Shown one piece after another: positions 1 through 64,000 of a stretch of 64,000 nt of DNA. Source of the DNA: an uncultured Alphaproteobacteria bacterium (GTDB lineage: Bacteria > Pseudomonadota > Alphaproteobacteria > RF32 > CAG-239); contig CALXTD010000002.1 of assembly GCA_944391315.1 (NCBI GenBank), positions 24,573 through 88,572 of the forward strand, written 5' to 3'. How positions within the stretch are numbered: the stretch's first letter is position 1; every line of letters starts with the position of its first letter. Below the pieces are notes generated by a model. The model ran no database searches and was not told where the DNA came from. It saw only the letters and a program-made list of their open reading frames with translations. Made by a program: the position numbers and the translations under genes.

Positions 1-1730
1 AAGACATCTCTGGTTAAACGCGCTAAGCGCAAGCGTGATGAGGCAATTTCAGGACTTTCGGCATTCATAATCGAAGCGGCGTTATAGAAAGTGCTGAAAG
101 TTTGTGCCAAAGTATAAGCATAATCTGAAATAATGCTGGGTTCTTTATCATTATGCGTACGCCAGATGATGGTATTTAACTGTGCTAATTTTAAGGCTAA
201 GTCACGTTCTTCCTTGGTTGTGATAGTGATGGAGCCTTCTTTAATGTTAGCAGTAGCGGCTTTGCGCATGATAGAGTTAATACGTGCGATTGCGTATTGA
301 ATGTAAGGTCCTGTTTTGCCGTCAAATTTTGCAAAATCATCAACTTCGAAAATATAACCAGATGCGGTGTTGTTTTTCAAGTCTTGGAATTTTATGGCGG
401 CAATTGCAATCTCGTCAACCAGATTATCTATATAATTTTGCGCTTCTTCCACAGAGCCAAAGTCTTTTGCAACATCTTCGGCAGTCGGGACAGATTCTTT
501 TACCTTTTCTTTTGATAAGTCAATCAAGGCTTCAAGCTTCATGACACCGCCGTCACGGGTTTTGAAAGGTTTGCCGTCAGGGCCGTTTACCGTACCAAAA
601 CCGATGTGTTGTAATTTTACGTTTTTAACGAGGCCTAATTTTTCTGCGGCTTCAAAGACTTGTTCAAAGTGAAGGGCTTGGCGCTTGTCGGTGAAGTAAA
701 TGATTTCATCGGCGTGCAAATCGTCAACTCTCATTTTTATGGTGGCGATATCGGTAATGTGATAGGTGAAGCCGCCGTCGGTTTTTTGTAAAATGACCGG
801 CGGTTTGGGCTTGTTGCTTTCACCAAGGCGGATGATTACGGCGCCGTCATCTTTTTCCGAAACGCCTTTTTCTTGAGCTAAGTCCATAATCTTATAGCAA
901 GTTTCGTGCGCGTCGCTTTCTCCAAGCCATAAATCAAAATGGACATCAAGCGCGTCAAAGTTTTTCTTGACCGCATCAACTGAAATACGGCGCAAATGCT
1001 GCCACAAAGCGCGATATCCGGGGTGGCCGTCTTGGAATTTTGCGGTGATGATTCTTGCTTGTTGTCTGGCAGCTTCGTCTTCTTTGCAACGCGTGTTAGC
1101 TGCCTTATAAATTTCGGTCAAGTCTTCAACCTTATAGGGAATGCTGTCCGGAAAACCATCTTTCTTATTATCATCAAAAAACGGCCATTCGGGGTGTGCC
1201 AGCATGATTTCTGAAATTATCATACCCATCGGGGTGCCCCAGTCACCTAAGTGGGTGTCAGATATGACCTTATTACCGATAAAACGTTCTAATCTTTGGA
1301 TTGATTCTCCGATAACCGCCGAGCGCAAGTGGCCGACGTGCATATCCTTGGCAACATTCGGGGCGCCAAAGTCCAAAACAACGGTTTTCGGCGTATTTGT
1401 TTTTTCGCAACCGAGGCGTTCGTCTTGGCTCATGTCTTCCATGACGTCGCTTAAGAGTTTGTCGCTAACGCTGAGGTTTATAAAGCCTGGGCCGTCAACC
1501 GAGATTTTGCTGAAAGAAGAATCTTGTTCAAGTTCTGCCGCGATTTGAGAAGCAATTTCACGTGGATTTTTTCTTTCAGACTTGGCTAAAGCCAGAGCTC
1601 CGTTGCACTGAAAGTCGCTCAAGTCAGGGCGGTCAGATGTTTTTACGGTTGCATATTGAGGATTAAGACTTAGTTTTTCAAAAGTTTGTTCTAATTTTTT
1701 ATTTATTTTCTGTTCCAATGTTTGAGTCAT
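1..1730 (-). CDS. argS: arginine--tRNA ligase (open at window edge; only the extreme C-terminus appears to be cut off)
   Basis: It is absent from the ORF track because it runs off the window. Hand translation from the ATG (complement of 1730-1728) gives MTQTLEQKINKK..DLSDFQCNGALALAK..GPGFINLSV..VVLDFGAPNVAKDMHVGHLRSAVIGESI..GDWGTPMG. HVGH is the class I HIGH motif in an ArgRS context. The frame is still open at base 3 (..ASSRLRLARLTRDV). Only the first ~170 codons and the last ~14 were read by hand. Confidence 0.88.
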   Translation of the reverse strand, partial: MTQTLEQKINKKLEQTFEKLSLNPQYATVKTSDRPDLSDFQCNGALALAKSERKNPREIASQIAAELEQDSSFSKISVDGPGFINLSVSDKLLSDVMEDMSQDERLGCEKTNTPKTVVLDFGAPNVAKDMHVGHLRSAVIGESIQRLERFIGNKVISDTHLGDWGTPMGMIISEIMLAHPEWPFFDDNKKDGFPDSIPYKVEDLTEIYKAANTRCKEDEAARQQARIITAKFQDGHPGYRALWQHLRRISVDAVKKNFDALDVHFDLWLGESDAHETCYKIMDLAQEKGVSEKDDGAVIIRLGESNKPKPPVILQKTDGGFTYHITDIATIKMRVDDLHADEIIYFTDKRQALHFEQVFEAAEKLGLVKNVKLQHIGFGTVNGPDGKPFKTRDGGVMKLEALIDLSKEKVKESVPTAEDVAKDFGSVEEAQNYIDNLVDEIAIAAIKFQDLKNNTASGYIFEVDDFAKFDGKTGPYIQYAIARINSIMRKAATANIKEGSITITTKEERDLALKLAQLNTIIWRTHNDKEPSIISDYAYTLAQTFSTFYNAASIMNAESPEIASSRLRLARLTRDV

Positions 1731-2058
1731 CTTTATTCTCTGTTGTTGTTACACAAGTAAAAGTTTTTCGATTGGGGAGGAGGAGTTTACAACTGACGAT
1801 ATCCTCGCTCAAAAATTCGGCGTGATCTCCGGTTTTATACTTTTTGCATTCGTCGTCGGCCATCTGCTGAACGGTTTGCTCATCTGTTATCAGTCCGTTA
1901 TAGCAAATTGACGGATTGGTCGGGGAAGAGCGTCCGACATAAAGATATTGCGGAGGTGCGCCGGCGTTTCGTCGTCGGTCGACATAGGGCTCAAAAATGC
2001 TGCAGGCGCTGAGCCCAAGCATTATTATGGCGCTTATTGTTATTTTTACTCTTGCCAA
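1699..2058 (-). CDS. small lipoprotein, unknown function
   Basis: This is ORF 1699..2127. A lipobox LGLSAC is preceded by a basic/hydrophobic segment (ARVKITISAIIMLGLSAC). The start is placed at TTG 2058 by inference, because the upstream ATG adds a non-signal-like extension. The 3' end overlaps the argS start by 32 nt. Confidence 0.5.
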   Translation of the reverse strand: MARVKITISAIIMLGLSACSIFEPYVDRRRNAGAPPQYLYVGRSSPTNPSICYNGLITDEQTVQQMADDECKKYKTGDHAEFLSEDIVSCKLLLPNRKTFTCVTTTENKDDSNIGTENK

Positions 2059-2101
2059 TTTTAAAATCTCCGCTAAATTATATTCATCTGTTTCTTTATA
2101 T

Positions 2102-2722
2102 ATGAAGATTTTTAAAATGAAAAGCAAAAATGAATATATCGGTGATGATAATTTTGTAAAAATGTTACAGCATTATCATTGTGACTTGCCGCTAGAGGTT
2201 GTTAAAATGCGGTTTATCGGCTCGATTTGCTCGCCAAATTTGGAACTTAGGCCTTCTGATGTGATTTCATCTTTTTGGCCGAAAGGGCAGGCGCCGCGTC
2301 TTGAAACAAAAAATGAGGCAGAGTTGTTTTTTAAGTTTTTTATGGGCTTATGGGATGCTTTGTTTGAGCAGGTAGCTAAAAATCAGGTTAAGCTTAAGGC
2401 TCTAAATGCTGAAAATAAAGAAGAATTATGCTTGGCGTGCCGCTTGCGCTTTGATATGCTCGAATCGGGTTTTTTAGAAGGATTTTGGGGCGGTAAGGAG
2501 GATTTGAAGTTGGCTTCTTATCTCGCTGAGATTGTTGATTCTTTGAGCGATTTGGCCGGTGTTTATGCAAGTTTGTGCAAAAAGCTTGAAAGTGGAGACA
2601 GCATGGCGGCTATTTTGCCGGTTGTTCAGCATAGTGATAAAATGGTGGAAAAAGCGATTGCTTTTCTGATTGAAAACTCAGTATTGCCGCGCATTGATTC
2701 CCTTAAACGCGTTGTAAATTAA
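2102..2722 (+). CDS. hypothetical protein (weak resemblance to UPF0149/YecA-type helical proteins)
   Basis: This is ORF 1997..2722. Its first 35 codons overlap the divergent lipoprotein gene, so an internal ATG (2102 or 2117) is preferred. No diagnostic motif was recognised. Confidence 0.45.
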   Translation: MKIFKMKSKNEYIGDDNFVKMLQHYHCDLPLEVVKMRFIGSICSPNLELRPSDVISSFWPKGQAPRLETKNEAELFFKFFMGLWDALFEQVAKNQVKLKALNAENKEELCLACRLRFDMLESGFLEGFWGGKEDLKLASYLAEIVDSLSDLAGVYASLCKKLESGDSMAAILPVVQHSDKMVEKAIAFLIENSVLPRIDSLKRVVN

Positions 2723-2734
2723 AGGAGAAAAGTT

Positions 2735-3259
2735 ATGGAGCTTATGGAAGGTCTTTTGACCAGACGTTCGGTTCGGAAATTTCAGGATAAACCTATTCCA
2801 AAAGAATTGTTAGAAAAAGTTGTTGAGGCTGGCGAGTATGCTCCGTCGGCGCATAATACGCAGCCTTGGGAGTTTTTGATTATCCAAGATAAGGAAAAAT
2901 TAAAGCATTTTAGAGTTTTACAACGTTCGGCTTTGTTTGCTGAAAATGCGGCGGCGGTGGTTTTGGTTTGTTGCCATGAAGATGTGGCTTTTCACAGAGA
3001 GAAAGAAGGCTGGAGTTATATTGATATTGACGGATCTGCCGCTACAATGAATGTATTGCTTGCTGCTCATGCTTTGGGGCTTGGTGCTTGTTGGTGCGGT
3101 GCAGCGCCGATGGTAGGGCCGATTCATGCTATTAAAGAATATTTTGAATTGCCGGAAAATGTCAGACCTTTTTCAATCGTTGTTCTCGGTTATCCGGCAG
3201 AAGAGCCCAAGCAGCCCGAACGCCACAAAGAAGAACGCGTCCATTGGGAAAAATGGTAA
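2735..3259 (+). CDS. nitroreductase family protein
   Basis: The N-terminal signature TRRSVRKFQDKPIP..APSAHNTQPWEFLII is typical of the FMN nitroreductase fold. The size is 174 aa. Confidence 0.85.
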   Translation: MELMEGLLTRRSVRKFQDKPIPKELLEKVVEAGEYAPSAHNTQPWEFLIIQDKEKLKHFRVLQRSALFAENAAAVVLVCCHEDVAFHREKEGWSYIDIDGSAATMNVLLAAHALGLGACWCGAAPMVGPIHAIKEYFELPENVRPFSIVVLGYPAEEPKQPERHKEERVHWEKW

Positions 3260-3285
3260 GGTTTGCTTTTTTAGTGATACGCTAG

Positions 3286-3318
3286 GCCTTTAGCTTATAA
3301 GTTAAAGGCTTTTTTTTT
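3286..3318 (+). terminator. rho-independent terminator after the nitroreductase gene
   Basis: Hairpin GCCTTTA(3286-3292)/TAAAGGC(3303-3309) is followed by a run of 9 T. Confidence 0.7.
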
Positions 3319-3350
3319 CGAAATAATTCTGCTTTATTTTGAAAATCATC

Positions 3351-3379
3351 TTGAAAACTTGGTGAATTTATGCTATATT
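3351..3379 (+). promoter_or_regulatory. sigma70-type promoter with extended -10 for the Cys-rich protein gene
   Basis: TTGAAA (3351-3356), a 17-nt spacer ending in TGC, then TATATT (3374-3379). It is nearly identical to the promoter of the paralogue at 42092-42120. Confidence 0.6.
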
Positions 3380-3413
3380 AGATTCGTGAAGACAAGCTAA
3401 GAAAGGTGATATT

Positions 3414-4748
3414 ATGTTGAATTCGCGGGAATGTGCGGTTTTGACCGTAATGCTGTCGGCGGCAGGATTGTTGCCGATGAGCGCAATGGCAGATATTTCT
3501 TTTACCGAGGGTGGAGAACGACTTATCAACACACTTCACACACACCTCTATTCTCCGTCCTCGGGCTTGTCTTCTTCTGATGAGATTAAGCTTGCAGCGG
3601 TGTGTTTTATTAATGATACTTCGGCTTGTAGTGGTGAGACGTTTGGCAATACCGAAAACAGTGGTGGAAACAGTGATTCTGGTGGAGCGCCTGATTATGA
3701 TTTGAATGATGCCGAACGTTGCCGCAAAGAAGGTTATACTTTGACTTCTTGTGCAGCCGGAGAAACACCGGAAGGCTTTTGTATTTATAACAGCAATTAC
3801 TTCGCTCGTTGCGTATGCCCATCGGGTTATAAAACTTGTGAACCGCCTTATTACGGTGTCGGACAAGCTTGCGGCAATAAATATGCATCTTGCGAAGAAG
3901 ATACCGAACGTGCTTGTAAAGAACTTGATTCCGAATTCACTGACACTTGTCAAACAGGCTGGAAAGTCGATCCGAATAATGCTTGCGAATACGACCCAAC
4001 TTATGGAAAATGCTGTAACCTTTGCGAAGGTTATGATTATACAACTATTCCGGAAGGGTATATTGCTGACGGTGCCGCTTGTGCGGATTGCAACGGGATA
4101 AGCAAATATAAAATCAAAATTAACCCTTGCGATGGATTCCAAGACTGCGGCGTTATGGGTGGCGATACCGGCGCTAAAACTTGCATGTCCGGTTCGCAAA
4201 TAAAATACGATAACTGCAAACCTTGCCCGAATTTGGGAACTCTAAGTTCTTGTCCGAGCCCTTTTAAATGTACTTATGAAGCATGCTCAAATCGTTACTA
4301 CAAGTCTGGATGTCAGTCCGGTTATACATGGAATGCTTCTAATAAAACCTGCACGCAACAATGCAGTAGTTCCTATAAGTATACTTGTACAGGAAGCTAT
4401 CAAACCGGCGGAAGCGGCACGGCTTGTGGTGGAAAATATACTGCTTGTAAATGTTCAAGTGGATATAGCTGGAATGGTTCTAGTTGTGAGAGAGCAAGTT
4501 ATACAGAAGGGCTGCAAGTTTATTGTACTGAAGCAACTTTAGAACCTTCATATTTGGGACAGCATTTTTATTGTGAAGGTACCAGTGTAGGGTGTTGTTA
4601 TTGTAACGGACGTTATCTCACGCAATACACTGGTTCATCACTTTTTTATTCTAGCGTGTACGTAAATAAAGATTTTGTTTTTGAGCCAGGGTGGTATAGT
4701 GCTAGTAATGGTTATACATGTATTTGTTATTATGACGAATGTTACTAA
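3414..4748 (+). CDS. secreted cysteine-rich modular protein, unknown function (paralogue of 41248..42057)
   Basis: 444 aa with an N-terminal signal-like segment (AVLTVMLSAAGLLPMSAMA). Cys is very abundant, with recurring C-G-x-K-Y-x-x-C and CxC..GY.W motifs. About 65% of positions look identical to the 269-aa protein at 41248..42057 over the shared modules (LHTHLY..DEI.LAAVCF, GYDYTTIP.GYI.DG.AC.DC, NPCDGFQDCG, KYDNCKPCPNLGT). Confidence 0.8.
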   Translation: MLNSRECAVLTVMLSAAGLLPMSAMADISFTEGGERLINTLHTHLYSPSSGLSSSDEIKLAAVCFINDTSACSGETFGNTENSGGNSDSGGAPDYDLNDAERCRKEGYTLTSCAAGETPEGFCIYNSNYFARCVCPSGYKTCEPPYYGVGQACGNKYASCEEDTERACKELDSEFTDTCQTGWKVDPNNACEYDPTYGKCCNLCEGYDYTTIPEGYIADGAACADCNGISKYKIKINPCDGFQDCGVMGGDTGAKTCMSGSQIKYDNCKPCPNLGTLSSCPSPFKCTYEACSNRYYKSGCQSGYTWNASNKTCTQQCSSSYKYTCTGSYQTGGSGTACGGKYTACKCSSGYSWNGSSCERASYTEGLQVYCTEATLEPSYLGQHFYCEGTSVGCCYCNGRYLTQYTGSSLFYSSVYVNKDFVFEPGWYSASNGYTCICYYDECY

Positions 4749-4785
4749 TAAACATTTTTTATAAATTGTAATTTTTTCTATAAGT

Positions 4786-4820
4786 AAAACAACGGTATTG
4801 ATAATCAATGCCGTTGTTTT
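4786..4820. terminator. bidirectional terminator hairpin between convergent genes
   Basis: A 16-bp stem AAAACAACGGTATTGA/TCAATGCCGTTGTTTT (one G-U pair) with a 3-nt loop, flanked by A/T runs. Confidence 0.65.
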
Positions 4821-4840
4821 AGTGGTCTTATTTAAATATT

Positions 4841-5395
4841 TTATAATTCCCAGCTGCGGGAGAATTCTTCGTTCTTGAACAAGGCGGCTAAGCCGGTGAT
4901 TTGTTTTAAACGCAAAATTTCATCTGCGGACATGCCGATATTGCGGGCAATCCAAGCGTCGCTCTTTTCAAGTTCAAGCAGCTCCTTAACAATGTTGCTC
5001 ATCAAGTCAACATTGTGGCTACCGCGGGCGCGGTTGTGACGAATCGTTGAGGCAATTCTTTCGCCTAAGTCTTTATCTATCACAACAACTGGAATTTTGC
5101 CGTTCTCTCTGGCTCTGATGCGGTCCGATATCATCATGGTTGTATAGCGGTGGAATCCGTCAACGATAATGTATTCGTCTTTTTCTTTGTCATGATAGCA
5201 GACAATCGGCTGGGTAAAGCCATCTTCCCAGATGGATGTTTCAAGCAATTTCATCTCAGGTGGGGCTACTCTGTTCGGGTTGTAGTCATTGGCTTTTATT
5301 TTTTCAAGCGGGATGGCCTGAACATTATAAACCGGACTGATAAACTTTTTGCCGTTGTTTGATGCTTCGGCGGTGGTTGATTTTTTTTCTGTCAT
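4841..5395 (-). CDS. ParB/sulfiredoxin-like nuclease-domain protein (IbrB/DndB-like)
   Basis: Motifs IPLEKIKANDYNPNRV, IIVDGFHRY and RHNRARG are typical of ParB N-terminal-like domains. The start is set at ATG 5395, 10 nt after the stop of the upstream gene. The track ORF extends to 5497 but overlaps that gene. Confidence 0.8.
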   Translation of the reverse strand: MTEKKSTTAEASNNGKKFISPVYNVQAIPLEKIKANDYNPNRVAPPEMKLLETSIWEDGFTQPIVCYHDKEKDEYIIVDGFHRYTTMMISDRIRARENGKIPVVVIDKDLGERIASTIRHNRARGSHNVDLMSNIVKELLELEKSDAWIARNIGMSADEILRLKQITGLAALFKNEEFSRSWEL

Positions 5396-5405
5396 CTTGT
5401 TTGCC

Positions 5406-6707
5406 CTATAAGTTACGATATTTGTTGAGTAATTCTTTTTCTCTTTCAGACTGTTTTTTGGTCTGAGCAAAGCCCATGTGTTTGCACAAGTGGTCATTTT
5501 TCAGAATGCAGACTGCCATGCGTTTCCATGACGGAATGTCAATGGTCGACTTGATGTCGTCGGTGCTGTCCGGTGTGCCTAAAAAGCGAACTTGTTCTTT
5601 GACGCTGTGATAAGGGCTTGGGCCGTTGCGGCGAATGTTATAGTTGCAGGCTTCGAGCTCCTGAATCGCTTTTTCATCGACAACGCCGCCTTTGCGCCAC
5701 CAGAATTTGATTGAGGTTTTGAATTTCTCAATATAATTTTTTCTCATCTCATCCGGCAGGGTGGCCAGCAAAAATTTGACGTAAGACCGCCATGTGTGCC
5801 CTTTAGGCAAAGTGATGCGGCGGCTGCCGAGTAATTTTGTGTTGCCATACATGGCGCCGAAGTTTGCACCTTGTACACGGCCGACAACTCTGACCCAAGT
5901 GTCAGGTTCTAATACGCGGTATAGGTTTAAGCCTTCTTTGGCTGCCTCATGAAATGGGCTGGCAACGCGCATTTGGTGAATCGATAATCCTGCTTTATAG
6001 AACAAATCATAAATCTTGTTATAATCGAATCCGTATTTGCCGTTTGCAATCCAGACATCTTTGGTGGTCCAGTCATAAAGCGGGTAGGCGTTATACCAGT
6101 TTTTGCCCATCTTAGTGGTCCACTGCTTATTATCAATTAAGTCTTTGCGCGCATTGGCATAAGCACGGAATCGGTTGAGCGACTCGTCGGCTCTTATGCC
6201 CAGCAGGCAGATTGATTTGCCTTTATGTTGGCGAGAAAACCAGTCTGCAAAATCAGCATAAAGATCCTCTTGAACCATTTTGTATTTGTAAAAATCAAAC
6301 GGGTTGTTATTGAGGTTTATAATATAAGGCATGCTGGGCATTTCTCTGACCCATTTGTCTTTTTCATCCGGATCCCAAGTGTACCAATACATTTGATAGT
6401 TACTGACAGCACAACGTGAGCCCATCGGCAGACATACCCAGTAAGGATCTATACCTTCCAGATTGTTTTCAAACATGCGGGTGACAAACTCGGTGGTTTG
6501 TTTGTATTGTGCTTCAAAATCCTGATGAAAAACGCCTATCTTTCTTTTGATATTATTGCGGCGCTTATAGTCTAATACCAGATTTAGCAACAACCCGCTG
6601 TCTTTACCACCGGAAAAAGAAACATATATATTGTCGAAATTATCGAATATATATTTTATTCTTTCATTTGTTGCTTCATATACACTCTTATCGAGGTATT
6701 TTTTCAT
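5406..6707 (-). CDS. PP-loop ATP pyrophosphatase, PAPS-reductase-like (IbrA/DndC-like)
   Basis: PP-loop motif VSFSGGKDSG lies near the N-terminus, and the 433-aa length includes a long C-terminal extension as in IbrA-type proteins. Start ATG 6707 overlaps the upstream stop as ATGA. Confidence 0.85.
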   Translation of the reverse strand: MKKYLDKSVYEATNERIKYIFDNFDNIYVSFSGGKDSGLLLNLVLDYKRRNNIKRKIGVFHQDFEAQYKQTTEFVTRMFENNLEGIDPYWVCLPMGSRCAVSNYQMYWYTWDPDEKDKWVREMPSMPYIINLNNNPFDFYKYKMVQEDLYADFADWFSRQHKGKSICLLGIRADESLNRFRAYANARKDLIDNKQWTTKMGKNWYNAYPLYDWTTKDVWIANGKYGFDYNKIYDLFYKAGLSIHQMRVASPFHEAAKEGLNLYRVLEPDTWVRVVGRVQGANFGAMYGNTKLLGSRRITLPKGHTWRSYVKFLLATLPDEMRKNYIEKFKTSIKFWWRKGGVVDEKAIQELEACNYNIRRNGPSPYHSVKEQVRFLGTPDSTDDIKSTIDIPSWKRMAVCILKNDHLCKHMGFAQTKKQSEREKELLNKYRNL

Positions 6708-7951
6708 AATCTTAGTGCCTCCTCTTTGGAAATCATGCTGCAAAGGTTACTGACGACGTTTTCTTTCATCAAAAGACTTTGCCTCATCATTTCATCCAGT
6801 CCTGTTTTTACCCACAGATTATATATTTTTATCTCATGCTGCCGGTCATGCTGCGGAAGATTTTTCAAGGCTTGATGCTTGAACTTATAATCAAAGGTTT
6901 GGGAAAAGAATATCACATTATTACAATTCTGCATATTTAACCCTGAATTATCCACACCATATGTGCTAAATAATATATTAGTTTTTTTTTCGAACTCTTT
7001 CAAGGCGCGATTTTTATTTATTTTTCCGGCTAAAACTGAATATTCTCCCGGTTTGAACCAGCCACATTCTTCAAAAAAGTTTATTTCGTCTCTGAATTTT
7101 ACATAAATAACGACTTTTTCTTTTTTTAATTTAATGTCACTCACGAGCTCAAAAAGTTTTTCGACTTTGTTTTGGCAGATGGTGTACATATGTTGGAATC
7201 GGTGGATGATTTCAATAAACGGAGCCTTTGAACGGCGCTCAAGATATAAATTTTTTTCTTCTTGATAGCAGTGTTCTTCTTTTGGTGTGAGATCGCAGTA
7301 AATGTCATAATTTTTGAAATATTCGTGATATTCGGTTTCGTTTTCAAAAATGTAGGGTCTGATTTTTTCTATCAGAGAGACTTCTTGTTCGGGGTATGAC
7401 CATCTTTTGGCTTGCTGAAAAGCGCTTTTTAGCTTTTTTAGGTAGGCGTGATTAAACTGGATTTTGGTCATGTTTAAAATTTGGGGATTGATAAACTGTA
7501 GTTGGGCGTAAAAATCGACCAAACCGCCGGAAACCGGAAGTTCGGTTAAAATCAGTCGATATTTGAACAAAGGGCCGAGTTTTATTAGCTCTTTGGTTCT
7601 TTTGGATTTTGAATTTTTTATAATCAAGCAGTTGTCAACAACGCAGAAGGCTCTTTTATTGGCGACTAAGTCATGAATTTGCAAAAGTGTTAGCGTTGAA
7701 AAAGATGCGCATTCTATCGGAAAGACAAACAGTTTGCTGCGGAAGCCTTCGGAGTATTTGTCTAAGTATTCTTTATAGGTTTTTGAGTGAATAATATGTT
7801 CGCGGCTTATCCAGATGATGCAATCAATTTCTTCCAGTTTTGAATAGATTAAATCAAAGGCAAGTTGGATTCTGTCTTCTTGATTTTTACGATAAATGAT
7901 GCCGGATTTTAGTTTGTCAAGTCGCTCGTAAATAGACATTGGTATTTCCAT
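6704..7951 (-). CDS. SNF2-family-derived protein with degenerate ATPase motifs
   Basis: FCVVDNCLIIKNSKSKRTKELIKL..KYRLILTELPVSGGLVDFYAQLQFINPQIL parallels SNF2 motifs II/III (DEAH.IKN..S....L..L....RL.LTGTP..N...DL......F..P). The C-terminal half (KVVIYVKF..ILFSTYGVDNSGLNMQNCNNVIFF..HQALKNL) parallels Helicase_C. No GxGKT Walker A was found. An AAGGAG RBS precedes ATG 7951. Confidence 0.7.
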   Translation of the reverse strand: MEIPMSIYERLDKLKSGIIYRKNQEDRIQLAFDLIYSKLEEIDCIIWISREHIIHSKTYKEYLDKYSEGFRSKLFVFPIECASFSTLTLLQIHDLVANKRAFCVVDNCLIIKNSKSKRTKELIKLGPLFKYRLILTELPVSGGLVDFYAQLQFINPQILNMTKIQFNHAYLKKLKSAFQQAKRWSYPEQEVSLIEKIRPYIFENETEYHEYFKNYDIYCDLTPKEEHCYQEEKNLYLERRSKAPFIEIIHRFQHMYTICQNKVEKLFELVSDIKLKKEKVVIYVKFRDEINFFEECGWFKPGEYSVLAGKINKNRALKEFEKKTNILFSTYGVDNSGLNMQNCNNVIFFSQTFDYKFKHQALKNLPQHDRQHEIKIYNLWVKTGLDEMMRQSLLMKENVVSNLCSMISKEEALRL

Positions 7952-8116
7952 TTTTTTGCTCCTTTGCTGCGTTTAGCTTTATGTAATCTTTTATATTAGC
8001 AGTTCAAGAGATTAGCATTGTCTAAATTTTGATTTCTTTTTGGATGGCAAAACTTGTTTTTGCGTTGGAGAGAATTATATCTTGTTTGGTATTAATTTAA
8101 TTGATGGAGATGCCTT

Positions 8117-8506
8117 ATGAAAAAATATTTTTTGGCTCTGGCTTGTTTGGCGGCAGGGCTTTCTGCGGCTTCTGCTCAGGCAAAAAAGCATTATGGCGGT
8201 TTTGTCGGGCCGGAAACGCAATATTCGCCTACGACGGTTGCCAAAGTTAAAAATTTGTCGGATGATGCTCGCGTTATGCTGCAGGGAAATATTATCAGCA
8301 GCATGGGTGATGAAGACTATATGTTTAAAGATTCTACCGGAACAATAAAAGTCGAAATTGATAAAAAGAAATGGGACGGTATGACCGTTACGCCGCAAGA
8401 TATGGTTGATATCAGAGGAAAGGTCGATAAACATTGGTTCGGCGAGCCCGAAATTGATGTTAAAAGCATTTCTTTAGTTTCTCAGCCTATGTCTGCGACA
8501 AAATAG
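8117..8506 (+). CDS. YgiW/YdeI-type periplasmic OB-fold (BOF) stress protein
   Basis: It has a signal peptide (MKKYFLALACLAAGLSAASA) and the characteristic V.L.G.I......D.Y.F.D.TG.I.VEID...W pattern. The size is 129 aa. Confidence 0.8.
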   Translation: MKKYFLALACLAAGLSAASAQAKKHYGGFVGPETQYSPTTVAKVKNLSDDARVMLQGNIISSMGDEDYMFKDSTGTIKVEIDKKKWDGMTVTPQDMVDIRGKVDKHWFGEPEIDVKSISLVSQPMSATK

Positions 8507-8599
8507 TTCCTTTCATCCTTGCTTCACAAATCCCGCCGATTGCCTTCGACGGGATATTATTTTTGAAAGAGCAACGCTTTTTTGTCGGAAAGAGAGGCT

Positions 8600-9199
8600 T
8601 TAATCGGCCGTTTTGAAGCGCGAATCGAGGCTGACAAATGTTTTTTCATCGGCCGGTGATACAATTCGACCAAAGGGCATTTGGGCGTTGAGTTTCCAGC
8701 TTAAGGGAAGCTTGAATTCATCATAGATAAATTTTTCGACCAAAGGTGAATAGTGTTGCAAGCTGGCGCCAATCTTGTTGTCGGCAAACAAGCACCACAG
8801 CGCAAACTGGAGCATGCCGCTTGATTGAAGTGACCAGTCGGCGAATCGCTCTTTATAGGCCGGATATTGTTTTTCAAGCCCGTGGACAACGTCTTCGTCT
8901 TCAAAAAACAGAACCGTGCCGAATCCGGCGGCAAAGGAATTTATTTTGGCTTTTAGTTCAGCATGTTTGGCTGCCGGTGCGACTTTGGTTAGTTCTGCGT
9001 AAGTCAGATTCCAGAATTTTTGATTGCTATCGTTAAACAAAGCAAGGATTCGTCCGGACTGTGAATTAAAAGCTGTGGGGCAATATTTCAATGCTTGTTT
9101 GATTAAATCCTTAACTTCTTCCTCAGATTGAGAGATTTTGTTGTCGATTGCGTATATTGAACGTCTTTGTTCCATGAGGTTGTAAAAGCTTTTATCCAT
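8600..9199 (-). CDS. nitroreductase family protein
   Basis: The N-terminal segment QRRSIYAIDNKIS..KYCPTAFNSQSGRI is typical of a nitroreductase family subgroup. The size is 199 aa. Confidence 0.7.
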   Translation of the reverse strand: MDKSFYNLMEQRRSIYAIDNKISQSEEEVKDLIKQALKYCPTAFNSQSGRILALFNDSNQKFWNLTYAELTKVAPAAKHAELKAKINSFAAGFGTVLFFEDEDVVHGLEKQYPAYKERFADWSLQSSGMLQFALWCLFADNKIGASLQHYSPLVEKFIYDEFKLPLSWKLNAQMPFGRIVSPADEKTFVSLDSRFKTAD

Positions 9200-9531
9200 C
9201 GTTATAAATCCTTTCTTTTTAAGTCATTATCTATTATATATTCTCTTTTTTTTAATTTTTGAATAAAAGCATGAAAAAATTTTGTTTAGTATTTTCAATA
9301 ATTTATCGCGTCATCCTACAAAATTTTTGGTTTTTTTTGATTTTTTTACACATTGATTCTTCAATATTTACGGAGGGTTTGAGCGTTTTAATTTGTCGGG
9401 ACATTTTTGGAGAAGACAAAAATGCTTTTTTTTGTTATATCTTGTTATATGCTGGACGAAGTTGTGTTCGGCAGTCTTGTGGTAAATACCTTGCGGTGAT
9501 TTGTATTCCATATAATATTCATTACTGTTCC

Positions 9532-9564
9532 GGAGAGAAGTTTTTGCTTCTCTCCTTTTTCTTT
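9532..9564 (+). terminator. intrinsic terminator immediately upstream of terS
   Basis: GGAGAGAAG(9532-9540) TTTTTG CTTCTCTCC(9547-9555) followed by TTTTTCTTT. terS ATG is at 9581. Confidence 0.6.
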
Positions 9565-9580
9565 GAGGTTTGTTGGTGTT

Positions 9581-9958
9581 ATGTCTGATTTAACTTTTCG
9601 ACAATTACGATTTGTGGAGGAATTTATCAAGTGTGGTGTCGGTGCTCAAGCGGCTCGGCTTGCCGGTTATTCCTGTCCGCAAAAAGCTGCCGCCCGCCTT
9701 AAGAAAAATCCTAAGATAAAATTAAAGCTCGATAGTCTGCGACAAAAAGCCATGCAGCGGGCTCAACTCTCGTTGGAAAAGCTGCTGGAAGAACTGGAAG
9801 AGGCGCGGCAGGTGGCCATTGATAAAGAAATGGCTGCCGCGGCTGTCTCTGCTTCAATGGGGAAGGCCAAGCTTCTCGGTTTGGATAAGCCCCAAAAAGA
9901 ACATGAGGAAGAAAAAGAAAGTGATATTCCTCAGGTGTTGGTTAAATTTGTTGAATAA
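9581..9958 (+). CDS. terminase small subunit
   Basis: LTFRQLRFVEEFIKCGVGAQAARLAGYS..AAARLKKNPKI resembles the Terminase_2-type small subunit HTH. It lies directly upstream of terL. Confidence 0.8.
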   Translation: MSDLTFRQLRFVEEFIKCGVGAQAARLAGYSCPQKAAARLKKNPKIKLKLDSLRQKAMQRAQLSLEKLLEELEEARQVAIDKEMAAAAVSASMGKAKLLGLDKPQKEHEEEKESDIPQVLVKFVE

Positions 9959-9970
9959 AGCGGAGGTCTT

Positions 9971-11293
9971 GTGAAACAGGTTGAAGTTCAAATTCCTAAA
10001 ATTTTTGCGCCGCTTTTGACATCTGATTATCGTAACAAATTTTTTTATGGCGGGCGTGCCGGCGGAAAGTCTTATGCCTTTGCCGATAGTCTTCTTCTTT
10101 TGGGGCGGCAAAAAAGGCTGTTTATTGCTTGTCTGCGTGAGATTCAAAACAGCATGAAAGATTCGGTCTATAAGCTTTTATGTGACCGAATCTCTTTTTA
10201 TGGGCTTGATGATTATGAGATTTTGGATTCTAAAATCGAAAACAAAATAACCGGTTCGCGCTTTGTTTTTAAAGGTTTGCGGAATCAGGACAGTCAAAAA
10301 ATAAAATCACTTGAAGGCGTTGATATCGCTTGGATTGAAGAGGCTCAGGCCATTACCCGCAAAAGCTGGGAAATCTTGGAGCCGACTATTCGTAAAGATG
10401 GGTCGCAAATTTGGATTTCCATGAACAGAGAAGAGGAAAACGACCCTTTGTGGGTTTTGGTGGCGGCGAATCCTGATGCACGCACTTTGGTGGTGAAGGT
10501 TAATTATTACGATAATCCGTTTTGTCCTGAAGAAATAAGGCTGCAAGCCGAAAAATGCAAACAGTCTTCTCCCGAAGATTATGAGCATATTTGGCTCGGT
10601 GAGCCAAGGCGGCAGGGAAATACCAAGCTGATTTCGGCCACAGATGTGTGTCACGCTTTTCAACAACAGCTGCCGATGCCGTCTTCGCCTTTGATTATCG
10701 GGGTTGATGTAGCGCGCTTTGGTGATGACAAAACCGTGTTTTGTTTTCGGCGGGGGCGAAGTTGTTTTCGAATAGAAAGTTTTTCGGGGCTTGATGTGGT
10801 GGAAGTGGCTAATCAGGCCACTTTTTTTATCAGAGAAAATCAGCCCAAGCGGATGTTTGTGGATATTGGCGGCGTGGGAGCCGGTGTTTATGACATTCTT
10901 AAAGACAGAGGCTTAGGCGAGGTGGTGAAAGCCGTTAATTTTGGCGAACGCGCCTTGCTTTCCGAGCGTTATGCCAACCGGCGTGCCGAGATGTGGGACA
11001 ATCTGCATGATTGGCTTATCTCCGAGCCGCAGGTGGCTTTGTTTTATGATGAGGATTTGCTGACCGATCTTTGTTGCGTCAACAAAAAATATGACCGCCG
11101 CGGGCGCTTGCTGCTTGAAGAAAAAGATGAAATCAAAAAGAGGCTCGGGCGTTCGCCGGACAAGGCTGATGCGCTTGCTTTGACTTTTGCCGAGCGGTTT
11201 TTTGATAATCTGGCGCCGCAAATGTATCGCCCCAAGCAGCTCTTATGGGAAGATGTGTTTAACTCGTATAATCAAGGAGATGACAAATGGTAG
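9971..11293 (+). CDS. terminase large subunit (PBSX/Terminase_3-like)
   Basis: Walker A in FYGGRAGGKSYAFAD, 440 aa, GTG start. The position is canonical. Confidence 0.88.
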   Translation: MKQVEVQIPKIFAPLLTSDYRNKFFYGGRAGGKSYAFADSLLLLGRQKRLFIACLREIQNSMKDSVYKLLCDRISFYGLDDYEILDSKIENKITGSRFVFKGLRNQDSQKIKSLEGVDIAWIEEAQAITRKSWEILEPTIRKDGSQIWISMNREEENDPLWVLVAANPDARTLVVKVNYYDNPFCPEEIRLQAEKCKQSSPEDYEHIWLGEPRRQGNTKLISATDVCHAFQQQLPMPSSPLIIGVDVARFGDDKTVFCFRRGRSCFRIESFSGLDVVEVANQATFFIRENQPKRMFVDIGGVGAGVYDILKDRGLGEVVKAVNFGERALLSERYANRRAEMWDNLHDWLISEPQVALFYDEDLLTDLCCVNKKYDRRGRLLLEEKDEIKKRLGRSPDKADALALTFAERFFDNLAPQMYRPKQLLWEDVFNSYNQGDDKW

Positions 11294-11556
11294 AAGCTTG
11301 TCCGAACTTTGTGCCGGTGACCGATCGTTTGGTCTTAAAACTTGAACCAAAAAATTCGGAAACCGCCGGCGGACTTATCCTTGCCGATGATACTTATGCC
11401 GTGCGCAATGTGGCAACGGTTTTGGCAATCGGTCCCGAGGTTAAAGCCGATGTGGCCGTTGGGGACAGAGTGATGTTTCACTGTTTTGACGAGCTGCCGG
11501 TTTGGGACGGCGATATTGTTGTGATACGTGATAAAAGCTTGTTGTTTAAATTTTAG
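11287..11556 (+). CDS. GroES/Cpn10-like co-chaperonin encoded in the head module
   Basis: 89 aa. V.DR.VLKLEPKNSETAGGLILADD....R.ATVLAIGP..K....VGDRVMF matches the GroES pattern (mobile loop ..T.GG(I/L).(L/I)...). It overlaps the terL stop. Confidence 0.7.
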   Translation: MVEACPNFVPVTDRLVLKLEPKNSETAGGLILADDTYAVRNVATVLAIGPEVKADVAVGDRVMFHCFDELPVWDGDIVVIRDKSLLFKF

Positions 11557-11567
11557 GAGTTTTCTGA

Positions 11568-13466
11568 ATGTCAAAAAAAGTTTTTGAGTCAAAGCCGGCT
11601 CTTTGGGCAGAAAAAATCAGTGCGGCTGAGGCGGCTTATCAATCTTATTATAACTTAATAGATGAAACGCGCGAGAGCTATAAACTGGCCTCGTCAGGGC
11701 TGAGTTCGTCGCTTAAGGTCGGAAGTGCGTGCAGCATTTTTTGGTCGGGAATCGAGACGCAAAAGCCGTTTCTTTATTTCAAACAGCCAAAGCCCTGTGT
11801 CGATAGGATTAATAAAAATTATTCTCCGGCGGAGGCCTTGGCCTGTCGCCTGATGGAGCGATTATTGGCTTGGGATTTGTCGCGGTTTGATTTTGATTCG
11901 GTGGCAAAATATGCGCGAAATGATTTTTTAATTTCGGGTTGCGGAATTTTGTGGGAAAGCTATAAGCCAGAATTTACAACCGTGCTTGATGAGCAAAATC
12001 ATGAGGTTTTGGTTAAAACCGGTGAAAAAGTCGTGTCTGAATATGTGGATCCGAAAAACTTTTTGGCCGATACCGACCATGTCGGAATATGGGAAGATGT
12101 GACTTGGGTGGCTCGCAAGCATTTTCTCAGCGCCAAGGCTTTGCTTGAGGCTTTTGCTTCTTCTCCGGCGTTGTTGACGGTGCCGGTTGCCGATGATGAT
12201 TGTTATAAAGAATATTGTGTTTATGAAATTTGGGACAAAGAAGACAAGAAGGTTCGTTGGTGGTGCAAGGATTTTCCCGATGCCTTTTTGCGTGAGGTTG
12301 ATGATCCGCTCGGGTTGGAAAACTTTTTCCCTTGTCCGAAACCGGTGTTTGCGACACAATCCAATGATTCAATCATTCCGGTTCCGGATTTTTGTATGAT
12401 TAAAGCCGATTTGGAAGAGTTGTCCGGTGTTATTGATCGAATGAGTTTGACCATGAAGGCGCTCAAAGTGACCGGTGCTTATGACAGCTCTTTTCCTCAT
12501 TTGGCGGATATTTTGAACAAAGATGTTTCTCTCGTGGCGGTGCAAGATTTTGATAAGCTTAAGTCGGCCGGTGGGCTGAAAGGTATTGTCGACTTTATGC
12601 CGGTTGAGCAATATATTTCTGCTTTGCAGGCTTTGGCTTTGCGCCGTGATGATATTATTGAGAATATTTATCGTATTACCGGAATTTCGGACATTATGCG
12701 AGGGACTTCCTCTCAGTCCGAAACAGCAACCGCGGTTAAGCAAAAAACAAATTTCGGAACACTGCGCAACCAAGACCGCCAAAATGATATGCAGCGGTTT
12801 TTGTGTGACTTATATGCGTTAAAAGCCGAAATTATTTGTGAGCAGTTTGCGACTGAACATGTTCTTTCCTTTGTATCTCCTGAAGAAAAAAATGATGCTC
12901 CTCTGGTTCAGGCCGTGATTGCTTTGCTGAAAACCGATAAAATGCGCAACATGGTGCTTTCGATTGAGACCGATGCCGTGTTTGACCAAGAGTCCGAGGC
13001 TTCTCAGATTAGTGCGGCGGTTAAGTCGGTTTCTCAGCTTATTCAAGATGCTTTTCAGATTGTGTCGGTACAGCCGGCTTTGTTGCCGCTTTATCAACTT
13101 ATGGCTGAGGCTTTGACTGCTTCTATGCCGAAATCGCGCTCCTTTGAATCGGTGTTGTCAAAGGTGTTTGATGATGTTGCACGCGATTTGGCTCAACCGG
13201 AGGCGTCTTCTTCCAATTCATCCTCTCCGGTGTCAAAGCCTCAGGCAGCCTCTCCTCAACAGCCGAGTTTTTCCGATCAGCTAAAACTTATGGAGCTGCG
13301 CAATACTTATGAGCTTGAAAAAGAGCAAAATGCTCTTAAAGCCAGAGAACTTGCCCTTAAGGAAAAATCTGAGAATGTGAAGCTTATTTTGGCGGATAAA
13401 GATTTTCGTGCGGAGGCGCTTAAACTGCAAGCCGAAGCGCAAAAATCAGCTCCGTCCAAGGCATGA
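11568..13466 (+). CDS. portal protein (positional and size-based call)
   Basis: 632 aa, immediately after the terminase genes, with an acidic/coiled C-terminal tail. No motif-level confirmation. Confidence 0.6.
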   Translation: MSKKVFESKPALWAEKISAAEAAYQSYYNLIDETRESYKLASSGLSSSLKVGSACSIFWSGIETQKPFLYFKQPKPCVDRINKNYSPAEALACRLMERLLAWDLSRFDFDSVAKYARNDFLISGCGILWESYKPEFTTVLDEQNHEVLVKTGEKVVSEYVDPKNFLADTDHVGIWEDVTWVARKHFLSAKALLEAFASSPALLTVPVADDDCYKEYCVYEIWDKEDKKVRWWCKDFPDAFLREVDDPLGLENFFPCPKPVFATQSNDSIIPVPDFCMIKADLEELSGVIDRMSLTMKALKVTGAYDSSFPHLADILNKDVSLVAVQDFDKLKSAGGLKGIVDFMPVEQYISALQALALRRDDIIENIYRITGISDIMRGTSSQSETATAVKQKTNFGTLRNQDRQNDMQRFLCDLYALKAEIICEQFATEHVLSFVSPEEKNDAPLVQAVIALLKTDKMRNMVLSIETDAVFDQESEASQISAAVKSVSQLIQDAFQIVSVQPALLPLYQLMAEALTASMPKSRSFESVLSKVFDDVARDLAQPEASSSNSSSPVSKPQAASPQQPSFSDQLKLMELRNTYELEKEQNALKARELALKEKSENVKLILADKDFRAEALKLQAEAQKSAPSKA

Positions 13467-13481
13467 GCCTAAGGAGGAAAT

Positions 13482-13712
13482 ATGGCTCATTTTTCAAGAG
13501 AGTGGAGCGAAGATTTGTTATTGCCCGATGGGGCTTATGCGTCTTCGGTTCATGACATTGAACGCTACCTGCGCCGGAATAATTTGGCAATGGCCAGCGA
13601 TTATTCGGACGACTTTCGGAAGTCTGTCCGCTATCAACAAGAAAAAAAGCTGCGAGATGAAAATTTTGCAGCTTTTTTGCAACAGTATAAGAGGTTAATT
13701 TGGAATGAATAA
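13482..13712 (+). CDS. hypothetical phage protein
   Basis: A 76-aa ORF with an AGGAGG RBS, lying between the portal and scaffold genes. Confidence 0.5.
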   Translation: MAHFSREWSEDLLLPDGAYASSVHDIERYLRRNNLAMASDYSDDFRKSVRYQQEKKLRDENFAAFLQQYKRLIWNE

Positions 13713-14580
13713 AACTGAAACACGAAAAATTATTGAACAGGAGCTTGAAAAAGCTACTAGTCCTTCAAACAGCGACATTCAGCCCAACGAAGAAGCTCTG
13801 TTGGTTGTGCCGGCCGAAGAAGAAAAAACTTTTTCGGAGCCGCCGGTCGGCCTTGAGGCTGAGCTTGCTGAGGATTTTGTCCTGCTGCCCTTAAAGTGGC
13901 GCAAGTTTTTGTGCGAAAAAAATGCTGAAACCGAAGACAAAATTTCTGCTTTATCGGCTCAAGTCGAGCGATTGAAGTGGGTTGATGATTTTGTTCAGGC
14001 TCATGCCGAGCGCATTAACAAATATGGGCTTTCTTCTCCTCAGATGTGGTTGGAATATCTGGCTAAGGTTGAGGATTTGCTGGAAGAAAATCCGTCTCAA
14101 GGCGTGCGCTTTTTAGCAGAGGCTTATGGGGTGGCTTTTGCGCCGGCCTCTCAGCCGGTGGCTTCTTTACAGTCAAAAGTGGCTGCGCTTGAAGCTCAGT
14201 ATCAACAGCTGAAATCGCAGGTTGATGCTAAAGAACGTCAGATGTTTCGATCTTTGTTTGATCGCTTTATGGGTGAGAAAAACGAAGACGGTTCTCCCAA
14301 GCATAAATATTTTTATAAAGTGCGGCCGATTATGGCGGCGCTCCTGAGTCATAATCTCGCCGGAAATTATGAAGACGCTTATGCTCAGGCTTTGTGGCTT
14401 AGTCCCGAGGTTCGCCAAGAATTAATCGAGGCTCAGCTCAGTGATGCTCTCAAGAAAAAAGCCGCTGATGCTCAAAAGGCTCAGCAGGCCGCTTTTGAGG
14501 CAAAAGGTAGGGCGCTTCGTCCGGCTGAAGACCAGCTGACGACACGCCAAATCTTGGAACGTGTTATTAATGAAAACTAA
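13705..14580 (+). CDS. scaffolding protein (candidate)
   Basis: 291 aa, acidic, rich in A/E/Q/L and helical-looking. It lies directly upstream of the capsid gene. Confidence 0.55.
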   Translation: MNKTETRKIIEQELEKATSPSNSDIQPNEEALLVVPAEEEKTFSEPPVGLEAELAEDFVLLPLKWRKFLCEKNAETEDKISALSAQVERLKWVDDFVQAHAERINKYGLSSPQMWLEYLAKVEDLLEENPSQGVRFLAEAYGVAFAPASQPVASLQSKVAALEAQYQQLKSQVDAKERQMFRSLFDRFMGEKNEDGSPKHKYFYKVRPIMAALLSHNLAGNYEDAYAQALWLSPEVRQELIEAQLSDALKKKAADAQKAQQAAFEAKGRALRPAEDQLTTRQILERVINEN

Positions 14581-14598
14581 ACTTTCGTAAAGGATTTT

Positions 14599-15567
14599 AT
14601 GATGGCTAACTCTAATTATAATGACGCACTTACAACTTCTCTTGCTCATCGCAGTAAGCAACTTGCTGATAATGTCAGCAAAAATAATGCTTTGCTTAAA
14701 CGTTTGCAGGAAAAAGGAAATATTCGCGAAATCTCCGGCGGTTCTTCTATTTTGGAAGAGCTGGAATATGGCGAAGGCGATATGATTTGGTATAGTGGTT
14801 ATGATACCATTTCTTATACCAACAAGCAGCTCTTTACCGCAGCTGAATATGCTTTGAAACTTTGTGCCGTTCCGGTTGCTATTTCCGGTGAAGACTTGCT
14901 TAAAAACTCCGGCAAAGAAAAAATTGTCGATCTCTTTGAAAAAAGAGTTGAAAATGCCATGAAAACCATGAGCAACCAGATGTCTAAGGCAATTTACAGC
15001 GATGGTACAGGGTCTTCCGGTAAAGAAATCGGCGGATTGCGCTTCTTGGTAGCGGATTCTCCGGCTACCGGTACGGTCGGCGGTATTGATCGTGCGACTT
15101 CCGGCAATGAATTTTGGCGCAATAAAGCCACAACCGCCGAAGAAGCTTTGACTTCTGAAACCATCGGCAAAGCAATGCACAGTATGTATCATTCTTTGTG
15201 TCGTGGTACCGATAAGCCGGATTTAATCGTGACCGGTGATGATATGTATTCGCTTTATGAAGATTCTTTAACCCCGTTACAGCGTTATACCGATCCTAAA
15301 GCGGCTGACTGCGGTTTTGCTACATTGCGCTTCAAAGGTGCTGATGTGGTTTGTGATGGCGGACAAGGCGGCTTTTGTCCTGAAAAGCACATGTATTTTC
15401 TTAATACCGATTATCTCTATCTGCGTTCTCACAAAGACCGCAATATGAAAGTTATCGGTGGTGACAGAATGTCGGTCAACCAAGATGCTTTATACAAAAT
15501 CGTGGGTTGGGCCGGTAATCTGACCATGTCTAATGCTTCTTTACAGGGTGTTTTGATTAACGCATAG
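14599..15567 (+). CDS. major capsid protein (candidate)
   Basis: 322 aa, follows the scaffold gene, and is itself followed by a strong terminator, a typical high-expression arrangement. The call is positional. Confidence 0.65.
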   Translation: MMANSNYNDALTTSLAHRSKQLADNVSKNNALLKRLQEKGNIREISGGSSILEELEYGEGDMIWYSGYDTISYTNKQLFTAAEYALKLCAVPVAISGEDLLKNSGKEKIVDLFEKRVENAMKTMSNQMSKAIYSDGTGSSGKEIGGLRFLVADSPATGTVGGIDRATSGNEFWRNKATTAEEALTSETIGKAMHSMYHSLCRGTDKPDLIVTGDDMYSLYEDSLTPLQRYTDPKAADCGFATLRFKGADVVCDGGQGGFCPEKHMYFLNTDYLYLRSHKDRNMKVIGGDRMSVNQDALYKIVGWAGNLTMSNASLQGVLINA

Positions 15568-15576
15568 CGGCGTGGG

Positions 15577-15606
15577 GGCGGAGCGCTTTAATGCTCCGCC
15601 TTTTTT
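15577..15606 (+). terminator. terminator after the capsid gene
   Basis: GGCGGAGC(15577-15584)/GCTCCGCC(15593-15600) followed by TTTTTT. Confidence 0.75.
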
Positions 15607-15652
15607 GATGCCTTAGGAGTTCTTTTTATTTAATTTTTCGGGAGTTATTTCT

Positions 15653-16210
15653 ATGGATATGGATTTTGATATGTTTCAGCAGTTGTTGGACAGTGCTAAA
15701 AATAAGTCTGATAATACGGTGGCCGCGCGTTTTTATGATCGTTTGATAAAATCGGACAAGCTTGATGAAAACGGTTTGCCCGTGTTTGATACGGTTTGTT
15801 TTGTGGAAATCAGAATGCGCGATTGTCACGATGTGTTTGACCAGCCTGCCGATGCTGATAAAATTCAACGCTTTCCGACCGAATATAACCGCTATTTGCT
15901 GGCGAAAAAGCAAGTCGAAAAAGGAGCTCCTTTGGATCAATTTGCTTTTCTGACGGCCGCAGAAATCGAAACGCTTAAATTTCGTGGTATTTTTACGGTT
16001 GAGGCTTTGGCTGAGCTTGACGAGGAAAAAGCGCGGCTTATCGGTGTTTTATCCGAGCATAAGGCTGCAAAACTTTTTTTGCAGCAGGCAAAAGGGCACA
16101 AAGCTTTAATCGAAGCACAAAAACGCGAAGAGCGTTATCTGGCGGAAATTGATTTTCTTAAAAGCCAAATTGAAAAATTGCGCCGTTTGAATAATCGCGC
16201 AAAAAAATAA
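15653..16210 (+). CDS. hypothetical phage structural-module protein
   Basis: A 185-aa ORF with a coiled-coil C-terminus. Confidence 0.5.
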   Translation: MDMDFDMFQQLLDSAKNKSDNTVAARFYDRLIKSDKLDENGLPVFDTVCFVEIRMRDCHDVFDQPADADKIQRFPTEYNRYLLAKKQVEKGAPLDQFAFLTAAEIETLKFRGIFTVEALAELDEEKARLIGVLSEHKAAKLFLQQAKGHKALIEAQKREERYLAEIDFLKSQIEKLRRLNNRAKK

Positions 16211-16234
16211 CTTTTTTATTTTTTCGGAGGTGTT

Positions 16235-16957
16235 ATGGCGACTATTTTGCAGATTTGTCAGGAAGCGGCCAGTTTGTTGGCGACGCAAGCGCCGCAGGGG
16301 CTTTTTGATTCAAACTCTCAGCAAGAGGCTATTTTTTTGAGTATTGCAAAGTCTACGCTGAACAGTCTTCAGCGTTATGGCAACTGGCAAGAGCTGACCA
16401 AAGAAGGTGAGCTTAGAACACAGCCGTCCAGACTGGTTTATTATATTCAGGACTTTTGCCCTGATTTCTATTGTTTGCTGAACAATACGGTTTATGTGAA
16501 AGATCATTCGGAAAAAGTTATCGGTGCGCTTTCGCCCGAGCAATATATGCGTGAGCGTTATTTTTCTTTTTCTGATATCGGCATAAAGTTCAAAATTCAG
16601 CAGGGGCGTTTTGTGTTTTTAACTGAGCCGCCCGCTGGTCTTAAAATCGTGTTTAATTATCGTTCGGCAAATGTTTGTTATGATCCGGAGCTTGAGCTTT
16701 ATGGTAATCCGGAAAAAACAGAAATTACCAAAAATACCGATGTGCCGCTTTTTGATCCTTATTTGGTAAAGCTCGGCATTATTTGGCGCTGGTATAAACG
16801 CAACGGTATGCCTTATGAAGAAGAGTTTAACGAGTATCAAACCGAAGTGAAAAAAGCTTTTGCTTCAGGTTTGGCAACCAAGGATATTGCTTTGGCAGAA
16901 AATTGTCCGAAGGTGCTTAATGAGGGGGTGATTGTTTATGCAACGTCGAAAAGTTAA
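16235..16957 (+). CDS. hypothetical phage protein (head-tail adaptor position)
   Basis: A 240-aa ORF preceded by a GGAGG RBS. The call is positional only. Confidence 0.45.
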   Translation: MATILQICQEAASLLATQAPQGLFDSNSQQEAIFLSIAKSTLNSLQRYGNWQELTKEGELRTQPSRLVYYIQDFCPDFYCLLNNTVYVKDHSEKVIGALSPEQYMRERYFSFSDIGIKFKIQQGRFVFLTEPPAGLKIVFNYRSANVCYDPELELYGNPEKTEITKNTDVPLFDPYLVKLGIIWRWYKRNGMPYEEEFNEYQTEVKKAFASGLATKDIALAENCPKVLNEGVIVYATSKS

Positions 16958-18500
16958 TCGTCAAAATCGTTCCTTAAACTATACGCTGCCTTGTCCTATC
17001 GGTGGGTTAAATATGCGTGACAGCTTAGGCCAGATGAAGGAAAGCGACGCTATTGTTATGGATAATTATTTTCCGGGAGAGACCAAGGTTTCTTTGCGCA
17101 AAGGGTATGTGCGCTATGTGATTACCGGAAAGCCGGTTCATACCTTGGTAGAGCATAAGGCCGAAAGCGGATTAAACCGTTTTTTTGCTTTTTGCGATAA
17201 TGAGCTGTGGGATATTACTTCTAAATCTTCTCCTGAAAAATTAGCGGATAATTTTACTAATGACAAGTGGCAGACGGTGCAATTTAAAAATCGTTTGTTT
17301 GCCGTTAACGGTGCCGATGCGCCTCAAACTTATGTGATTGAGGAAAATGGCGAAGGCGTTTGGAAAAATGCTGAATTTACCGGTGACGGTCTTATTCCGG
17401 CGTCTTTGGTAAATGTCACTTCTTCCAAACAGCGTTTGTGGTTTGTGGAAAAAAACAGCATGAAAGCTTGGTATTCCGAAAATGCGGCGGAAGTGCAAGG
17501 AAAATTGCTGTGTTTTGATATGTCGACGATAGCGCGTGATGGCGGGGCTTTGGTGGCGATTGCTTCTTGGACCCAAGATGGCGGGATGGGCATAGATGAC
17601 TTGACCGTTTTTATTACCTCGGAAGGTGAGGCTTTGATTTACAGCGGGTCTAATCCTAATTCTGCCGAAGATTGGGAGCTGCGCGGGGTTTATCGGGTCG
17701 GGCGTCCAATTGGGTATCGTTGCATATTGCAATATCAGGGGGATGTGGTGCTGGTTTCGGTTGACGGTTATTTGCCGCTGTCAAAGGCTTTGCCGCTGAA
17801 CAGTGCCAATAACTCTCAGATTTCTTTTTCGGATAAAATAAGAGGGTTGGTTTTGGAGCGGACGGCTTTGTCTCAGGACAAATTCGGGTGGCAGCCGTTT
17901 ATTTATAATCGTGGCGGCTATGCTTTGTTTAATGTTCCGGTTAATCAGAGCTTTGAGCAGCATGTGGTTAATCTTAATACCGGTGCTTGGTGTCGCTTTA
18001 CAAATATTCCGGCGCTTTGTTGGGGGCTTTATCAGAATCGGGCTTATTTCGGAATGCATGACGGAATTATGCTGTTTGATGAAAGTTATGCTGATGAGCT
18101 TAATCCTATCGAGGGGCATATTGAGCAGGCTTATTCTTCTCTCGGTATAGCCGCTATGAAAAAGCTGCAACTGCTTAATCCGCGTACAAAGGCCTTTAAT
18201 CCCTTTGCTTTAACGCTTTATGCCAATGCTGATTTTGCTGATGATTCTCAGCCTTTTGTGGAGAATATCGGCAATGATTCAACAGATAGGACTTTTTGGA
18301 ACGAGGCCAAATGGAGTTCTTTGTCAGTGCCTTCGGGGACCAAATGGGCGGTGCTCAAAGGGGTTATTCGCAGTCAATGGATAGGGACTTCGGCAACGGG
18401 GCTGAAATTCAGTCTTGTATTCAAAACAAAGACCAAAGGAAATGCTATTGAGTGGTATGGAACAGACTGTCGTTTTGAACAAGGTTCCGGTTTTCTTTGA
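16932..18500 (+). CDS. large virion structural protein (tail hub/adaptor candidate)
   Basis: 522 aa, the largest post-capsid ORF. The call is positional only. Confidence 0.45.
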   Translation: MFMQRRKVNRQNRSLNYTLPCPIGGLNMRDSLGQMKESDAIVMDNYFPGETKVSLRKGYVRYVITGKPVHTLVEHKAESGLNRFFAFCDNELWDITSKSSPEKLADNFTNDKWQTVQFKNRLFAVNGADAPQTYVIEENGEGVWKNAEFTGDGLIPASLVNVTSSKQRLWFVEKNSMKAWYSENAAEVQGKLLCFDMSTIARDGGALVAIASWTQDGGMGIDDLTVFITSEGEALIYSGSNPNSAEDWELRGVYRVGRPIGYRCILQYQGDVVLVSVDGYLPLSKALPLNSANNSQISFSDKIRGLVLERTALSQDKFGWQPFIYNRGGYALFNVPVNQSFEQHVVNLNTGAWCRFTNIPALCWGLYQNRAYFGMHDGIMLFDESYADELNPIEGHIEQAYSSLGIAAMKKLQLLNPRTKAFNPFALTLYANADFADDSQPFVENIGNDSTDRTFWNEAKWSSLSVPSGTKWAVLKGVIRSQWIGTSATGLKFSLVFKTKTKGNAIEWYGTDCRFEQGSGFL

Positions 18501-18519
18501 TATTTTTGGGGAGGCATAT

Positions 18520-18933
18520 ATGGAAATTATTCAAGATTCCTGCGGGCTGATTGCCCATTGGGTTTGTGCTTCTTTGGGCGAAAGTGATGTTTGGGTCGGC
18601 GAAAATTATACCATTGGTTTTGTGGAAGGCGGAAAGCTTGTCGGCGGGCTTATTTTTAATAATTATCGCCCCAATCATGATGTTTGGTGGACAATCTATA
18701 CCAATGACAAGCGTTGGTGCTGTCGAAAAGTTTTACGCTTTATCTTTGATATGGCGTTTAATGTGTTGAAATGTCGAAGAATTAGCCTTTTGGTGAGCGT
18801 TTCAAACAAAGCCTGTCTGAATTTGGTAAAAAAGCTGGGCTTTAAAATTGAGGGGCGTCTTCGTGCTTTTCGTGAAAACGGCGAGGACGCTTTTGTTCTT
18901 TCTATCTTAAATTCTGAATCTTTATGGAGTTAA
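18520..18933 (+). CDS. GNAT-family N-acetyltransferase embedded in the tail module
   Basis: Start ATG 18520 is preceded by GGGGAGG. The C-terminal half (RRISLLVSVSNKACLNLVKKLGFKIEGRLR) resembles GNAT motifs A/B. Confidence 0.6.
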   Translation: MEIIQDSCGLIAHWVCASLGESDVWVGENYTIGFVEGGKLVGGLIFNNYRPNHDVWWTIYTNDKRWCCRKVLRFIFDMAFNVLKCRRISLLVSVSNKACLNLVKKLGFKIEGRLRAFRENGEDAFVLSILNSESLWS

Positions 18934-18937
18934 TGTT

Positions 18938-19621
18938 ATGAGTAAATCTATCGGAAAAATTTTGGGTGCAGGTGGGGCCAGTACTTCTTATAATCAAGCA
19001 GAAAATGATGCGCTTAATTATTTGAAAAATATTGATACTTCTCTGGCGGATAAAACTTATGATAATTTTGCGCAATATGGTTATGATCTTAGTCAGACGC
19101 TTAATAATCGTCCGGATTATATTTATTCGGTCGATGGATCTGATGAGGCGCGTCAGCGTATGGAAAATGCGGTTTATAATTCTTATGTTGACAAGCTGAC
19201 GCCGCAATTTGAACAGCAGACTTCGGATTTGCAAACACGTTTGGCCAACCAAGGATTGTCGGTTGGGTCAGAGGCTTATCAACGTGCGATGTCTGATTTG
19301 CAAGATTCTCAAAATTCGGCGCTGAATCAGGCTGCTTATACGTCTGTTAATGCAGGCCAAAACTCGTTTTCAAATTCTTTGCGCGATGCGATTTCTTCTG
19401 CCGGATTTACCAATTCTGCTCGTCAGCTGCCGATTAATGAAATTTATTCTTTGATGAAAAATTCGCCCAGTGCTTATGAGAATAATATGAATATTTATTC
19501 GATTCAAAATCAGGCCGAAAATCGTATTAACCAGAACAAGGCCTATAATTCTCAGGCGCAATTTAATGCCGGTAATCAGTTGTTGGGAAATGCTGCCGGT
19601 GTCTTGTTTGGTTTGTTTTAA
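18938..19621 (+). CDS. hypothetical virion protein (N/Q/S-rich)
   Basis: 227 aa, located in the tail module. Confidence 0.45.
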   Translation: MSKSIGKILGAGGASTSYNQAENDALNYLKNIDTSLADKTYDNFAQYGYDLSQTLNNRPDYIYSVDGSDEARQRMENAVYNSYVDKLTPQFEQQTSDLQTRLANQGLSVGSEAYQRAMSDLQDSQNSALNQAAYTSVNAGQNSFSNSLRDAISSAGFTNSARQLPINEIYSLMKNSPSAYENNMNIYSIQNQAENRINQNKAYNSQAQFNAGNQLLGNAAGVLFGLF

Positions 19622-19641
19622 TTCTTTTCGGGAGATGTATT

Positions 19642-20424
19642 ATGCCGTTTGACAGTCAAGGAATTTTTTCACGAATTCATAACTGGGAAGATGATCGTCA
19701 GAATAATATTGAAATCGTGACTGATCATCATGATGAGGAAGATGATAATTTTGCATCCGGTCTTTCGCAATGTTTGTTGCGTGATGGGCGCGCGGCGATG
19801 GAAGCTAATTTTAATGCCGGAAATTTTCAGATTAAAAATCTTAAGGCCGGTTCTATCAGCTCAGATGCGGTGAATTTGATCCAACTGAATGATCAGATTG
19901 CTTCTTTGAAAAAGACTTTGCTGGCCAGTATTAACCAAGGTTTTAAAATCGGTGATATTAAGGCTTCGGTTAAAAATGCTAATCATGACAACTGGTTTTT
20001 GTGCAATGGTCAGGCTATCAGTCGTGTAACTTATGCTGATTTGTTTGCCCTTATCGGAACTAAGTTTGGAACGGGTGACGGAACATCAACTTTTAATCTG
20101 CCGGATTATAGAGGCAAGTTCTTGCGTGGTTTGGGAGGAGATTCCGCCAGTGATATTTATAAAACCCAAGCCGAAGGTTTGCCTAATATTGCAGGGCGTA
20201 TTTGGACAGCAAGAAACAGTACTATTAATACATCGTTTGCTAATGGTGCTTTTTATATGGACACACAAAATGCTAATGGTAACGGAACGGGAGGTGATAT
20301 GCCAACAGCTTATACTGTTTATATGGATGCATCACGTAGTTCTAAAATTTATGGTGCATCATCTCACGTTACGCCGATAAACCAAGCGGTGAACTACTTT
20401 ATTAAAGTTAAAGAGGAGGCTTAA
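19642..20424 (+). CDS. tail fibre protein with phage tail-collar domain
   Basis: CNGQAISRVTYADLFALIGTKFGTGDGTSTFNLPDYRGKFLRG is the classic tail-collar motif. Confidence 0.8.
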   Translation: MPFDSQGIFSRIHNWEDDRQNNIEIVTDHHDEEDDNFASGLSQCLLRDGRAAMEANFNAGNFQIKNLKAGSISSDAVNLIQLNDQIASLKKTLLASINQGFKIGDIKASVKNANHDNWFLCNGQAISRVTYADLFALIGTKFGTGDGTSTFNLPDYRGKFLRGLGGDSASDIYKTQAEGLPNIAGRIWTARNSTINTSFANGAFYMDTQNANGNGTGGDMPTAYTVYMDASRSSKIYGASSHVTPINQAVNYFIKVKEEA

Positions 20425-20426
20425 AT

Positions 20427-20789
20427 ATGACAGGTCGTATTTTACCTTATGCAAATATTATTGAGGTTCGACAGGGCGATAGTTTTACAATCAAGCTTAA
20501 AATTCATAAAGGGGAGAAAGATTTTGATTTGACTGGTGCAAGAGTTAATATGCAAGTGCGCAATATAGAAGGCAATGATTTGAAATTTGATTTGTCGGCA
20601 GAGCCGATTGATACTCAAAAAGGAGAGTTTGCGCTTTTGCTTTCGCCTGTGGAAACAAGTATTGATGTTGGGTCTTATAAAACGGATATTCAACTTTCGA
20701 CCGCAGACGGGCAGATTAACACAATATTTCCTGCCGATGTTAATAAGGTGGCAATTTTTAGAATTACGGAGCAGGTGACTCATGAGTGA
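20427..20789 (+). CDS. hypothetical phage protein
   Basis: A 120-aa ORF between two fibre genes. Confidence 0.45.
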   Translation: MTGRILPYANIIEVRQGDSFTIKLKIHKGEKDFDLTGARVNMQVRNIEGNDLKFDLSAEPIDTQKGEFALLLSPVETSIDVGSYKTDIQLSTADGQINTIFPADVNKVAIFRITEQVTHE

Positions 20790-21909
20790 TGTTATTAATG
20801 TTAATATTTCTGATGCTGCGGTTGAAATTTGTTGTCAAGATGGGGCTGTTTTTGATGTTCTATGGCAAGATGAGGTTAATCTCAATCTGGACTTAAATTT
20901 GATGTATATAAAGTCGGGGCAGGCTGAGATACAATCTTATGTTAATAATGTTTCTAAGCCGGAGATTGATGCTTATCTTAATACACAGGCAGAGCCGATA
21001 GTTGCAGATGTTTCTTCACGGATTGTGACGCCGCTGATTGATAACTATGTAACGGAAACAAGCAAGCCTGAGCTTGATGCTTTTGTGGAAGCTAAAAAGC
21101 CGGAACTTCAGGCTTATGTCTCTTCTGCTCAGGAGCAAGCAAATTTGGCAACGGAACAAGCTGAAACAGCTGTTGCGGCAAAAAATGAGTCGGCTTCTTT
21201 GGCAGAGAATGCGCAGGCTTCAGCCTCGGCGGCGGAACAAAGCTCTTTATCTGCAGCTGCGGCACAAAATAATGCAGCTGCCAGTGCAGCTCAGGCTCAA
21301 GAATTTGCAGAGCAAGCATCAAGTGCTTCGGGCGGAAAGGCTAATGTTGATTTAGATAATTTATCTTCTGTTGGAATAGCTAAATTTAATGCTAAGCAAA
21401 ACACGATAACCGGTGCGGCAACAACGATTGCTTCTGCAAATTTGACAGCAAATAGGGCTCTGATTTCAAATGGCAGTGGAAAAGTTGCCGTTTCGGCTGT
21501 TACTAGCACTGAACTAGGTTATTTGGACGGTGTGACAAGTGCTATTCAAACACAGTTGAACTCAAAGCAGGCTGCCGGATCTTATGCAAACACTAGTTTG
21601 AGCAATATCTCTACGAGTGGATTATCCAGCAAATATTTTTATATTGGAAAATTGCTTGTTCAGTGGGGAATTGCAGGCAGAACTCAACAAGGCGGAACTG
21701 TGTGGGTGGGATTTCCGAAGCCATTTGCCAATACAGCTTATGGTGTCTCTCTGGTTGGAAAACCTGATGATTCAGAAAATTGGACCAATAGGGTAATGAC
21801 AGTTAATAAAACTTTATCAACAACCGGTTTTACTATCACTAATAATGGTTGGTCAGACGCTTATAATGGCATGACTGCATTGTGGATTGCCGTCGGACAA
21901 GGAGTTTAA
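20782..21909 (+). CDS. tail fibre protein (Ala/Gln-rich coiled stalk plus C-terminal globular domain)
   Basis: 375 aa with a long repetitive stretch AQ..A..SA.AA..S...A, typical of fibre shafts. Confidence 0.6.
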   Translation: MSDVINVNISDAAVEICCQDGAVFDVLWQDEVNLNLDLNLMYIKSGQAEIQSYVNNVSKPEIDAYLNTQAEPIVADVSSRIVTPLIDNYVTETSKPELDAFVEAKKPELQAYVSSAQEQANLATEQAETAVAAKNESASLAENAQASASAAEQSSLSAAAAQNNAAASAAQAQEFAEQASSASGGKANVDLDNLSSVGIAKFNAKQNTITGAATTIASANLTANRALISNGSGKVAVSAVTSTELGYLDGVTSAIQTQLNSKQAAGSYANTSLSNISTSGLSSKYFYIGKLLVQWGIAGRTQQGGTVWVGFPKPFANTAYGVSLVGKPDDSENWTNRVMTVNKTLSTTGFTITNNGWSDAYNGMTALWIAVGQGV

Positions 21910-21913
21910 CAAA

Positions 21914-22390
21914 ATGCAAATAAATGATATTTTTACAATAGAACAATACGATGAAGCTTATGCCTTTATTTGTAAAAATCAAGGAACTAAGATTGTTGAT
22001 CTTGGTAATGGACAATATAGTATTGTTGAAATACCTCAGCCAACACTAGATGAACTCAAAGCCTTAAAGCGAGCTGAAATAAATCAAGCTCGTGATAACG
22101 CTGAACAAGGCGGCTTTGAGTATCTTGGAAAAACTTTTGACAGCGACCAAGTGTCCTGTATAAGAATGTCCTCAGCAGCACAGGCGATGCAGTATGCTGA
22201 TGATACCGTCACGATAACTTGGACAACGCAGGACAACAGCACAATAGACTTGAACAAATCTCAGCTCATGGGACTTGTCGTGGCTTTGGCTCAATGGTCT
22301 AATACTTGCCATCAAAAGGCAACGGCTCTCAAAGCACAGATTGATGCCTGTGACAGCAAAGAAGCACTGGATAAAGTTAAGTGGGAGTAA
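21914..22390 (+). CDS. DUF4376-like tail fibre assembly/chaperone-type protein
   Basis: LKALKRAEINQARDNAEQGGFEYLGKTFDSDQVS..ALKAQIDAC resembles DUF4376 proteins found downstream of fibre genes. Confidence 0.55.
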   Translation: MQINDIFTIEQYDEAYAFICKNQGTKIVDLGNGQYSIVEIPQPTLDELKALKRAEINQARDNAEQGGFEYLGKTFDSDQVSCIRMSSAAQAMQYADDTVTITWTTQDNSTIDLNKSQLMGLVVALAQWSNTCHQKATALKAQIDACDSKEALDKVKWE

Positions 22391-22630
22391 ATGCTTATGG
22401 ATTGGGAAGCTGTCGGCATTATCTTATCCTTATGCGGTGTGTTGTTTAATTTTATCCGTTTTGGAAAATGGCAAGGCATTATTGAAACCAAAGTTGCAGC
22501 TTTGGAACGTGATTCTTCAATTACGCTCACAAAGTTTGATGTGCTTAATAAAGCTTTGCGTGAAAATAATGAGATTTTAACCGAACTAAAAGTCAAAATA
22601 GAGCTTATGCTCGAAAAAAAAGGAAGGTAA
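22391..22630 (+). CDS. small membrane protein (holin candidate)
   Basis: 79 aa with one N-terminal TM segment (AVGIILSLCGVLFNFI) and a coiled C-terminus. It is the first gene of the lysis block. Confidence 0.4.
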   Translation: MLMDWEAVGIILSLCGVLFNFIRFGKWQGIIETKVAALERDSSITLTKFDVLNKALRENNEILTELKVKIELMLEKKGR

Positions 22631-22633
22631 AAC

Positions 22634-23041
22634 ATGGTGGCACGTGGTATTCGAAATAATAACCCCGGAAACATAAGACATGGGGAAAAGTGGGAAGGGC
22701 TATCAGATAAGCAAACTGATAGCTCTTTTTGTATCTTTGTTTCTCCGGAATATGGAATCAGGGCGCTGGCAAAGGTGTTGCTGACTTATTATAAAAAATA
22801 TCAGCTGAATACGGTCAAAAAAATTATCAGCCGTTATGCGCCACCTAATGAAAATGAGACCGAATCTTATATTAAATCGGTGGCTAATCAACTTGGTGTT
22901 GCATCCGATGAGGTGATTGATCTGTCGTCTGTTGCGGTTCTTGCGGTTTTATTACGTGCCATTATTCGACATGAAAATGGTGAGCAGCCTTATTCTGATG
23001 AACAAATATTAAAAGGTATTCATTTGGCGGGAGTAAAATAA
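22634..23041 (+). CDS. putative cell-wall hydrolase/endolysin (RNNNPGNIR-motif family)
   Basis: GIRNNNPGNIRHGEKWEG is a motif I associate with a phage and proteobacterial family of unproven activity. The endolysin role is inferred from its position in the lysis cassette. Confidence 0.4.
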   Translation: MVARGIRNNNPGNIRHGEKWEGLSDKQTDSSFCIFVSPEYGIRALAKVLLTYYKKYQLNTVKKIISRYAPPNENETESYIKSVANQLGVASDEVIDLSSVAVLAVLLRAIIRHENGEQPYSDEQILKGIHLAGVK

Positions 23042-23632
23042 ATGATTTGGCAGATTGTATTTAGTATTTTAATTGTGGCGATAAGCTCTTTTTTGTGGCG
23101 TGTCCGTGGTGGACTCGATATTTGGAAAGGGGGCAATGTTCCGATGAATAAAATTTGGTATGCCGTGGCTTTCGCGATTTATGCCGGATTTTATTTTGGT
23201 TTTTCAGTTCAAAATATCCTTATAGCCTTTATTGCGTGTTATACGTCTTATCAGCTTTACGGCTGGGGAAAATATATCGGAGCTTTAACTTCCGGTAATC
23301 TTGATAAGCAAGAAAAGGAATGTGAGCTTATTGATGATTTGCTTGATAATTGCCACGTTACTTTCAAAGGTAAAGTTGTTTATTTGTGGGACTATCCAAA
23401 ACTATACGGATTTATCGGAACGTGCCTTACCGGATTTATTATCACTTTCTTGTGGGGATTATTCCTTGCCGATTTAATAGTTATGATTTCAGGTATTGGA
23501 ATGGGGTTGTGTTATTATTTGGGGGCTTTTTTAAGTCAATATAAAGATGACGGTAAATCCGGCTGGAACTGGGGAGAATGGATTTTTGGTGCTTATATCG
23601 GTGCGATTTTTGCAAGGAGTCTGTTATGGTAA
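23042..23632 (+). CDS. polytopic membrane protein, unknown function
   Basis: 196 aa with about 6 hydrophobic segments, located in the lysis block. Confidence 0.5.
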   Translation: MIWQIVFSILIVAISSFLWRVRGGLDIWKGGNVPMNKIWYAVAFAIYAGFYFGFSVQNILIAFIACYTSYQLYGWGKYIGALTSGNLDKQEKECELIDDLLDNCHVTFKGKVVYLWDYPKLYGFIGTCLTGFIITFLWGLFLADLIVMISGIGMGLCYYLGAFLSQYKDDGKSGWNWGEWIFGAYIGAIFARSLLW

Positions 23633-23763
23633 AAAAACTAACAAAGCACAAATGGAAGATTATTTGCTTGGCGGCAATCGTGGTGGCGATTGTCGCTTTT
23701 TTTAAGCCCGAATGTGCTGAAAATGTGGCTCGGGCTTTTTTGCTCATTATAGCGGGGGTGTGA
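23626..23763 (+). CDS. small single-TM protein (holin/antiholin candidate)
   Basis: MVKKLTKHKWKIICLAAIVVAIVAFF.., with an AAGGAG RBS at 23613-23618. Confidence 0.4.
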   Translation: MVKKLTKHKWKIICLAAIVVAIVAFFKPECAENVARAFLLIIAGV

Positions 23764-23966
23764 TGAAATATGCGTTGGTTGTTGTTCTTTTTATTTCTTC
23801 TTTGCTTGGAGCTTATTTTCTTGGTCGCAGTCATAGCGAGCTAAAAATTGTTAAAGAACAAGTCGAGGTGGTGAAATATGTGGAAAAGAAAAAAGCGGCA
23901 ATTTATTCTCAGCCTAATGCTTCTCGTGGTGAGCTGCTTGGCCTCATGCGCGATGGAATCTTGTAA
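23760..23966 (+). CDS. i-spanin-like protein (Rz-like)
   Basis: 68 aa with an N-terminal TM segment and a charged helical periplasmic part. It precedes and overlaps a lipoprotein ORF in another frame. Confidence 0.5.
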   Translation: MMKYALVVVLFISSLLGAYFLGRSHSELKIVKEQVEVVKYVEKKKAAIYSQPNASRGELLGLMRDGIL

Positions 23967-24102
23967 TCTCTCTACAGTTTATCCGGTGGGCGGAAAAGAG
24001 GTTGCAAAAGAGCTTGAGAATCTGCCTTATCAAGGTTATGAACATTTTTGGGAGTGGTTGGCGCGGATTAATAAACTGCGTCAGGAACTCTCATCTTTTT
24101 GA
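23878..24102 (+). CDS. o-spanin-like lipoprotein (Rz1-like), overlapping the i-spanin gene
   Basis: It has the lipobox LVVSC/LASC after a basic N-terminus (MWKRKKRQFILSLMLLVVSCLASC). Its start lies inside 23760..23966 in a different frame. Confidence 0.5.
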   Translation: MWKRKKRQFILSLMLLVVSCLASCAMESCNLSTVYPVGGKEVAKELENLPYQGYEHFWEWLARINKLRQELSSF

Positions 24103-24159
24103 TTTTTCGTTATATTTCAAAAAAATCAAAAATTAATGCAAAAATTATAAATTTTTTTC

Positions 24160-24187
24160 TTGACCTTAGCAAAAAAATTTGTATATA
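24160..24187 (+). promoter_or_regulatory. promoter of the tRNA-Cys/tRNA-Asn pair
   Basis: TTGACC (24160-24165), a 16-nt spacer, then TATATA (24182-24187). Confidence 0.5.
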
Positions 24188-24250
24188 TATTCCTTGTTGA
24201 GTGACCGTGAGGTGAAGTTATTAACGAGCTTCTTTGGGTCTAGATGGATT

Positions 24251-24324
24251 GGCCGGTTGGCAGAATGGTTATGCAGAGGACTGCAAATCCTTTGATATCG
24301 GTTCAATTCCGGTACCGGCCTCCA
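24251..24324 (+). tRNA. tRNA-Cys (GCA)
   Basis: Folded by hand. Acceptor GGCCGGT/ACCGGCC; anticodon stem GAGGA/TCCTT with loop CTGCAAA; T arm ATCGG-TTCAATT-CCGGT; discriminator U and an encoded CCA. Confidence 0.9.
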
Positions 24325-24332
24325 GTTATTAT

Positions 24333-24407
24333 TCCGACTTAGCTCAGCGGTAGAGCAATCGGCTGTTAACCGATTGGTCGTTGGTTCGATCCCAACAGTC
24401 GGAGCCA
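24333..24407 (+). tRNA. tRNA-Asn (GTT)
   Basis: Acceptor TCCGACT/AGTCGGA; D arm GCTC-AGCGGTA-GAGC; anticodon arm ATCGG-CTGTTAA-CCGAT; T arm GTTGG-TTCGATC-CCAAC; encoded CCA. Confidence 0.92.
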
Positions 24408-24410
24408 TAC

Positions 24411-24441
24411 AAAGACCTTTCTTCGGAAAGGTCTTTTTTTT
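24411..24441 (+). terminator. terminator after the tRNA pair
   Basis: AAAGACCTTTC TTCG GAAAGGTCTTT followed by a T-run. Confidence 0.8.
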
Positions 24442-24464
24442 GTTAGGGGGAAAAGGAGGAGCTT

Positions 24465-24920
24465 ATGAAGGTTGCTATCGGTGCCGATCACGGCGGTTTT
24501 GACGCCAAAGAAAAACTCGTTACTTATCTTAAAAATAAAGGCTATGCTGTTGCCGATATGGGAACAAATTCTTCCGAATCGGTTGATTATCCAGACTTTG
24601 CCGAGAAAGTTTGTCAGGAAATTTTGCAACAAAAAGCTGATTTCGGTGTTTTGATTTGCGGTACGGGAATCGGTATTTCTATTGCGGCTAATCGTCATGT
24701 CGGAATTCGTGCTGCGCTGCTTTATAATGATGAAACGGCAGCTTTGGCTCGTCAGCATAATAATGCCAATATTGCTGTCTTTGGCGGGCGGATGATGTCT
24801 GTTGAAGATATGGAAAAGCGCCTTGATATCTTTCTTAATACCGGATTTGAAGGCGGACGTCACCTTCGTCGAATCGAAAAAATTGATGTTTACGGAGGGT
24901 GTTCAAATGTTGGACTTTAA
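24465..24920 (+). CDS. rpiB: ribose-5-phosphate isomerase B
   Basis: [51 protein letters not shown] are RpiB/LacAB signatures. Confidence 0.9.
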
Positions 24921-26163
24921 TCAGAATCTGCAAAGTGAAGATCCCGAGATTGCTGCCGCCATTGCCGAAGAAGGCGAACGCGAGCGCTTGCAAATTGAGT
25001 TGATTGCTTCCGAAAATATTGTTTCTCCGGCCGTTATGGAAGCGCAAGGTTCTCTTCTGACCAATAAATATGCCGAAGGTTATCCTTCTAAACGCTATTA
25101 TGGCGGTTGTGAATTTGTGGATAAAGTCGAAACCTTAGCCATTGAACGAGCAAAGGCTTTGTTTAACGCACGTTTTGTTAATGTGCAGCCTCATTCCGGT
25201 TCACAGGCTAACACCGCGGTTTATCTTGCTTTGTTACAACCCAATGATGTGCTTATGGGAATGTCGCTTGATGCCGGCGGACATTTAACTCACGGAGCAA
25301 AAGTTTCGCTTTCCGGTAAGTGGTTTCAATCGGTACAGTATGGTGTTTGTGCCGACAGTGGTTTGATTGATTATGATCAAGTTGAAACTTTGGTCTTTGC
25401 TCATCGGCCAAAGCTAATTATTGCCGGTGGGTCAGCTTATCCGCGGCAGATTGATTTTGCGCGGTTTCGTGAGATTGCCGATAAAGTTGGGGCTTATTTG
25501 ATGGTCGATATGGCTCATTTTGCCGGATTGGTGGCCGGTGGGGTTCATCCGAATCCATTGCTTTGGGCTGATGTGGTTACCACAACGACGCACAAAACTT
25601 TGCGTGGGCCGCGCGGTGGTATGATTTTGACTAACCGTGATGATATTGCAAAAAAAATTGACTCTGCTATTTTCCCCGGAGCACAAGGTGGGCCGTTGAT
25701 GCATGTGATTGCGGCTAAAGCGGTTTGCTTCAAAGAAGCTCTGTCGCAAGAGTTTAAGGCTTATGCCGCGCAGGTGGTTAAAAATGCTCAAGTTTTAGCT
25801 GACACTTTAAAATCACGAGGAATAAATTTGGTTTCCAGCGGAACGGATACGCATTTGTTGTTGGTTGATTTGCGTTCCAAAGGTTTGACCGGTGATGTTG
25901 TGGCACAAACTTTGGAAGCTGCGCATATGACTTGTAATAAAAACGCTATTCCGAATGATCCGATGCCGCCGAAAGTCACGTCCGGAATTCGGCTCGGAAC
26001 ACCGGCTGCAACCACGCGAGGCTTTAAGGAAGCGGAGTTTAAAAAAGTCGGAAATTGGATTGCCGATGTTATTGAGGCTATGGCGCAGGGCAGGGGTGAT
26101 GAGGTTGTTCCCAAAGTTCGGGAACAGGTTGAAGCTCTGTGTAAGCAGTTTTGGTTCTATTAA
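24907..26163 (+). CDS. glyA: serine hydroxymethyltransferase
   Basis: [51 protein letters not shown]. Start set at ATG 24907 (MLDFNQNL..); the track ORF starts further upstream inside rpiB. Confidence 0.93.
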
Positions 26164-26170
26164 AAAGAAA

Positions 26171-26201
26171 AAGCGTTGTTCTTTCGAACAACGCTTTTTT
26201 T
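26171..26201 (+). terminator. terminator after glyA (member of a recurring palindrome family)
   Basis: AAGCGTTGTTC TTTC GAACAACGCTT followed by a T-run. Confidence 0.8.
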
Positions 26202-26361
26202 ATGCCTTTAGCCCCAGCAGTCGTCTTCATCAAAGTCATTATTTTTTAGCTTCAAGCCTTTGTTTCGTTGTTTGATGTATATGAATTTTCTTTCCTAGAA
26301 TATTTTTTTATATGAATCTTGTTACATTGTTAAACATTTTATTTCAGGTTATAGTTTGCTT

Positions 26362-26706
26362 ATGAAAGAAAATATTAAAAAATATTTGGGGCTGAAAGTG
26401 CGCTCTTTGCGCGAGAATGCTCATCTTACCCAAGAAGATTTAGCGGCGGTTTGTGAAGTGAGCTGGCGCACAATCTCTAATTTGGAGCGCGGTTTGGTGG
26501 TGCCGGATTTGATTATGCTTTGCCGGATTGCCGAATGTTTTGATGTGGGGCTTGATGACCTGCTGGATATTAAAATTTCGCGCCGAAAAACGCTTGCTCG
26601 TGTTGCCGAAGAAAACCTGTTGATTGAGCGTATTCGCTTGATTGATGATAAGCTTCTTGATTATATTTCCGAGCAGGTTGATGTGGCTGTGCGCCATTTT
26701 GGATAA
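26362..26706 (+). CDS. XRE-family HTH transcriptional regulator
   Basis: LRENAHLTQEDLAAVCEVSWRTISNLERG is an HTH_3-type motif. Confidence 0.8.
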   Translation: MKENIKKYLGLKVRSLRENAHLTQEDLAAVCEVSWRTISNLERGLVVPDLIMLCRIAECFDVGLDDLLDIKISRRKTLARVAEENLLIERIRLIDDKLLDYISEQVDVAVRHFG

Positions 26707-26820
26707 TTTTATTTCTTCTTTATTTTCTTGAATTTTTTACTATACAATTTTTATAATTTGTGTATTATATCTTTCATGTTTTGCAACTTATAGGAATTTT
26801 GTTTCATATACCGAGGCGGC

Positions 26821-27702
26821 ATGAGGATTGGGGATAAGCTTATTTTAATAAGACGGATTTTTTGCTTTTTGGAAACGGCGAAAGAAGGGGCCGTTTCAAA
26901 GGCTGCGCTTAAAAACGGTCTTAAACAATCTAATATGTCGGCGGCAATTCGCGAATTGGAAGAAAAAACGCAATGCCGTTTGTTAACTCGTACCTCTCGC
27001 GGAATGGTGATGACTGATGCCGGTAAAAAGGTTTATGAAATTGCTTGCAATATTGATAAAGCCGTTGCCGATGTCGATGAGTTTTCTTTAGCTAAAGCAA
27101 CGCTTTCAGGTTCAATTCGGTTGTGGACGAGCGATGCTTTAGCGGCGGCTTATCTTTCTTATTGTTTGCCGGGGTTTTATGATCTTTATCCCGATGTGCA
27201 TATTGATATTGTGACCTCTATTGAGGCGCCGAAAGTTTTGTATGAGGTAGATTTAGCCCTCGTGTTTGAAGAGCCGAGGCAGTCTTCGGCGGTTGTGTTA
27301 ATGAAGCATAATCTGAAATTTGGGTTATTTGCCTCGATGGATTATCTTTCGCGAAACGGTTATCCTAAAGACCTTAAAGATTTGCAAGAAAATCATAAGC
27401 TTTGTGTGCGAGATAATTTTTCTTCCGTTTGGGAAAAGTGGAAAAATCTGCAAGATGGCAGCAAGCATATCGTGGCTTCAACAAACTCTTCTTCCATGCT
27501 GATGCATTTGACGCGTGATGGTATTGGAATTGCGCTTCATCCGATGAGTATCGGGTTAAAAGAGCAAAACTTGGTGCATTTGGACAAGCTTAAATTTTCT
27601 CTTTCTCATCCGTTTTGGATTATTTCTCACGTTGATGCAAAAGATCAGCCAAAAATTAGAGCGCTGATTAATTATATTAAGGAAGCAACCGCGCAATTAT
27701 AA
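26821..27702 (+). CDS. LysR-family transcriptional regulator
   Basis: An N-terminal wHTH (FLETAKEGAVSKAALKNGLKQSNMSAAIRELEEKTQCRLLTRTSRGMVMTDAGK) plus a substrate-binding-sized C-terminal part. Confidence 0.8.
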   Translation: MRIGDKLILIRRIFCFLETAKEGAVSKAALKNGLKQSNMSAAIRELEEKTQCRLLTRTSRGMVMTDAGKKVYEIACNIDKAVADVDEFSLAKATLSGSIRLWTSDALAAAYLSYCLPGFYDLYPDVHIDIVTSIEAPKVLYEVDLALVFEEPRQSSAVVLMKHNLKFGLFASMDYLSRNGYPKDLKDLQENHKLCVRDNFSSVWEKWKNLQDGSKHIVASTNSSSMLMHLTRDGIGIALHPMSIGLKEQNLVHLDKLKFSLSHPFWIISHVDAKDQPKIRALINYIKEATAQL

Positions 27703-28225
27703 AATCAATGACTTTTAACGGCAGTTCTTCTTCGGTTTTGCTTAATAACCAGATTTTGCGCTTTAGTTCTCCCGAAAGTTCAATCTCAATAAAATTTGTT
27801 TCTCCGTGCGGGGCTTGACCGCTGATGATAATATCTGCTTGATTGCGGCGGGGAGACAAAATGATTTCGGCCTCATTAAACGCGGCAAAAAATTTTTCAA
27901 AGTCAGAAAATTCCAGCTCCGGCGCTAGGAAAATTTTTATTTGTTTGTGAGGTGTTTTTTCGGCTGTTTCTGCTTTTTCCAGTTCTTGTTCTATTTGTTC
28001 GGCCAGAGCGCAGACTTTGCTTCCTAAGGCGGTTGGGGTGACGCCTTTGGTGGTGCGGTTGAGCAATTTTCCTCCGATAATTTCTTCAAAGTCGGAAATC
28101 AGGCGGCTCAAGTTTGATGGCTTGATGCCGTTTTTTTCGGCAGCAGTATTAATGCTTCCGTGTTTAACCGTGCTGTTTAGTGCCAGCAGATATTTTATTA
28201 TGGCCAGTTGTTTTTTTAATGACAT
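27677..28225 (-). CDS. short LysR-type HTH protein (effector domain truncated or atypical)
   Basis: LysR-like HTH (VKHGSINTAAEKNGIKPSNLSRLISDFEEIIGGKLLNRTTKGVTPTALG) in a protein of only 182 aa. The 3' end overlaps the convergent LysR gene by 26 nt. Confidence 0.6.
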   Translation of the reverse strand: MSLKKQLAIIKYLLALNSTVKHGSINTAAEKNGIKPSNLSRLISDFEEIIGGKLLNRTTKGVTPTALGSKVCALAEQIEQELEKAETAEKTPHKQIKIFLAPELEFSDFEKFFAAFNEAEIILSPRRNQADIIISGQAPHGETNFIEIELSGELKRKIWLLSKTEEELPLKVIDFIIARLLP

Positions 28226-28321
28226 TTTTCAAAATCTCTTAAATTAGTGACTCAAAATATATATCACTATTATTAAAGTAGTATATTCTCTGCGCAGGCC
28301 TGTCAAGTGTATAATTTACTT

Positions 28322-28921
28322 ATGAGTAATGATAAATTTGACATAGCTTTGGTGCATAGTGAGGCGGATTTTGAGGCAATGAAAAAAATCCGGCGTGCCG
28401 TTTTTGTTGAAGAAGGGCATATTCCTGAAGAGATGGAATTTGACGGTAATGATTATTGCGCAGCTCATGTCTTGGCAAAGGTGAATGGTGAGCCGCAAGG
28501 TACGATGCGTATTCGCTTTTTTTCTGATTTTGTGAAGTTTGAGCGGATGGCGGTAATGCCCGAGTTTCGCAAGACAGATATGGCCGATAAAATCATGAAA
28601 TATGGTTTTGATTATGCTACCGCTAAAGGTTATGAACAAGTTTATGGTATTTGTAAAGAAGAGCTGTTACATCGCTGGGAGAAAAACGGTTATATCCGTA
28701 TTCCCAATGCACCGCTGATTGAACAAAACGGAATGACGCTTATTCCGATTATGCGGCAGCTGCCTAAAAACGAGTATTCTTTGTCTTTGCAATCAAATCT
28801 TTCTCTCCTTAATCTGCCCGAAGGGGAATGGCCGCAGATGGACGCTATTCGTCTGCGTGAGGAAAATGAAAAAGCTTATCTTAATTTTATTTTGCAAAAG
28901 TTCAAAAAAAAGCGCGATTAA
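28322..28921 (+). CDS. GNAT-family acetyltransferase
   Basis: IRRAVFVEEGHIP..HVLAKVNGEPQGTMRIRF..FERMAVMPEFRKTDMADKIM is a GNAT core pattern. Confidence 0.7.
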   Translation: MSNDKFDIALVHSEADFEAMKKIRRAVFVEEGHIPEEMEFDGNDYCAAHVLAKVNGEPQGTMRIRFFSDFVKFERMAVMPEFRKTDMADKIMKYGFDYATAKGYEQVYGICKEELLHRWEKNGYIRIPNAPLIEQNGMTLIPIMRQLPKNEYSLSLQSNLSLLNLPEGEWPQMDAIRLREENEKAYLNFILQKFKKKRD

Positions 28922-29020
28922 GGCCTTGTTGGGTATAGCTTGATTTCAGTCGTTGACGGACGCTTTCGAATAAGCTAAAAAGAAAGCGTTTTCTTTTTGT
29001 TTTTAATTTTGGATATGACT

Positions 29021-29986
29021 ATGGAAAAGCTAAAAGATTTATTTACAAATCATTATATTTTGCCTGAAAGTGTTTTGTGGGCGATTTTCGGCGTTGCCGT
29101 TATTGTCCTTTTGCTTTGGGACTTGTTGTTTTTTAATCGCAAAAATGAAGTTCCGAATTTTATGCATACCTTGATTTTGTGCATTGTTTACATTCTGGCT
29201 GCTTGTGTGTTCGGTGTGTTTGTGATGTATGAAGAAGGGTTTGATAAGGGCTTGCTGTTCTTTACCGGATTTTTGGTTGAGAAAAGTTTGTCTTTGGATA
29301 ATATTTTTATTATCTCGGTTGTCTTTACCAGCTTGAATGTTCCGAGAATGTATCAGCATCGTGTGTTGTTCTGGGGTATTCTCGGAGCGCTCGTGATGCG
29401 TGCGCTGCTCATCGGTTTGGGCGGAGCGTTGATTTCGCACTTCCACTGGGTGCTTTATATCTTTTCGGCGTTTCTTATCTATACCGGCGGAAAAATGCTT
29501 ATTTCAAAAGAGCATGAGCAGAAGCCATTTGAAGAAACACGTATGTTTAAGTTTATTAATAAATATTTTCATGTGACCAGCAAGCTGCATGGTGAGCATT
29601 TCTTTGTTAAGCAAAACGGCAAGCATTATATTACGCCGCTGTTTTTTGCCTTGTTGACAATTGAAACCATGGATGTGATTTTTGCTTTGGACAGTATTCC
29701 GGCCATCTTCTTAATCACTGATGATATTTTTATTGTTTATACAAGTAATATCTTTGCGATTTTGGGGTTGCGTGCGCTTTACTTTTTGCTCGAAGCTGCG
29801 GTCAACAAATTTACTTATCTTAAACCGGCATTATCAATTATCTTAATCTTTATCGGACTTAAGATATTTGCGCCTTATTTCGGCTTTAAGCTTGAGGCAT
29901 GGCATTCACTGAGTGTGACATTTACACTCTTGTTCAGTGCGATTGTTTTGTCTTTGGTTAAGCCGCAAGCCGCCGCTCAAAAGTAA
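29021..29986 (+). CDS. TerC-family integral membrane protein
   Basis: FFTGFLVEKSLSLDNIFIISVVF and a second DSIPAIF repeat are TerC hallmarks. The start could be 29015 or 29021. Confidence 0.85.
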   Translation: MEKLKDLFTNHYILPESVLWAIFGVAVIVLLLWDLLFFNRKNEVPNFMHTLILCIVYILAACVFGVFVMYEEGFDKGLLFFTGFLVEKSLSLDNIFIISVVFTSLNVPRMYQHRVLFWGILGALVMRALLIGLGGALISHFHWVLYIFSAFLIYTGGKMLISKEHEQKPFEETRMFKFINKYFHVTSKLHGEHFFVKQNGKHYITPLFFALLTIETMDVIFALDSIPAIFLITDDIFIVYTSNIFAILGLRALYFLLEAAVNKFTYLKPALSIILIFIGLKIFAPYFGFKLEAWHSLSVTFTLLFSAIVLSLVKPQAAAQK

Positions 29987-30002
29987 GCTTGTTTATGAAG
30001 AA

Positions 30003-30036
30003 AAATCCGCTTGGCGATTGCTGAGCGGATTTTTTT
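30003..30036. terminator. bidirectional terminator
   Basis: AAATCCGCT..AGCGGATTT, flanked by A- and T-runs and lying between convergent genes. Confidence 0.7.
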
Positions 30037-30041
30037 GTTTT

Positions 30042-31094
30042 TTAAAGAATAGGTTGGAAGTTAATTTTTATATTATTCGGTGCGGAAGAAAGTTTTTGTT
30101 GCCAGTTTGATATTTCTTCCGGTGTTTGGGATAATAACATTCCTTGTGGTGCATATATTGTGATTTGGTTTAAGCCATTTTCATCTTTATCAAGAAGGCC
30201 GAGCCAGAGGTTGTTATCTTGAAGATAAAAGCAAGTTTTTTCTTTCGTTTCTTCTTCCAAGGGGCTGTAAGTCAAAAATATTTTGTTTTTATCAGAATAA
30301 TCATTGCGGATGGCCATTTGCTTTTCCAGCATTTTGATTTGTTCTGCGGAGAGTTTGTTCTCTAATATATATCTTAACATATAGCTCTCAAGCGGGGCGG
30401 CATAGCCGGTTTGAGTTAATTGGTAATAATCTTGAAGAGTGGCGCCTTCACCGTACAACTCGTTTAGGAGGGCGTTGATATATTCCATATATTTTTGATT
30501 AAGGCATTGCTTGTCGGTTTTGCAGATGTTTCTTTGGCTTGTCCAGTCTTCGATAGTTTTTTTCGCTATTTTGCTGTTTGGTTGGAGCTTTTTAACTTCT
30601 AATTCGGCAAGGCTTAAGGTTTTGTCTTGGCAGATGGTGGCTTCGGCATAGGTGTTGCGTTCGTTGCGGCAATCAAAGCCGGTCGGATAGGCGAGGGGAA
30701 GTGCGGCATTTTCATATTTGCCATCAAAGCTCGCACCCTTTTGACATAAGGTTTCGCAGTTTTTGCTGGTTATGGTGATTTGCCCATTGCCGCTGTGGGT
30801 GATGTCAATTTGGCAGGCGCCGCGGCTGTTTATGGAATTTTCTCTTATGATTTGAGCTTTTTCGTTGGTGATGAGTTCCATTTTTCCGCTGAGGGCGCAG
30901 CTTTTGTTGCCCCAAATGGTTTGGAGGTCAACATTGCAAGAAGCATAGTTACAATTTTTTATTTGCAGTAGGCCGTCGTTTAGCGGATTATAGCGATCAA
31001 AATACCATGTGCCTTCAAAGCTAAAAGGTTCAGCGGCGATGGCTGATGAACTTAAGGCTAAGGCGATTATGGTTTTGATAGATGTTTTGCGCAT
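30042..31094 (-). CDS. secreted protein with a DUF1311/LprI-like segment
   Basis: Signal peptide (IIALALSSSAIAA). The internal segment FDCRNERNTYAEATICQDKTLSLAELEVKK resembles the lysozyme-inhibitor LprI N-terminal motif. The rest is unknown. Confidence 0.55.
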   Translation of the reverse strand: MRKTSIKTIIALALSSSAIAAEPFSFEGTWYFDRYNPLNDGLLQIKNCNYASCNVDLQTIWGNKSCALSGKMELITNEKAQIIRENSINSRGACQIDITHSGNGQITITSKNCETLCQKGASFDGKYENAALPLAYPTGFDCRNERNTYAEATICQDKTLSLAELEVKKLQPNSKIAKKTIEDWTSQRNICKTDKQCLNQKYMEYINALLNELYGEGATLQDYYQLTQTGYAAPLESYMLRYILENKLSAEQIKMLEKQMAIRNDYSDKNKIFLTYSPLEEETKEKTCFYLQDNNLWLGLLDKDENGLNQITIYAPQGMLLSQTPEEISNWQQKLSSAPNNIKINFQPIL

Positions 31095-31247
31095 TTGTTA
31101 TTCCTTATATGATATTTTAATATTATGCGCTTTTTTGCGGAATGCAATGTTCTTTTCATAGCTTGTTATTAAAAAAACTTGACAAAAGACAAAAAGTGAT
31201 TAAAGTGTGTTGTACAAAATTATTATTAACATTAAAATTATATCATT

Positions 31248-32108
31248 ATGGAAATGAAAATTATTATTATCTGCGGAATTTTGGTTCTTGCAGCAATTCT
31301 ACTTGGTTTGTTACGTTTTGGGTGGTTGAGGAAATGTTATGATAAAGCGCGAGCGGAAAAGAAAGATGTTCTTGAACGCGAACTGATGGCTCGTGCTGAT
31401 AATTTACTCAAAACTTATAGCAAAGCAAGGTCTGCAACATGGAAAATCATGGGTATTGCTGTTGCGGTGATTGCGATTTTAGGCACTGCCGTTTGGGGAT
31501 TTAATCGTATTGCCCAAGCCCCAAAAGCTGAAAAAGAACAGGCAAAGGTGGAAGAACAAGTTAAGCCTGAAACGGAAGTTTCTTTATCTTTGTTTGGTTG
31601 GTTTACCAGTCGTTTCAGCTATGATAAAGCGCTTGCGTATCATACCGAAAAGGTTTATTCGGCAAAGGAAAAGGCTCTTGCCAAATATAAAGAAGGTGAG
31701 AAGATATTGCAATCTGCGCAAGAGCAGGGTAATGCAAAGGCAGAATTTATTGCAATAACTAAGTTGGTTAAAACAAAGCTTGATCTTGATGAAGCCGAGA
31801 AAAATGTTAAAGAAATACCTATGTTTTATGCAAAATGGGAGAATAATTCTATTTTGAATTGTGTGAATATCATTTTGTTTTTATATGGAATTTTGGTGCT
31901 ATTTGCCATTAAATTTTCTGAGCATGAAGGGTTTCTAGTATTGGTTTGTGTTGTTGGTGCGCTCATGTATATCGGAGCTTTTATGATCTTATTGTTTTGC
32001 ATTGATTTGACTTTTCAAATCATTACATGGAGAACTTTTCTTCTGATACTTCTTTTGGTGACAGATATTTATTTGCAGCTAAAAGTTAAGTGGGAAAATC
32101 TTCTATAA
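31248..32108 (+). CDS. membrane protein, unknown function
   Basis: 286 aa with an N-terminal TM segment, a Lys/Glu-rich helical middle and C-terminal TM segments. Confidence 0.55.
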   Translation: MEMKIIIICGILVLAAILLGLLRFGWLRKCYDKARAEKKDVLERELMARADNLLKTYSKARSATWKIMGIAVAVIAILGTAVWGFNRIAQAPKAEKEQAKVEEQVKPETEVSLSLFGWFTSRFSYDKALAYHTEKVYSAKEKALAKYKEGEKILQSAQEQGNAKAEFIAITKLVKTKLDLDEAEKNVKEIPMFYAKWENNSILNCVNIILFLYGILVLFAIKFSEHEGFLVLVCVVGALMYIGAFMILLFCIDLTFQIITWRTFLLILLLVTDIYLQLKVKWENLL

Positions 32109-32113
32109 GAAAA

Positions 32114-32145
32114 AAGCGTTGTTCTTAACGAACAACGCTTTTTTT
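32114..32145. terminator. bidirectional terminator (same palindrome family as 26171)
   Basis: AAGCGTTGTTC TTAAC GAACAACGCTT, flanked by A- and T-runs. Confidence 0.8.
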
Positions 32146-32147
32146 GA

Positions 32148-32456
32148 TTAGGATATTGCAATCATGAGGCCAATGGCGACTACTGCGATTGCAAATAATT
32201 GCAGCAGAAACTTGACAAGGGTTTTGTCATGTTCGGCTTCCGATTCCGGTGTTTTCAGAAGTATCGGCATTTTGCTGTCTACGCCATACAACTGTATTGC
32301 CGTACCGGCAATCTTTTTTTCTTCATCACCTTCCACTTTGCGGATGACAATGCCTTTGCGGCGGTTTTTTTCAAGCTTTTTATCAAGCTGTTGCGCGCAT
32401 TTGTATATCAGATACAAAGCGGCGCTGATGATGATTAAGAAGAGTAGTGCTTTCAT
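32148..32456 (-). CDS. small two-TM membrane protein
   Basis: 102 aa with hydrophobic N- and C-terminal segments. Its ATG overlaps the stop of the upstream 372-aa gene. Confidence 0.5.
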   Translation of the reverse strand: MKALLFLIIISAALYLIYKCAQQLDKKLEKNRRKGIVIRKVEGDEEKKIAGTAIQLYGVDSKMPILLKTPESEAEHDKTLVKFLLQLFAIAVVAIGLMIAIS

Positions 32457-33571
32457 GCGCGGAATAATTTTATGAGATAAGACAATAAATTTTGAGACTT
32501 TTTCGTGGCCATTTGTTGGGTTATCATTCTTGACTGCTTTTTTGCCATGGCTTCATTTTCCGCCATATCGGGATTCCAATAGCGGAATTCGCGGTCGCGG
32601 GTGATAATCGCCAGTTCGTAAGGAGAAAAAGCTTGTCCCCAGTGGCGAAAGACATCTGGTGAAAAAACGAATGTTCCTGTCGGTGCGCCGACGGCCGGAT
32701 CATAAGAACTGTAATTGTTGCAATTTTCCATAGAAAAAACCTTTAACCCATAAGTTAGGTTAAGCGGTTCGCCATGGTCAAGGTACTCTTTTTGCAATTC
32801 TTTGATGTCTTTATTTGCCTCTTCTAACATGGCTTTGGCAATGTTGTAAGACAAATCTGTAAAGCCGGCAAATAAGGTGCAAGTTGAAATATTTTCACAA
32901 TTGCCTTGGTAGTAGAAATAGGCTTTAATTGGTTTTTCTTGCATCTTTTGGTCAAGTTCATCGCAGATTTTTGTGTCTTTTCCTTCAATGCCGACATTCA
33001 GCCACTGGGCGTATCCGTTAAAATAGCGTTGTAGATTGCCTAATGTTGCAAGACCAAGGCTTTCTTCAATATGGCAGTAGTTACCGGCCGCGTAAAGGCT
33101 ATTTTGTATCGGCATGGCAAGCTCATATTCGTTTGTTTCAAGATTGATAACAAAGCGCCCGTTTTCTTCTAAATAAGGGTATTTTTCAAGCAATTGTTGC
33201 AGATATTTATCATCGGGAAACATGGTTAACAGTTTATCCAATGAGGCCCAAGATATATTTTTTCCGTAACAATTATGTTTAGTACTCCATAAGTTTTTTC
33301 CAATTTGGAACATGATGATGTCTTTGGTCGGAACAACTTCTCGTCTACCGCTGGAATAATAACGGATGAGCGTGTCACTCATTACGGCGTCTGTGGGAAA
33401 ATCCTCAACTTTGAAAAAGTCATTTATTCCGTAGTGCTGTGGATCAAAAACAAAGTTTTCTCTTTGTTTAAGACCCCATACTCGTTCTTCAAATACTAAA
33501 TGCTCATCCTTTGTTTTGGCAACATCCTCAAAGGGATTTGCACTCAGTAGAGCAGGTAATAATTTTTCCAT
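32453..33571 (-). CDS. hypothetical protein
   Basis: A 372-aa ORF with no recognisable motif. Confidence 0.55.
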   Translation of the reverse strand: MEKLLPALLSANPFEDVAKTKDEHLVFEERVWGLKQRENFVFDPQHYGINDFFKVEDFPTDAVMSDTLIRYYSSGRREVVPTKDIIMFQIGKNLWSTKHNCYGKNISWASLDKLLTMFPDDKYLQQLLEKYPYLEENGRFVINLETNEYELAMPIQNSLYAAGNYCHIEESLGLATLGNLQRYFNGYAQWLNVGIEGKDTKICDELDQKMQEKPIKAYFYYQGNCENISTCTLFAGFTDLSYNIAKAMLEEANKDIKELQKEYLDHGEPLNLTYGLKVFSMENCNNYSSYDPAVGAPTGTFVFSPDVFRHWGQAFSPYELAIITRDREFRYWNPDMAENEAMAKKQSRMITQQMATKKSQNLLSYLIKLFRA

Positions 33572-33765
33572 AATACATGTATTTAGTTTATAATAATATT
33601 AATTGCGCGATGACGTTAGCACAAAAAGTTATTTTCGTCAATAGTGTTTTTTTGTGTCAAAAAAATATTTTTTTGTCTTGACAAATTTGCTGTAATGGTG
33701 TATTCGTCTTTTTGATTTTTGTATTATTTATTCATTTTATTATTAATTCAAAATTTTTTATTCTT

Positions 33766-34215
33766 ATGGAAATGGAAAGTTTATCTTTGAACGCAGGGAT
33801 TGCCATGGCAATTGCTGTCGGTGTTTTGTTTATTGCCGTTATTGTTTTGGCTGTCGTAGCTTTTCGGAATTGGAAAGCTTTGATGGAAACCGTTGGACAG
33901 GTATCTGAGAATATCAAAGAGCTTCAAGGTACAACGGCGGAAACCAATGATGCTTTGAAGAAAACCAACGAAGATTTGCAGGCGGTGACTGACGAAGTGC
34001 ATCAGAATGATGAACGTTGGCTTGAACATCAACGGAATATGATGTTTACTAGACACCAGGTCTTTTTATCTGAAATGGATGCTCGTCTTTCCGAAATGGT
34101 TGAGGAAACGAAAATCAACGGTGCGCGCGGCGTGCTTGATGAAAAAGATGTGGCCCGCGTTGAAAGCGGTTATAAGTCAGCCTTGGCAGTGATCCGAAAT
34201 TTGTTGAAAGCTTAA
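33766..34215 (+). CDS. single-TM coiled-coil protein
   Basis: MEMESLSLNAGIAMAIAVGVLFIAVIVLAVVAF followed by a helical charged region. Confidence 0.5.
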   Translation: MEMESLSLNAGIAMAIAVGVLFIAVIVLAVVAFRNWKALMETVGQVSENIKELQGTTAETNDALKKTNEDLQAVTDEVHQNDERWLEHQRNMMFTRHQVFLSEMDARLSEMVEETKINGARGVLDEKDVARVESGYKSALAVIRNLLKA

Positions 34216-34234
34216 CCCTTAAATTTTGTGCCTT

Positions 34235-34720
34235 ATGGATATGACAAAGAAAACATTGTTGGTAGCGGCAGTTGTTTTTATTGCAATTGTCTTGCTTTTC
34301 ACCTGTTGGCAAGTTTTGCTGGTTTTGGCCTTTATCGGTTTGGCTTGGCTTTTGGTTGACCTTGGCCCTGAGAAGTCTTTAGCTTGGCTGAAAGAAGCTT
34401 TTGTTGATGTTTTTACCTATGGTAAAACAAAAGTCAAAGAAGCGGCAAAAAATGATGTTCAGGAAGAGTTGGAAATTCATGATGCTGTGATTAAGCCGCT
34501 TGAGAACGGAACTTATGAGCTGAGCGTCTTTACCGAAAGAGGTAAGTTGACCCTTGAACCGCGTAAGTTCAATGTGATTCCCGAGGTTTTAAACAAAGGA
34601 AACAAAGTGATCTATCGTGAGGTTACAACCTGGGAAGATGCTCGTATTAAGAAACGTATTACGATTTCGGCTGTTGGCAAAGATGGAGAGGAACGTGTGT
34701 TCCGAATCGTTACAGATTAA
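34235..34720 (+). CDS. two-TM membrane protein with a soluble C-terminal domain
   Basis: MDMTKKTLLVAAVVFIAIVLLF..LLVLAFIGLAWLLV, followed by a beta-rich-looking domain. Confidence 0.5.
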   Translation: MDMTKKTLLVAAVVFIAIVLLFTCWQVLLVLAFIGLAWLLVDLGPEKSLAWLKEAFVDVFTYGKTKVKEAAKNDVQEELEIHDAVIKPLENGTYELSVFTERGKLTLEPRKFNVIPEVLNKGNKVIYREVTTWEDARIKKRITISAVGKDGEERVFRIVTD

Positions 34721-34733
34721 ACTTTATTAAACA

Positions 34734-34767
34734 AAAGCGTTGTTCGGAAAGAGCAACGCTTTTTTTG
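34734..34767. terminator. bidirectional terminator (palindrome family)
   Basis: AAAGCGTTGTTC GGAAA GAGCAACGCTTT followed by a T-run, upstream of the alaS 3' end. Confidence 0.8.
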
Positions 34768-34770
34768 TTT

Positions 34771-37404
34771 CTATATTGCTTCTTTGACGGCGTTATATGC
34801 GTCAGTGAGCTTATTGGCATTCGGTCCGCCTGCCTGAGCCATGTCTGGTCTGCCGCCGCCGCCGGCTCCGCCGACCGCTTGAGAGGCTAACTTAACCAAA
34901 TCAATCGCTGAATATTTGTTGGTTAAATCCGGTGTGACGCCGACAACAATTGAAGCCTTGCTGTCTTTATCTGTTCCCAAAACAACAATTCCCGAACCCA
35001 AGCTCTTATTAATCTCATCAATAAAGGCCTTTAATTCCTTCGGATGGACGTTCGGAATGGTTCTTGCAACAAATTTTATGCCATTAACCGTTTCAATCTT
35101 ATCTTGATTGTCCGTGGCTTTAGCATTGGCAAAAGCTTTTTTGAGGTTGAAGATATCGGCTTCAAGTTTTTTCTTGTCTTCAAGAAGCTGTTTGATCCTT
35201 TCTTCCAATGTGTTGGTGTCTGACTTCAAAATCTGTCCGACGGCGTGGAGTTTGTCTTCCATGTGTTGGACATACTCTTCTGCACCGCGGCCGGTGACGC
35301 ATTCAATACGTCTTACGCCTGCAGCAACTGCACTCTCGGACACAATGTTAAAGTATCCAATCTCTCCGGTGTTGCTGACGTGGGTACCACCGCAAAGCTC
35401 ACGAGAGAAGGTGCCGTTTTCATCGCCCATGGAGACGACGCGGACTTCATCACCATATTTTTCACCAAACAAAGCCATGGCGCCTGCTTTGATTGCTTCT
35501 TCCTGCGTCATCAAAACCGTGGTGACTTTATAATTTTTACGAATGGCCTGATTAACAATGTTTTCAACTTGTCTTAATTCTTCGGCCGTGATCTGTTTGT
35601 GGTGCGAAATATCAAAGCGCATTCTGTCCGGTGTAACCAATGAGCCTTTTTGAGTGACGTGTTCGCCCAAAACTTCTCTCAAAGCCTTATGTGCCAAGTG
35701 GGTGACTGAGTGGTTGGCGCAGATGTCTTTGCGGCGTTCTTCCTGAACTTGGAAAGTTAAGGTATCACCGACTTTAACCGAACCTTTTAATAATTTGCAG
35801 CAATGAACCGAAACACCGTCCAGCTTGTGTTTGGTATCTGTTACCTGAATGGTGGTGTCTTGATTTTGCAACAGACCGGTATCACCAACCTGACCACCCA
35901 TTTCGGCATAAAACGGTGTCTGATTGGCAACAAGGTAAAATTCGCCGCCGGAGACCATATTTATCATTTGATTGTCTTTGACCAAGGCGGTGACTTGAGC
36001 GTCGGCTTTCAATGTATTATAACCTAAAAATTCGGTAGCGCCGACTTTTTCTTGAACATCAAACCAAACCTTTTCCGTGCCGGCATCGCCTGAACCTGCC
36101 CAGTTCTTTCTTGCTTCCTCACGTTGTTTTTCCATGGCGGCGTCAAAGCCTTTGGTATCAACATTGATACCTTTGGTGCGCAAAGCGTCTTGGGTTAAGT
36201 CAAGCGGGAAACCGTAAGTGTCATAAAGCTTGAAAGCTGTTTCTCCGGCCAAGGTATCGCCTTCTTTTAATTCGGCAGAAGCCTCATCCAGCAAGCGAAT
36301 GCCTTTATCCAAGGTGCGTAAGAAACGGGTTTCTTCAGCCTTAATGGTTTCGGTAATCAGAGCTTCGGCACGGTATAATTCAGGATAAGCTTCGCCCATT
36401 TCTCTTTGCAGAGACGGAAGTAATTTATACATCATCGGTTCTTTAACGCCGAGCATATAAGCGTGTCTCATCGCTCTTCTCATAATGCGGCGCAAAACAT
36501 AGCCGCGGCCTTCATTCGAGGGCAGAACGCCGTCGGCAATCAAGAAAGCGGTTGAACGCAAGTGGTCGGCCAAGACATTAAATGATGCTTTGAACGGTCC
36601 TTCAGGGTCTTCCTTCGGAGCGAGTTTTGAAATGTCGTTAATCAAATTGCGGAACAAGTCAATTTCATAATTGGAGTGAACGCCTTGCAAAATGGCCGAA
36701 ATACGCTCCAAGCCCATGCCGGTATCAATGCATTTTTTCTTTAAGGGAATTCTGCTGCCGTCGGGCAAGTCTTCAAACTGGTCAAACACCAAGTTCCAAA
36801 TTTCTATCCAACGGTCGCCGTCTTCTTCCGGTGTTCCCGGTAAACCGCCCCAAACCTCGGGGCCGTGGTCATAGAAAATCTCAGAGCAGGGGCCGCAAGG
36901 ACCGGTATCGCCCATTTGCCAGAAATTGTCTTTGGTGGCAATGCGGATGATTCTGTCATCAGGCAAGCCTGAAACTTTTTTCCAGATATTCCACGCTTCA
37001 TCATCATTATGATATACGGTGACTGCTAAGCGATCTTTTGGTAAATCAAACTCTTTGGTAACCAATTCCCAAGCCCAATTAATGGCGTCATCTTTGAAGT
37101 AATCACCAAACGAAAAGTTGCCCAGCATTTCAAAAAATGTGTGGTGTCTGACGGTATATCCGACGTTGTCCAGATCGTTGTGCTTTCCTCCGGCTCGAAC
37201 CGATTTTTGGGAAGTGGCGGCTCGGGTGTAGTCACGTGTTTCGTTGCCGGTGAAAATGTTTTTGAACTGAACCATGCCTGAGTTGGTGAACATCAGGGTC
37301 GGGTCATTGTCCGGTACAAGTGATGATGACGGAATGATTTTGTGTCCGTGTTTTTCAAAGAAGTCCAGATAGGTTCTTCTTATGTCTTTTAATGTGACTG
37401 TCAT
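34771..37404 (-). CDS. alaS: alanine--tRNA ligase
   Basis: [42 protein letters not shown]...[19 protein letters not shown] are AlaRS signatures. The C-terminal part includes [13 protein letters not shown]. Start set at ATG 37404. Confidence 0.95.
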
Positions 37405-37483
37405 TGTTTTTTTACTTCCCAAAAATTTATTGTTATTAAACCTTTCATTTAATAAGCTAATTTTTATTTTGAGTCAATAAAAA

Positions 37484-37520
37484 AGAGAAGGTTTGGTGTT
37501 CTTTCCTTCTCTTTGTTTTA
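37484..37520 (-). terminator. terminator after the TspO-like gene
   Basis: Minus-strand AGAGAAGG..CCTTCTCT followed by TTTTTT. Confidence 0.6.
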
Positions 37521-37530
37521 AAAGATTTTT

Positions 37531-38043
37531 TTACATATAAACCGTGGCGGATAAGCCATGTTCGTTGACCAATGCCAAATTTACAAATGCCATGTAGAGA
37601 ATGAAGGCAAATGTGGCGTAATTAAGCTTGCCAGATGTGGGGTCTCCGGTTTTGTAGGTGAGAATGGTGCGGAAGGCTAAAATCGTGTAGGGCACGATAA
37701 TGACTAAGCCCCAGCCGAGAAGCTGCTGTTGAAAAACAGTATAACACCATAAAAACTGCAAAACCATGTGGCTGATGAACGGATAATTGTATTTGGGAAA
37801 TTCTAGTGAATCAAGCCGCAGAATGATTATGATAAAAGAAGCACCGAGCAAAATATCGTATATCATCCAAAATATTGGGAAAAAGGCAGCTCCGGGAACG
37901 ATAAACGGGTGGTAAACAAATTCAAACCAGTTATTGATGCCGTTCATGATAAACATTTTGGAATAAAAAAATACTAATCCGGTGAAGGAAAGAATATAGG
38001 CTATCATGATATATTTTTTTGTGTCGGTGATTTTTTTGACCAT
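37531..38043 (-). CDS. TspO/MBR-like tryptophan-rich membrane protein (tentative)
   Basis: About 170 aa with 5 hydrophobic segments and aromatic-rich patterns (PGAAFFPIFWMIYDILLGASF; FLWCYTVF). Family assignment is by eye only. Confidence 0.45.
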   Translation of the reverse strand: MVKKITDTKKYIMIAYILSFTGLVFFYSKMFIMNGINNWFEFVYHPFIVPGAAFFPIFWMIYDILLGASFIIIILRLDSLEFPKYNYPFISHMVLQFLWCYTVFQQQLLGWGLVIIVPYTILAFRTILTYKTGDPTSGKLNYATFAFILYMAFVNLALVNEHGLSATVYM

Positions 38044-38201
38044 GGCGAAATGTCCTTTATCATTGTTTCTGATATTTAAGATATTCTTCCTCACGCTAAA
38101 ATGCAATGCTTTTATTCTGACAAAAAATTTTAAGAAAATACTTGATTTTTGTCAAAATACATGTTTTAATCAGGCAAAATTTATATTTTAGGGGGGCTGA
38201 A

Positions 38202-40163
38202 ATGGCTAAAAAGAAGTTTGAAGCTGGCACAAAAATAGAGTTTATCGGCGGTGTGAATGATGATCGTATCGGTGGAAACTGCTCGGTTATTGAACATACG
38301 AACGAAAACGGCAAAGTGACGCGCGTTATGTATGATATGGGGGCAATGTTTGCGCCTTATGAATCAGGGTTTGAAGCCGCTTATCCTAATCTGGAAGATT
38401 ATTTTGACAGAGTTAATCCTGCAAACGGTGAAGTTACCAAAGCGAAAAAGCCAGTAGATGCTCTTTTTATTACGCATGCTCATGAAGATCATATCGGGGC
38501 TTTGGTCAGTTATGTTCGTATGGGTTATCAGCTTCCGCCAATTAAAACAAGCCGCTTTACCAAGAATCTTATCAATATCGTATTTACGCAAAATGGTCTT
38601 AAAGCTCCTGAAATGGAAAAGGTTAAACCAGGGGCAAATATTCGTGTCGCTGATGATGTGGTGGTTGAGCCTTTTGTGGTCAGTCATTCAATCTTGGAGC
38701 CCATCGGATTTCATACACTTACCTTTGTGAATGATAAGCCTCATGCCGGTATTATGAATTTTGGAGACTTCTTGACTGAAGAAAATATGCCGCTCGGGGC
38801 GTCTTATAACAAAAATGATATTGAAGATTTGCTTAAACGCAAGCTGACAACCACTTTTTTGATTGATTCAACCTCAATTTCACCAAAATCAAAGCAGCGA
38901 ATCGGTTTTGATAAGGCGGTGGAAAATACCGTTGGTGTGATTAATTGCAATCCGGATCGTCATACAATTATTTCTCCGGTGATTTCGCGCAGTTTTCAAA
39001 ATATTGCCATTGATATTGAGGCAGCACGCAAGCTCGGAACAAAAGTTTGTTTGGAAGGTGCTTGGCTGAACTTGGTTTATAAAGCAATGCAAATGAGCGG
39101 GTATGAAGATTTTGATGATGTTATTTACAAAGGTAAATTGAACAAATTTTTAGAAGATAAGAAAATTTCTAAAAAATATGTTGTTTGTACCGGTGCTTTT
39201 GCCCAAGGTTTGCAAGAATATCGTCAAAATCGTGAAACCGGCGGCCTGAACAATATTCCAATGGCGGCGGCAACTAAGATGGCGCTCGGTCTGCATAAAG
39301 ATTTGAAGATTAATTCAGATTGTTTGGTACCTGCGCGTCAGAGAATTATTGATGAAATTAATGGCAAAACAGGCCCTGAAATGTTACAACTCTTTGCCTC
39401 TCAAGGTGCAAAGGTTGTTGTGACGCCGAGCGGCAAAAAAATTGCTAATTTTGAAGAAGTCCAGATGCAAGATTCCGGTCACTTGAATGGTGATGCTTTT
39501 CGTGCAATGCTGACAGCAAACCAAAAGCTTGTGCCTGATGCTGTGTATATTCCTATTCATGGCAATCCAGAACAGTGCCAAAATACCGCAGACATTGTGC
39601 AAGAAGCCGGTGGTCAAGCCGTTATGGCGTTGAACTCGGATGTAATTGCCGTTGCAAAAGGAAAGGCTGAGCCGGTTGCTTCCGATAAGCCGCGGGATTA
39701 TAACTGGATTGCCGTAAAACGCGTGTTTTATAATCCGCTTAAACCCGAAAAATTTGTTCCGGCGGAAGGAAAACTTGAATTTTGGCTCGTCGATAAGCAT
39801 TATCAGCCCCTGCAAGATGAACCAATTTTAGACACAAGTCTGATTAAAAAATCTAACCCCGGAGATGATGACTATTATGCCAACCATGCTGAATTATTTG
39901 ACGACACTGCTGAGTTTGAACGAAAAGAAACTAATCGTGAACGCAAAGTCAAAATGTCTCGAAAAGAGAAAAAAGCATTTAGAGATGAGGAAAAAGCAGC
40001 TCGCCTTAAGAAAAAAGCAGGTATACATAAACGCAACAGCCGCAAAAGAGCTGAAATTATGAGCTATGTCGACGGCTTGGGTGCTGAACATGTTAAAACA
40101 ACAAAATCTGGCAAGCCGAGAAAGATTAATCCTTTGAAGAAAAATGGTTTTTCTCGCGATTAG
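38202..40163 (+). CDS. rnj: ribonuclease J with a Lys-rich C-terminal tail
   Basis: Metallo-beta-lactamase motif ALFITHAHEDHIGAL with beta-CASP-sized length. A GGGGGG RBS precedes ATG 38202. The C-terminal ~80 aa are K/R/E-rich. Confidence 0.85.
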   Translation: MAKKKFEAGTKIEFIGGVNDDRIGGNCSVIEHTNENGKVTRVMYDMGAMFAPYESGFEAAYPNLEDYFDRVNPANGEVTKAKKPVDALFITHAHEDHIGALVSYVRMGYQLPPIKTSRFTKNLINIVFTQNGLKAPEMEKVKPGANIRVADDVVVEPFVVSHSILEPIGFHTLTFVNDKPHAGIMNFGDFLTEENMPLGASYNKNDIEDLLKRKLTTTFLIDSTSISPKSKQRIGFDKAVENTVGVINCNPDRHTIISPVISRSFQNIAIDIEAARKLGTKVCLEGAWLNLVYKAMQMSGYEDFDDVIYKGKLNKFLEDKKISKKYVVCTGAFAQGLQEYRQNRETGGLNNIPMAAATKMALGLHKDLKINSDCLVPARQRIIDEINGKTGPEMLQLFASQGAKVVVTPSGKKIANFEEVQMQDSGHLNGDAFRAMLTANQKLVPDAVYIPIHGNPEQCQNTADIVQEAGGQAVMALNSDVIAVAKGKAEPVASDKPRDYNWIAVKRVFYNPLKPEKFVPAEGKLEFWLVDKHYQPLQDEPILDTSLIKKSNPGDDDYYANHAELFDDTAEFERKETNRERKVKMSRKEKKAFRDEEKAARLKKKAGIHKRNSRKRAEIMSYVDGLGAEHVKTTKSGKPRKINPLKKNGFSRD

Positions 40164-40277
40164 TCAATTAGACTTTTTCCCTATCTTGAAAAGTTTATGA
40201 CTTGCGGCTATATGTTTTTTATGCTATAATGCTAGAGAATGAGGTAGTGTGAAAGTGTGTGTAGGCCTCGATTAAAG

Positions 40278-40309
40278 AAAAATTCCTGCTTTGCGGCAGG
40301 AATTTTTTG
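40278..40309. terminator. bidirectional terminator
   Basis: AATTCCTGC(40281-40289)/GCAGGAATT(40296-40304), flanked by A- and T-runs. Confidence 0.75.
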
Positions 40310-40324
40310 TGTGGGGTGTGAGGA

Positions 40325-41227
40325 TTAAAATTCGAGTACGGGACGAACCTCGCGGCTGCTATCCTTATTGGTGTAGGTGTCCAAACCGTAGCTATAGCTA
40401 AAGTATGAGTGCCACGCGAGGCCGCCGTTCTCGGACGACGACCAAGCGTAGGTGCTGGTTGTGAATTGTGTCCCATTTGCTCGGCTGAATCCTGTGTTTA
40501 TCGCGTCTTGGTTATTATAATATGAGGTAAATATTCCTGCCGCCGGTAGGCACCAATCTCCAGCTTGGGTTCCTGCTGTTTTATACTCATGTGCCGCCCA
40601 GGCTGCCGGATACTCACTCTTATCTCCCGCCGCCATTATTTTTGCCGTATTTCCACAACTATCATAATCCTTAGATGCTGATGAAGCTGAACTATAGTCC
40701 GGTAATGTCGAAATATTTGTACCATACCCGCCCCACTTATAGTTGCCTATTGACTTTAATGCCATCGCCCATCTTTTGCCATCACTGCCTATATAGACCA
40801 CAACACCAATAGCCTTTTTTGTTCCTACATCATTATCATATCCTGATGATGAACAGGTCTTATCGCTATATAATATTGCCCCTAGTTTACATTCTGTTGA
40901 ACTTTCTACACAGCCTTGTCCATTTTTCCATTCAAATCCTGCATAGCATTCACATTTCACATATTTACCATTGCAATCAGCGCCAATTCCTCCACCATCA
41001 ACATATCCTCTACCCACGCACAAATACGGAAAGTCTGCACATTCTCCGCCGCTGTTGCTTGGGCAATACCAATAACTTCCAAACGGGCATTTTAAGCCGC
41101 CTTCGCAAGAGCTTGTACTGCTATAGCCCATATCATAACAGCTCGGTGTAGCGATACAGGCCGCATTTGCTTGCACAATGCCGCCACAAAGAACAAATGC
41201 TGTTGTTGTATAGAGTAATGTCTTCAT
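40325..41227 (-). CDS. secreted Cys-rich protein fused to a DUF1566 (Lcl C-terminal)-like domain
   Basis: Signal peptide MKTLLYTTTAFVLCGGIVQANA. The Cys-rich N-terminal half shares the CNGKYVKCEC.AGFEWKNG.GC module with 3414..4748. The C-terminal half (DWCLPAAG..YAWSSSE..REVRPVLEF) resembles DUF1566. An AGGAG RBS precedes ATG 41227. Confidence 0.7.
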   Translation of the reverse strand: MKTLLYTTTAFVLCGGIVQANAACIATPSCYDMGYSSTSSCEGGLKCPFGSYWYCPSNSGGECADFPYLCVGRGYVDGGGIGADCNGKYVKCECYAGFEWKNGQGCVESSTECKLGAILYSDKTCSSSGYDNDVGTKKAIGVVVYIGSDGKRWAMALKSIGNYKWGGYGTNISTLPDYSSASSASKDYDSCGNTAKIMAAGDKSEYPAAWAAHEYKTAGTQAGDWCLPAAGIFTSYYNNQDAINTGFSRANGTQFTTSTYAWSSSENGGLAWHSYFSYSYGLDTYTNKDSSREVRPVLEF

Positions 41228-41247
41228 CTTCTTTCTCCTTTGTTTTC

Positions 41248-42057
41248 TTACATTGCGCAATAGTCGCAATAATCGGTATAACCGCTTTTACATCCGGTTG
41301 CATACCACAAGCCGGAGCAGTCTTCATATTCGCAGACCGAGCCACTTGGGCAACTCGTATAAGTGCCTAGATTCGGACAAGGTTTGCAATTATCATATTT
41401 GATTGTATTGCCGGATTGGCAAGTTGCGGCACCGGATTCCCCGCCCATAGAGCCACAATCCTGAAAGCCGTCGCAGGGATTGACTTTAACTTTATATTTT
41501 GTTTGACCGTCACAATCGAGGCAGGCTTCGCCGTCTTGAATATAACCATTCGGAATTGTCGTATAGTCATATCCGGCACCGCAAGGGGTACAAGTACATG
41601 ACGCATATTTTCCGCCGCAAGCCTCCCCAACTCCGACATTCGGTTCTTCACAAGTCACATAATCACTCGGACAAGAAGCCACGCATTCGGAATAATACGG
41701 ACCGTATGGACATTTCTTGCCTCCGAGTTTATACCCATCAGGGCAAGAAGTTAAATTATAGCCTTCATTAAAGCAGCGGTCACGGGGATTAAAATCATAG
41801 TCCGGTGGATTGCTTGAGTTGCCAAAGATATTATCTTCGCATTCGGACATATCGGTTACAAAGCAGACGGCGGCTAATTGAATCTCATCAGGCGAAGGCA
41901 AACTCTGTGACGAAGCATAAAGGTGTGTGTGAAGTGTGTAGACAAGCTGCTCGTCACTGATGATAACAGAATTATCAGCTCTCGCGCCGGTCGGCGAAAT
42001 TCCTACCGCCAAACAAAGCGCCGCGGCCAGAACCGCCTTTTGTCGTGAGATAAACAT
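41248..42057 (-). CDS. secreted cysteine-rich protein, paralogue of 3414..4748
   Basis: Signal peptide (AVLAAALCLAVGISPTGARA). It shares the modules LHTHLYASS..DEIQLAAVCF, GYDYTTIPNGYIQDGEACLDC, NPCDGFQDCG and KYDNCKPCPNLGT. Confidence 0.8.
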   Translation of the reverse strand: MFISRQKAVLAAALCLAVGISPTGARADNSVIISDEQLVYTLHTHLYASSQSLPSPDEIQLAAVCFVTDMSECEDNIFGNSSNPPDYDFNPRDRCFNEGYNLTSCPDGYKLGGKKCPYGPYYSECVASCPSDYVTCEEPNVGVGEACGGKYASCTCTPCGAGYDYTTIPNGYIQDGEACLDCDGQTKYKVKVNPCDGFQDCGSMGGESGAATCQSGNTIKYDNCKPCPNLGTYTSCPSGSVCEYEDCSGLWYATGCKSGYTDYCDYCAM

Positions 42058-42091
42058 AATACTTCTCCTATCCGTTTGCCTTCACGACTCG

Positions 42092-42120
42092 ATTATAGCA
42101 TAAATTCGATTTACTTTCAA
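42092..42120 (-). promoter_or_regulatory. extended -10 promoter of the Cys-rich operon (duplicate of 3351-3379)
   Basis: The minus strand reads TTGAAA, a 17-nt spacer ending in TGC, then TATAAT. The 34-nt 5'UTR has the same length as that of the paralogue and is partly identical to it. Confidence 0.6.
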
Positions 42121-42206
42121 CATGTATTTTTAAGAAAAGTGAAAGTGTGGCGCAAAAAAATGGAGCGAGGGGTTAGCTCGCTCCATTGGTTGAGGGATAA
42201 AAAATA

Positions 42207-43169
42207 TTATTCCTTGTAAGAGGCGCGGCGGATGCGGTCGTTAATTGCTAAACCTAGACCGTTTTGCGGAATAGGGGAGAGGGCAATGCCTTTATATTCT
42301 GTGTGTTTTTCAGCCTCTCTTAAGGCGGCAAACAAATTGGCCGCGGCTTCGCACAAGTCACCTTTTTTGCTTAAATTTATGTTGGCTTGGCATTTTGTTT
42401 CGCCAAAAGCAATGAAGAATTCATCTTCTTTGACGTCTTCTTCTTCAACATTTATTCTAAGAGGTAATCTTGGGGCATAATGTTTCAGCAGTTGGCCCGG
42501 AGCCGCCGGGCGGCTCGAACTCGTGTCGTTTATCAAGACCTTTTCGCCTAAAAAGTCTTCTAAGTCTTCTTTAGTCAAGCCTCCGGCTCTTAAAATCGTG
42601 ATCTGCTTGCCGGTTAGGTCAATAATCGTTGTTTCAACGCCAATCTTGCAAGTGCCGCCGTCCAAAATCATATCAACTTTATCGCCCAAGCTGTCTTGAA
42701 CATGCTGAGCCGTAGTCGGGCTAACCGTCTTAAACTTATTGGCCGATGGTGCAACAATCGGAACACCACTTTGCTTAATTAAAGCTAAAGCAACCGGATG
42801 ATTGGGCATTCTGACAGCTAAAGAACCAAGCCCTGCACAGGCCAAATCAATAGATGGATTATTGTCTTTTCTCTTCAATACAAAAGTTAATGGTCCCGGC
42901 CAAAAATGACGTGCTAAATCCATAACGCGGCTGTCGGTCTCTGCGTATTCGGGCAGAAAATCAATCTCGGCAATATGCGATATCAAAGGGTCAAACAGCG
43001 GGCGCTCCTTTGCCTTGAAAATATTGGCAACGGCCTGCGCATTATAAACATTAGCGCCCAGACCATAAACCGTGTCGGTCGGAAAAGAAACCAGTTTTCC
43101 GCTTTTTATGGCTTCGGCAGCGCGCACTAAGTTTTCAGCCGTCGGCTGATAGATATTATTTATACTCAT
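42207..43169 (-). CDS. L-threonylcarbamoyladenylate synthase (Sua5/YwlC-type, TsaC plus Sua5 domain)
   Basis: FPTDTVYGLGANVYN..IFKAKERPLFDPLISHI, and at 320 aa the length implies the extra Sua5 domain. Confidence 0.85.
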   Translation of the reverse strand: MSINNIYQPTAENLVRAAEAIKSGKLVSFPTDTVYGLGANVYNAQAVANIFKAKERPLFDPLISHIAEIDFLPEYAETDSRVMDLARHFWPGPLTFVLKRKDNNPSIDLACAGLGSLAVRMPNHPVALALIKQSGVPIVAPSANKFKTVSPTTAQHVQDSLGDKVDMILDGGTCKIGVETTIIDLTGKQITILRAGGLTKEDLEDFLGEKVLINDTSSSRPAAPGQLLKHYAPRLPLRINVEEEDVKEDEFFIAFGETKCQANINLSKKGDLCEAAANLFAALREAEKHTEYKGIALSPIPQNGLGLAINDRIRRASYKE

Positions 43170-43173
43170 GGTC

Positions 43174-43581
43174 TTAAATCTTTATGATGTTTTCAAGTGC
43201 TTTTTCTAAAGTTTTGTATTCTTCTAGCACGTTAAAGTCTTGTTTGTCAATAATTTTATAAATTTGTTTCGTGGTGTCGTAAAGCAAAAAATCAAACGCG
43301 TTTTCGGCAATAAGAAGTTGATCTTTTGAAAATTTGTCTTGATAGAAAATATTGGCGTTTACAATATCCATTAAATTATTTGGTTCGGGATAAATTCCGA
43401 AAATGTGGCAGTCTTCTGCCTTGAAGCCGTTTTGAAGATGCAGAAAATCAGCCAGTTCTTGCGGAAGAGAGGCAAAGCCTAGTTTTTTTAAGGTTTTTTG
43501 CGCAAAGATGAGCATTTCGGCTTTGGTTGTGTTATGTGAAAAATCATTATTCTTTGCCAGATATGTCAGCAAGTTTTTCAT
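43174..43581 (-). CDS. SUKH/SMI1-KNR4-like protein (candidate immunity protein)
   Basis: 135 aa. LGFASLPQELADFLHLQNGFKAEDCHIFGIYP resembles the SUKH-1 core (LP..Y..FL...NG). Its ATG overlaps the upstream stop as TAATG. Confidence 0.45.
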   Translation of the reverse strand: MKNLLTYLAKNNDFSHNTTKAEMLIFAQKTLKKLGFASLPQELADFLHLQNGFKAEDCHIFGIYPEPNNLMDIVNANIFYQDKFSKDQLLIAENAFDFLLYDTTKQIYKIIDKQDFNVLEEYKTLEKALENIIKI

Positions 43582-45305
43582 TATTGTCTTGCCTTTTTAT
43601 TCAGAACCAGAAGAATGTGATTGATAATCTCTTCTTTTTGCTGAGTGTCTTTTTGCTTTTGTGCGGCCTCTTTCATAATGTTCATGAGGGCTAAGAGCGC
43701 TTCTTTTTTCTTTTTGGTAACTATGTTTTTTTGATATTTTTGCCGATTGTTTTGTATCTTTTTCTTTTTGTTTTCTATGGCTTTGGCAATGACATCTTTC
43801 ATGCAGACAGATTTTATGTTTTGGCTTTTTTCTTTTTTCTCATCTTTTGATGAAGTCGACAATGGTAAAGTCGGCAGTAATTTGTGCGGGTCTATAATTA
43901 ATGGTGCAACTGCCTTCTTTTCTTTTGGTGTTGAGGAAGCCGTGGAAATTGTTGCGGCAGCTGCTCTTTTTTGTCTTTGTTGTTGTTTTTGTTTTTGTTT
44001 TTGTTTGCGGCTTAATTTGCTGTTATCATGAGCATTGCTTAAGTTTAGATAATTTTCACTGTTGGGGAGCGGGTGATCCTTTTTCCATTCATTATGATTT
44101 TTCTTTTGACGTAAGGTGCGTTTGTCATGGCGGTAGTTATAGTGCATATGAAAGTTTGGATGAAAGCCGCCCCAGAAAATGATGTCTTTATCCATATAAA
44201 TTCGGCTGGTGTAGCTTTCGCGCCGGTCAATGGTTTGAGTGCTGTCAAGGCTGTGTAAAATGCGATGATAAGGATATTCAATCGTTAGGCACAGGTTTTC
44301 AAACTTGTTTACATCCAGCAAATCAGGGATTTCGGCGGCATCTTTAACTGCAACCTTATGATGAACGCTGAAGTCTGGTCCAGTCAGCGGTTTTCCGTCT
44401 TTTCCTAAGATTGCAATTTTTGTGTAGTCTCCGTGGTCGCGGATAAACTTAATTTGCTCTAAGGACAGTTTGGTACCAATTGTTTCATCTGCACCGATAA
44501 TGCCTTTTTCTTGATAAGTTTTTAAAAGAGTGGCTCCTTTTTCATGATCAATGACATAAACTCGCGATGTCTTGCCATATTTTTTCATATTGGAGATGAG
44601 TTCATCGCTGTAGCGGTCGTCAATGTCCAAGTGTTTTAGAAACTGCCGGAACTTTGTTTCGCTTTTGCGGATAAAGTCTTTGATGAAGCTGCGGCGGGCG
44701 CCTAAAAACATATAAGCTTTGGGGGCTGTTTGGGGGTCGTAATAGTGTTGATATAAAACATCTGAAAAGTCATAGGCGTTCATATGCGGCAGCATAGAGG
44801 CCGGAATGTTCATTTTTTGCAGCTGTTGTTTGAGCTTGCTTTCAATTTTGCGAAAGCGCGGAAACTGGCGATAGAGCGCCCATATCGGAGAAGTGCTTAA
44901 GTCGTAGTTTTGTGGCGGAAGTTCCGGCTTGTTGTTTGATGAAATATGTTTTAAGTATGAAATTGTGTGTCTAGTGTGTGCCTGAGTTTTATCCGTTTCG
45001 TTAATACTACCGTAAAAATCCATGCGGATAATGTGTTTTTCGTCTCGAGACAAGGCGTAGTGCGGTTTGTTTGTTTCAAAATGAAGGCCCCATTTGCGGA
45101 TTAGGTCTTTGATTTGTTCACGGGTGTTGTCTCTTTTTTTGCGGACACAGCTGGAGGAAAGTATTTCAAGATATTTTTGGGCAAGTTGCCGGCTTTCTTT
45201 TTCTATTTCTTGGGGAGATTGGGGCTCTGTTACTCCGTAAAAATCCTTCTGAAAATTTTCAGTTCCGTTTTCTGATAAATAGTCATAAGGATTTTTATAA
45301 TCCAT
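43581..45305 (-). CDS. large protein with an HNH/AHH-like nuclease motif and a K/Q-rich tail
   Basis: FSVHHKVAVKDAAEIPDLLDVNKFENLCLTIEYPYHRILHS fits the HH..N..H..H spacing of HNH/EndoVII-fold (AHH-like) nucleases. The C-terminal ~170 aa are low-complexity K/Q/E. No signal peptide. Confidence 0.4.
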   Translation of the reverse strand: MDYKNPYDYLSENGTENFQKDFYGVTEPQSPQEIEKESRQLAQKYLEILSSSCVRKKRDNTREQIKDLIRKWGLHFETNKPHYALSRDEKHIIRMDFYGSINETDKTQAHTRHTISYLKHISSNNKPELPPQNYDLSTSPIWALYRQFPRFRKIESKLKQQLQKMNIPASMLPHMNAYDFSDVLYQHYYDPQTAPKAYMFLGARRSFIKDFIRKSETKFRQFLKHLDIDDRYSDELISNMKKYGKTSRVYVIDHEKGATLLKTYQEKGIIGADETIGTKLSLEQIKFIRDHGDYTKIAILGKDGKPLTGPDFSVHHKVAVKDAAEIPDLLDVNKFENLCLTIEYPYHRILHSLDSTQTIDRRESYTSRIYMDKDIIFWGGFHPNFHMHYNYRHDKRTLRQKKNHNEWKKDHPLPNSENYLNLSNAHDNSKLSRKQKQKQKQQQRQKRAAAATISTASSTPKEKKAVAPLIIDPHKLLPTLPLSTSSKDEKKEKSQNIKSVCMKDVIAKAIENKKKKIQNNRQKYQKNIVTKKKKEALLALMNIMKEAAQKQKDTQQKEEIINHILLVLNKKARQ

Positions 45306-45448
45306 ATTCTTCCTTATTTTTACTTTTGTTAATCTTTTGTCGAATTGAATACAGCATATTTAGAAATTTGTCCAGCCTTTCGTTAGGTAAATTTTTATTT
45401 TTTTGGATTATAATTTAAAGTAATATACGAAAATATTGGAGAAACAAT

Positions 45449-46912
45449 ATGTTAGATTTTATTGTCAATGCTGAAAAAATAGAAAAACCTGAGGCAAAAG
45501 TCATTTTTATGAATGAAAAATCTTTTGGTTGGGAGAGAATCGGGAAATTTTGCTCTGAATCTGAAGTTAAAATGCTAAAGAAAGCGATTGAGAATCGTTC
45601 TTTTAAATTGGAAGCCGGAAAAAGCCTTAGATTAGATAATGGTGAGACGGTCTATTTATTAAGCGTGGTTAAAAATAAGGCATCTGCCTATGAGGTGCAA
45701 GTTGCGGCAGCAAAAGTGGCTTCTGCTTTGAAAAAGGTTAAAACCGCGGCTTTGTTCTTGCCCGAAGGGTGGAACAAGTTGGCTGGTGATATAGTTTTAG
45801 GTATGGAACTTGAACTATATAGTTTTGATAAATATTTTACGACCAAAAAAGAAGAAGATTTTTGTCAGCTTGAACAGGTGTTTTTATGCCCGGAAGAAGG
45901 CGAGATAAATAAAAAGCAAATGGCTGAGGCAGAGGCTTTGGCCAATGGGGTTCGCTATGGTCGCGATTTGTGCAATGAACCGGGGAATGTGTTGACTCCG
46001 ATGACTATGGCTGAAGATATTAAGCGACTTTCATATTTGGGAATCGAAGTGGAAATTATTCCGGCTGATAAGCTCGAAGAAAAAGGTTTTTCTTTGCTTT
46101 ATGCCGTTGGTAAAGGTTCAGTCAATCCGCCTTGTGTGGCGGTTATGAAGTGGAAAGGAAATCCAGCCTCTAAAGATTTAGATGTTGCGTTGGTTGGCAA
46201 GGGGATTACTTTTGATACCGGCGGAATTAATCTTAAGAGTGAAGGTAATCTTCTGGGAATGAAGCATGATATGACCGGTGCGGCAGTGGCAGCTTCGACG
46301 CTTAAGGTTTTGGCTTTGCAAAAACAAAAGATAAATGCAGCGGCAGTATTGGTGATGGCTGAGAATATGCCCGATGGAAAGGCTTATAAACCCGAAGATG
46401 TTTATACTTCAGCTTCCGGTTTAACCGTCGAGGTGATTAACACTGATGCTGAAGGGCGTTTGGGTTTGGCTGACGGGCTGTGGTATGCCTCAGCAAAACT
46501 CAAAGCAAAGCGCGTGATTGATATTGCTACTTTAACCGGTGCTGTGGTTATGGCTTTGGGGCATGAGTTTGCCGGATTGTTTTGTGATGATGATAAAATG
46601 GCTGATGATTTGCTGAAAGCCGGAAATGATAGCGGAGAACGTTTGTGGCGTTTGCCGATGTGTGAAGAATTTGGTAAGCTCTTAAAATCTGATGTGGCTG
46701 ATGTGAAGCATTTGGCCGCTCGTGGGCATGGAGCAGGTTCGGCTACAGCTGCGATGTTTTTGAAAAAATTTGTTAAAGGCAAAACACCTTGGGCTCACCT
46801 TGATATTGCCGGTCGTGATGATAGTTCTACACCTCGTCCTTTGGAGCCTAAAGGTGCGACAGCCTTTGGTATCAGATTTTTGGTAAGTTATCTAAAAAAC
46901 TTGAAGCTTTAA
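45449..46912 (+). CDS. pepA: leucyl aminopeptidase (M17)
   Basis: VGKGITFDTGGINLK and NTDAEGRLGLADGL are M17 signatures. Confidence 0.92.
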   Translation: MLDFIVNAEKIEKPEAKVIFMNEKSFGWERIGKFCSESEVKMLKKAIENRSFKLEAGKSLRLDNGETVYLLSVVKNKASAYEVQVAAAKVASALKKVKTAALFLPEGWNKLAGDIVLGMELELYSFDKYFTTKKEEDFCQLEQVFLCPEEGEINKKQMAEAEALANGVRYGRDLCNEPGNVLTPMTMAEDIKRLSYLGIEVEIIPADKLEEKGFSLLYAVGKGSVNPPCVAVMKWKGNPASKDLDVALVGKGITFDTGGINLKSEGNLLGMKHDMTGAAVAASTLKVLALQKQKINAAAVLVMAENMPDGKAYKPEDVYTSASGLTVEVINTDAEGRLGLADGLWYASAKLKAKRVIDIATLTGAVVMALGHEFAGLFCDDDKMADDLLKAGNDSGERLWRLPMCEEFGKLLKSDVADVKHLAARGHGAGSATAAMFLKKFVKGKTPWAHLDIAGRDDSSTPRPLEPKGATAFGIRFLVSYLKNLKL

Positions 46913-47021
46913 GCGAAAAATTTGGCGCCTGAGGTTATGCACATATATTTCTGCTTGGTTGCTTTTTAGCGGCAATGTCCTTATAACTAAAATAAGGCTA
47001 AGTAGAAAGGTTTTTTAGATT

Positions 47022-48266
47022 ATGTTTTCAAAATTTGAGCGGATGACCGCATGGCGCTATCTTAGAGCAAAGCGGAAAGAAGGTTTTATTTCCGTGATTA
47101 CCGGTTTTGCTTTTACCGGAATTGCGCTTGGTGTGGCGACTCTGATTATCGTGATGAGCGTGATGAATGGTTTTCGGAGCGAACTCCTATCACGTATTTT
47201 GGGCTTGAACGGACATATCGGCATTGTTTCCTCCGTCGGACTGCCGTTTAATAATTATAAAGAGGCGGTTGGTGAGATTGCGCAAATTGAGGGTGTTAAG
47301 CAAGTTATTCCGATGATTGAAAAGCAGTTGCTTATCAGCTCCGGTCGTCAAGCAGAAGGGGCTATGGTGCGCGCACTCAGTCCCGAAGATTTGGTCAAAA
47401 AGCCGTTGTTGGTTGATAGCATTGAAGGCGCTGATGTTTCGGCCTTTGAAGGTGATGTGGTGTTAGTCGGACGGCGCTTGGCTCAGAAAATGGGGTTGGT
47501 TCCGGGGAGCGAGCTGACGCTGATTTCCCCGAACGGAAAAGTTACGGCTTTCGGTACGGTTCCCCGTATGAAAAGCTATAAAGTTATCGGCACGTTTGAT
47601 GTCGGAATGTATGAGTATGACTCAAACTTTGTGTTTATGCCTTTATCGGCGGCGCAGAAATATTTTAGTCTTTCCGAGGCGGTGACACAAATTGATGTGT
47701 CTTTGCAAGATGAAAATCAGCTTAAAACCGTTCGAAAAGCAATAGAAGAGCGTATCGGCGGTGCGGCCTATGTCTATGACTGGCGGCAGACTAATGCAGC
47801 TTTCTTTAACGCCATAGATGTTGAGCGCAATGTGATGTTTTTGATTTTGACGCTGATTATCTTGGTGGCCGCGTTTAATATTATTACCGGTCTCATTATG
47901 TTGGTTAAAGACAAAGGGCGTGATATTGCCGTCTTGCGGACTATGGGTGCTACTAAGGGCATGATAATGCGAATCTTTTGCATGGACGGTGCTTTTATCG
48001 GCGTGGTCGGAACGGCTATCGGTTTGGCTCTCGGCTTGCTGTTTTGCAATAATATTGAGGCTATTCGCCAGTTTTTGCAAAAAATTTCGGGGCAGGAGCT
48101 GTTTTCGGCCGAAATTTATTTCTTATCTCAGTTGCCGGCCAAAGTTGACCCGACGGAAGTGTTCTTTGTGGTTATGATTTCTTTGGTCTTGGCGTTCTTG
48201 GCAACGTTGTATCCTGCTTATCGGGCGGCCAAGTTTGATCCGGTGGAGGCTTTGCGTTATGAGTAA
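47022..48266 (+). CDS. lipoprotein-releasing ABC transporter permease (LolC/E family)
   Basis: The N-terminus AWRYLRAKRKEGFISVITGFAFTGIALGVATLIIVMSVMNGF is typical of LolCE. It carries a FtsX-like C-terminal domain and is followed by lolD. Confidence 0.88.
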   Translation: MFSKFERMTAWRYLRAKRKEGFISVITGFAFTGIALGVATLIIVMSVMNGFRSELLSRILGLNGHIGIVSSVGLPFNNYKEAVGEIAQIEGVKQVIPMIEKQLLISSGRQAEGAMVRALSPEDLVKKPLLVDSIEGADVSAFEGDVVLVGRRLAQKMGLVPGSELTLISPNGKVTAFGTVPRMKSYKVIGTFDVGMYEYDSNFVFMPLSAAQKYFSLSEAVTQIDVSLQDENQLKTVRKAIEERIGGAAYVYDWRQTNAAFFNAIDVERNVMFLILTLIILVAAFNIITGLIMLVKDKGRDIAVLRTMGATKGMIMRIFCMDGAFIGVVGTAIGLALGLLFCNNIEAIRQFLQKISGQELFSAEIYFLSQLPAKVDPTEVFFVVMISLVLAFLATLYPAYRAAKFDPVEALRYE

Positions 48267-48999
48267 AATTATTCCGGCTATTGAACTGAAAAATGTGATA
48301 AAGAAGTTTAAACAAGGGTCGCAATCGCTTGAAGTTCTTAAGGGAATTAATTTAGCGGTTAACCCAGGAGAGGTTGTGGCCTTGGTTGGGCAGAGCGGGG
48401 CAGGGAAATCGACGCTTTTGCAAATTTCCGGTTTGTTGGAGCAGCCAAGCAGCGGAGAAATCTTTTTTGACGGCAAAAAATGCTCAAAGCTTAATGATGT
48501 GCAACGAACTGAATTGCGGCGCGATTATGTGGGATTTGTTTATCAATATCACAATCTTTTGCCTGATTTTAATGCCTTGGAAAATGTGATGTTGCCGCAG
48601 CTTATTGCCGGTGTTTCAACCAAATCAGCTGAGGAAAAAGCGCGTTGGCTACTCTCGAAAATGAAGCTTGATAAGCGCTTGAAACACCGTCCGAGCGAGC
48701 TTTCGGGCGGAGAGCAGCAGCGTGTGGCGATTGCGCGGGCGTTGGCGAATAGTCCAAAACTCCTTTTGGCTGATGAACCGACCGGAAACCTTGACCCTAA
48801 GACTTCGGAAATCGTGTTCTCGGAGCTGGTGTCTTTGGTTAAAGATACCGGTTTGTCGGCATTAATTGCAACGCATAATTTTGAATTAGCTGAGAAAATG
48901 GATCGTAAAGTGCGCTTACAAGACGGAAAAATCGTGGATTTGCAGAGCTTTTCTCGTTCCCAGAAGGTGCAGCTTGATATGACGAAGAATTTTTATTAA
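48259..48999 (+). CDS. lolD: lipoprotein-releasing ABC transporter ATP-binding protein
   Basis: Walker A GQSGAGKST, signature LSGGEQQRVAIARAL, Walker B LLLADEPTG. The start overlaps the permease stop. Confidence 0.9.
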   Translation: MSKIIPAIELKNVIKKFKQGSQSLEVLKGINLAVNPGEVVALVGQSGAGKSTLLQISGLLEQPSSGEIFFDGKKCSKLNDVQRTELRRDYVGFVYQYHNLLPDFNALENVMLPQLIAGVSTKSAEEKARWLLSKMKLDKRLKHRPSELSGGEQQRVAIARALANSPKLLLADEPTGNLDPKTSEIVFSELVSLVKDTGLSALIATHNFELAEKMDRKVRLQDGKIVDLQSFSRSQKVQLDMTKNFY

Positions 49000-49013
49000 T
49001 GTTAGGAGGGGCT

Positions 49014-49361
49014 ATGAAGTTTGTTTTTTGTTTTTTTGTGGCTTTGAGTGTTTTAAGCTCTGCCGTACAAGCAAAATATGTGGCTCCGGCCGATGTGAAA
49101 TCTCGCGGGACCAAGGTCAGTAATTATATGTTTTATAATCAAGACGCCGATAAAGACGGAAAGCTTACTCTTGAGGAATTTAAAAGCCAGCGTATGACCA
49201 AAGATGTGGAACAAAAGAATCGTCTGTTAAAAAAGAAAGGTCTTTATAAATCTCCAGAAGAGCAGTTTAAGCTTATGGATGAAGACGGTGATGGCAAAAT
49301 TTCTCCCGAGGATTTGGCCAAATATCTTGATGAACAGAACAGGGCTCTTAACTCAAAGTAA
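49014..49361 (+). CDS. secreted EF-hand calcium-binding protein
   Basis: Signal peptide MKFVFCFFVALSVLSSAVQA and two EF-hand loops, DADKDGKLTLEEF and DEDGDGKISPEDL. Confidence 0.75.
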   Translation: MKFVFCFFVALSVLSSAVQAKYVAPADVKSRGTKVSNYMFYNQDADKDGKLTLEEFKSQRMTKDVEQKNRLLKKKGLYKSPEEQFKLMDEDGDGKISPEDLAKYLDEQNRALNSK

Positions 49362-49389
49362 GGTATTTTTCTTTTTTTGAAAAAAATGC

Positions 49390-49506
49390 TTGCAATCTTT
49401 GTTTTATTGTATATAATCCGCTGTGATCATGGAGCGAGACTGTGCGAATGGCATGCCGGCTCGCTTACAATGCATCCGTTTGATAATCTTTGTGAAAGGA
49501 AGCAAA
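49390..49506 (+). promoter_or_regulatory. rpmI-rplT promoter plus a ~85-nt structured leader (possible L20 autoregulatory site)
   Basis: TTGCAA (49390-49395), a 16-nt spacer, then TATAAT (49412-49417). The leader contains the hairpin GAGCGAG..CTCGCTT. The regulatory role is inferred by analogy with L20 feedback in other bacteria. Confidence 0.4.
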
Positions 49507-49704
49507 ATGCCTAAATTAAAAACTAAAAGCGCTGCTAAAAAGCGTTTCAGCGTTACCGGTACAGGTAAGTTGAAGAGAAATTTTGCCAATAAGAGACACC
49601 TCCTCTTTAATAAAGGTACCAAAATGAAAAGACAGGCTCGCGGTACGACTTTGGTCAACGAAGCCGATGTTAGCTTGGTTAAAAAATATTTGCCCTATAT
49701 GTAA
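49507..49704 (+). CDS. rpmI: 50S ribosomal protein L35
   Basis: [27 protein letters not shown] is the classic L35 N-terminus. Confidence 0.95.
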
Positions 49705-49719
49705 TGAAGGAGTCCTACA

Positions 49720-50079
49720 ATGTCTCGTATTAAAAGAGGTTTGACAGCTCACGCTCGTCACAAAAAGATTTTATCTATGGCTAAGGGCTATAGAGGTCGT
49801 AATAAAAATGTTTTCCGCGTTGCCGTTGAAAAAGTTGAAAAAGCTCTTCAGTATGCTTATCGCGACAGAAAAGCTAAGAAAAGAAGTTTTCGCGCTTTGT
49901 GGATCCAACGTATTAACGCTGCTGCTCGTTTGAACGATATCACTTATTCTCGATTTATGAGCGGGCTTACCAAAGCCGGCATCGAACTCGACCGAAAAGT
50001 CCTTGCTGATATCGCTTTGAAAGAGCCTGCTAATTTTGCTTCTCTGGTTGAGAAGGCAAAAGCTGCTTTGAGCAAATAA
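49720..50079 (+). CDS. rplT: 50S ribosomal protein L20
   Basis: [48 protein letters not shown]. Confidence 0.95.
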
Positions 50080-50115
50080 TCTGTTTTTCTTTCGCCCAAG
50101 GGTGCAACGAGGAGG

Positions 50116-50340
50116 CTGGAAGGAACTGACATAGGTTGGGCCGGAAGGTGTGAACAAAAGTTGAGCCGGAAGGGACTGACGGAGGTTGGCCGGAAGGTGT
50201 TAACGGAAGTTGGACCGGAAGAGGTGAAAGAGGAGTAAGCCGGAAGGTGTGCAGAGCCAAAATTTGATTGGCTGAGGAGTATGACCGGAAGGTGAGAACG
50301 AAAGTTGTTTGGAAGGCACAAATGATGGTGCCGGAAGGGC
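50116..50340 (+). repeat. purine-rich array of CCGGAAGG motifs with ~25-nt period in the rplT 3' region
   Basis: Motif starts are at 50116 (CTGGAAGG), 50141, 50166, 50190, 50215 (CCGGAAGAGG), 50240, 50285, 50311 (GGAAGG only) and 50331. Unit consensus is approximately CCGGAAGGTGTGAACNGAAGTTGRN. Confidence 0.85.
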
Positions 50341-50376
50341 AGAAGAGATTATCTGTTATATCAGAGTTTGAAAAAA

Positions 50377-50411
50377 AGAGTTAACTGATGTTTTTCGGTT
50401 GACTCTTTTTT
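50377..50411 (+). terminator. terminator ending the rpmI-rplT transcript after the repeat array
   Basis: AGAGTTAAC..GGTTGACTCT followed by TTTTTT. Confidence 0.7.
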
Positions 50412-50474
50412 ATTTTAAATTTGAAGAAAAAATACTATTATTAATCTTGTGTTTTAATGTTCAGGTGTAAAACT

Positions 50475-51578
50475 ATGGAAAATCTTGAAAATTTGAAATC
50501 AGAATTGTTGGCTGAAATTGCCGGCGTTTCGGATCTTAAGGCTTGGGATGAGTGCCGTGTTGCCCTTATCGGTAAAAAAGGTAAAATTACCGAACAGCTG
50601 AAAGGCTTGTCGGCGCTTCCGTTAGAGCAAAAAATTGAGGCCGGAAAAAAACTCAATGTCTTGAAATCTGAAATTGAAGCGGCTTTGGCAGCTCGTAAAG
50701 ACGTGTTGGAAGTTGAAGAACTTAATAAAAAATTGATGAGTGAAACGGTTGATGTGACTTTGCCTATTCGTCCTGAAGCTCAGGGTCGGATTCATCCTGT
50801 TTCTAAAATCTATGAAGAAGTTGTTGCCATTTTTGGCGAAATGGGCTTTGAGGTTGCCGAAGGGCCGGATATTGAAGATCAATTCCATAACTTTAACGCT
50901 TTGAATATGCCGGCAAACCATCCGGCGCGTCAAATGCAAGATACGTTCTATATTCCTAACAAAAACAGCGATGATTTTGACGACAGCTATGTGGTTCGTA
51001 CGCATACGTCGCCGGTGCAAATTCGTACAATGGAAGCTAAGCGTCCGCCTATTCGTATTATTGCTCCGGGGCGTACTTATCGTTCAGACTATGATGCTAC
51101 ACACACGCCGATGTTTCATCAGGTCGAAGGTTTGGTTATTGATAAAAATATTACCATGGCTCATCTTAAAGGCTGCTTGTATGACTTTGTTAAGGCCTTT
51201 TTTGAGCTTGATGAAATTCCGGTACGTTATCGTCCATCGTATTTTCCGTTCACAGAGCCTTCGGCTGAAATGGATATCGGTTGCTTGAAGACCAAAACCG
51301 AGCTTAAAATCGGTGCCGGAACCGACTGGCTCGAAATCTTGGGCTGTGGAATGGTTCATCCCAGCGTTTTAAAGGCCGGTGGCATCGATCCTGATGAATA
51401 TCAGGGATTTGCCTTCGGGGTCGGAATTGACCGCTTGGCGATGCTTAAATACGGCATTCCTGACTTGAGAACATTTTTTGAATCCGATGTTCGTTGGTTG
51501 AAGCATTATGGCTTTACGCCATTGGATTTTTCTTCAATGACAGGTGGTTTGAGCAATAACGGAGGAAGCGCAAGATGA
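50475..51578 (+). CDS. pheS: phenylalanine--tRNA ligase alpha subunit
   Basis: HPARQMQDTFYI, RTHTSPVQIR and FPFTEPSAEMDI are class II motifs. Start at ATG 50475. Confidence 0.95.
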   Translation: MENLENLKSELLAEIAGVSDLKAWDECRVALIGKKGKITEQLKGLSALPLEQKIEAGKKLNVLKSEIEAALAARKDVLEVEELNKKLMSETVDVTLPIRPEAQGRIHPVSKIYEEVVAIFGEMGFEVAEGPDIEDQFHNFNALNMPANHPARQMQDTFYIPNKNSDDFDDSYVVRTHTSPVQIRTMEAKRPPIRIIAPGRTYRSDYDATHTPMFHQVEGLVIDKNITMAHLKGCLYDFVKAFFELDEIPVRYRPSYFPFTEPSAEMDIGCLKTKTELKIGAGTDWLEILGCGMVHPSVLKAGGIDPDEYQGFAFGVGIDRLAMLKYGIPDLRTFFESDVRWLKHYGFTPLDFSSMTGGLSNNGGSAR

Positions 51579-53959
51579 AATTCAGTATATCCTGGTTAAA
51601 AGAGCATTTGGATACAAATGCGACGGTTGATGAAATTGCGGAGACCTTGACACGCATTGGTCTGGAAGTCGAGGAAGTTTTCAATCCAATCAGTAAGTTA
51701 GACGGCTTTGTTACAGCAAAGGTTGAAGGTTTTGAAATACATCCAGATTCAGACCACTTGCATGTTTTGACCGTTAATGACGGAAAGCAAAAGCTGCAGG
51801 TCGTTTGCGGCGCTCCGAACTGCCGCTTGGGGATGGTTGGTGTTTTTGCACCGGTCGGAGCAGTTATTCCGCTGTATAACGAAGCCCTAAAAGTCGGCAA
51901 AATCCGCGGGGTAGAGAGCTTTGGCATGATGTGCTCGGAAAAAGAGCTGGGTGTCGGTGATGATCACAGCGGTATTATCGTTTTGCCTGATGATACGGAA
52001 ATCGGTCTGCCGGCTGCAAAAGTTTTGACGATTGATCCGGTGATTGAAATTTCAATAACACCGAACCGTGCCGAGTGTTTGGGGGTTCGCGGTATTGCTC
52101 GTGATTTGGCAGCTGCCGGATTGGGCAAACTCAAGCCTTTGAATATTTCTCATAAAAACAGTAATTTAAAATCTCCAATTAAAGTAAAGGTTGAAGATTA
52201 TAAAGCTTGTCCGGTTTATGTCGGGCGCTATATCAAAGGGGTAAACAACAAAGCCGAAACGCCGAAATGGATGAAAGATCGTTTGGCTGCTATCGGGTTG
52301 CGTCCGATTTCCCCTTTGGTTGATGTTACAAACTATATTAACTATGATTTGGCGCGTCCGCTTCATGTTTTTGATGCTGATAAGCTCAAAGGCGATATTT
52401 GCGTTCGTATGGCTAAAGAAGGCGAAAAGTTTGTTTCTTTAGAGGGCAAAGAATATACCTTGGATAATCAATCTCTCGGTATTTGTGATGATGAAGGAAT
52501 TCAGTGCCTTGGCGGTATTATGGGTGGGGCTGAAAAAGGATGTTCGCCGGAAACCGTCAATGTGTTTGTTGAATGTGCTTTGTTTGATCCGATTGTGATT
52601 GCTCGTACAGGTCGTAAATTCCAGATTGATTCTGATTCTCGTTATCGCTATGAGCGTTGGGTTGACCCGAAGTCTAACGTCTTGGGTTCTGACTATGCGG
52701 TTCAGCTGATTACCGAAATTTGCGGCGGTGAGGTCTATGAAATGGAAATTGCCGGCGAAGAAAATTATCAGCCGAAAGTTGCTTACATTCGTCCTGAAAG
52801 AATGAAGAGCTTTATTGGAATTGATGTTTCAAAAGAAAAAATTGTTGAGATTTTGAATCATCTTGGTTTTATAACCTCCGAAGAAAACGGAAAAATTAAG
52901 GCTGTTTCTCCGACCTGGCGCGGTGATATTGACGGTGAGCAAGATTTGATTGAAGAAGTTGTCCGCATGATTGGTTTGGACACTATTCCGGCCGAAACTT
53001 TGCCTCATGGAAAATTCCCGAAGCAGGTTTTAACGCCGGCACAACATCGTGCAATGCTGGTTAAGCATGAGTTGGCCTCGCGCGGAATGCTCGAAACCGT
53101 TACCTGGAGCTTTACCGATTCAAAGACAGCGGCAGCTTTTCGTCAGTCTGATGATGCGGTTTTGCTTTATAATCCGATTACGGCTGAGCTTGATGAAATG
53201 CGTCCGTCTGTTTTGCCGAATTTGCTGATTGCGGTAAAGAATAATATTGCCCGCGGCTATTCTGATTTAGCTCTGTTTGAGGTTGGACCTGCGTTTTATG
53301 GTCGTAACCCCGGAGAGCAAAATACGGTTGCCGGTGGTGTTCGTAGCGGAATGACATCAGCCAAAAGCTGGATTGGTGATGTTCGTCCTTATGATGTGTT
53401 TGATGCTAAGGCTGATGCTTTGGCTGCCATTGCTGCTGCAAACGGTCCGTGGGAAAATGCTCAGATTACGACTGATGCGCCGGCTTATTATCATCCCGGA
53501 CGCAGCGGAACTTTGCGCTTGGGCAAAAATGTGTTGGCTTATTTTGGCGAAATCCATCCGCAGATTTTGAAGAAATTTGATATCAAACAGCGGGTTGTAG
53601 CCTTTGAAGTGGTGTTGAATAATATTCCTCTTCCGCGTGAAAGCCATGATAAAGCTCGCAAAAAGCTTGAACTTTCTGCTTTTCAGCCGGTTGATAAGGA
53701 CTTGGCCTTTGTGGTTGACAAGTCTGTTCAAGCGGTGCAAATCATTGCAGCCGCCAAGAATGCCGACCGTGCGCATATTACCGATGTTCGTGTTTTTGAT
53801 GTTTATGAAGGGCCAAATCTTCCGGAAGGAAAGAAATCTATTGCTATTTCTTTGACCTTCCAACCGAAAGAAGCTACCTTCACCGATGTTGAAATCGAAT
53901 CTTTGATGAAGCGTGTTGAAGTGGAGGTGGGGAAAAAGACAGGGGCTATTCTTCGTTAA
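51575..53959 (+). CDS. pheT: phenylalanine--tRNA ligase beta subunit
   Basis: MKFSISWLKEHLD.., 794 aa, with tRNA-binding, B3/4, B5 and FDX-ACB-sized regions. It overlaps the pheS stop (ATGA). Confidence 0.95.
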   Translation: MKFSISWLKEHLDTNATVDEIAETLTRIGLEVEEVFNPISKLDGFVTAKVEGFEIHPDSDHLHVLTVNDGKQKLQVVCGAPNCRLGMVGVFAPVGAVIPLYNEALKVGKIRGVESFGMMCSEKELGVGDDHSGIIVLPDDTEIGLPAAKVLTIDPVIEISITPNRAECLGVRGIARDLAAAGLGKLKPLNISHKNSNLKSPIKVKVEDYKACPVYVGRYIKGVNNKAETPKWMKDRLAAIGLRPISPLVDVTNYINYDLARPLHVFDADKLKGDICVRMAKEGEKFVSLEGKEYTLDNQSLGICDDEGIQCLGGIMGGAEKGCSPETVNVFVECALFDPIVIARTGRKFQIDSDSRYRYERWVDPKSNVLGSDYAVQLITEICGGEVYEMEIAGEENYQPKVAYIRPERMKSFIGIDVSKEKIVEILNHLGFITSEENGKIKAVSPTWRGDIDGEQDLIEEVVRMIGLDTIPAETLPHGKFPKQVLTPAQHRAMLVKHELASRGMLETVTWSFTDSKTAAAFRQSDDAVLLYNPITAELDEMRPSVLPNLLIAVKNNIARGYSDLALFEVGPAFYGRNPGEQNTVAGGVRSGMTSAKSWIGDVRPYDVFDAKADALAAIAAANGPWENAQITTDAPAYYHPGRSGTLRLGKNVLAYFGEIHPQILKKFDIKQRVVAFEVVLNNIPLPRESHDKARKKLELSAFQPVDKDLAFVVDKSVQAVQIIAAAKNADRAHITDVRVFDVYEGPNLPEGKKSIAISLTFQPKEATFTDVEIESLMKRVEVEVGKKTGAILR

Positions 53960-53974
53960 AAAGTTAAAAAGCTC

Positions 53975-54226
53975 GTATAACGGGCAACTAATACAGATTT
54001 AGCGGGTCTCCTCCATCCTCACGTACTACTCTGTACGCTGCGGTGTCGTCGCCCTAAAATCTTATTATTTGCCGCGTTCTCCGAGCTTTTTGAAAGTTCG
54101 CTCTGAGGTCGATTAATACAGATTTTGCGGATAGGAAAAATGCTTATGTACTACTGTCTACACTGCGCTTTTTCCTTCCTTAAATCTTATTACTCGACTC
54201 ATTCTCCGAGCTTTTTGAAAAGTTCG
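53975..54226. repeat. two tandem ~124-nt imperfect repeats, each able to fold into a long hairpin
   Basis: TAATACAGATTT occurs at 53989 and 54113. TTCTCCGAGCTTTTTGAAA(A)GTTCG occurs at 54077 and 54202. Within each unit the 5' arm is the imperfect reverse complement of the 3' arm. Confidence 0.8.
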
Positions 54227-54232
54227 TGTTGA

Positions 54233-54270
54233 AAACAAAGAGATTGTTTTGCAATCTCTTTGTTTGTTTA
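54233..54270. terminator. hairpin terminator downstream of the XRE gene
   Basis: AAACAAAGAGATTG TTTTG CAATCTCTTTGTTT. Confidence 0.7.
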
Positions 54271-54510
54271 AGAAGCTTTGATGAGTTCAAATTTTAATTT
54301 ATAATTATAAATGGCGGCGATGACGGCGACGCGTCTTAATCCGAAAGATTTTCCTTGTTCAATGTTTTTAATTCGGTGGTGTGATAGTCCGCTGATTCTT
54401 GATATATCATCAATGCTTAATTGGTGTTCTTGCCGGAGTTCATACAACTTTTGTCCGACTTCGGCTCGATTATCTTCTAAATAAATGATTTGTTCTTTTT
54501 TTATTCCCAT
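54268..54510 (-). CDS. XRE-family HTH protein
   Basis: LYELRQEHQLSIDDISRISGLSHHRIKNIEQG is an HTH_3-type motif. Start at ATG 54510 is preceded by an AAAGGAG RBS. Confidence 0.75.
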   Translation of the reverse strand: MGIKKEQIIYLEDNRAEVGQKLYELRQEHQLSIDDISRISGLSHHRIKNIEQGKSFGLRRVAVIAAIYNYKLKFELIKAS

Positions 54511-54543
54511 TTTTTCAGCTCCTTTTGTTTTATTCAAAAACGT

Positions 54544-54699
54544 AAAAACAAAGCCTGCCAAGAAGGCAGGCGGAGCTAAACAACTGTCACTACACAGTCG
54601 CCGTTATTCGATATATTAGCGGCACTCCGCCCAATACAAGCGGAGGATTTATTTATAGTGAAGGTGTTGTTTAGGCACCGACGGTTACCTCTAACCGAC
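54544..54699 (-). ncRNA. ~155-nt structured leader/sRNA ending in an intrinsic terminator 34 nt upstream of the XRE start codon
   Basis: It is bounded by the promoter at 54706-54734 and the terminator GCCTGCC-UUCUU-GGCAGGC plus UUUGUUUUU (54544-54571). Internal hairpins are CGGUUA-GAGG-UAACCG, CUCCGC..GCGGAG, GCCG..CGGC and ACUGU-GUAGUG-ACAGU. The family was not recognised. Confidence 0.5.
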
Positions 54700-54705
54700 A
54701 ATGTG

Positions 54706-54734
54706 AGTATAAATGCCTTAGATAGAGATTGCAA
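54706..54734 (-). promoter_or_regulatory. sigma70-type promoter driving the structured leader
   Basis: The minus strand reads TTGCAA (54734-54729), a 17-nt spacer, then TATACT (54711-54706). Confidence 0.55.
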
Positions 54735-54768
54735 GGAAAAGTTTGTATAATGGGCAACTAATACAGAT

Positions 54769-54981
54769 TTAGCTTATTTGAGATTTTAGTTCGTTTAGGA
54801 TAAAAATGCGGATGGCACTTGAGAGGTTGGGGCAGGTGCGGGTTGAGTCAATCTCGGTTATCACCTCGTTGATACTTTTGTTTTTCTTTTTGCAGATTTC
54901 TTGCAATTCGGCGTAAAACTCGTCTTCAAGCGAGATGCTTGTTTGGTGGCGGTGGGCGATGATGACTGATCTTTTTATCAT
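54769..54981 (-). CDS. ribbon-helix-helix (RHH_4-type) protein
   Basis: RSVIIAHRHQTSISLEDEFYAELQEI..INEVITEIDSTRT.PNLSSAIRIFIL matches the alphaproteobacterial RHH_4 pattern (GH.TS..LE..FW...NLSSA.R.F.L). Confidence 0.75.
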   Translation of the reverse strand: MIKRSVIIAHRHQTSISLEDEFYAELQEICKKKNKSINEVITEIDSTRTCPNLSSAIRIFILNELKSQIS

Positions 54982-55457
54982 TTCTTTTGACGGAAGGCAT
55001 CAATCGAAACAACGGTTGCCGGTCCGTTGGAGGCCTTTTTCTCCGGTTCCGGTTCGGCCTCGAGTTCGATATCGTCTTCAACGGATTTTGCGCCTTCTAC
55101 ATTGAAACTTAAGCCAAACTTAGCATGAGGGTCAGCAAAGTAGGTGATTGCGGCAAAAGGTATGACAAGTGTTTGCGGAATGCCACCAAAGCTTAATTCT
55201 ATTGAAAAACTGTCGTGGTCGACTTTTAAGTCGGCGTATTGATGCTGAATGACGATGGTCATTTCATCAGGATATTGACTACGAAGATGGTCTGAAATTT
55301 TGACATGCGGATAATTGGTCTTGAACGTAATATAAAAATGATTTTCTCCCGGAAGACCTTGATATTCGGCAATCCTCAAAGCTTCAACAACCACGTTTTT
55401 TAGTGATTTTTCAATCAATCTGTCGTAGTTAATCTCGGTTAAAAATTCTTCGCTCAT
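54978..55457 (-). CDS. sspB: ClpXP adaptor SspB (alpha-type)
   Basis: INYDRLIEKSLKNVVVEALRIAEYQGLPGENHFYITFKTNYPHV..DEMTIVIQHQYADL.V is an SspB-like fold pattern. Start set at ATG 55457 (RBS AGGAAGAAG). An acidic tail ends ..IDAFRQKK. Confidence 0.75.
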   Translation of the reverse strand: MSEEFLTEINYDRLIEKSLKNVVVEALRIAEYQGLPGENHFYITFKTNYPHVKISDHLRSQYPDEMTIVIQHQYADLKVDHDSFSIELSFGGIPQTLVIPFAAITYFADPHAKFGLSFNVEGAKSVEDDIELEAEPEPEKKASNGPATVVSIDAFRQKK

Positions 55458-55483
55458 TTTTGTGTTCTTCTTCCTAATCAATC

Positions 55484-55793
55484 AAAAAAGCGGGCCTTCT
55501 GTTGCTAGGCGGCCCAAGCCCCACTTTCAACTAACCAAAGTTAAAAGAATTTTGAATTCGTTGCTGTCGCTTAAATTAAGCAGCTACGGCAACAGGTGCT
55601 ACGTTATTATCGTTAGCATTCATTTTAATTTGAACCGATAACGGTGGTATCTCACCGAGCACAGCTTGTATCTTTACTGTATCTTGTCAAACCTAACTCA
55701 CCCCCGCAGAAATGGTGGAGGTGCCGGGTTCTGCCCCCGGGTCCAATATACCTATTCTATACCGCCTCTGGTGCTACAGTCGGTTGCCCGACA
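55484..55793 (-). ncRNA. ssrA: two-piece (circularly permuted) tmRNA
   Basis: The minus strand reads GGAC-CCGGG-GGCAGAA-CCCGG-CACCTCC-ACCA (acceptor piece 3' end, 55712-55743), then a 7-nt linker, then GGGGGTG.. (coding piece 5' end). These give a 7-bp acceptor stem with a G3:U70 pair. The tag ORF GCT AAC GAT AAT AAC GTA GCA CCT GTT GCC GTA GCT GCT TAA encodes ANDNNVAPVAVAA* (55617-55576). A terminal hairpin and U-run lie at 55484-55520. The outer ends are approximate. Confidence 0.85.
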
Positions 55794-55799
55794 TTTTTC

Positions 55800-55827
55800 A
55801 ATATACATGATTTTATCTTTTTTTCAA
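55800..55827 (-). promoter_or_regulatory. ssrA promoter
   Basis: The minus strand reads TTGAAA (55827-55822), a 16-nt spacer, then TATATT (55805-55800). Confidence 0.5.
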
Positions 55828-55909
55828 GATATAAATTTGTTTGTAACTTGCGGCTTGGCGTTGTGAATTTTTGGGGTTGTGCTATTGTGCCAATATAAGG
55901 AGAAGTTTT

Positions 55910-56482
55910 ATGACGAAAATTGCTGTGTGGTGCCGTCACCAAAATGATAATGTTATCGGAATTGGGCCAAATATTCCGTGGCATATTTCTTCTGACTTCA
56001 AAAGATTTCGCCGCTTGACCGAGGGAAAGACCTTGATTGCGGGGCAGACAACTTATGAAAGTTTTCCGAATCGGACATTGCCGAATCGAAAGATTGTGGT
56101 TTTGACCTTTAATCCTGATTATGAGCTCTCTGATAAGCAAAATCATGCGGTTGTGACTGATATCAAGGCTTTCAAAGAAGCGGAAGGCGATTTTTATATT
56201 TCCGGTGGGGCTTCCGTTTATAAGGCCTTTATGACCGGCGGTGAGGGACTTATGCCTGATGTGATTGTTGATTCAATGTATTGCGGTGAGCTTAATCCTG
56301 AACTGACAGGAAAAAAAGTCGATATTACACCATGCATTGACATTATGATGAAAGACTATCGGCAGATTTCTCAAAATTATGAACGAGATAATGTTATTAC
56401 AACGGTTTGGATTCGTAAAAACACGTTTGTTGATCAAGCCGTGTTGAAACATATTTTATTAGCAATTGAGGCAGAGGATTAA
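55910..56482 (+). CDS. folA: dihydrofolate reductase
   Basis: [65 protein letters not shown] fits the DHFR pattern. Start at ATG 55910 is preceded by AAGGAG. Confidence 0.85.
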
Positions 56483-56486
56483 TCTT

Positions 56487-57272
56487 ATGAAACAATATTT
56501 GGATTTGTTGCGAGATGTGTTGGAAAACGGTGTGGATAAGCTTGACCGTACTGGTGTGGGAACGCGTTCTGTTTTTGGGCGGCAAATGCGCTTTGACCTT
56601 AACAAAGGTTTTCCGTTGATGACAACCAAGAAAATGCACCTTAAGAGCATTATTCATGAATTGTTGTGGTTTATTAAAGGTGACACCAATATCAAATATC
56701 TGCAAGATAATGGTGTGCGGATTTGGAATGAATGGGCCGATGAAAACGGCGACCTCGGGCCGATTTACGGCTCTCAATGGCGGAACTGGAATAACGATGG
56801 AATTGATCAGCTTGCCAATGTTATTGAAACCCTTAAACATAATCCCAATGACCGACGTATGATTGTTTCGGCGTGGAATGTATCCAAAATTCCTGATATG
56901 AAGTTGCCGCCGTGCCATATGTTGTTTCAATTTTATGTTGCTAACAACAAATTGTCTTGCATGCTGTATCAGCGCAGTTGTGATATGTTTCTCGGTGTTC
57001 CGTTTAACATTGCTTCTTATGCCTTGTTGACGATGATGATTGCGCAGGTTTGCGGGTTGGAGCTTGGGGAATTTGTTCATACGCTGGCGGATACGCATAT
57101 TTATCACAATCATTTTGAGCAGGTTAGAGAACAGCTTTCGCGTGAGCCGTTGCCTTTGCCGACGATGAAACTTAATCCGGCGGTTAAAAATATTAATGAC
57201 TTTACTTATGATGATTTTACGCTGGAAAATTATCAATCTTATGACAAGATAACGGCTAAAGTTGCGGTCTAA
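56487..57272 (+). CDS. thyA: thymidylate synthase (ThyA)
   Basis: [39 protein letters not shown]...[15 protein letters not shown], with the active site [12 protein letters not shown]. Confidence 0.95.
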
Positions 57273-57278
57273 AAAAAA

Positions 57279-57310
57279 TTCACCCGCGGTCGGAAGAGAC
57301 GGCGGGTGAA
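57279..57310. terminator. hairpin between thyA and the convergent small gene
   Basis: TTCACCCGC..GCGGGTGAA. A strong T-run is present only on the minus-strand reading. Confidence 0.6.
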
Positions 57311-57365
57311 AAGTGTTAGATTTAAGAGAGACAAGCGCTTCACAGCGCTTTTTTAAGGTTGGGGT

Positions 57366-57650
57366 TTATTTTTTGAGTTCATACCTCGGAACGCCGTTGA
57401 GCGTGTCCTTTTGGACGTAGCGATGTCCCTTGTAGTCGAACGTGCTTCCCAGCTCGTTGATTTTGACTACGGTTTGAGGCAGAATTTCCTTTTGTCCGGT
57501 CACCATGTTGAAAATGGCAACGTCACCGCTGATTGCTTCCTTGATAACGGCGGGGAAAGGCGCGTTGGCCGCCCATTTGTGTTTGGGGCTGGTGCTGTGC
57601 AACGTAATCATTGCGCCGCGGGCCGGACTGTCCTTCTTGACATTTGCCAT
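57366..57650 (-). CDS. hypothetical protein
   Basis: 94 aa counted from ATG 57650 (MANVKKDSPARGAM..). No motif was recognised. Confidence 0.45.
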   Translation of the reverse strand: MANVKKDSPARGAMITLHSTSPKHKWAANAPFPAVIKEAISGDVAIFNMVTGQKEILPQTVVKINELGSTFDYKGHRYVQKDTLNGVPRYELKK

Positions 57651-57896
57651 TGTGTTGAGTTTTTCATTTACTACTACTACGTTAAGACGGATTGACGGTA
57701 TTCTACACATAACTGTATTTTTTTATACATAGAGGGGCTACTTGAATTTGCCCATATGCTTGGATTAATAATATAAAATAAATAATTAATAAATGTTTCG
57801 TAACTATATAAACGCAAAATTTGTCAAATGTCAAGCGCTATTTTGAATATTTTGTCAAAAATTTTTACTTTTACAGTTATTTCAAGTGGTTATGGC

Positions 57897-58604
57897 TTAA
57901 TTTAGTAGAGTCAAAATAATCCCGATACTCAATGGAACCGATAAATTGTCGTCAATGTCAATCTTGTCCTCATACATTTCTGCAAAGGTGGCAACCAAAG
58001 CTGCAATGATTGAAGCGTAAGTTACCGGATAAAGCGGTGTGTATAACATCATTACAAACAAGGTGCAGAGGAAAAAGGCGGTTGTTCCTTCCAGTGACTT
58101 CTTTTTATAAAGCTTTCTGGTGCCAAAGGCTTTGCCAAACAGGGCGGCGCAGGCGTCTGATGTCAGCATGACCGTTAGTGCAATTGCGGCAACTGGGCGC
58201 GGAAACATCATGGCGCATAACACTGCCGCTGATAAGACATAAATTGAACCGGTCGGCTGAAAGCTTTTATGGGTTAGCTCCTTGCTCCTTAGGGTTTTGT
58301 GCAACATTACCCCAAATGTGCGGCGTGACCATTTCCAACGTTTGTAATTGCCGTATTCAAGCAAGCCGTCTATGGCTAATATGGTTGAGAAAAAGGCAAC
58401 CGATACCGTGGTCGGAAAATAATATATAAACAGCGGTATCCACAAAGAGCTTAAATGTATCAGCTTTCGTGATACTTCTTGCCGGAAAGATTTGCTCAAA
58501 CGGGATTTATAGCGCTCGTTTAGGCGCTCCATAATCTGTTTATATCTTTTGTTATATTTCTTTAGTTCTATATATCCTATTCGTCTCAGGTCTAGTCTTA
58601 GCAT
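57897..58604 (-). CDS. polytopic membrane protein, CTP-transferase/dolichol-phytol kinase-like (tentative)
   Basis: SRKLIHLSSLW and SDACAALFGKAFGTRK..KSLEGT resemble the CdsA/dolichol-kinase superfamily. The start is uncertain. Confidence 0.45.
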   Translation of the reverse strand: MLRLDLRRIGYIELKKYNKRYKQIMERLNERYKSRLSKSFRQEVSRKLIHLSSLWIPLFIYYFPTTVSVAFFSTILAIDGLLEYGNYKRWKWSRRTFGVMLHKTLRSKELTHKSFQPTGSIYVLSAAVLCAMMFPRPVAAIALTVMLTSDACAALFGKAFGTRKLYKKKSLEGTTAFFLCTLFVMMLYTPLYPVTYASIIAALVATFAEMYEDKIDIDDNLSVPLSIGIILTLLN

Positions 58605-58650
58605 AGAATGTTCCTCTTGTTGTCTTTCTTATATATTCAATCTTTTTCAT

Positions 58651-59268
58651 CTAAAAAGAGGCTATTGTATTTTTTATTAAGACGTATGTGTCTTCTCGGG
58701 CAATCATGTCGTTATTTTCATTAATTCCGGTTGAGATGTTTTGGTGACCGAGATTATGAAAAATCATCAAGCTGATGAGAATGTACATTGCACCTTGGAA
58801 AATGCGGTTTTTATATCGAGGAGCAGGGCGTGAGGTTGTGAGCTCGTCTTGAAACAATACACTAAGAATTGTTGAGCCGATGATGGCGACCGTTATAATG
58901 GGAAGTGTTAAGCTGATTTGCAGTTGAGAGAGATTAGAAAGCTCTTTGTTGGTGTTGATAACGCTTAATTCTTCAATGAAAATAGAGCAGCAGAACAGGC
59001 CAAATATCATGGTGGTTATCCATTTGTCGGCTTTTGTATTTTGGTAGCGAAACGGTAACAGCAAAATGTATATGACGTAAGGTATGGTTAAAATTAGAAA
59101 AGAGGCCGTCGTTGTCATTATGGTTATGCCTAATGATTTTATGGCTGCTTCAAAAGAGTAGTCCAAGGGAAATGGGCAGCTGTATATTTCATAAGCTGTA
59201 AAAAATGTTTCTAATAAAATATCGACGGCGTAGAATGGCAAAAGTCTGCGGATAAAATAGATATTCAT
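58651..59268 (-). CDS. membrane protein, unknown function
   Basis: Several hydrophobic segments. ATG 59268 is preferred over the track start at 59322. Confidence 0.45.
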   Translation of the reverse strand: MNIYFIRRLLPFYAVDILLETFFTAYEIYSCPFPLDYSFEAAIKSLGITIMTTTASFLILTIPYVIYILLLPFRYQNTKADKWITTMIFGLFCCSIFIEELSVINTNKELSNLSQLQISLTLPIITVAIIGSTILSVLFQDELTTSRPAPRYKNRIFQGAMYILISLMIFHNLGHQNISTGINENNDMIAREDTYVLIKNTIASF

Positions 59269-59398
59269 TTTTATGTCCTTGTTTTTTTCTTTGAGGGTAA
59301 TAATTTCTGTGTTTTTGTGCAACGGCTATTTCTTTTTTTCTCACAAAAAAAGCCTGTCTTTTTATTAAGGCAGGCTTAAAGATATTTATTTCTTATAT

Positions 59399-60043
59399 TT
59401 ATAAATCCGCAATAACGGCCATACTGATAATTTCATCAGGATTGCTGACTGCGCCGTTGGGGCCGTCTCCTTTTTTGATGTTATCGACATAGGTCATGCC
59501 GGAGGTGACTTCTCCCCATACCGTATATTGTCCGTTTAACCAATCGCAGTCACCAAAACAGATGAAAAATTGGCTGTCGGCAGAATCGGGCATCATGGAA
59601 CGAGCCATCGAAACCGTACCTCTTTTGTGCGGTCTTTTGTTAAACTCAGCTTTTAATTTTTTGCCGCTGCCGCCGGTTCCTGTTCCGTAAGGGCATCCGG
59701 TTTGAGCCATAAAGCCGTCAATAACGCGGTGAAATTTTAAACCATTATAGAATCCGGCGCGTACCAGCTCTTTTATGCGTGCAACGTGATTCGGAGCATC
59801 TTCCGGAAACATCTCAATCACAACATCGCCGTCTTTTAATTTCAGCAATATCGCATTTTCGGCATCTTTGACTTTATAGCCGTGTTTTATTTTTTTTGCA
59901 CGGCTGGGGCTGATGCCAAGCTGTTTCGTTTCAGCGTTTTTGATTGCTTTTGTTTCTGATTTGTTTAAGGCTTTTGTTTCGGTTTTGCCGAGCTTGACTG
60001 TTTCTGAATGTGTTTTTTCAGATGTTTTTTTTACGGCTTTCAT
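59399..60043 (-). CDS. cyclophilin-type peptidyl-prolyl cis-trans isomerase with a Lys/Thr/Glu-rich N-terminal extension
   Basis: FHRVIDGFMAQTGCPYGTGTGGSG..SMARS..PDSADSQFFICF is the cyclophilin core. The N-terminal ~60 aa carry repeated ETK motifs. Confidence 0.88.
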   Translation of the reverse strand: MKAVKKTSEKTHSETVKLGKTETKALNKSETKAIKNAETKQLGISPSRAKKIKHGYKVKDAENAILLKLKDGDVVIEMFPEDAPNHVARIKELVRAGFYNGLKFHRVIDGFMAQTGCPYGTGTGGSGKKLKAEFNKRPHKRGTVSMARSMMPDSADSQFFICFGDCDWLNGQYTVWGEVTSGMTYVDNIKKGDGPNGAVSNPDEIISMAVIADL

Positions 60044-60123
60044 TCTTATCTCCCTAAATTTTGTTTCTTCTTACTCTAATATAGGGTGCAGGATTTAAAA
60101 TTGCACTAATCTTGAAAAAATTT

Positions 60124-61077
60124 TTAATGCGTTAGCACATAAGCAACTCGTTCTTCGGGTGAAAGCCTTTTGGGGTAGTATTTATCAACCTTTTTTAAGA
60201 CTTTGCTTAATCCGATGCCGTTGGCAATTTGAACAGCCAGTCCTGGGCGGGCATTTAACTCTAACATCATCGGGCCTTTGTCGGCGTCTAAAACAATATC
60301 GGCGCCTAAATATCCTAATCCGGTCATTTCATAGGCCTTGGCCGCTATTAGCAAATGCTCTGTCCAAAAAGGAACTTCTATCTGGGTTAAATCAGCATTG
60401 GTATCCGGATGATGCGTTATTGGTTGATTTCTCATGACGGCTTTTAAAGTTTTTCCGTTTTTGATGTCTAAGCCGACTCCGACCGCTCCCTGATGCAGAT
60501 TGGCTCTGCCGCCCGAGGCTGCTGTGGCCAGTCGGGTCATGGCCATAACCGGATAGCCGCGGTAAATAATTATTCTGACATCAGGAATGCCTTGATAACT
60601 GTAATTATCAAAAATATGGCTGAAATTGACCATCTCTTCAATAACGGCTGTGTCGTATTGTCCGCCAAGACTGTACAAACCGCTTAAGGTATTTGAAATA
60701 TGTTGGTAAACTTCTTTATAGCTTAAGACACGTCCTGATGGTGTGGTAAAGGTATTTTCATCATGGCTCTTGATGACCAAAACGCCTTTTCCACCGCTTC
60801 CATGTGCCGGTTTTATAACAAAAGATTCCCAGTCTTTGACCATGTCTTTTAGGTTTTTAGCCTCATGTTGATATTCTATCGTGCCAATCAGCCGTGGGGT
60901 CGTAATCCCAAACTTTTGTGCCAGTTCTTTGGTCTGTACTTTATCGTCAACCAATGGATATAAATTACGCTTGTTATATTTGGCAATGAACTTGAAGTTG
61001 CGGCGGTTCATGCCTAATATTCCGGCCTCGCGCAATTGGCTTGGGGTGGCAAAATATTTTGATAACCACTTAAACAT
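60124..61077 (-). CDS. RimK-related ATP-grasp enzyme (alpha-L-glutamate ligase-like)
   Basis: GILGMNRRNFKFIAKYNKRNLYPLVDDKVQTKELA..FVIKPAHGSGGKGV..MLELNARPGL are ATP-grasp patterns of the RimK-related clade. Confidence 0.8.
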   Translation of the reverse strand: MFKWLSKYFATPSQLREAGILGMNRRNFKFIAKYNKRNLYPLVDDKVQTKELAQKFGITTPRLIGTIEYQHEAKNLKDMVKDWESFVIKPAHGSGGKGVLVIKSHDENTFTTPSGRVLSYKEVYQHISNTLSGLYSLGGQYDTAVIEEMVNFSHIFDNYSYQGIPDVRIIIYRGYPVMAMTRLATAASGGRANLHQGAVGVGLDIKNGKTLKAVMRNQPITHHPDTNADLTQIEVPFWTEHLLIAAKAYEMTGLGYLGADIVLDADKGPMMLELNARPGLAVQIANGIGLSKVLKKVDKYYPKRLSPEERVAYVLTH

Positions 61078-61087
61078 GTTTTTCCCC

Positions 61088-62620
61088 TTATTTTACCAAT
61101 GGGCGGAAGCGTTTTAACTCGGTTAGGCGATAGCCTGTGTATGTGCCGAGCATCATGATTAAAAACAGCAAGACAATGTTTAGTTCATTAAATGCAAACA
61201 TGATGTAGCGAATGGTTTCGTTGCAGATAATGACATAAGTGGCCAAAGCAGCAATCAGACTATAGATAATCTCGCGGCAGGCATTGAATGCGCCTTCTTC
61301 CTCCCAAGTGATCGAAGCGCGCTCAATTACCCAAGCCATGATGATTATTGGGAAAAAGGTTGAGGCTGTTCCGATGTCTGAATCGAAACGGTAGCTGAGT
61401 TCGGTCATGTATTGGATGATTAAGATAACGCAGACGACAACTGCCGAAATTCTGGGAACAAGCAATAAATTTAGTTTTGAGAACAATGCTCTTATTAATA
61501 ATCCTAAGCCCATAATGATTGCAAAGCAGAGCAAGCCTGCGCCTAATCCGGTTTTGACCAAGGCCATGGCAATCAGCATCGGGGTGAATGTTCCCATTGT
61601 TTTTAACCCGACAAAGTTGCGCACAACGGCAATAACTAAAATTGCCAACGGGAAAACCATCAACCATTTTATGGCACTTTGCTGATTGACCGGCAGGTTA
61701 TATATTGAGTGGTCATAAGCTTGTTGCTCGTTGGAAAGTTTTGCTCTTTTGCCGGCAAGGTTGAAGGTGTTGGTTACTGATCTTAGTACGGAAAATTTAA
61801 TGCTGGAATCTTCTCCGCCGGCGATGTCAAGCAGAGAAGTGCCTCCTCTTTGAATAATGATGAAGTCTTTGGGAAGGCCTATTTTTCCAGTAGTTAAATC
61901 GTATAATTTCCAGCGGCCGTTCATATAAGCTTCAAGCATAAGGTCCGGTGAAAAGGCTGTTTTTTCTTCCTCAAGTTTTATGCCTCTGGCTAAACGAGAG
62001 GCAATGCCTTTATAGGCCAAAAGCTTGCTTATGTTTTCTGCAACATTTTTGGTTGTTTTTTTCATTGGAAGAAAGGCCGTAACCGTTGGTTCGGGAGGAA
62101 CTTGGTTAAACAGGCGGATTAATTGTTGGGGTAGGTCTCCGTTTTGTTTTAATGCAAGAGAGAGAATTTCTTCTGCGATGGCTTTTTCTTGTTCGCTATA
62201 TATCGGTTTTTCAGGAACTTGCGGCGCTGGAGCTGCTGTTTTTCCTTTTGCATCTTGATTGTCAAACAAGAGAATTCTATAATAGACGTTTTGCTCTCCT
62301 TCTCGTGCAGCGCTGCTAAGGATTACACGATCTTTATCAATTTTTGTTTTATAGCCAGGGGCGACAATATCTTCATCTAAAATCTTGTATTCGTTTGAGC
62401 TTTGTGGTTTGGCCAAAGATATTTTAATCGGTTCTCCGTTTGCCGTGAAGTTGACATCTGCTTCGATGGTCCAGATATCTGTACGTTCATGTGGTGCAAA
62501 TGAAAAACCCCAATATTTTACTTTATAATAAATTTTATAGCCAGCAAAAAGGCAAGAAGCGATAAGGCACAAGGTTAATACGAATCTAATCGTAACGAAT
62601 GATTTTAGTCTTTCCAGCAT
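61088..62620 (-). CDS. inactive-transglutaminase-like N-domain fused to a 7-TM module
   Basis: 510 aa with one N-terminal TM segment, a ~300-aa extracytoplasmic domain and then 7 hydrophobic segments. This architecture is typically found next to RimK-related ligases. Confidence 0.6.
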   Translation of the reverse strand: MLERLKSFVTIRFVLTLCLIASCLFAGYKIYYKVKYWGFSFAPHERTDIWTIEADVNFTANGEPIKISLAKPQSSNEYKILDEDIVAPGYKTKIDKDRVILSSAAREGEQNVYYRILLFDNQDAKGKTAAPAPQVPEKPIYSEQEKAIAEEILSLALKQNGDLPQQLIRLFNQVPPEPTVTAFLPMKKTTKNVAENISKLLAYKGIASRLARGIKLEEEKTAFSPDLMLEAYMNGRWKLYDLTTGKIGLPKDFIIIQRGGTSLLDIAGGEDSSIKFSVLRSVTNTFNLAGKRAKLSNEQQAYDHSIYNLPVNQQSAIKWLMVFPLAILVIAVVRNFVGLKTMGTFTPMLIAMALVKTGLGAGLLCFAIIMGLGLLIRALFSKLNLLLVPRISAVVVCVILIIQYMTELSYRFDSDIGTASTFFPIIIMAWVIERASITWEEEGAFNACREIIYSLIAALATYVIICNETIRYIMFAFNELNIVLLFLIMMLGTYTGYRLTELKRFRPLVK

Positions 62621-62632
62621 GTTTTTCTTCTT

Positions 62633-63169
62633 TTAATTCAGTGTGTTTGATAAAGCGGTGTCAACGATGGCGCGTCCGGTTAAGATGTTACGTCCGATTA
62701 ATGCTTGATACTCAAATTTGTCGCGGTTGGCGAGGTTGAATTTGATGTTGGTTAAGACTTCTTTGCCGAGTTTGACGTCCATTCTGACGATATAACGTTT
62801 TTCATGGACGTGAAGTCTTTTAATGTCTGCCATGCCGACAACCTTTTTTTCAAAATGGTATTTTTCTCCATTGGTGCGGTTGATTATATCAAATGAAACC
62901 CATTTTTCTCCGTCTCTTTCAAAGGGAGTAATGTTATCAGCATCAATTGACGAAGTGGTGGCGCCGGTATCAATGCGGGCGGCTATCGGCGCTTTCATCG
63001 GAAGCATGTATACCGGTTCAACTGCGCCGATTGTTCCAAGCATATGTTGGGGGCTTTTTTTTACCTCAACAGCGGGGACAATTTCAGGAAGAGGAGGGGT
63101 ATTGTGGCTTTGGCAGCCGCTGAGTAAGATACCTGCTAAGAGTGTTGTTAATTTTCTTAAATTTTTCAT
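62633..63169 (-). CDS. lipoprotein with a retropepsin-like ('ATP-dependent zinc protease', DUF785-type) domain
   Basis: Lipobox LLSGC. ARIDTGATTSSIDA is an aspartic-protease-like D-T-G motif. It is the usual third partner of the two genes downstream of it. Confidence 0.6.
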   Translation of the reverse strand: MKNLRKLTTLLAGILLSGCQSHNTPPLPEIVPAVEVKKSPQHMLGTIGAVEPVYMLPMKAPIAARIDTGATTSSIDADNITPFERDGEKWVSFDIINRTNGEKYHFEKKVVGMADIKRLHVHEKRYIVRMDVKLGKEVLTNIKFNLANRDKFEYQALIGRNILTGRAIVDTALSNTLN

Positions 63170-63314
63170 CTTTTTCTCTCTCTTCTTAATTGTTTTTTAA
63201 TCTTGTTTGGTTTATCTACAATCAGACAATTTCTTTTAAATGTAAAGTTAATTTTTCTGTCGGTTGGATAATTTTGACCGGCAAAGTTTGTTTTGTTATC
63301 GGGAGTGTGATTTT

Positions 63315-64000
63315 ATGAGCGCAGAAATGAATCGAGAAAAAATTGCTCAGATTAAACGTTATAAAAAGTTCAAAAGAATTCAACGCTACCAGAGACAAAC
63401 TAAAATTAATATTTTGGCAGCAAAGTTTTTTACTTATGCTTCAATTCCTGCATTAACCGCTTGTCCTTCCGTTCATAGTGTTGCTCATAACGATATTAAC
63501 TCTTCTTTCGAAATATCTTCTGAGATGACAGGGAATAAGATTAATAATTTTGGTATTGATAATGCGGTTAAATATGTAGCTGATATTGACGGCGAGATTT
63601 TTTTGAATGAATTAAATCGTCAGCATGATGCTATTACCTCAAAGCCGGCAGGGCAGGCACGCGACTCTTATATTAGGTCATTATATGGAAATATTAATTA
63701 CTGCAATTTGGCGGTTATTACTGCCATGAAGCGCTCTGAGGCAGATTATTTGCAGCCGTTTTTATCTGATTTGGAGAATCCGGCTCGGTGCCAATCTTTT
63801 ATTGATTATGTAAAGAAAACTCATCCTGATTGTATTCGAGCTTTTGATAATGCCAAAACTGCGAATCTGAAACGCGGTGATATTGTTATTCTTAATGTTG
63901 CAAGGCGCGATGAAAATGCTGTTACTGCCAGTGGTAAGCATACCGTAACCTTTGATGGCAAAGAATTTATTAGTTTTAATTCTACCAAAAAATATGGTGT
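63315..64000 (+). CDS. hypothetical protein (5' part; continues beyond the window)
   Basis: An open frame from ATG 63315 to the window end (MSAEMNREKIAQIKRYKKF..). It is basic at the N-terminus and has one hydrophobic segment. The ..YCNLAV.. and ..GKHTVTFDG.. segments might indicate a papain-like fold, but I cannot support that. Confidence 0.4.
   Translation, partial: MSAEMNREKIAQIKRYKKFKRIQRYQRQTKINILAAKFFTYASIPALTACPSVHSVAHNDINSSFEISSEMTGNKINNFGIDNAVKYVADIDGEIFLNELNRQHDAITSKPAGQARDSYIRSLYGNINYCNLAVITAMKRSEADYLQPFLSDLENPARCQSFIDYVKKTHPDCIRAFDNAKTANLKRGDIVILNVARRDENAVTASGKHTVTFDGKEFISFNSTKKYG

Follow-up and report, generated by a model that had tools for sequence, protein, structure and literature searches.

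Clusters of phage structural genes that lie in bacterial chromosomes raise the question as to whether they are prophages in the course of decay or particle-forming loci that the host has retained. The locus considered here lies in a 64-kb stretch of DNA, referred to below as the window, from an uncultured gut or rumen alphaproteobacterium; an earlier note, which had guessed the host group correctly, left the choice between a decaying prophage and a domesticated particle. The phage block spans ~14.5 kb (window 9563-24102) from terS to the spanin genes, and combines a complete structural, packaging and lysis module with a tail hub of the podovirus type. The strand and the terS-to-spanin gene order given in the note are upheld, with every gene on the + strand, but we count 21 genes and not 22, and these include a GNAT acetyltransferase that the note did not mention (its start set at 18520 instead of 18415). 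The genes and the host boundary are as follows.

9563-9958, +: TerS, small terminase subunit (Pfam Terminase_2, 6e-11; phrog_51, 5.5e-17)
9971-11293, +: TerL, large terminase subunit (Terminase_3, 3e-34; phrog_3717, 4e-55)
11287-11556, +: GroES/Cpn10-like co-chaperonin (Cpn10, 3.8e-10; phrog_3188)
11568-13466, +: portal protein (phrog_12082, 1.9e-107)
13482-13712, +: small head-module protein, 76 aa (conserved in 63 loci)
13705-14580, +: scaffolding protein by position (its gene separates portal from capsid, as in pCB2047-C)
14599-15567, +: major capsid protein, HK97 fold class (phrog_9953, 2e-107; weak SU10_MCP match)
15653-16210, +: 185-aa virion protein, candidate head-tail adaptor (phrog_20268; in 73 loci)
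16235-16957, +: 240-aa tail protein, candidate adaptor (phrog_6013 'tail protein', 2.6e-28; in 78 loci)
16932-18500, +: putative podovirus tail hub or nozzle, P22 gp10-like, 522 aa (Foldseek)
18520-18933, +: GNAT acetyltransferase inside the virion module (Acetyltransf_1; phrog_4470, 1.4e-25)
18938-19621, +: 227-aa virion structural protein, candidate tail plug or needle (phrog_6121, 1.3e-16)
19642-20424, +: tail fibre, Collar domain and YadA-like stalk (Pfam Collar, 4.5e-20)
20427-20789, +: BppU_N-like small fibre or baseplate-type protein (Pfam BppU_N, 1.8e-5; phrog_1084)
20782-21909, +: second fibre, gp53-like C-terminal domain (Pfam Gp53-like_C, 4e-7)
21887-22390, +: DUF4376 fibre-associated protein (DUF4376, 1.9e-25; phrog_2837 'tail protein')
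22391-22630, +: holin-like small membrane protein (one N-terminal hydrophobic helix; conserved in 26 loci)
22634-23041, +: transglycosylase-like wall hydrolase, 135 aa, probable endolysin (phrog_873, 2.6e-62)
23042-23632, +: multi-pass membrane protein of the lysis cassette (hydrophobic sequence)
23760-24102, +: i-spanin-like (23760-23966) and lipoprotein o-spanin-like (23878-24102) genes, overlapping in an Rz/Rz1-type arrangement
24251-24407, +: tRNA-Cys(GCA) and tRNA-Asn(GTT), host boundary of the cluster (ARAGORN, Rfam)

The cluster is flanked upstream by host genes for a nitroreductase and a BOF protein, and downstream by tRNA-Cys, which begins at 24251, 148 nt past the last stop codon (the note had ~150 nt), tRNA-Asn, rpiB and glyA; its GC content is that of its surroundings. 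The same tRNA pair lies 3′ of the cluster in the related loci L001, L002, L003, L005, L007 and L209. We found no integrase, CI/Cro gene, replication gene or tape measure within ~8 kb on either side, as the note had claimed, nor any among the larger ORFs scanned beyond that distance, and a search for flanking att-like repeats likewise returned none, in agreement with its failure to see an att duplication. A promoter of its own, which the note ascribed to tRNA-Cys, is plausible by eye (TTGACC ... TATATA at 24161-24190), but a sigma-70 consensus scan does not call it.

Several of the head genes are recognizable only by faint similarity or by position. The scaffold-position protein has no significant Pfam match and evolves fast, with ~31% identity across loci, and the 76-aa head-module protein, for which a family search gave no match, corresponds in position to a 75-aa gene of phage pCB2047-C. 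The homologue of the portal in locus L213 has a faint P22_portal match, other lineages have a non-homologous GP3_package TerS instead, and the Cpn10-like gene was detected in 40 loci. In the tail module, the best Foldseek matches of the 522-aa protein are the Pan3 tail, P22 gp10, Pa223, VP1, the SU10 nozzle and Pam1 (E 1e-13 to 1e-10), with T7 also matched; although the model averages only 60 in pLDDT, its core is confident, and we identify the protein as the hub or nozzle of a podovirus tail. Its PHROG label 'amidase' looks like a misnomer. The adaptor role of the 185-aa protein is suggested by its position, and the 227-aa protein is 38% identical over 89 aa to SUBG_00009 of pCB2047-C, which has an acyl-CoA N-acyltransferase where the window has its GNAT gene. 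The fibres are quick to diversify: the Collar fibre has an elevated dN (dN/dS 0.30-0.36 against L001 and L002), the second fibre is only 73% identical to that of L002, against 97-100% for the core genes, and the DUF4376 protein was found in only four loci and is thus a variable part.

In the lysis cassette, the small membrane protein lacks a family match and is therefore only a putative holin. Through phrog_873 the 135-aa hydrolase resembles large virion or tape-measure proteins in their internal lytic domain only, and a GH24 lysozyme takes the place of this gene in 15 other loci. A terminator-like hairpin (23670-23697) follows the gene for the multi-pass membrane protein, for which no family match was found. 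The spanin-like genes are conserved in 43-46 loci, and their products show an N-terminal transmembrane segment (i-spanin-like) and a signal peptide with a Cys lipobox-like motif (o-spanin-like).

Temperate podovirus relatives of the cluster exist, both as IMG/VR contigs and as cultured phages. Sulfitobacter phage pCB2047-C, Myxococcus phage Mx8/Mx9 and Bradyrhizobium phage ppBjS10J-1 have the same virion gene order, namely terL, portal, small gene, scaffold, capsid, two small tail genes and hub (~520 aa), then GNAT, virion protein, fibres and lysis genes. Three proteins of the pCB2047-type virion module match the cluster by BLAST; the capsid proteins of Mx8, Mx9 and ppBjS10J-1 are 45-47% identical to that of the window and the hubs of these temperate phages 26-30%, while TerL is only 33% identical to that of pCB2047-C over half its length. 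These phages differ from the window in their size of 40-53 kb, in having an integrase, a repressor, and early and replication genes, and in a pair of large virion proteins encoded beyond the hub region; the GroES-like gene, absent from pCB2047-C, is extra in the window relative to all of them. The two extra large virion genes also occur in many IMG/VR relatives, after the position of the 227-aa gene. Among the latter L096, L109 and L116 carry integrases, and the L082/L206 phage-like contig has early genes, methylases and extra virion genes. Apart from one partial match in L050, the 80 genome loci have neither the two extra virion genes nor an integrase of the tyrosine or large serine type, and both are restricted to the IMG/VR relatives. 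In a tree of capsid, adaptor and hub, L082 nests inside the window's sublineage, and L096 and L089/L090 form basal branches within the chromosomal group, so that exchange with active phages, or recent descent from them, is possible and a single ancient domestication is not proven.

Relatives of the tail hub are encoded in 148 species-representative genomes, and the 80 closest all come from uncultured gut or rumen Alphaproteobacteria. They form a clearly distinct family, with only two representatives at 45% identity or more and the rest at 42% or less among 2,992 homologues. The earlier note had proposed looking for the cluster in relatives, for frameshifts and for purifying selection, and each of these speaks for retention: the cluster is present with full-length core genes in at least 80 species representatives, TerL is full length and stop-free in 50 of 50 loci, the capsid gene is full length in 63 of 64, and the hub in 80 of 80, although one copy contains a stop. 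Against L002 the core genes have dN/dS values of 0.02-0.07 (TerL 0.067, capsid 0.027, 240-aa tail protein 0.017), compared with 0.04-0.09 for flanking host genes, and the pooled dS values are alike (0.24 for the core and 0.26 for the flanks); when pooled, the core genes of 13 other species pairs give dN/dS values of 0.04-0.13. Hub identity follows that of adjacent host genes (Spearman 0.82 for an M23 peptidase over 78 pairs, 0.77 for an ABC transporter, 0.93 for GlyA), and this co-divergence holds down to ~56% identity.

Conservation at the same site, a further check put forward in the note, is seen within the window's sublineage but not beyond it. The site is identical in the window, L001, L002, L003, L005 and L007 (5′ of tRNA-Cys, tRNA-Asn, rpiB and glyA), and within species one hub sequence with the same neighbours recurs in 24 of 24 contigs. 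In other sublineages the cluster adjoins different host genes, and seven of the eight rpiB-glyA neighbourhoods sampled from other lineages lack it. From one lineage to another the modules change their order but not their strand, which working phages do not usually show and which speaks for domestication. Several independent integrations followed by parallel decay are conceivable.

The leader upstream of terS contains three further features.

9394-9403, strand not assigned: palindrome TGTCGGGACA, candidate regulator-binding site (exact copy and conservation)
9430-9460, +: AT-rich promoter-like block with -10-like TATATG/TATAAT (aligns across the window, L002, L005, L006 and L007)
9532-9555, +: intrinsic-terminator hairpin and T-run, 8 nt before terS (10-bp stem, dG -15.5 kcal/mol, then TTTTTCTTT)

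The palindrome has one exact copy in the whole 64 kb, and is kept 520-890 nt upstream of terL in the window, L002, L003, L005, L006 and L007, with one to four copies in each; a TGTCnnGACA variant is found upstream in only two other loci, L016 and L069, at differing distances. Because the sigma-70 consensus scan does not call the 9430-9460 block, we infer its promoter role only tentatively. Hairpins occupy the equivalent place before terS in 17 of the 20 loci examined, with differing sequences, and a leader terminator here points to possible control by antitermination, as in lambdoid late operons and BaGTA. No regulator gene was found in the window. Many sister lineages, however, retain next to the cluster a LexA/CI-like repressor of the S24 type, together with a small protein that is a putative late regulator. 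A switch is therefore not missing throughout the family, although the note saw none at the locus. In L132 and L133 host genes (AspRS, AnmK, AlgH-like) directly adjoin the repressor, F3 and terS module, a reduced form in sister lineages that we count in favour of domestication.

The intact genes, the lack of genes for integration and copying, and selection in at least 80 species indicate that the cluster, rather than being a prophage in the course of decay, is probably a domesticated locus for making particles. We lean towards regarding it as a chromosomally fixed, vertically inherited remnant of a temperate Mx8/pCB2047-type podovirus, kept by the host for making DNA-filled particles and thus a candidate gene transfer agent (GTA) or in-situ-packaging transducing element. 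Were it an ordinary defective prophage, a temperate podovirus would have entered the chromosome near tRNA-Cys, shed its integrase and early genes by deletion and begun to decay neutrally, with the clusters of other species reflecting independent integrations of a common phage family. True prophages with integrases are indeed among the relatives, the position of L082 fits, sites vary between sublineages with most sampled rpiB-glyA sites elsewhere empty, and tRNA genes are classical integration targets. Neutral decay nonetheless predicts frameshifts and patchy loss, against which stand a core that is full length in virtually all 80 species, dN/dS values of 0.02-0.13, recurrence of the same reduced architecture, divergence in step with the host genes, and a location 5′ of tRNA-Cys with no att repeat; we consider this origin unlikely.

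The cluster might alternatively serve the host in some way other than DNA transfer, as a PBSX-like lysis or killing device aimed at competitors or a vehicle for release of cell contents in which DNA packaging is incidental. PBSX, as discussed in PMC12946183, packages DNA yet kills; without the two large virion genes that the related phages retain, the particles may be unable to inject DNA, and fast fibre diversification is expected if rival strains are targeted. Conservation of TerS, TerL and portal as strong as that of capsid would be unnecessary if packaging were unimportant, which makes such a role rather improbable. To judge from tailocins, a short non-contractile tail is not known to have a means of killing. 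Least probable of all, in our estimation, is a still-mobile satellite or helper-dependent mini-phage that a co-resident helper phage excises and replicates and whose own capsids package a unit of ~15-18 kb. With lengths of 15-18 kb, MT835830.1 in GenBank and several IMG/VR contigs hold little beyond the cluster, and capsid-forming satellites of similar size are among those cited in 10.64898/2026.07.08.737213. Genes for an integrase, a primase or replication are missing from the locus itself, as are att repeats. The complete 15-18 kb contigs all lack terminal repeats, whether direct or inverted, and, unlike capsid-forming satellites, the cluster encodes its own tail and fibres; its stable position within species and its co-divergence with the host flanks also argue against mobility.

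If the cluster is a domesticated particle maker, a signal would relieve termination at the 9532-9555 hairpin, downstream of the promoter bearing TGTCGGGACA, and allow read-through of the ~14.5-kb operon. In sister lineages the adjacent S24 LexA/CI-like repressor and a ~160-aa protein (F3/F6) could link this control to the SOS response, while in the window's lineage a regulator would act in trans. Portal, scaffold and capsid, assisted by the GroES-like protein, would build proheads into which TerS and TerL would pack DNA; because the locus can neither excise nor replicate, the cargo would come from the host chromosome and might or might not include the locus. If the head were T=7 the whole 14.5-kb locus could fit, and a strict GTA criterion would be broken. 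Filled heads would receive the short P22-like tail (adaptor, gp10-like hub and plug) and fibres, the producer would be lysed by holin, transglycosylase and spanins, and related cells would be bound through the rapidly diversifying fibres. Since the two large virion genes are missing, DNA delivery may depend on the recipient's uptake machinery.

Among known gene transfer agents, RcGTA (Rhodogtaviriformidae) is likewise alphaproteobacterial and vertically inherited, and is encoded by a ~15 kb head-tail cluster without mobility genes; it has lost the large DNA-ejection machinery, and recipients take up DNA by competence-like functions. The earlier note rightly set the window's cluster apart from it: RcGTA is siphovirus-like, with a tape measure, tail tube and prohead protease, whereas in the window's cluster the short tail is of the P22 type, TerL belongs to another family, and the lysis genes are the cluster's own, in cis. 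FpGTA of Faecalibacterium is, by its description, also a compact podovirus-like candidate GTA of a gut commensal, with an operon of ~10 kb that is near-ubiquitous in its genus (PMC12946183). Its host is a Firmicute and not an alphaproteobacterium, and long reads of its VLPs show 8-9 kb host fragments (PMC12946183), whereas host DNA in particles of the window's cluster is a prediction.

Bartonella BaGTA (Bartogtaviriformidae, bgtA-K) also has an alphaproteobacterial host and a ~14 kb structural cluster without mobility genes. Its gene sizes and order resemble those of the window (terL of 1344 bp, portal of 1863 bp, genes of 840, 1119 and 1464 bp, and a tail-collar fibre; PMC3610622 Table 2, PMC5496983), its particles are reported to have short tails or none, its TerL groups with those of Sulfitobacter phages pCB2047-C and NYA-2014a (PMC9662315), whose virion modules have the window's gene order, and its leader terminator is overcome by an antiterminator (bioRxiv 10.1101/2024.11.20.624540). 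The window differs in having no run-off-replication module or brr genes nearby, and in lysis genes that are contiguous with the structural genes. We rejected BaGTA as the identity of the cluster, whose host is an uncultured gut or rumen alphaproteobacterium, and homology between the two is inferred only indirectly. The cluster is best read as representing a new candidate family of podovirus-type, GTA-like elements, an evolutionary cousin of BaGTA.

The cluster of phage head, tail and lysis genes described in the earlier note is real. ORF calling gives 21 co-directional genes at 9563-24102 of the window, and comparison with Pfam and PHROGs identifies them, in order, as follows.

9563-9958: TerS (Terminase_2)
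TerL (Terminase_3)
Cpn10/GroES-like gene
portal (phrog_12082, 1.9e-107)
76-aa gene and scaffold-sized gene, between portal and major capsid
major capsid protein (phrog_9953, 2e-107)
two small tail/adaptor proteins
16932-18500: 522-aa protein (the hub)
GNAT acetyltransferase and 227-aa virion protein
fibre-type genes, with the domains Collar/YadA-stalk, BppU_N, gp53-like_C and DUF4376
lysis cassette: holin-like gene, 135-aa transglycosylase-like hydrolase, membrane protein and an overlapping spanin-like pair

The mechanically called GNAT ORF begins at a TTG within the hub gene (18415-18520), and because this longer extension contains a stop codon in 37 loci we place the true start at the ATG, 18520. 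In the AlphaFold model of the 522-aa protein, pLDDT averages 60 overall and exceeds 85 in the core (residues 60-280), and the best matches of the model are podovirus tail hubs and nozzles (Pan3, P22 gp10, Pa223, VP1, SU10, Pam1 and T7), which points to a short-tailed particle of the podovirus type as the predicted product of the cluster. There are no tape measure, tube or sheath genes in the cluster.

The flanks are host genes, with a nitroreductase and a BOF protein upstream, and tRNA-Cys (148 nt off), tRNA-Asn, rpiB, glyA and regulators downstream, followed further out by AlaRS, PheST, Sua5 and PepA. The absence of mobility genes reported in the earlier note is borne out: no integrase, CI/Cro pair or replication gene was found near the cluster in the window, and the search for flanking direct repeats or att sites gave only short repeats at chance level. 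The cluster has the same GC content as its surroundings. Elsewhere the window carries a two-piece (permuted) alpha-type tmRNA (55485-55831, minus strand; tag ANDNNVAPVAVAA), with no integrase-like gene among the ORFs scanned beside it. Between the cluster and a gene that we call gene 3 (3414-4748), at 4841-7951 on the minus strand, are a ParB_N protein, a PAPS-reductase/DUF3440 protein (forming an IbrB/IbrA-like pair) and an SNF2 helicase; since gene 3 is much nearer the cluster in L005 and L006, two of the loci with related clusters, this trio seems to be an inserted island. IbrAB-type proteins have been annotated elsewhere as co-activators of prophage genes.

Intactness was judged by stop codons within HSPs. 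TerL is full length and without stops in all 50 loci having it on the contig. Of 64 capsid genes 63 are full length, as are all 80 hub genes, one of these with a stop. In comparison with L002, a relative in the window's sublineage, dN/dS is 0.02-0.07 for the core head and tail genes and 0.04-0.09 for flanking host genes, with nearly equal pooled dS (0.24 and 0.26 respectively), and in 13 other species pairs, drawn from different sublineages, pooled core dN/dS is 0.04-0.13. The earlier note had proposed conservation at the same site and dN/dS as the check for domestication, and its second half comes out clearly as purifying selection (0.02-0.13 across the core), with no pseudogenisation of the core genes. 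The fibre genes and the hydrolase have much higher dN and dS than the core, which suggests either recombinational replacement or diversifying change at the receptor-binding end.

Co-divergence was assessed as the Spearman correlation between hub identity and the identity of a common host neighbour, and is 0.82 for an M23 peptidase (78 pairs; host 56-99%, hub 55-97%), 0.77 for an ABC transporter and 0.93 for GlyA. Position is also stable within a species, all 24 contigs read for one hub sequence showing it beside the same neighbours. We regard it as probable that the cluster is selectively maintained and vertically inherited.

As to the chromosomal site, the expectation of same-site conservation holds within the window's sublineage but not beyond it. 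The cluster lies directly 5' of tRNA-Cys, tRNA-Asn, (gene 3), rpiB and glyA in the window and in L001, L002, L003, L005, L007 and L209, and L074 has the same neighbourhood with the tRNAs inverted; other sublineages use other sites, with an M23 peptidase (13-14 loci), an MsbA-like ABC transporter (8 loci), or elsewhere UvrD, a TPR-methyltransferase or a nearby tRNA-Asp as host neighbours. Of eight rpiB-glyA neighbourhoods that were sampled in other lineages, seven lack the cluster, and those among them that retain the tRNA pair have it inverted. Between genera GlyA identity levels off at 76-80%, and site occupancy by identity band is uninformative. The tRNA-Cys/tRNA-Asn pair itself (24251-24407) is co-oriented with rpiB-glyA, with the cluster upstream, only in the window's sublineage, and is inverted beside rpiB in five other lineages (L074, L210, L211, L215 and L216). 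We also considered L214 as an empty site in a close relative and rejected it, as its flank is rearranged, both tRNAs are also missing and there is no clean excision. Gene 3 belongs to a multi-copy family of 444-603 aa with no Pfam match that is also present in L214 (6650-8461 and ~20249), and recombination among its copies may explain the rearranged left rpiB flank of L214, without cluster and tRNAs.

In the protein collection, 638 proteins are related to the 522-aa protein, and those with a name are entries of the type "MAG: Alphaproteobacteria bacterium", of gut and rumen origin. When one genome per species was scanned, relatives were present in at least 148 species-representative genomes; the closest 80 belong to uncultured Alphaproteobacteria of the gut or rumen, among them "Azospirillum sp. 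51_20" and UMGS63. Four of these 80 (L061, L067, L069 and L074) are labelled as other phyla, under Holdemanella biformis, Eubacteriales or Bacteroidaceae, which is probably binning contamination of contigs bearing an alphaproteobacterial cluster. The window's hub stands well apart, with only two representatives at 50% clustering that are at least 45% identical to it, and the other ~2,990 homologues at 42% or less. Module order is permuted in several lineages with a single strand kept throughout, an arrangement that is unusual for functional tailed phages; the permuted loci include L052, L056, L041 and L062-L079, with an order such as portal, fibres, lysis and terL followed by capsid through the 227-aa gene, and in L052 and L056 a tRNA-Lys is located within the cluster.

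Some components are non-orthologous among lineages. TerS is of the Terminase_2 type in the window (9563-9958) and of the P22 gp3 type (GP3_package) in other lineages, as in L132 (9569-9973), and the endolysin is the 135-aa transglycosylase-like protein in the window (22634-23041) and a GH24 lysozyme (family F1) in 15 loci. In a sister species, L209 carries the toxin-antitoxin pairs MazE/Fic and RelB/YafQ between fibre and lysis genes (3716-5105), as L003 also does. One MAG, MGBC133411, holds two diverged copies of the cluster on separate contigs (L015 and L050), either because the genome really has the cluster twice or because the bin is mixed.

Among cultured phages, the nearest relatives are podoviruses with genomes of 38-53 kb. 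Capsid identity is 45-47% with Mx8, Mx9 and Bradyrhizobium ppBjS10J-1, and the others of this group are Stenotrophomonas BUCT555, Sulfitobacter pCB2047-A, pCB2047-C and NYA-2014a, and the Brucella Tb-type phages. As annotated, pCB2047-C has the virion gene order of the window's cluster but differs in having an integrase, a repressor and an early region. Its GNAT gene is followed by a 329-aa virion gene and then by genes for two large virion proteins, of 643 and 670 aa. A search with its TerL returned marine and soil relatives only. The relatives of the cluster among IMG/VR contigs behave like real prophages, with tyrosine integrases in L096 and L109, a large serine recombinase in L116, and an XRE-type repressor, many small early ORFs and three DNA methylases in L082/L206. 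In many of these contigs the 227-aa gene is followed by two genes more (~310-330 aa and ~580-750 aa), whose products have no Pfam, PHROGs or PDB sequence matches and by position alone are candidate ejection proteins. Among the 80 genome loci we found no integrase within 10 kb either side of the cluster, and just one partial match to the extra virion genes, in L050. The complete contigs of 15-18 kb have no terminal repeats or circularity. A 17-kb scaffold from Mexican human faeces, deposited in GenBank as 'UNVERIFIED: Bacteriophage sp.' (MT835830.1, our L081), has the same cluster, with a capsid 74% identical, and neither terminal repeats nor mobility genes, so that a host locus has probably been submitted here under a phage label.

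What, then, is the cluster? Its virion genes could belong to an intact prophage of the Mx8/pCB2047 type, except that no integrase, repressor switch or early/replication region is contiguous with them in the window. A satellite of the cf-PICI type fits no better, with no integrase or replication gene on the one hand, and a tail hub and fibres of the cluster's own on the other. The earlier note had left open whether the locus is a decaying prophage or a domesticated, GTA-like one; its intactness, selection, position, co-divergence, stability, distinctness and gene order together speak against neutral decay, and we argue that the cluster has long been resident under selection at the level of the host. 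Our preferred reading is that the cluster belongs to a large family, not described before, of domesticated particle loci of podovirus origin in gut Alphaproteobacteria. Whether there was a single domestication is a separate matter. A neighbour-joining tree of the capsid, the cluster's 240-aa protein and the hub sets most phage-like IMG/VR loci apart as an outgroup, but L082 nests in the window's sublineage, and L096 and L089/L090 are basal within the chromosomal group. Either phages took modules from resident clusters or reduction occurred more than once; such uptake by phages has been proposed for the relatives of BaGTA and RcGTA (PMC9662315).

The leader of the cluster contains three features.

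9394-9403: palindrome TGTCGGGACA, at a similar distance upstream of terL in six loci of the window's sublineage
conserved AT-rich promoter-like block, in the leader of the window's sublineage
9532-9555: intrinsic terminator (dG -15.5), 8 nt before terS

Terminator hairpins of unrelated sequence occur at the equivalent place in 17 of 20 loci checked. The layout is that of lambdoid late operons, and is also like the one reported for BaGTA, in which BrrG overrides the leader terminator (bioRxiv 10.1101/2024.11.20.624540). We suspect from this layout that the cluster may be under antitermination control; no antiterminator gene was found in the window. In ~20 other loci the cluster is preceded by a divergent LexA/CI-like S24 repressor (family F0), often with a 106-aa gene (F5), and by a ~160-aa gene (F3 or F6) and a P22-gp3-type TerS. 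F3, F5, F6 and a further family, F78, have no Pfam, PHROGs or PDB sequence matches, and F3/F6 is a candidate antiterminator by position alone. In L132 and L133, host genes (AspRS, AnmK, AlgH-like and an autotransporter) directly adjoin the repressor/F3/terS module, which indicates that this reduced form retains a switch and no mobility genes. The 64-kb window has no homologues of the S24 repressor, F3, F5, F6 or a further family, F9.

From these components we infer a route from induction to delivery. Upon induction, transcription would read through the leader terminator, proheads would assemble, TerS and TerL would load them with DNA, the filled heads would receive fibres and a short tail of the P22 kind, and the holin, hydrolase and spanins would lyse the producer cell. 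Since the locus has no means of excising or replicating, its particles would have to carry host chromosome, either as random fragments, as in a classical GTA, or as successive headfuls from a pac site in the locus, amounting to in-situ lateral transduction. With the large virion genes missing, delivery may end at the periplasm and rely on ComEC and DprA-type functions of the recipient. Dependence of DNA delivery on such recipient functions is established for RcGTA. It has also been shown for BaGTA (PMC5496983).

The family forms a graded series, from integrase-bearing prophages with extra virion genes, through loci with a repressor and late regulator, to the minimal locus of the window, so that steps of domestication can be compared directly over more than 100 species. 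The conversion of prophages to GTAs is still mostly inferred from RcGTA and BaGTA. The module is also carried by MT835830.1 and by dozens of virus-labelled IMG/VR contigs, some of which are probably host loci, and this matters for the interpretation of viromes; for the sequencing of VLPs from the gut, the family provides a testable prediction.

To our knowledge, few GTA families have been described so far. As a class they are recognized by a structural cluster without mobility genes, vertical inheritance, purifying selection, near-random packaging of host DNA in pieces too short for all of the particle genes, and transfer (PMC9662315; Tamarit et al. 2018). Measured against this description, the window's cluster is a phage-derived structural cluster without integration, lysogeny or replication genes, and its genes are under purifying selection with no pseudogenisation. 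That it works as a GTA we hold at a little under an even chance. More tentatively, it is possible that gut and rumen Alphaproteobacteria of the 'Azospirillum sp. 51_20'/UMGS63 type harbour an undescribed, clade-wide family of podovirus-derived GTAs, cousin to BaGTA, that is switched by antitermination and in many lineages SOS-linked, that has shed large virion proteins (the candidate ejection proteins) and delivers host DNA in a manner dependent on uptake, and whose fibres track their recipients. The literature we searched held nothing on GTA-like systems in gut Alphaproteobacteria; FpGTA, from Faecalibacterium, has been described as both the first GTA-like element of the gut and the first that is podovirus-like (PMC12946183). 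If our reading is true, the family would be a second GTA-like candidate of the mammalian gut after FpGTA, in a poorly known uncultured clade, and the podovirus lineage behind BaGTA would reach beyond Bartonella.

Among the known systems, RcGTA does not fit, being siphovirus-like, with a tape measure and tail tube, where the window's cluster lacks these and has a podovirus-type hub; the difference in type from RcGTA was already drawn in the earlier note. BaGTA had been suggested as the identity of the cluster by the ~42% GC, the two-piece alpha tmRNA and the 14-kb size, and this was rejected since its close homologues are all from gut or rumen MAGs. The host clade is not that of BaGTA, and the host class is the same. 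BaGTA has a run-off-replication (ROR) origin and brr genes, whereas the window has none in 64 kb and housekeeping genes instead. BaGTA's own ROR is located tens of kb from its cluster, so such a module may lie beyond the window. By its published description, and by way of the Sulfitobacter phages, BaGTA is the closest known system: its terL, portal, scaffold-sized, capsid and ~490-aa genes are like those of the window in size and order, and it has a tail-collar fibre (PMC3610622, PMC5496983). No Bartonella protein is present among ten ~490-aa representatives looked up. The link between the BaGTA proteins (WP_034448260.1 and WP_011181178.1) and the window's cluster passes through the Sulfitobacter phages only, with which BaGTA TerL groups (PMC9662315) and which share the virion gene order of the window's cluster.

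What the first reader, a model, noticed from the sequence alone, without database searches (positions are those of the whole stretch)
50116..50340. ~25-nt-periodic array of CCGGAAGG (SD-like, GGA-containing) motifs between rplT and its terminator: candidate protein- or ribosome-titrating RNA
Seen in sequence: seven CCGGAAG(G/A) copies lie at 50141, 50166, 50190, 50215, 50240, 50285 and 50331. Two degenerate copies lie at 50116 and 50311. Spacings are 24-25 nt, except where unit 5 carries an inserted hairpin (AGCCAA..TTGGCT). The unit consensus is approximately CCGGAAGGTGTGAACNGAAGTTGRN. The 225-nt tract is almost devoid of pyrimidine runs, so it is probably largely single-stranded. It contains many GGAGG, GAAGG and AAGGTG strings. 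It lies inside the rpmI-rplT transcription unit, upstream of the terminator at 50377-50411. Only repeat-driven shadow ORFs cross it. Established knowledge: CsrB/RsmZ-type RNAs sequester CsrA through arrays of GGA motifs, and GGAGG/AAGGUG strings are complementary to the 16S 3' end. Inference: this 3'UTR could act as a sponge for an RNA-binding protein or for 30S subunits. It could also be a processed sRNA, or merely an expanded minisatellite.
Basis: partly seen in the sequence, partly recalled or inferred. Interest (0 to 1): 0.6.

Follow-up and report, generated by a model that had tools for sequence, protein, structure and literature searches.

The report
Strain-variable G-rich minisatellite after rplT
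The flagged tract is a real but fast-changing tandem repeat (2 to 10 copies of a 25-base purine-rich unit) in the untranslated RNA after the ribosomal protein L20 gene of an uncultured gut alphaproteobacterium. It is most likely an ordinary variable-number repeat, not a protein or ribosome sponge, because the bacterium and its whole family lack CsrA.

Summary
Window 50116-50347 holds nine head-to-tail 24-25-nt units (consensus CCGGAAGGTGTGAACGAAAGTTGGG). They lie between the rplT stop (50079) and a terminator hairpin (50372-50411).

The sponge reading is not supported:
- CsrA is absent from this genome and from 61 genomes of the family.
- Anti-SD-complementary sites, Hfq-type (ARN)n runs and G-quadruplex scores are no higher than composition predicts.
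- There is no Rfam match, no second copy in the genome and no rRNA mimicry.

The array behaves as a VNTR. Fourteen alleles from closely related strains and species (L20 protein 99-100% identical, 13 of them fully identical) carry 2 to 10 units. Strains with 99.7-100% identical rpmI-rplT DNA differ by whole units, and the array diverges about ten times faster than its flanks. Outside this clade the array is missing, and other genera have a 76-144-nt spacer that is essentially one conserved hairpin.

Best reading (0.6): a lineage-specific minisatellite carried as an unstructured purine-rich 3'UTR spacer.

One pattern remains unexplained. This is the third most G-rich, C-poor tract of the genome. 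The other top intergenic tracts also follow ribosomal-protein or RNA polymerase genes. Two of them start with an 18-nt motif that is dispersed across the genus (38 copies in one species).

The parts
49390..49417 (+). promoter-like site of rpmI-rplT (TTGCAA-16-TATAAT)
   Evidence: Consensus scan, 10 of 12 matches.
49507..49704 (+). rpmI (ribosomal protein L35)
   Evidence: Pfam Ribosomal_L35p, E 3e-23.
49720..50079 (+). rplT (ribosomal protein L20)
   Evidence: ORF; Pfam Ribosomal_L20, E 4e-47.
50080..50115 (+). left flank of the array: pyrimidine-rich start, then GAGGAGG. Conserved in the clade, deleted in one allele (L160).
50116..50347 (+). Minisatellite of nine units starting at 50116, 50141, 50166, 50190, 50215, 50240, 50285, 50309 and 50331. 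The unit at 50240 carries a 19-nt hairpin insert (50255-50273). The unit at 50309 is the variant GGCAC-loop-GTGCC hairpin unit (50315-50332). The last unit is truncated.
   Evidence: Unit consensus from 17 distinct units of 14 alleles. Copy-number polymorphism.
50348..50373 (+). right flank with the box ATCAGAGTTTGAAA, conserved in 12 species of the genus just before the hairpin
50372..50411 (+). intrinsic terminator or attenuator hairpin with A-run and T-run. The outer stem AAGAG/CUCUU is invariant across the family and the inner stem covaries.
   Evidence: Alignment fold of 44 distinct sequences, 6 of 11 pairs with compensatory changes.
50414..50441 (+). promoter-like site before pheS (TTTAAA-16-TATTAT)
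   Evidence: Consensus scan, 9 of 12 matches. This is a weak match.
50475..51578 (+). pheS (phenylalanyl-tRNA synthetase alpha)
   Evidence: Pfam tRNA-synt_2d, E 1e-102.

Best explanation
The tract is a lineage-specific, hypervariable minisatellite (VNTR). A 24-25-nt G/purine-rich unit has been amplified head to tail in the spacer between the rplT stop codon and the conserved hairpin that ends the rpmI-rplT unit and precedes pheS.

Copy number changes by whole units. Units are also replaced or shuffled, as expected from slipped-strand mispairing and unequal recombination between repeats.

The array is carried along as an unstructured, purine-rich 3'UTR or intercistronic spacer of the mRNA. It has no dedicated trans-acting partner. 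It is probably tolerated because a purine-rich, C-poor sequence cannot pair with itself or with the hairpin, and offers neither C-rich Rho-loading sites nor AU-rich RNase E sites.

Shown here: the array, its polymorphism, its narrow distribution, the absence of CsrA, and the lack of any motif enrichment beyond composition. Inferred: that it is transcribed as a 3'UTR, the slippage mechanism, and near-neutrality.
For: (1) Copy number. Ten metagenome contigs encoding the identical L20 protein have rplT-pheS spacers of 199, 272, 298, 301, 345, 345, 346, 371, 394 and 395 nt, which is 3 to 10 units in whole-unit steps. The three nearest species have spacers of 297, 226 and 301 nt, with 4, 2 and 0 exact cores.

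(2) Clean indel. G004 matches the query as 1-404 plus 566-761 with an 8-nt overlap. This is a repeat-to-repeat indel of about 161 nt inside DNA that is 98% identical.

(3) Faster divergence than the flanks. Strains with 99.7-100% identical rpmI-rplT DNA carry about 3, 5, 9 or 10 units. Across three strains, the array region has 3 of 268, 16 of 268 and 18 of 245 mismatches, plus a 25-nt gap in the third. The comparison regions have 0-2 of 573 (rpmI-rplT), 1-7 of 800 (pheS) and 0-1 of 127 (right flank).

(4) Narrow distribution. There is no exact CCGGAAG core in the other 11 species of the genus. Other genera have compact spacers of 76-144 nt, apart from two longer ones.

(5) Single locus. No other copy exists in the 1.5-Mb genome, and there is no Rfam match.

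(6) No partner or motif signal. CsrA is absent. Anti-SD sites, (ARN)n runs and G4Hunter (maximum 0.88) are all at or below what composition predicts.

(7) Non-coding. The 25-nt period is not a multiple of three and there is no sense ORF.
Against: (1) The unit keeps a conserved block (GTTGG-N-CCGGAAGG plus GAAC), while six positions vary.

(2) All 14 alleles of the clade keep at least two units.

(3) Motif-like remnants (YCGGRAAGG; genome background 0.047 per kb per strand) occur in the same spacer of three more distant species. In one of them they lie on the other side of the hairpin.

(4) The tract is the third most G-rich, C-poor 200-nt window of the genome. The other top intergenic tracts also follow rpsU, rplL, rpmD and rpoA, always G-rich on the coding strand. 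This association looks non-random, and slippage alone does not explain it.

(5) Related species carry different G-rich tandem repeats in the same spacer.

(6) No expression data could be examined.
Confidence: 0.6

Rival explanations
1. The array is a binding platform or sponge for an RNA-binding protein other than CsrA (Hfq or an unknown protein). It could act within the mRNA or as a processed 3'UTR-derived RNA that shares the rplT terminator.
For: Nine periodic copies share a conserved block. Each CCGGAAGG can form a 2-3-bp stem with a GGAA (GNRA-type) loop, and such mini-hairpins appear in the MFE structure. Hfq is encoded in the genome. The array shares a Rho-independent terminator, as known 3'UTR-derived sRNAs do. 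The motif persists in all 14 alleles.
Against: Copy number ranges from 2 to 10 among near-identical strains. The core has decayed in every unit of G009. (ARN)n motifs are not enriched. The mini-hairpins are marginal and absent from the centroid structure. No candidate binder was identified, and there is no conservation beyond one clade.
Confidence: 0.12
2. The array is a cis-acting 'tuning knob'. Its length sets the distance between ribosomes terminating at the rplT stop and the conserved hairpin. In this way it alters termination, read-through into pheST, or mRNA stability.
For: In most genera of the family the hairpin lies about 20-30 nt after the rplT stop, and the pheS start follows shortly after the hairpin (18 nt where counted, L032). 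This leaves no room for a pheS promoter, so pheST must be expressed by read-through. The hairpin's outer stem is invariant and the inner stem covaries. The array is inserted exactly between the stop and the hairpin.
Against: This genome has 64 nt and a promoter-like site between the hairpin and pheS, so coupling may already be lost. Housekeeping genes are unlikely targets of contingency-type tuning. No data exist on expression.
Confidence: 0.1
3. The array is a local, tandem-repeat form of a genus-wide class of G/A-rich, C-poor tracts placed at the ends of highly expressed translation genes. These tracts would share a DNA-level or RNA-level role (for example topological or R-loop related, an antisense Rho-loading site, or a purine-rich RNA) or a shared generating mechanism.
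For: The five largest truly intergenic G-rich tracts of the genome follow rpsU, rplT, rplL, rpmD and rpoA, all on the coding strand. Homologous positions in relatives carry tracts of different sequence and length. An 18-nt head motif followed by a variable polypurine tail is dispersed in the genus, with up to 38 copies in one species. Different G-rich tandem repeats occupy the rplT-pheS spacer in G005, G002 and G011.
Against: The rplT array lacks the 18-nt head motif. It is a regular repeat, not an irregular tract. It lies upstream of the terminator, not downstream. No mechanism is known, and the enrichment was judged by inspection of an unannotated genome.
Confidence: 0.12
4. The array is a CsrB/RsmZ-type sponge that sequesters CsrA through arrayed GGA motifs.
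For: There are 17 GGA in 246 nt, and some sit in possible hairpin loops.
Against: There is no CsrA (PF02599) in six-frame searches of this 98%-complete genome. None of 61 genomes of the family scores over the cut-off, while the controls scored. The array has no promoter of its own and is not conserved.
Confidence: 0.01
5. The array is a sponge for 30S subunits, acting through SD-like strings complementary to the 16S 3' end.
For: There are four strong anti-SD-complementary sites, at about 50108, 50178, 50228 and 50273.
Against: The counts of windows with duplex energy of -6 or -8 kcal/mol or lower equal those of dinucleotide shuffles (P 0.44 and 0.56). The periodic CCGGAAGG core is not among the strong sites. 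The SD-like units are missing in several alleles.
Confidence: 0.03

Closest known systems
Bacterial intergenic VNTR or minisatellite loci, for example the MIRU-VNTR loci of Mycobacterium tuberculosis (own knowledge)
   Same: Head-to-tail units of tens of bases lie in non-coding spacers of operons. Whole-unit copy-number polymorphism occurs among very close strains, and the flanks are conserved.
   Different: MIRUs are 46-100 bp and form a dispersed family at about 40 loci. This is a single-locus, 25-nt, strongly purine-rich unit, and it is not found elsewhere in the genome.
CsrB/RsmZ/RsmY family of CsrA-sequestering sRNAs (background in PMC4894983 and PMC11882849, abstracts only)
   Same: A non-coding RNA region with many GGA motifs, partly repetitive.
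   Different: There is no CsrA in the genome or family. The tract is not an independent gene, it is not conserved, and the GGA motifs are not reliably presented in hairpin loops.
3'UTR-derived sRNAs and sponges that share the mRNA terminator (for example CpxQ and SroC; own knowledge), and the rrA/rrB/rrF sRNAs at the ends of E. coli rrn operons (PMC8144298, abstract)
   Same: The tract lies between a highly expressed translation-machinery gene and a Rho-independent terminator, and Hfq is present.
   Different: Such sRNAs have a conserved seed, whereas here the body is hypervariable. No evidence of processing is available.
RPE-1-like hairpin repeat arrays described by earlier agents in this same genome (e1-4841638, e1-4841639)
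   Same: They are strain-variable tandem arrays placed right after stop codons in this genome.
   Different: Those units are about 125-nt long palindromic hairpins and are dispersed. This unit is 25 nt, non-palindromic and purine-rich, and occurs at a single locus.

Membership tests
CsrB/RsmZ-type sponge RNA | Cognate CsrA/RsmA protein encoded in the genome | tested here: not met
   PF02599 gives no match at E<=1 in the own genome. None of 61 family genomes scores over the cut-off, and the controls were positive.
CsrB/RsmZ-type sponge RNA | Many GGA motifs presented in hairpin loops | tested here: inconclusive
   There are 17 GGA. Only marginal 3-bp CC/GG stems with a GGAA loop are predicted, and the centroid is almost unpaired.
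CsrB/RsmZ-type sponge RNA | Independent sRNA gene with its own promoter, conserved among relatives | tested here: not met
   No promoter-like site lies between rplT and the array. The array is absent outside one clade.
Bacterial VNTR / minisatellite | Head-to-tail units of 10-100 bp | tested here: met
   TRF period 25 and 49. Nine units.
Bacterial VNTR / minisatellite | Whole-unit copy-number polymorphism among closely related strains, with conserved flanks | tested here: met
   Alleles carry 2-10 units and differ by whole 24-25-nt units. The flanks are 94-100% identical.
Dispersed repeat families (REP/BIME, MITE, RPE) | Multiple dispersed copies in the genome; palindromic units | tested here: not met
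   Only the locus itself matches in the genome; all other hits are chance 14-20-mers. The units are not palindromic.
3'UTR-derived sRNA | Shares the mRNA's Rho-independent terminator; Hfq available | tested here: met
   Terminator at 50372-50411. Hfq gene at G000:C3:40760-40948.
3'UTR-derived sRNA | A stable processed or separately transcribed RNA species with a conserved seed | not testable with these tools
The array body is not conserved. Only the box ATCAGAGTTTGAAA next to the hairpin is conserved in the genus.
G-quadruplex-forming tract | G4Hunter score of about 1.2 or more, or four G-runs of 3 or more | tested here: not met
   G4Hunter (window 25) has a maximum of 0.88 and a mean of 0.49. 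The G-runs are almost all GG. Only two-tetrad folds are conceivable.
rRNA-mimic operator for a ribosomal protein | Sequence or structure shared with the protein's rRNA site | tested here: not met
   This MAG has no 23S gene. Against the 23S of a congener, the longest shared words are 11-12 nt, occur in both orientations and are at chance level.

The most novel reading that the evidence does not exclude
The rplT array may be one local product of an undescribed, genus-wide phenomenon. In this genus, G/A-rich and C-poor tracts are built or selected at the 3' ends of the most highly expressed translation genes (rpsU, rplL, rplT, rpmD, rpoA), always on the coding strand. The phenomenon would include a dispersed element with a conserved 18-nt head (TGGCTAATTTTGTCTAAA) and a non-homologous polypurine tail of 60-500 nt, present in up to 38 copies per genome. 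Such tracts would then have a common function (RNA-level or DNA-level) or a common generating enzyme.
Probability: 0.15. Interest if true: 0.7.

Novelty: new member of a known kind. Interest (0 to 1): 0.3.

Why it matters
The array itself is of modest importance. It is a good strain-typing marker for an uncultured gut alphaproteobacterium, and it shows that a GGA-rich periodic tract need not be a Csr-type sponge.

It would matter more if the wider pattern is real. Extreme G-rich, C-poor tracts cluster behind ribosomal-protein and RNA polymerase genes, and a dispersed 'conserved head plus variable polypurine tail' element has no counterpart among the described bacterial repeat families known to me. 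Both point to an unknown mutational or regulatory process in these reduced gut genomes.

Tried and rejected
- Rfam at permissive thresholds on the locus and on the other G-rich tracts gave only noise.
- A pattern scan of JGI metagenomes for CCGGAAGG-N16/17-CCGGAAGG-N16/17-CCGGAAG returned more than 120 hits. All hits in the readable part of the output (which was truncated) were unrelated: coding 24-nt repeats or 8-12-nt microsatellites in soil, marine and other samples.
- CsrA sponge: rejected because there is no CsrA.
- 30S or anti-SD sponge: site density equals that of shuffles.
- Hfq distal-face (ARN)n platform: not enriched.
- G-quadruplex: G4Hunter is far below threshold, although GG runs exceed mononucleotide shuffles (29 against 21.7).
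- 23S rRNA mimicry: I recalled an E. coli 23S string, GUGCCGGAAGGU. It is not present in a congener's 23S, and the shared words are at chance level.
- Coding or read-through extension of L20: the period is not a multiple of three, there is no start codon, and unit indels would shift the frame.
- T-box-like tRNA-Phe sensing: UGGUGCC in the variant unit resembles the complement of a tRNA 3' end. However, it is not conserved among alleles and no UUC specifier exists in the array. I did not pursue this.
- Mini-ORF ATG-TTT-TTC-GGT-TGA (50388-50402) in the terminator loop: it is present only in this clade, so it is probably chance.

Full report
**What is there**

The window region reads as follows:
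- rpmI (49507-49704) and rplT (49720-50079);
- a 395-nt spacer;
- pheS (from 50475).

The spacer holds, in order:
- a 36-nt left flank;
- nine head-to-tail units of 24-25 nt (50116-50347);
- a conserved right flank;
- a 17-pair terminator hairpin with flanking A-run and T-run (50372-50411);
- a weak promoter-like site (50414-50441).

Six units carry the exact core CCGGAAGG. One has CCGGAAGA and two are degenerate (CTGGAAGG, TTGGAAGG). The window holds nine exact matches against 1.3 expected, and no shuffle reaches nine. TRF reports period 25 and a 49-nt super-period.

The tract has about 40% G and is poor in pyrimidines. Its centroid fold is nearly unpaired, with a z-score of -2.0. The stronger z-score of the whole 3'UTR (-4.8) comes mainly from the terminator. 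No sense ORF crosses the tract, and Rfam has nothing.

**Whose genome**

The contigs belong to an uncultured gut alphaproteobacterium. The assembly is 1.5 Mb with 41% G+C, and its relatives are human and animal gut MAGs. The MAG has no rRNA genes.

**The array is a VNTR**

A DNA search of 40 relatives showed that the nearest species differ from this genome mainly by the length of the array. G004 aligns as query 1-404 plus 566-761 with an 8-nt overlap. This is a clean repeat-to-repeat indel of about 161 nt in DNA that is 98% identical.

Extracted spacers are as follows:

| Genome | Spacer length | Core copies |
|---|---|---|
| G000 (this genome) | 395 nt | 7 copies of CCGGAAG |
| G012 | 297 nt | 4 |
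| G004 | 226 nt | 2 |
| G009 | 301 nt | none exact, six decayed |

A look-up of the exact L20 protein found ten further metagenome contigs. Their spacers are 199, 272, 298, 301, 345, 345, 346, 371, 394 and 395 nt, which is 3-10 units. The alleles differ by whole units, unit replacements and point changes. One allele has also lost the left flank.

Strains whose rpmI-rplT DNA is 99.7-100% identical to the window carry about 3, 5, 9 or 10 units. In three strains of similar length, mismatch counts are as follows:

| Region | Mismatches |
|---|---|
| Array region | 3 of 268, 16 of 268, 18 of 245 |
| rpmI-rplT | 0-2 of 573 |
| pheS | 1-7 of 800 |
| Right flank | 0-1 of 127 |

The array is thus the fastest-evolving piece of the locus.

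Seventeen distinct units give the consensus CCGGAAGGTGTGAACGAAAGTTGGG. The conserved parts are CCGGAAGG, GAAC/TGAC and GTTGG. Six positions are variable.

**Distribution**

The other eleven species of the genus have no exact CCGGAAG core. Eleven other genera of the family, and about 70 further species fetched by PheS, almost all have spacers of 76-144 nt.

Such a spacer is essentially one hairpin, AAAGAGY-[variable inner stem]-RCTCTTTT, followed by ATTTTAAA and shortly afterwards by the pheS ribosome-binding site and start. In 44 distinct sequences the five outer pairs are invariant, and six of the eleven predicted pairs show compensatory changes.

The array is therefore an insertion or expansion between the rplT stop and a family-wide conserved terminator or attenuator. 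In the compact species there is no room for a separate pheS promoter, so pheST is probably read through there (inference).

**Tests of the sponge idea**

- *CsrA.* The Pfam model finds nothing in six-frame searches of this 98%-complete genome. Nothing scores over the cut-off in 61 genomes from 23 genera of the family, while the control genomes score.
- *Ribosome or anti-SD.* Four strong complementary sites exist (about 50108, 50178, 50228 and 50273). The number of strong windows equals that of dinucleotide shuffles (P 0.44 and 0.56). The periodic core is not among the strong sites.
- *Hfq.* The gene is present, but (ARN)n runs are not enriched.
- *G-quadruplex.* GG runs exceed mononucleotide shuffles, but the G4Hunter maximum is 0.88, well below usual thresholds.
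- *rRNA mimicry.* Shared words with a congener's 23S are 11-12 nt, occur in both orientations and are at chance level.
- *Dispersal.* No other copy exists in the genome.
- *Metagenome pattern scan.* It gave only unrelated repeats in the part of the output I could read.

**What argues for more than junk**

- All 14 alleles keep at least two units and a conserved block.
- Motif-like remnants (YCGGRAAGG; background 0.047 per kb per strand) occur in the same spacer of G010, G011 (two copies 23 nt apart, downstream of the hairpin) and G013.
- G005 and G002 carry different G-rich repeats in the same spacer. One example is a 20-nt unit, GAGGCAGGCGGAGAGGCCT, repeated about seven times after the hairpin.
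- Genome-wide, the array is the third most G-rich, C-poor 200-nt window.
- The first two such windows follow rpsU and rplL. Two more intergenic tracts follow rpmD (before rplO) and rpoA. In every case the G-rich strand is the coding strand of the upstream gene.
- In relatives, the rpsU and rplL tracts are present with different sequence and length, up to about 500 nt.
- Both tracts start with an 18-nt motif, TGGCTAATTTTGTCTA(A/G)A. This motif is dispersed in the genus: 38 copies in G007, 11 in G002, 7 in G014, 6 in G005 and 2 in G000. In every copy read it is followed by a non-homologous G/A-rich, C-poor tail, and where the upstream sequence was inspected it typically sits shortly after an intrinsic terminator.

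The rplT array lacks this head, is regular rather than irregular, and lies before the terminator. Its membership in that class is therefore unproven. The enrichment near ribosomal genes was judged by inspecting an unannotated genome, not by a formal test.

**Verdict**

The best-supported reading (0.6) is a lineage-specific minisatellite carried as an unstructured purine-rich 3'UTR spacer. It changes by slippage or unequal recombination and has no dedicated partner.

The rivals are:
- a platform for a non-CsrA RNA-binding protein, or a processed sRNA (0.12);
- a cis-acting length 'tuning knob' for the hairpin, pheST read-through or mRNA stability (0.10);
- membership in a genus-wide class of G-rich tracts at the ends of highly expressed genes (0.12);
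- a 30S sponge (0.03);
- a CsrA sponge (0.01).

As a kind of object it is a new member of a known kind, the bacterial VNTR. Interest is modest for the array itself. The wider G-rich-tract pattern and the head-plus-polypurine element deserve their own follow-up.

Noticed in passing
G000:C1:62881-63225 (L120:482-826), G000:C38:472-692 (L121:472-692), G000:C20:17733-17918 minus strand (L122), G000:C20:11696-11841 minus strand (L123): The most G-rich, C-poor intergenic tracts of the genome all follow translation or transcription genes: rpsU, rplL, rpmD (before rplO) and rpoA. In each case the G-rich strand is the coding strand. The tracts are irregular and full of GGAGG/GAGGGG strings. Nearly every T in them starts a stop codon, so they hold no ORF. 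Three of the four lie downstream of the gene's terminator.
   Followed up: partly
G000:C1:62949-62966 and G000:C38:525-542; relatives L291-L319: The 18-nt motif TGGCTAATTTTGTCTA(A/G)A heads the rpsU and rplL tracts and is dispersed in the genus: 38 copies in G007, 11 in G002, 7 in G014 and 6 in G005, against 0-2 for the reversed-pattern control. In every copy read it is followed by 60-500 nt of non-homologous G/A-rich, C-poor sequence, and where the upstream sequence was inspected it typically sits shortly after an intrinsic terminator. Some copies are tandem at a spacing of about 220 nt. There is no Rfam match.
   Followed up: partly
window 50372-50411 and homologous positions in L013-L118: The hairpin between rplT and pheS keeps an invariant outer stem (AAGAG/CUCUU) and the following ATTTTAAA across 44 distinct sequences from many genera, while the inner stem covaries. 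In most genera the pheS start follows within about 20-40 nt. The hairpin may therefore be a regulated attenuator that pheST transcription must read through.
   Followed up: partly
L014 (G005) and L016 (G011), rplT-pheS spacers: Other species of the genus carry unrelated G-rich tandem repeats in the same spacer, but downstream of the hairpin. G005 has a 20-nt unit, GAGGCAGGCGGAGAGGCCT, repeated about seven times. G011 has two 23-nt units with GTCGGRAAGG.
   Followed up: no
L141 and L137 (G004), L299 (G005): In G004 the G-rich tracts after rplL and rpsU both end at the same repeated sequence (ATACTGCCCCAAGTTTCGGGAA..., followed by an ATG-started ORF). The same sequence appears in G005. It may be an insertion element that targets or accompanies these tracts.
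   Followed up: no
L018 (G008) and L022 (G003), between the hairpin and pheS: Small genes are inserted between the conserved hairpin and pheS. By eye, the one in G008 looks like a DUF559-type endonuclease-domain protein. This spacer is therefore an insertion hot spot in the genus.
   Followed up: no
window 50388-50402: A four-codon ORF, ATG TTT TTC GGT TGA (Met-Phe-Phe-Gly), lies in the loop and 3' arm of the terminator just before pheS. It is reminiscent of Phe-rich attenuation leaders, but it is present only in this clade, so it is probably chance.
   Followed up: partly
G000:C12:15874-16330, C25:55-451, C4:64929-65320, C6:45675-46174: TRF finds 170-200-nt units repeated about 2.3 times at 94-99% identity. 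Each contains a terminator-like hairpin. They are probably the structured mini-cassettes described by an earlier agent (e1-4841637).
   Followed up: no
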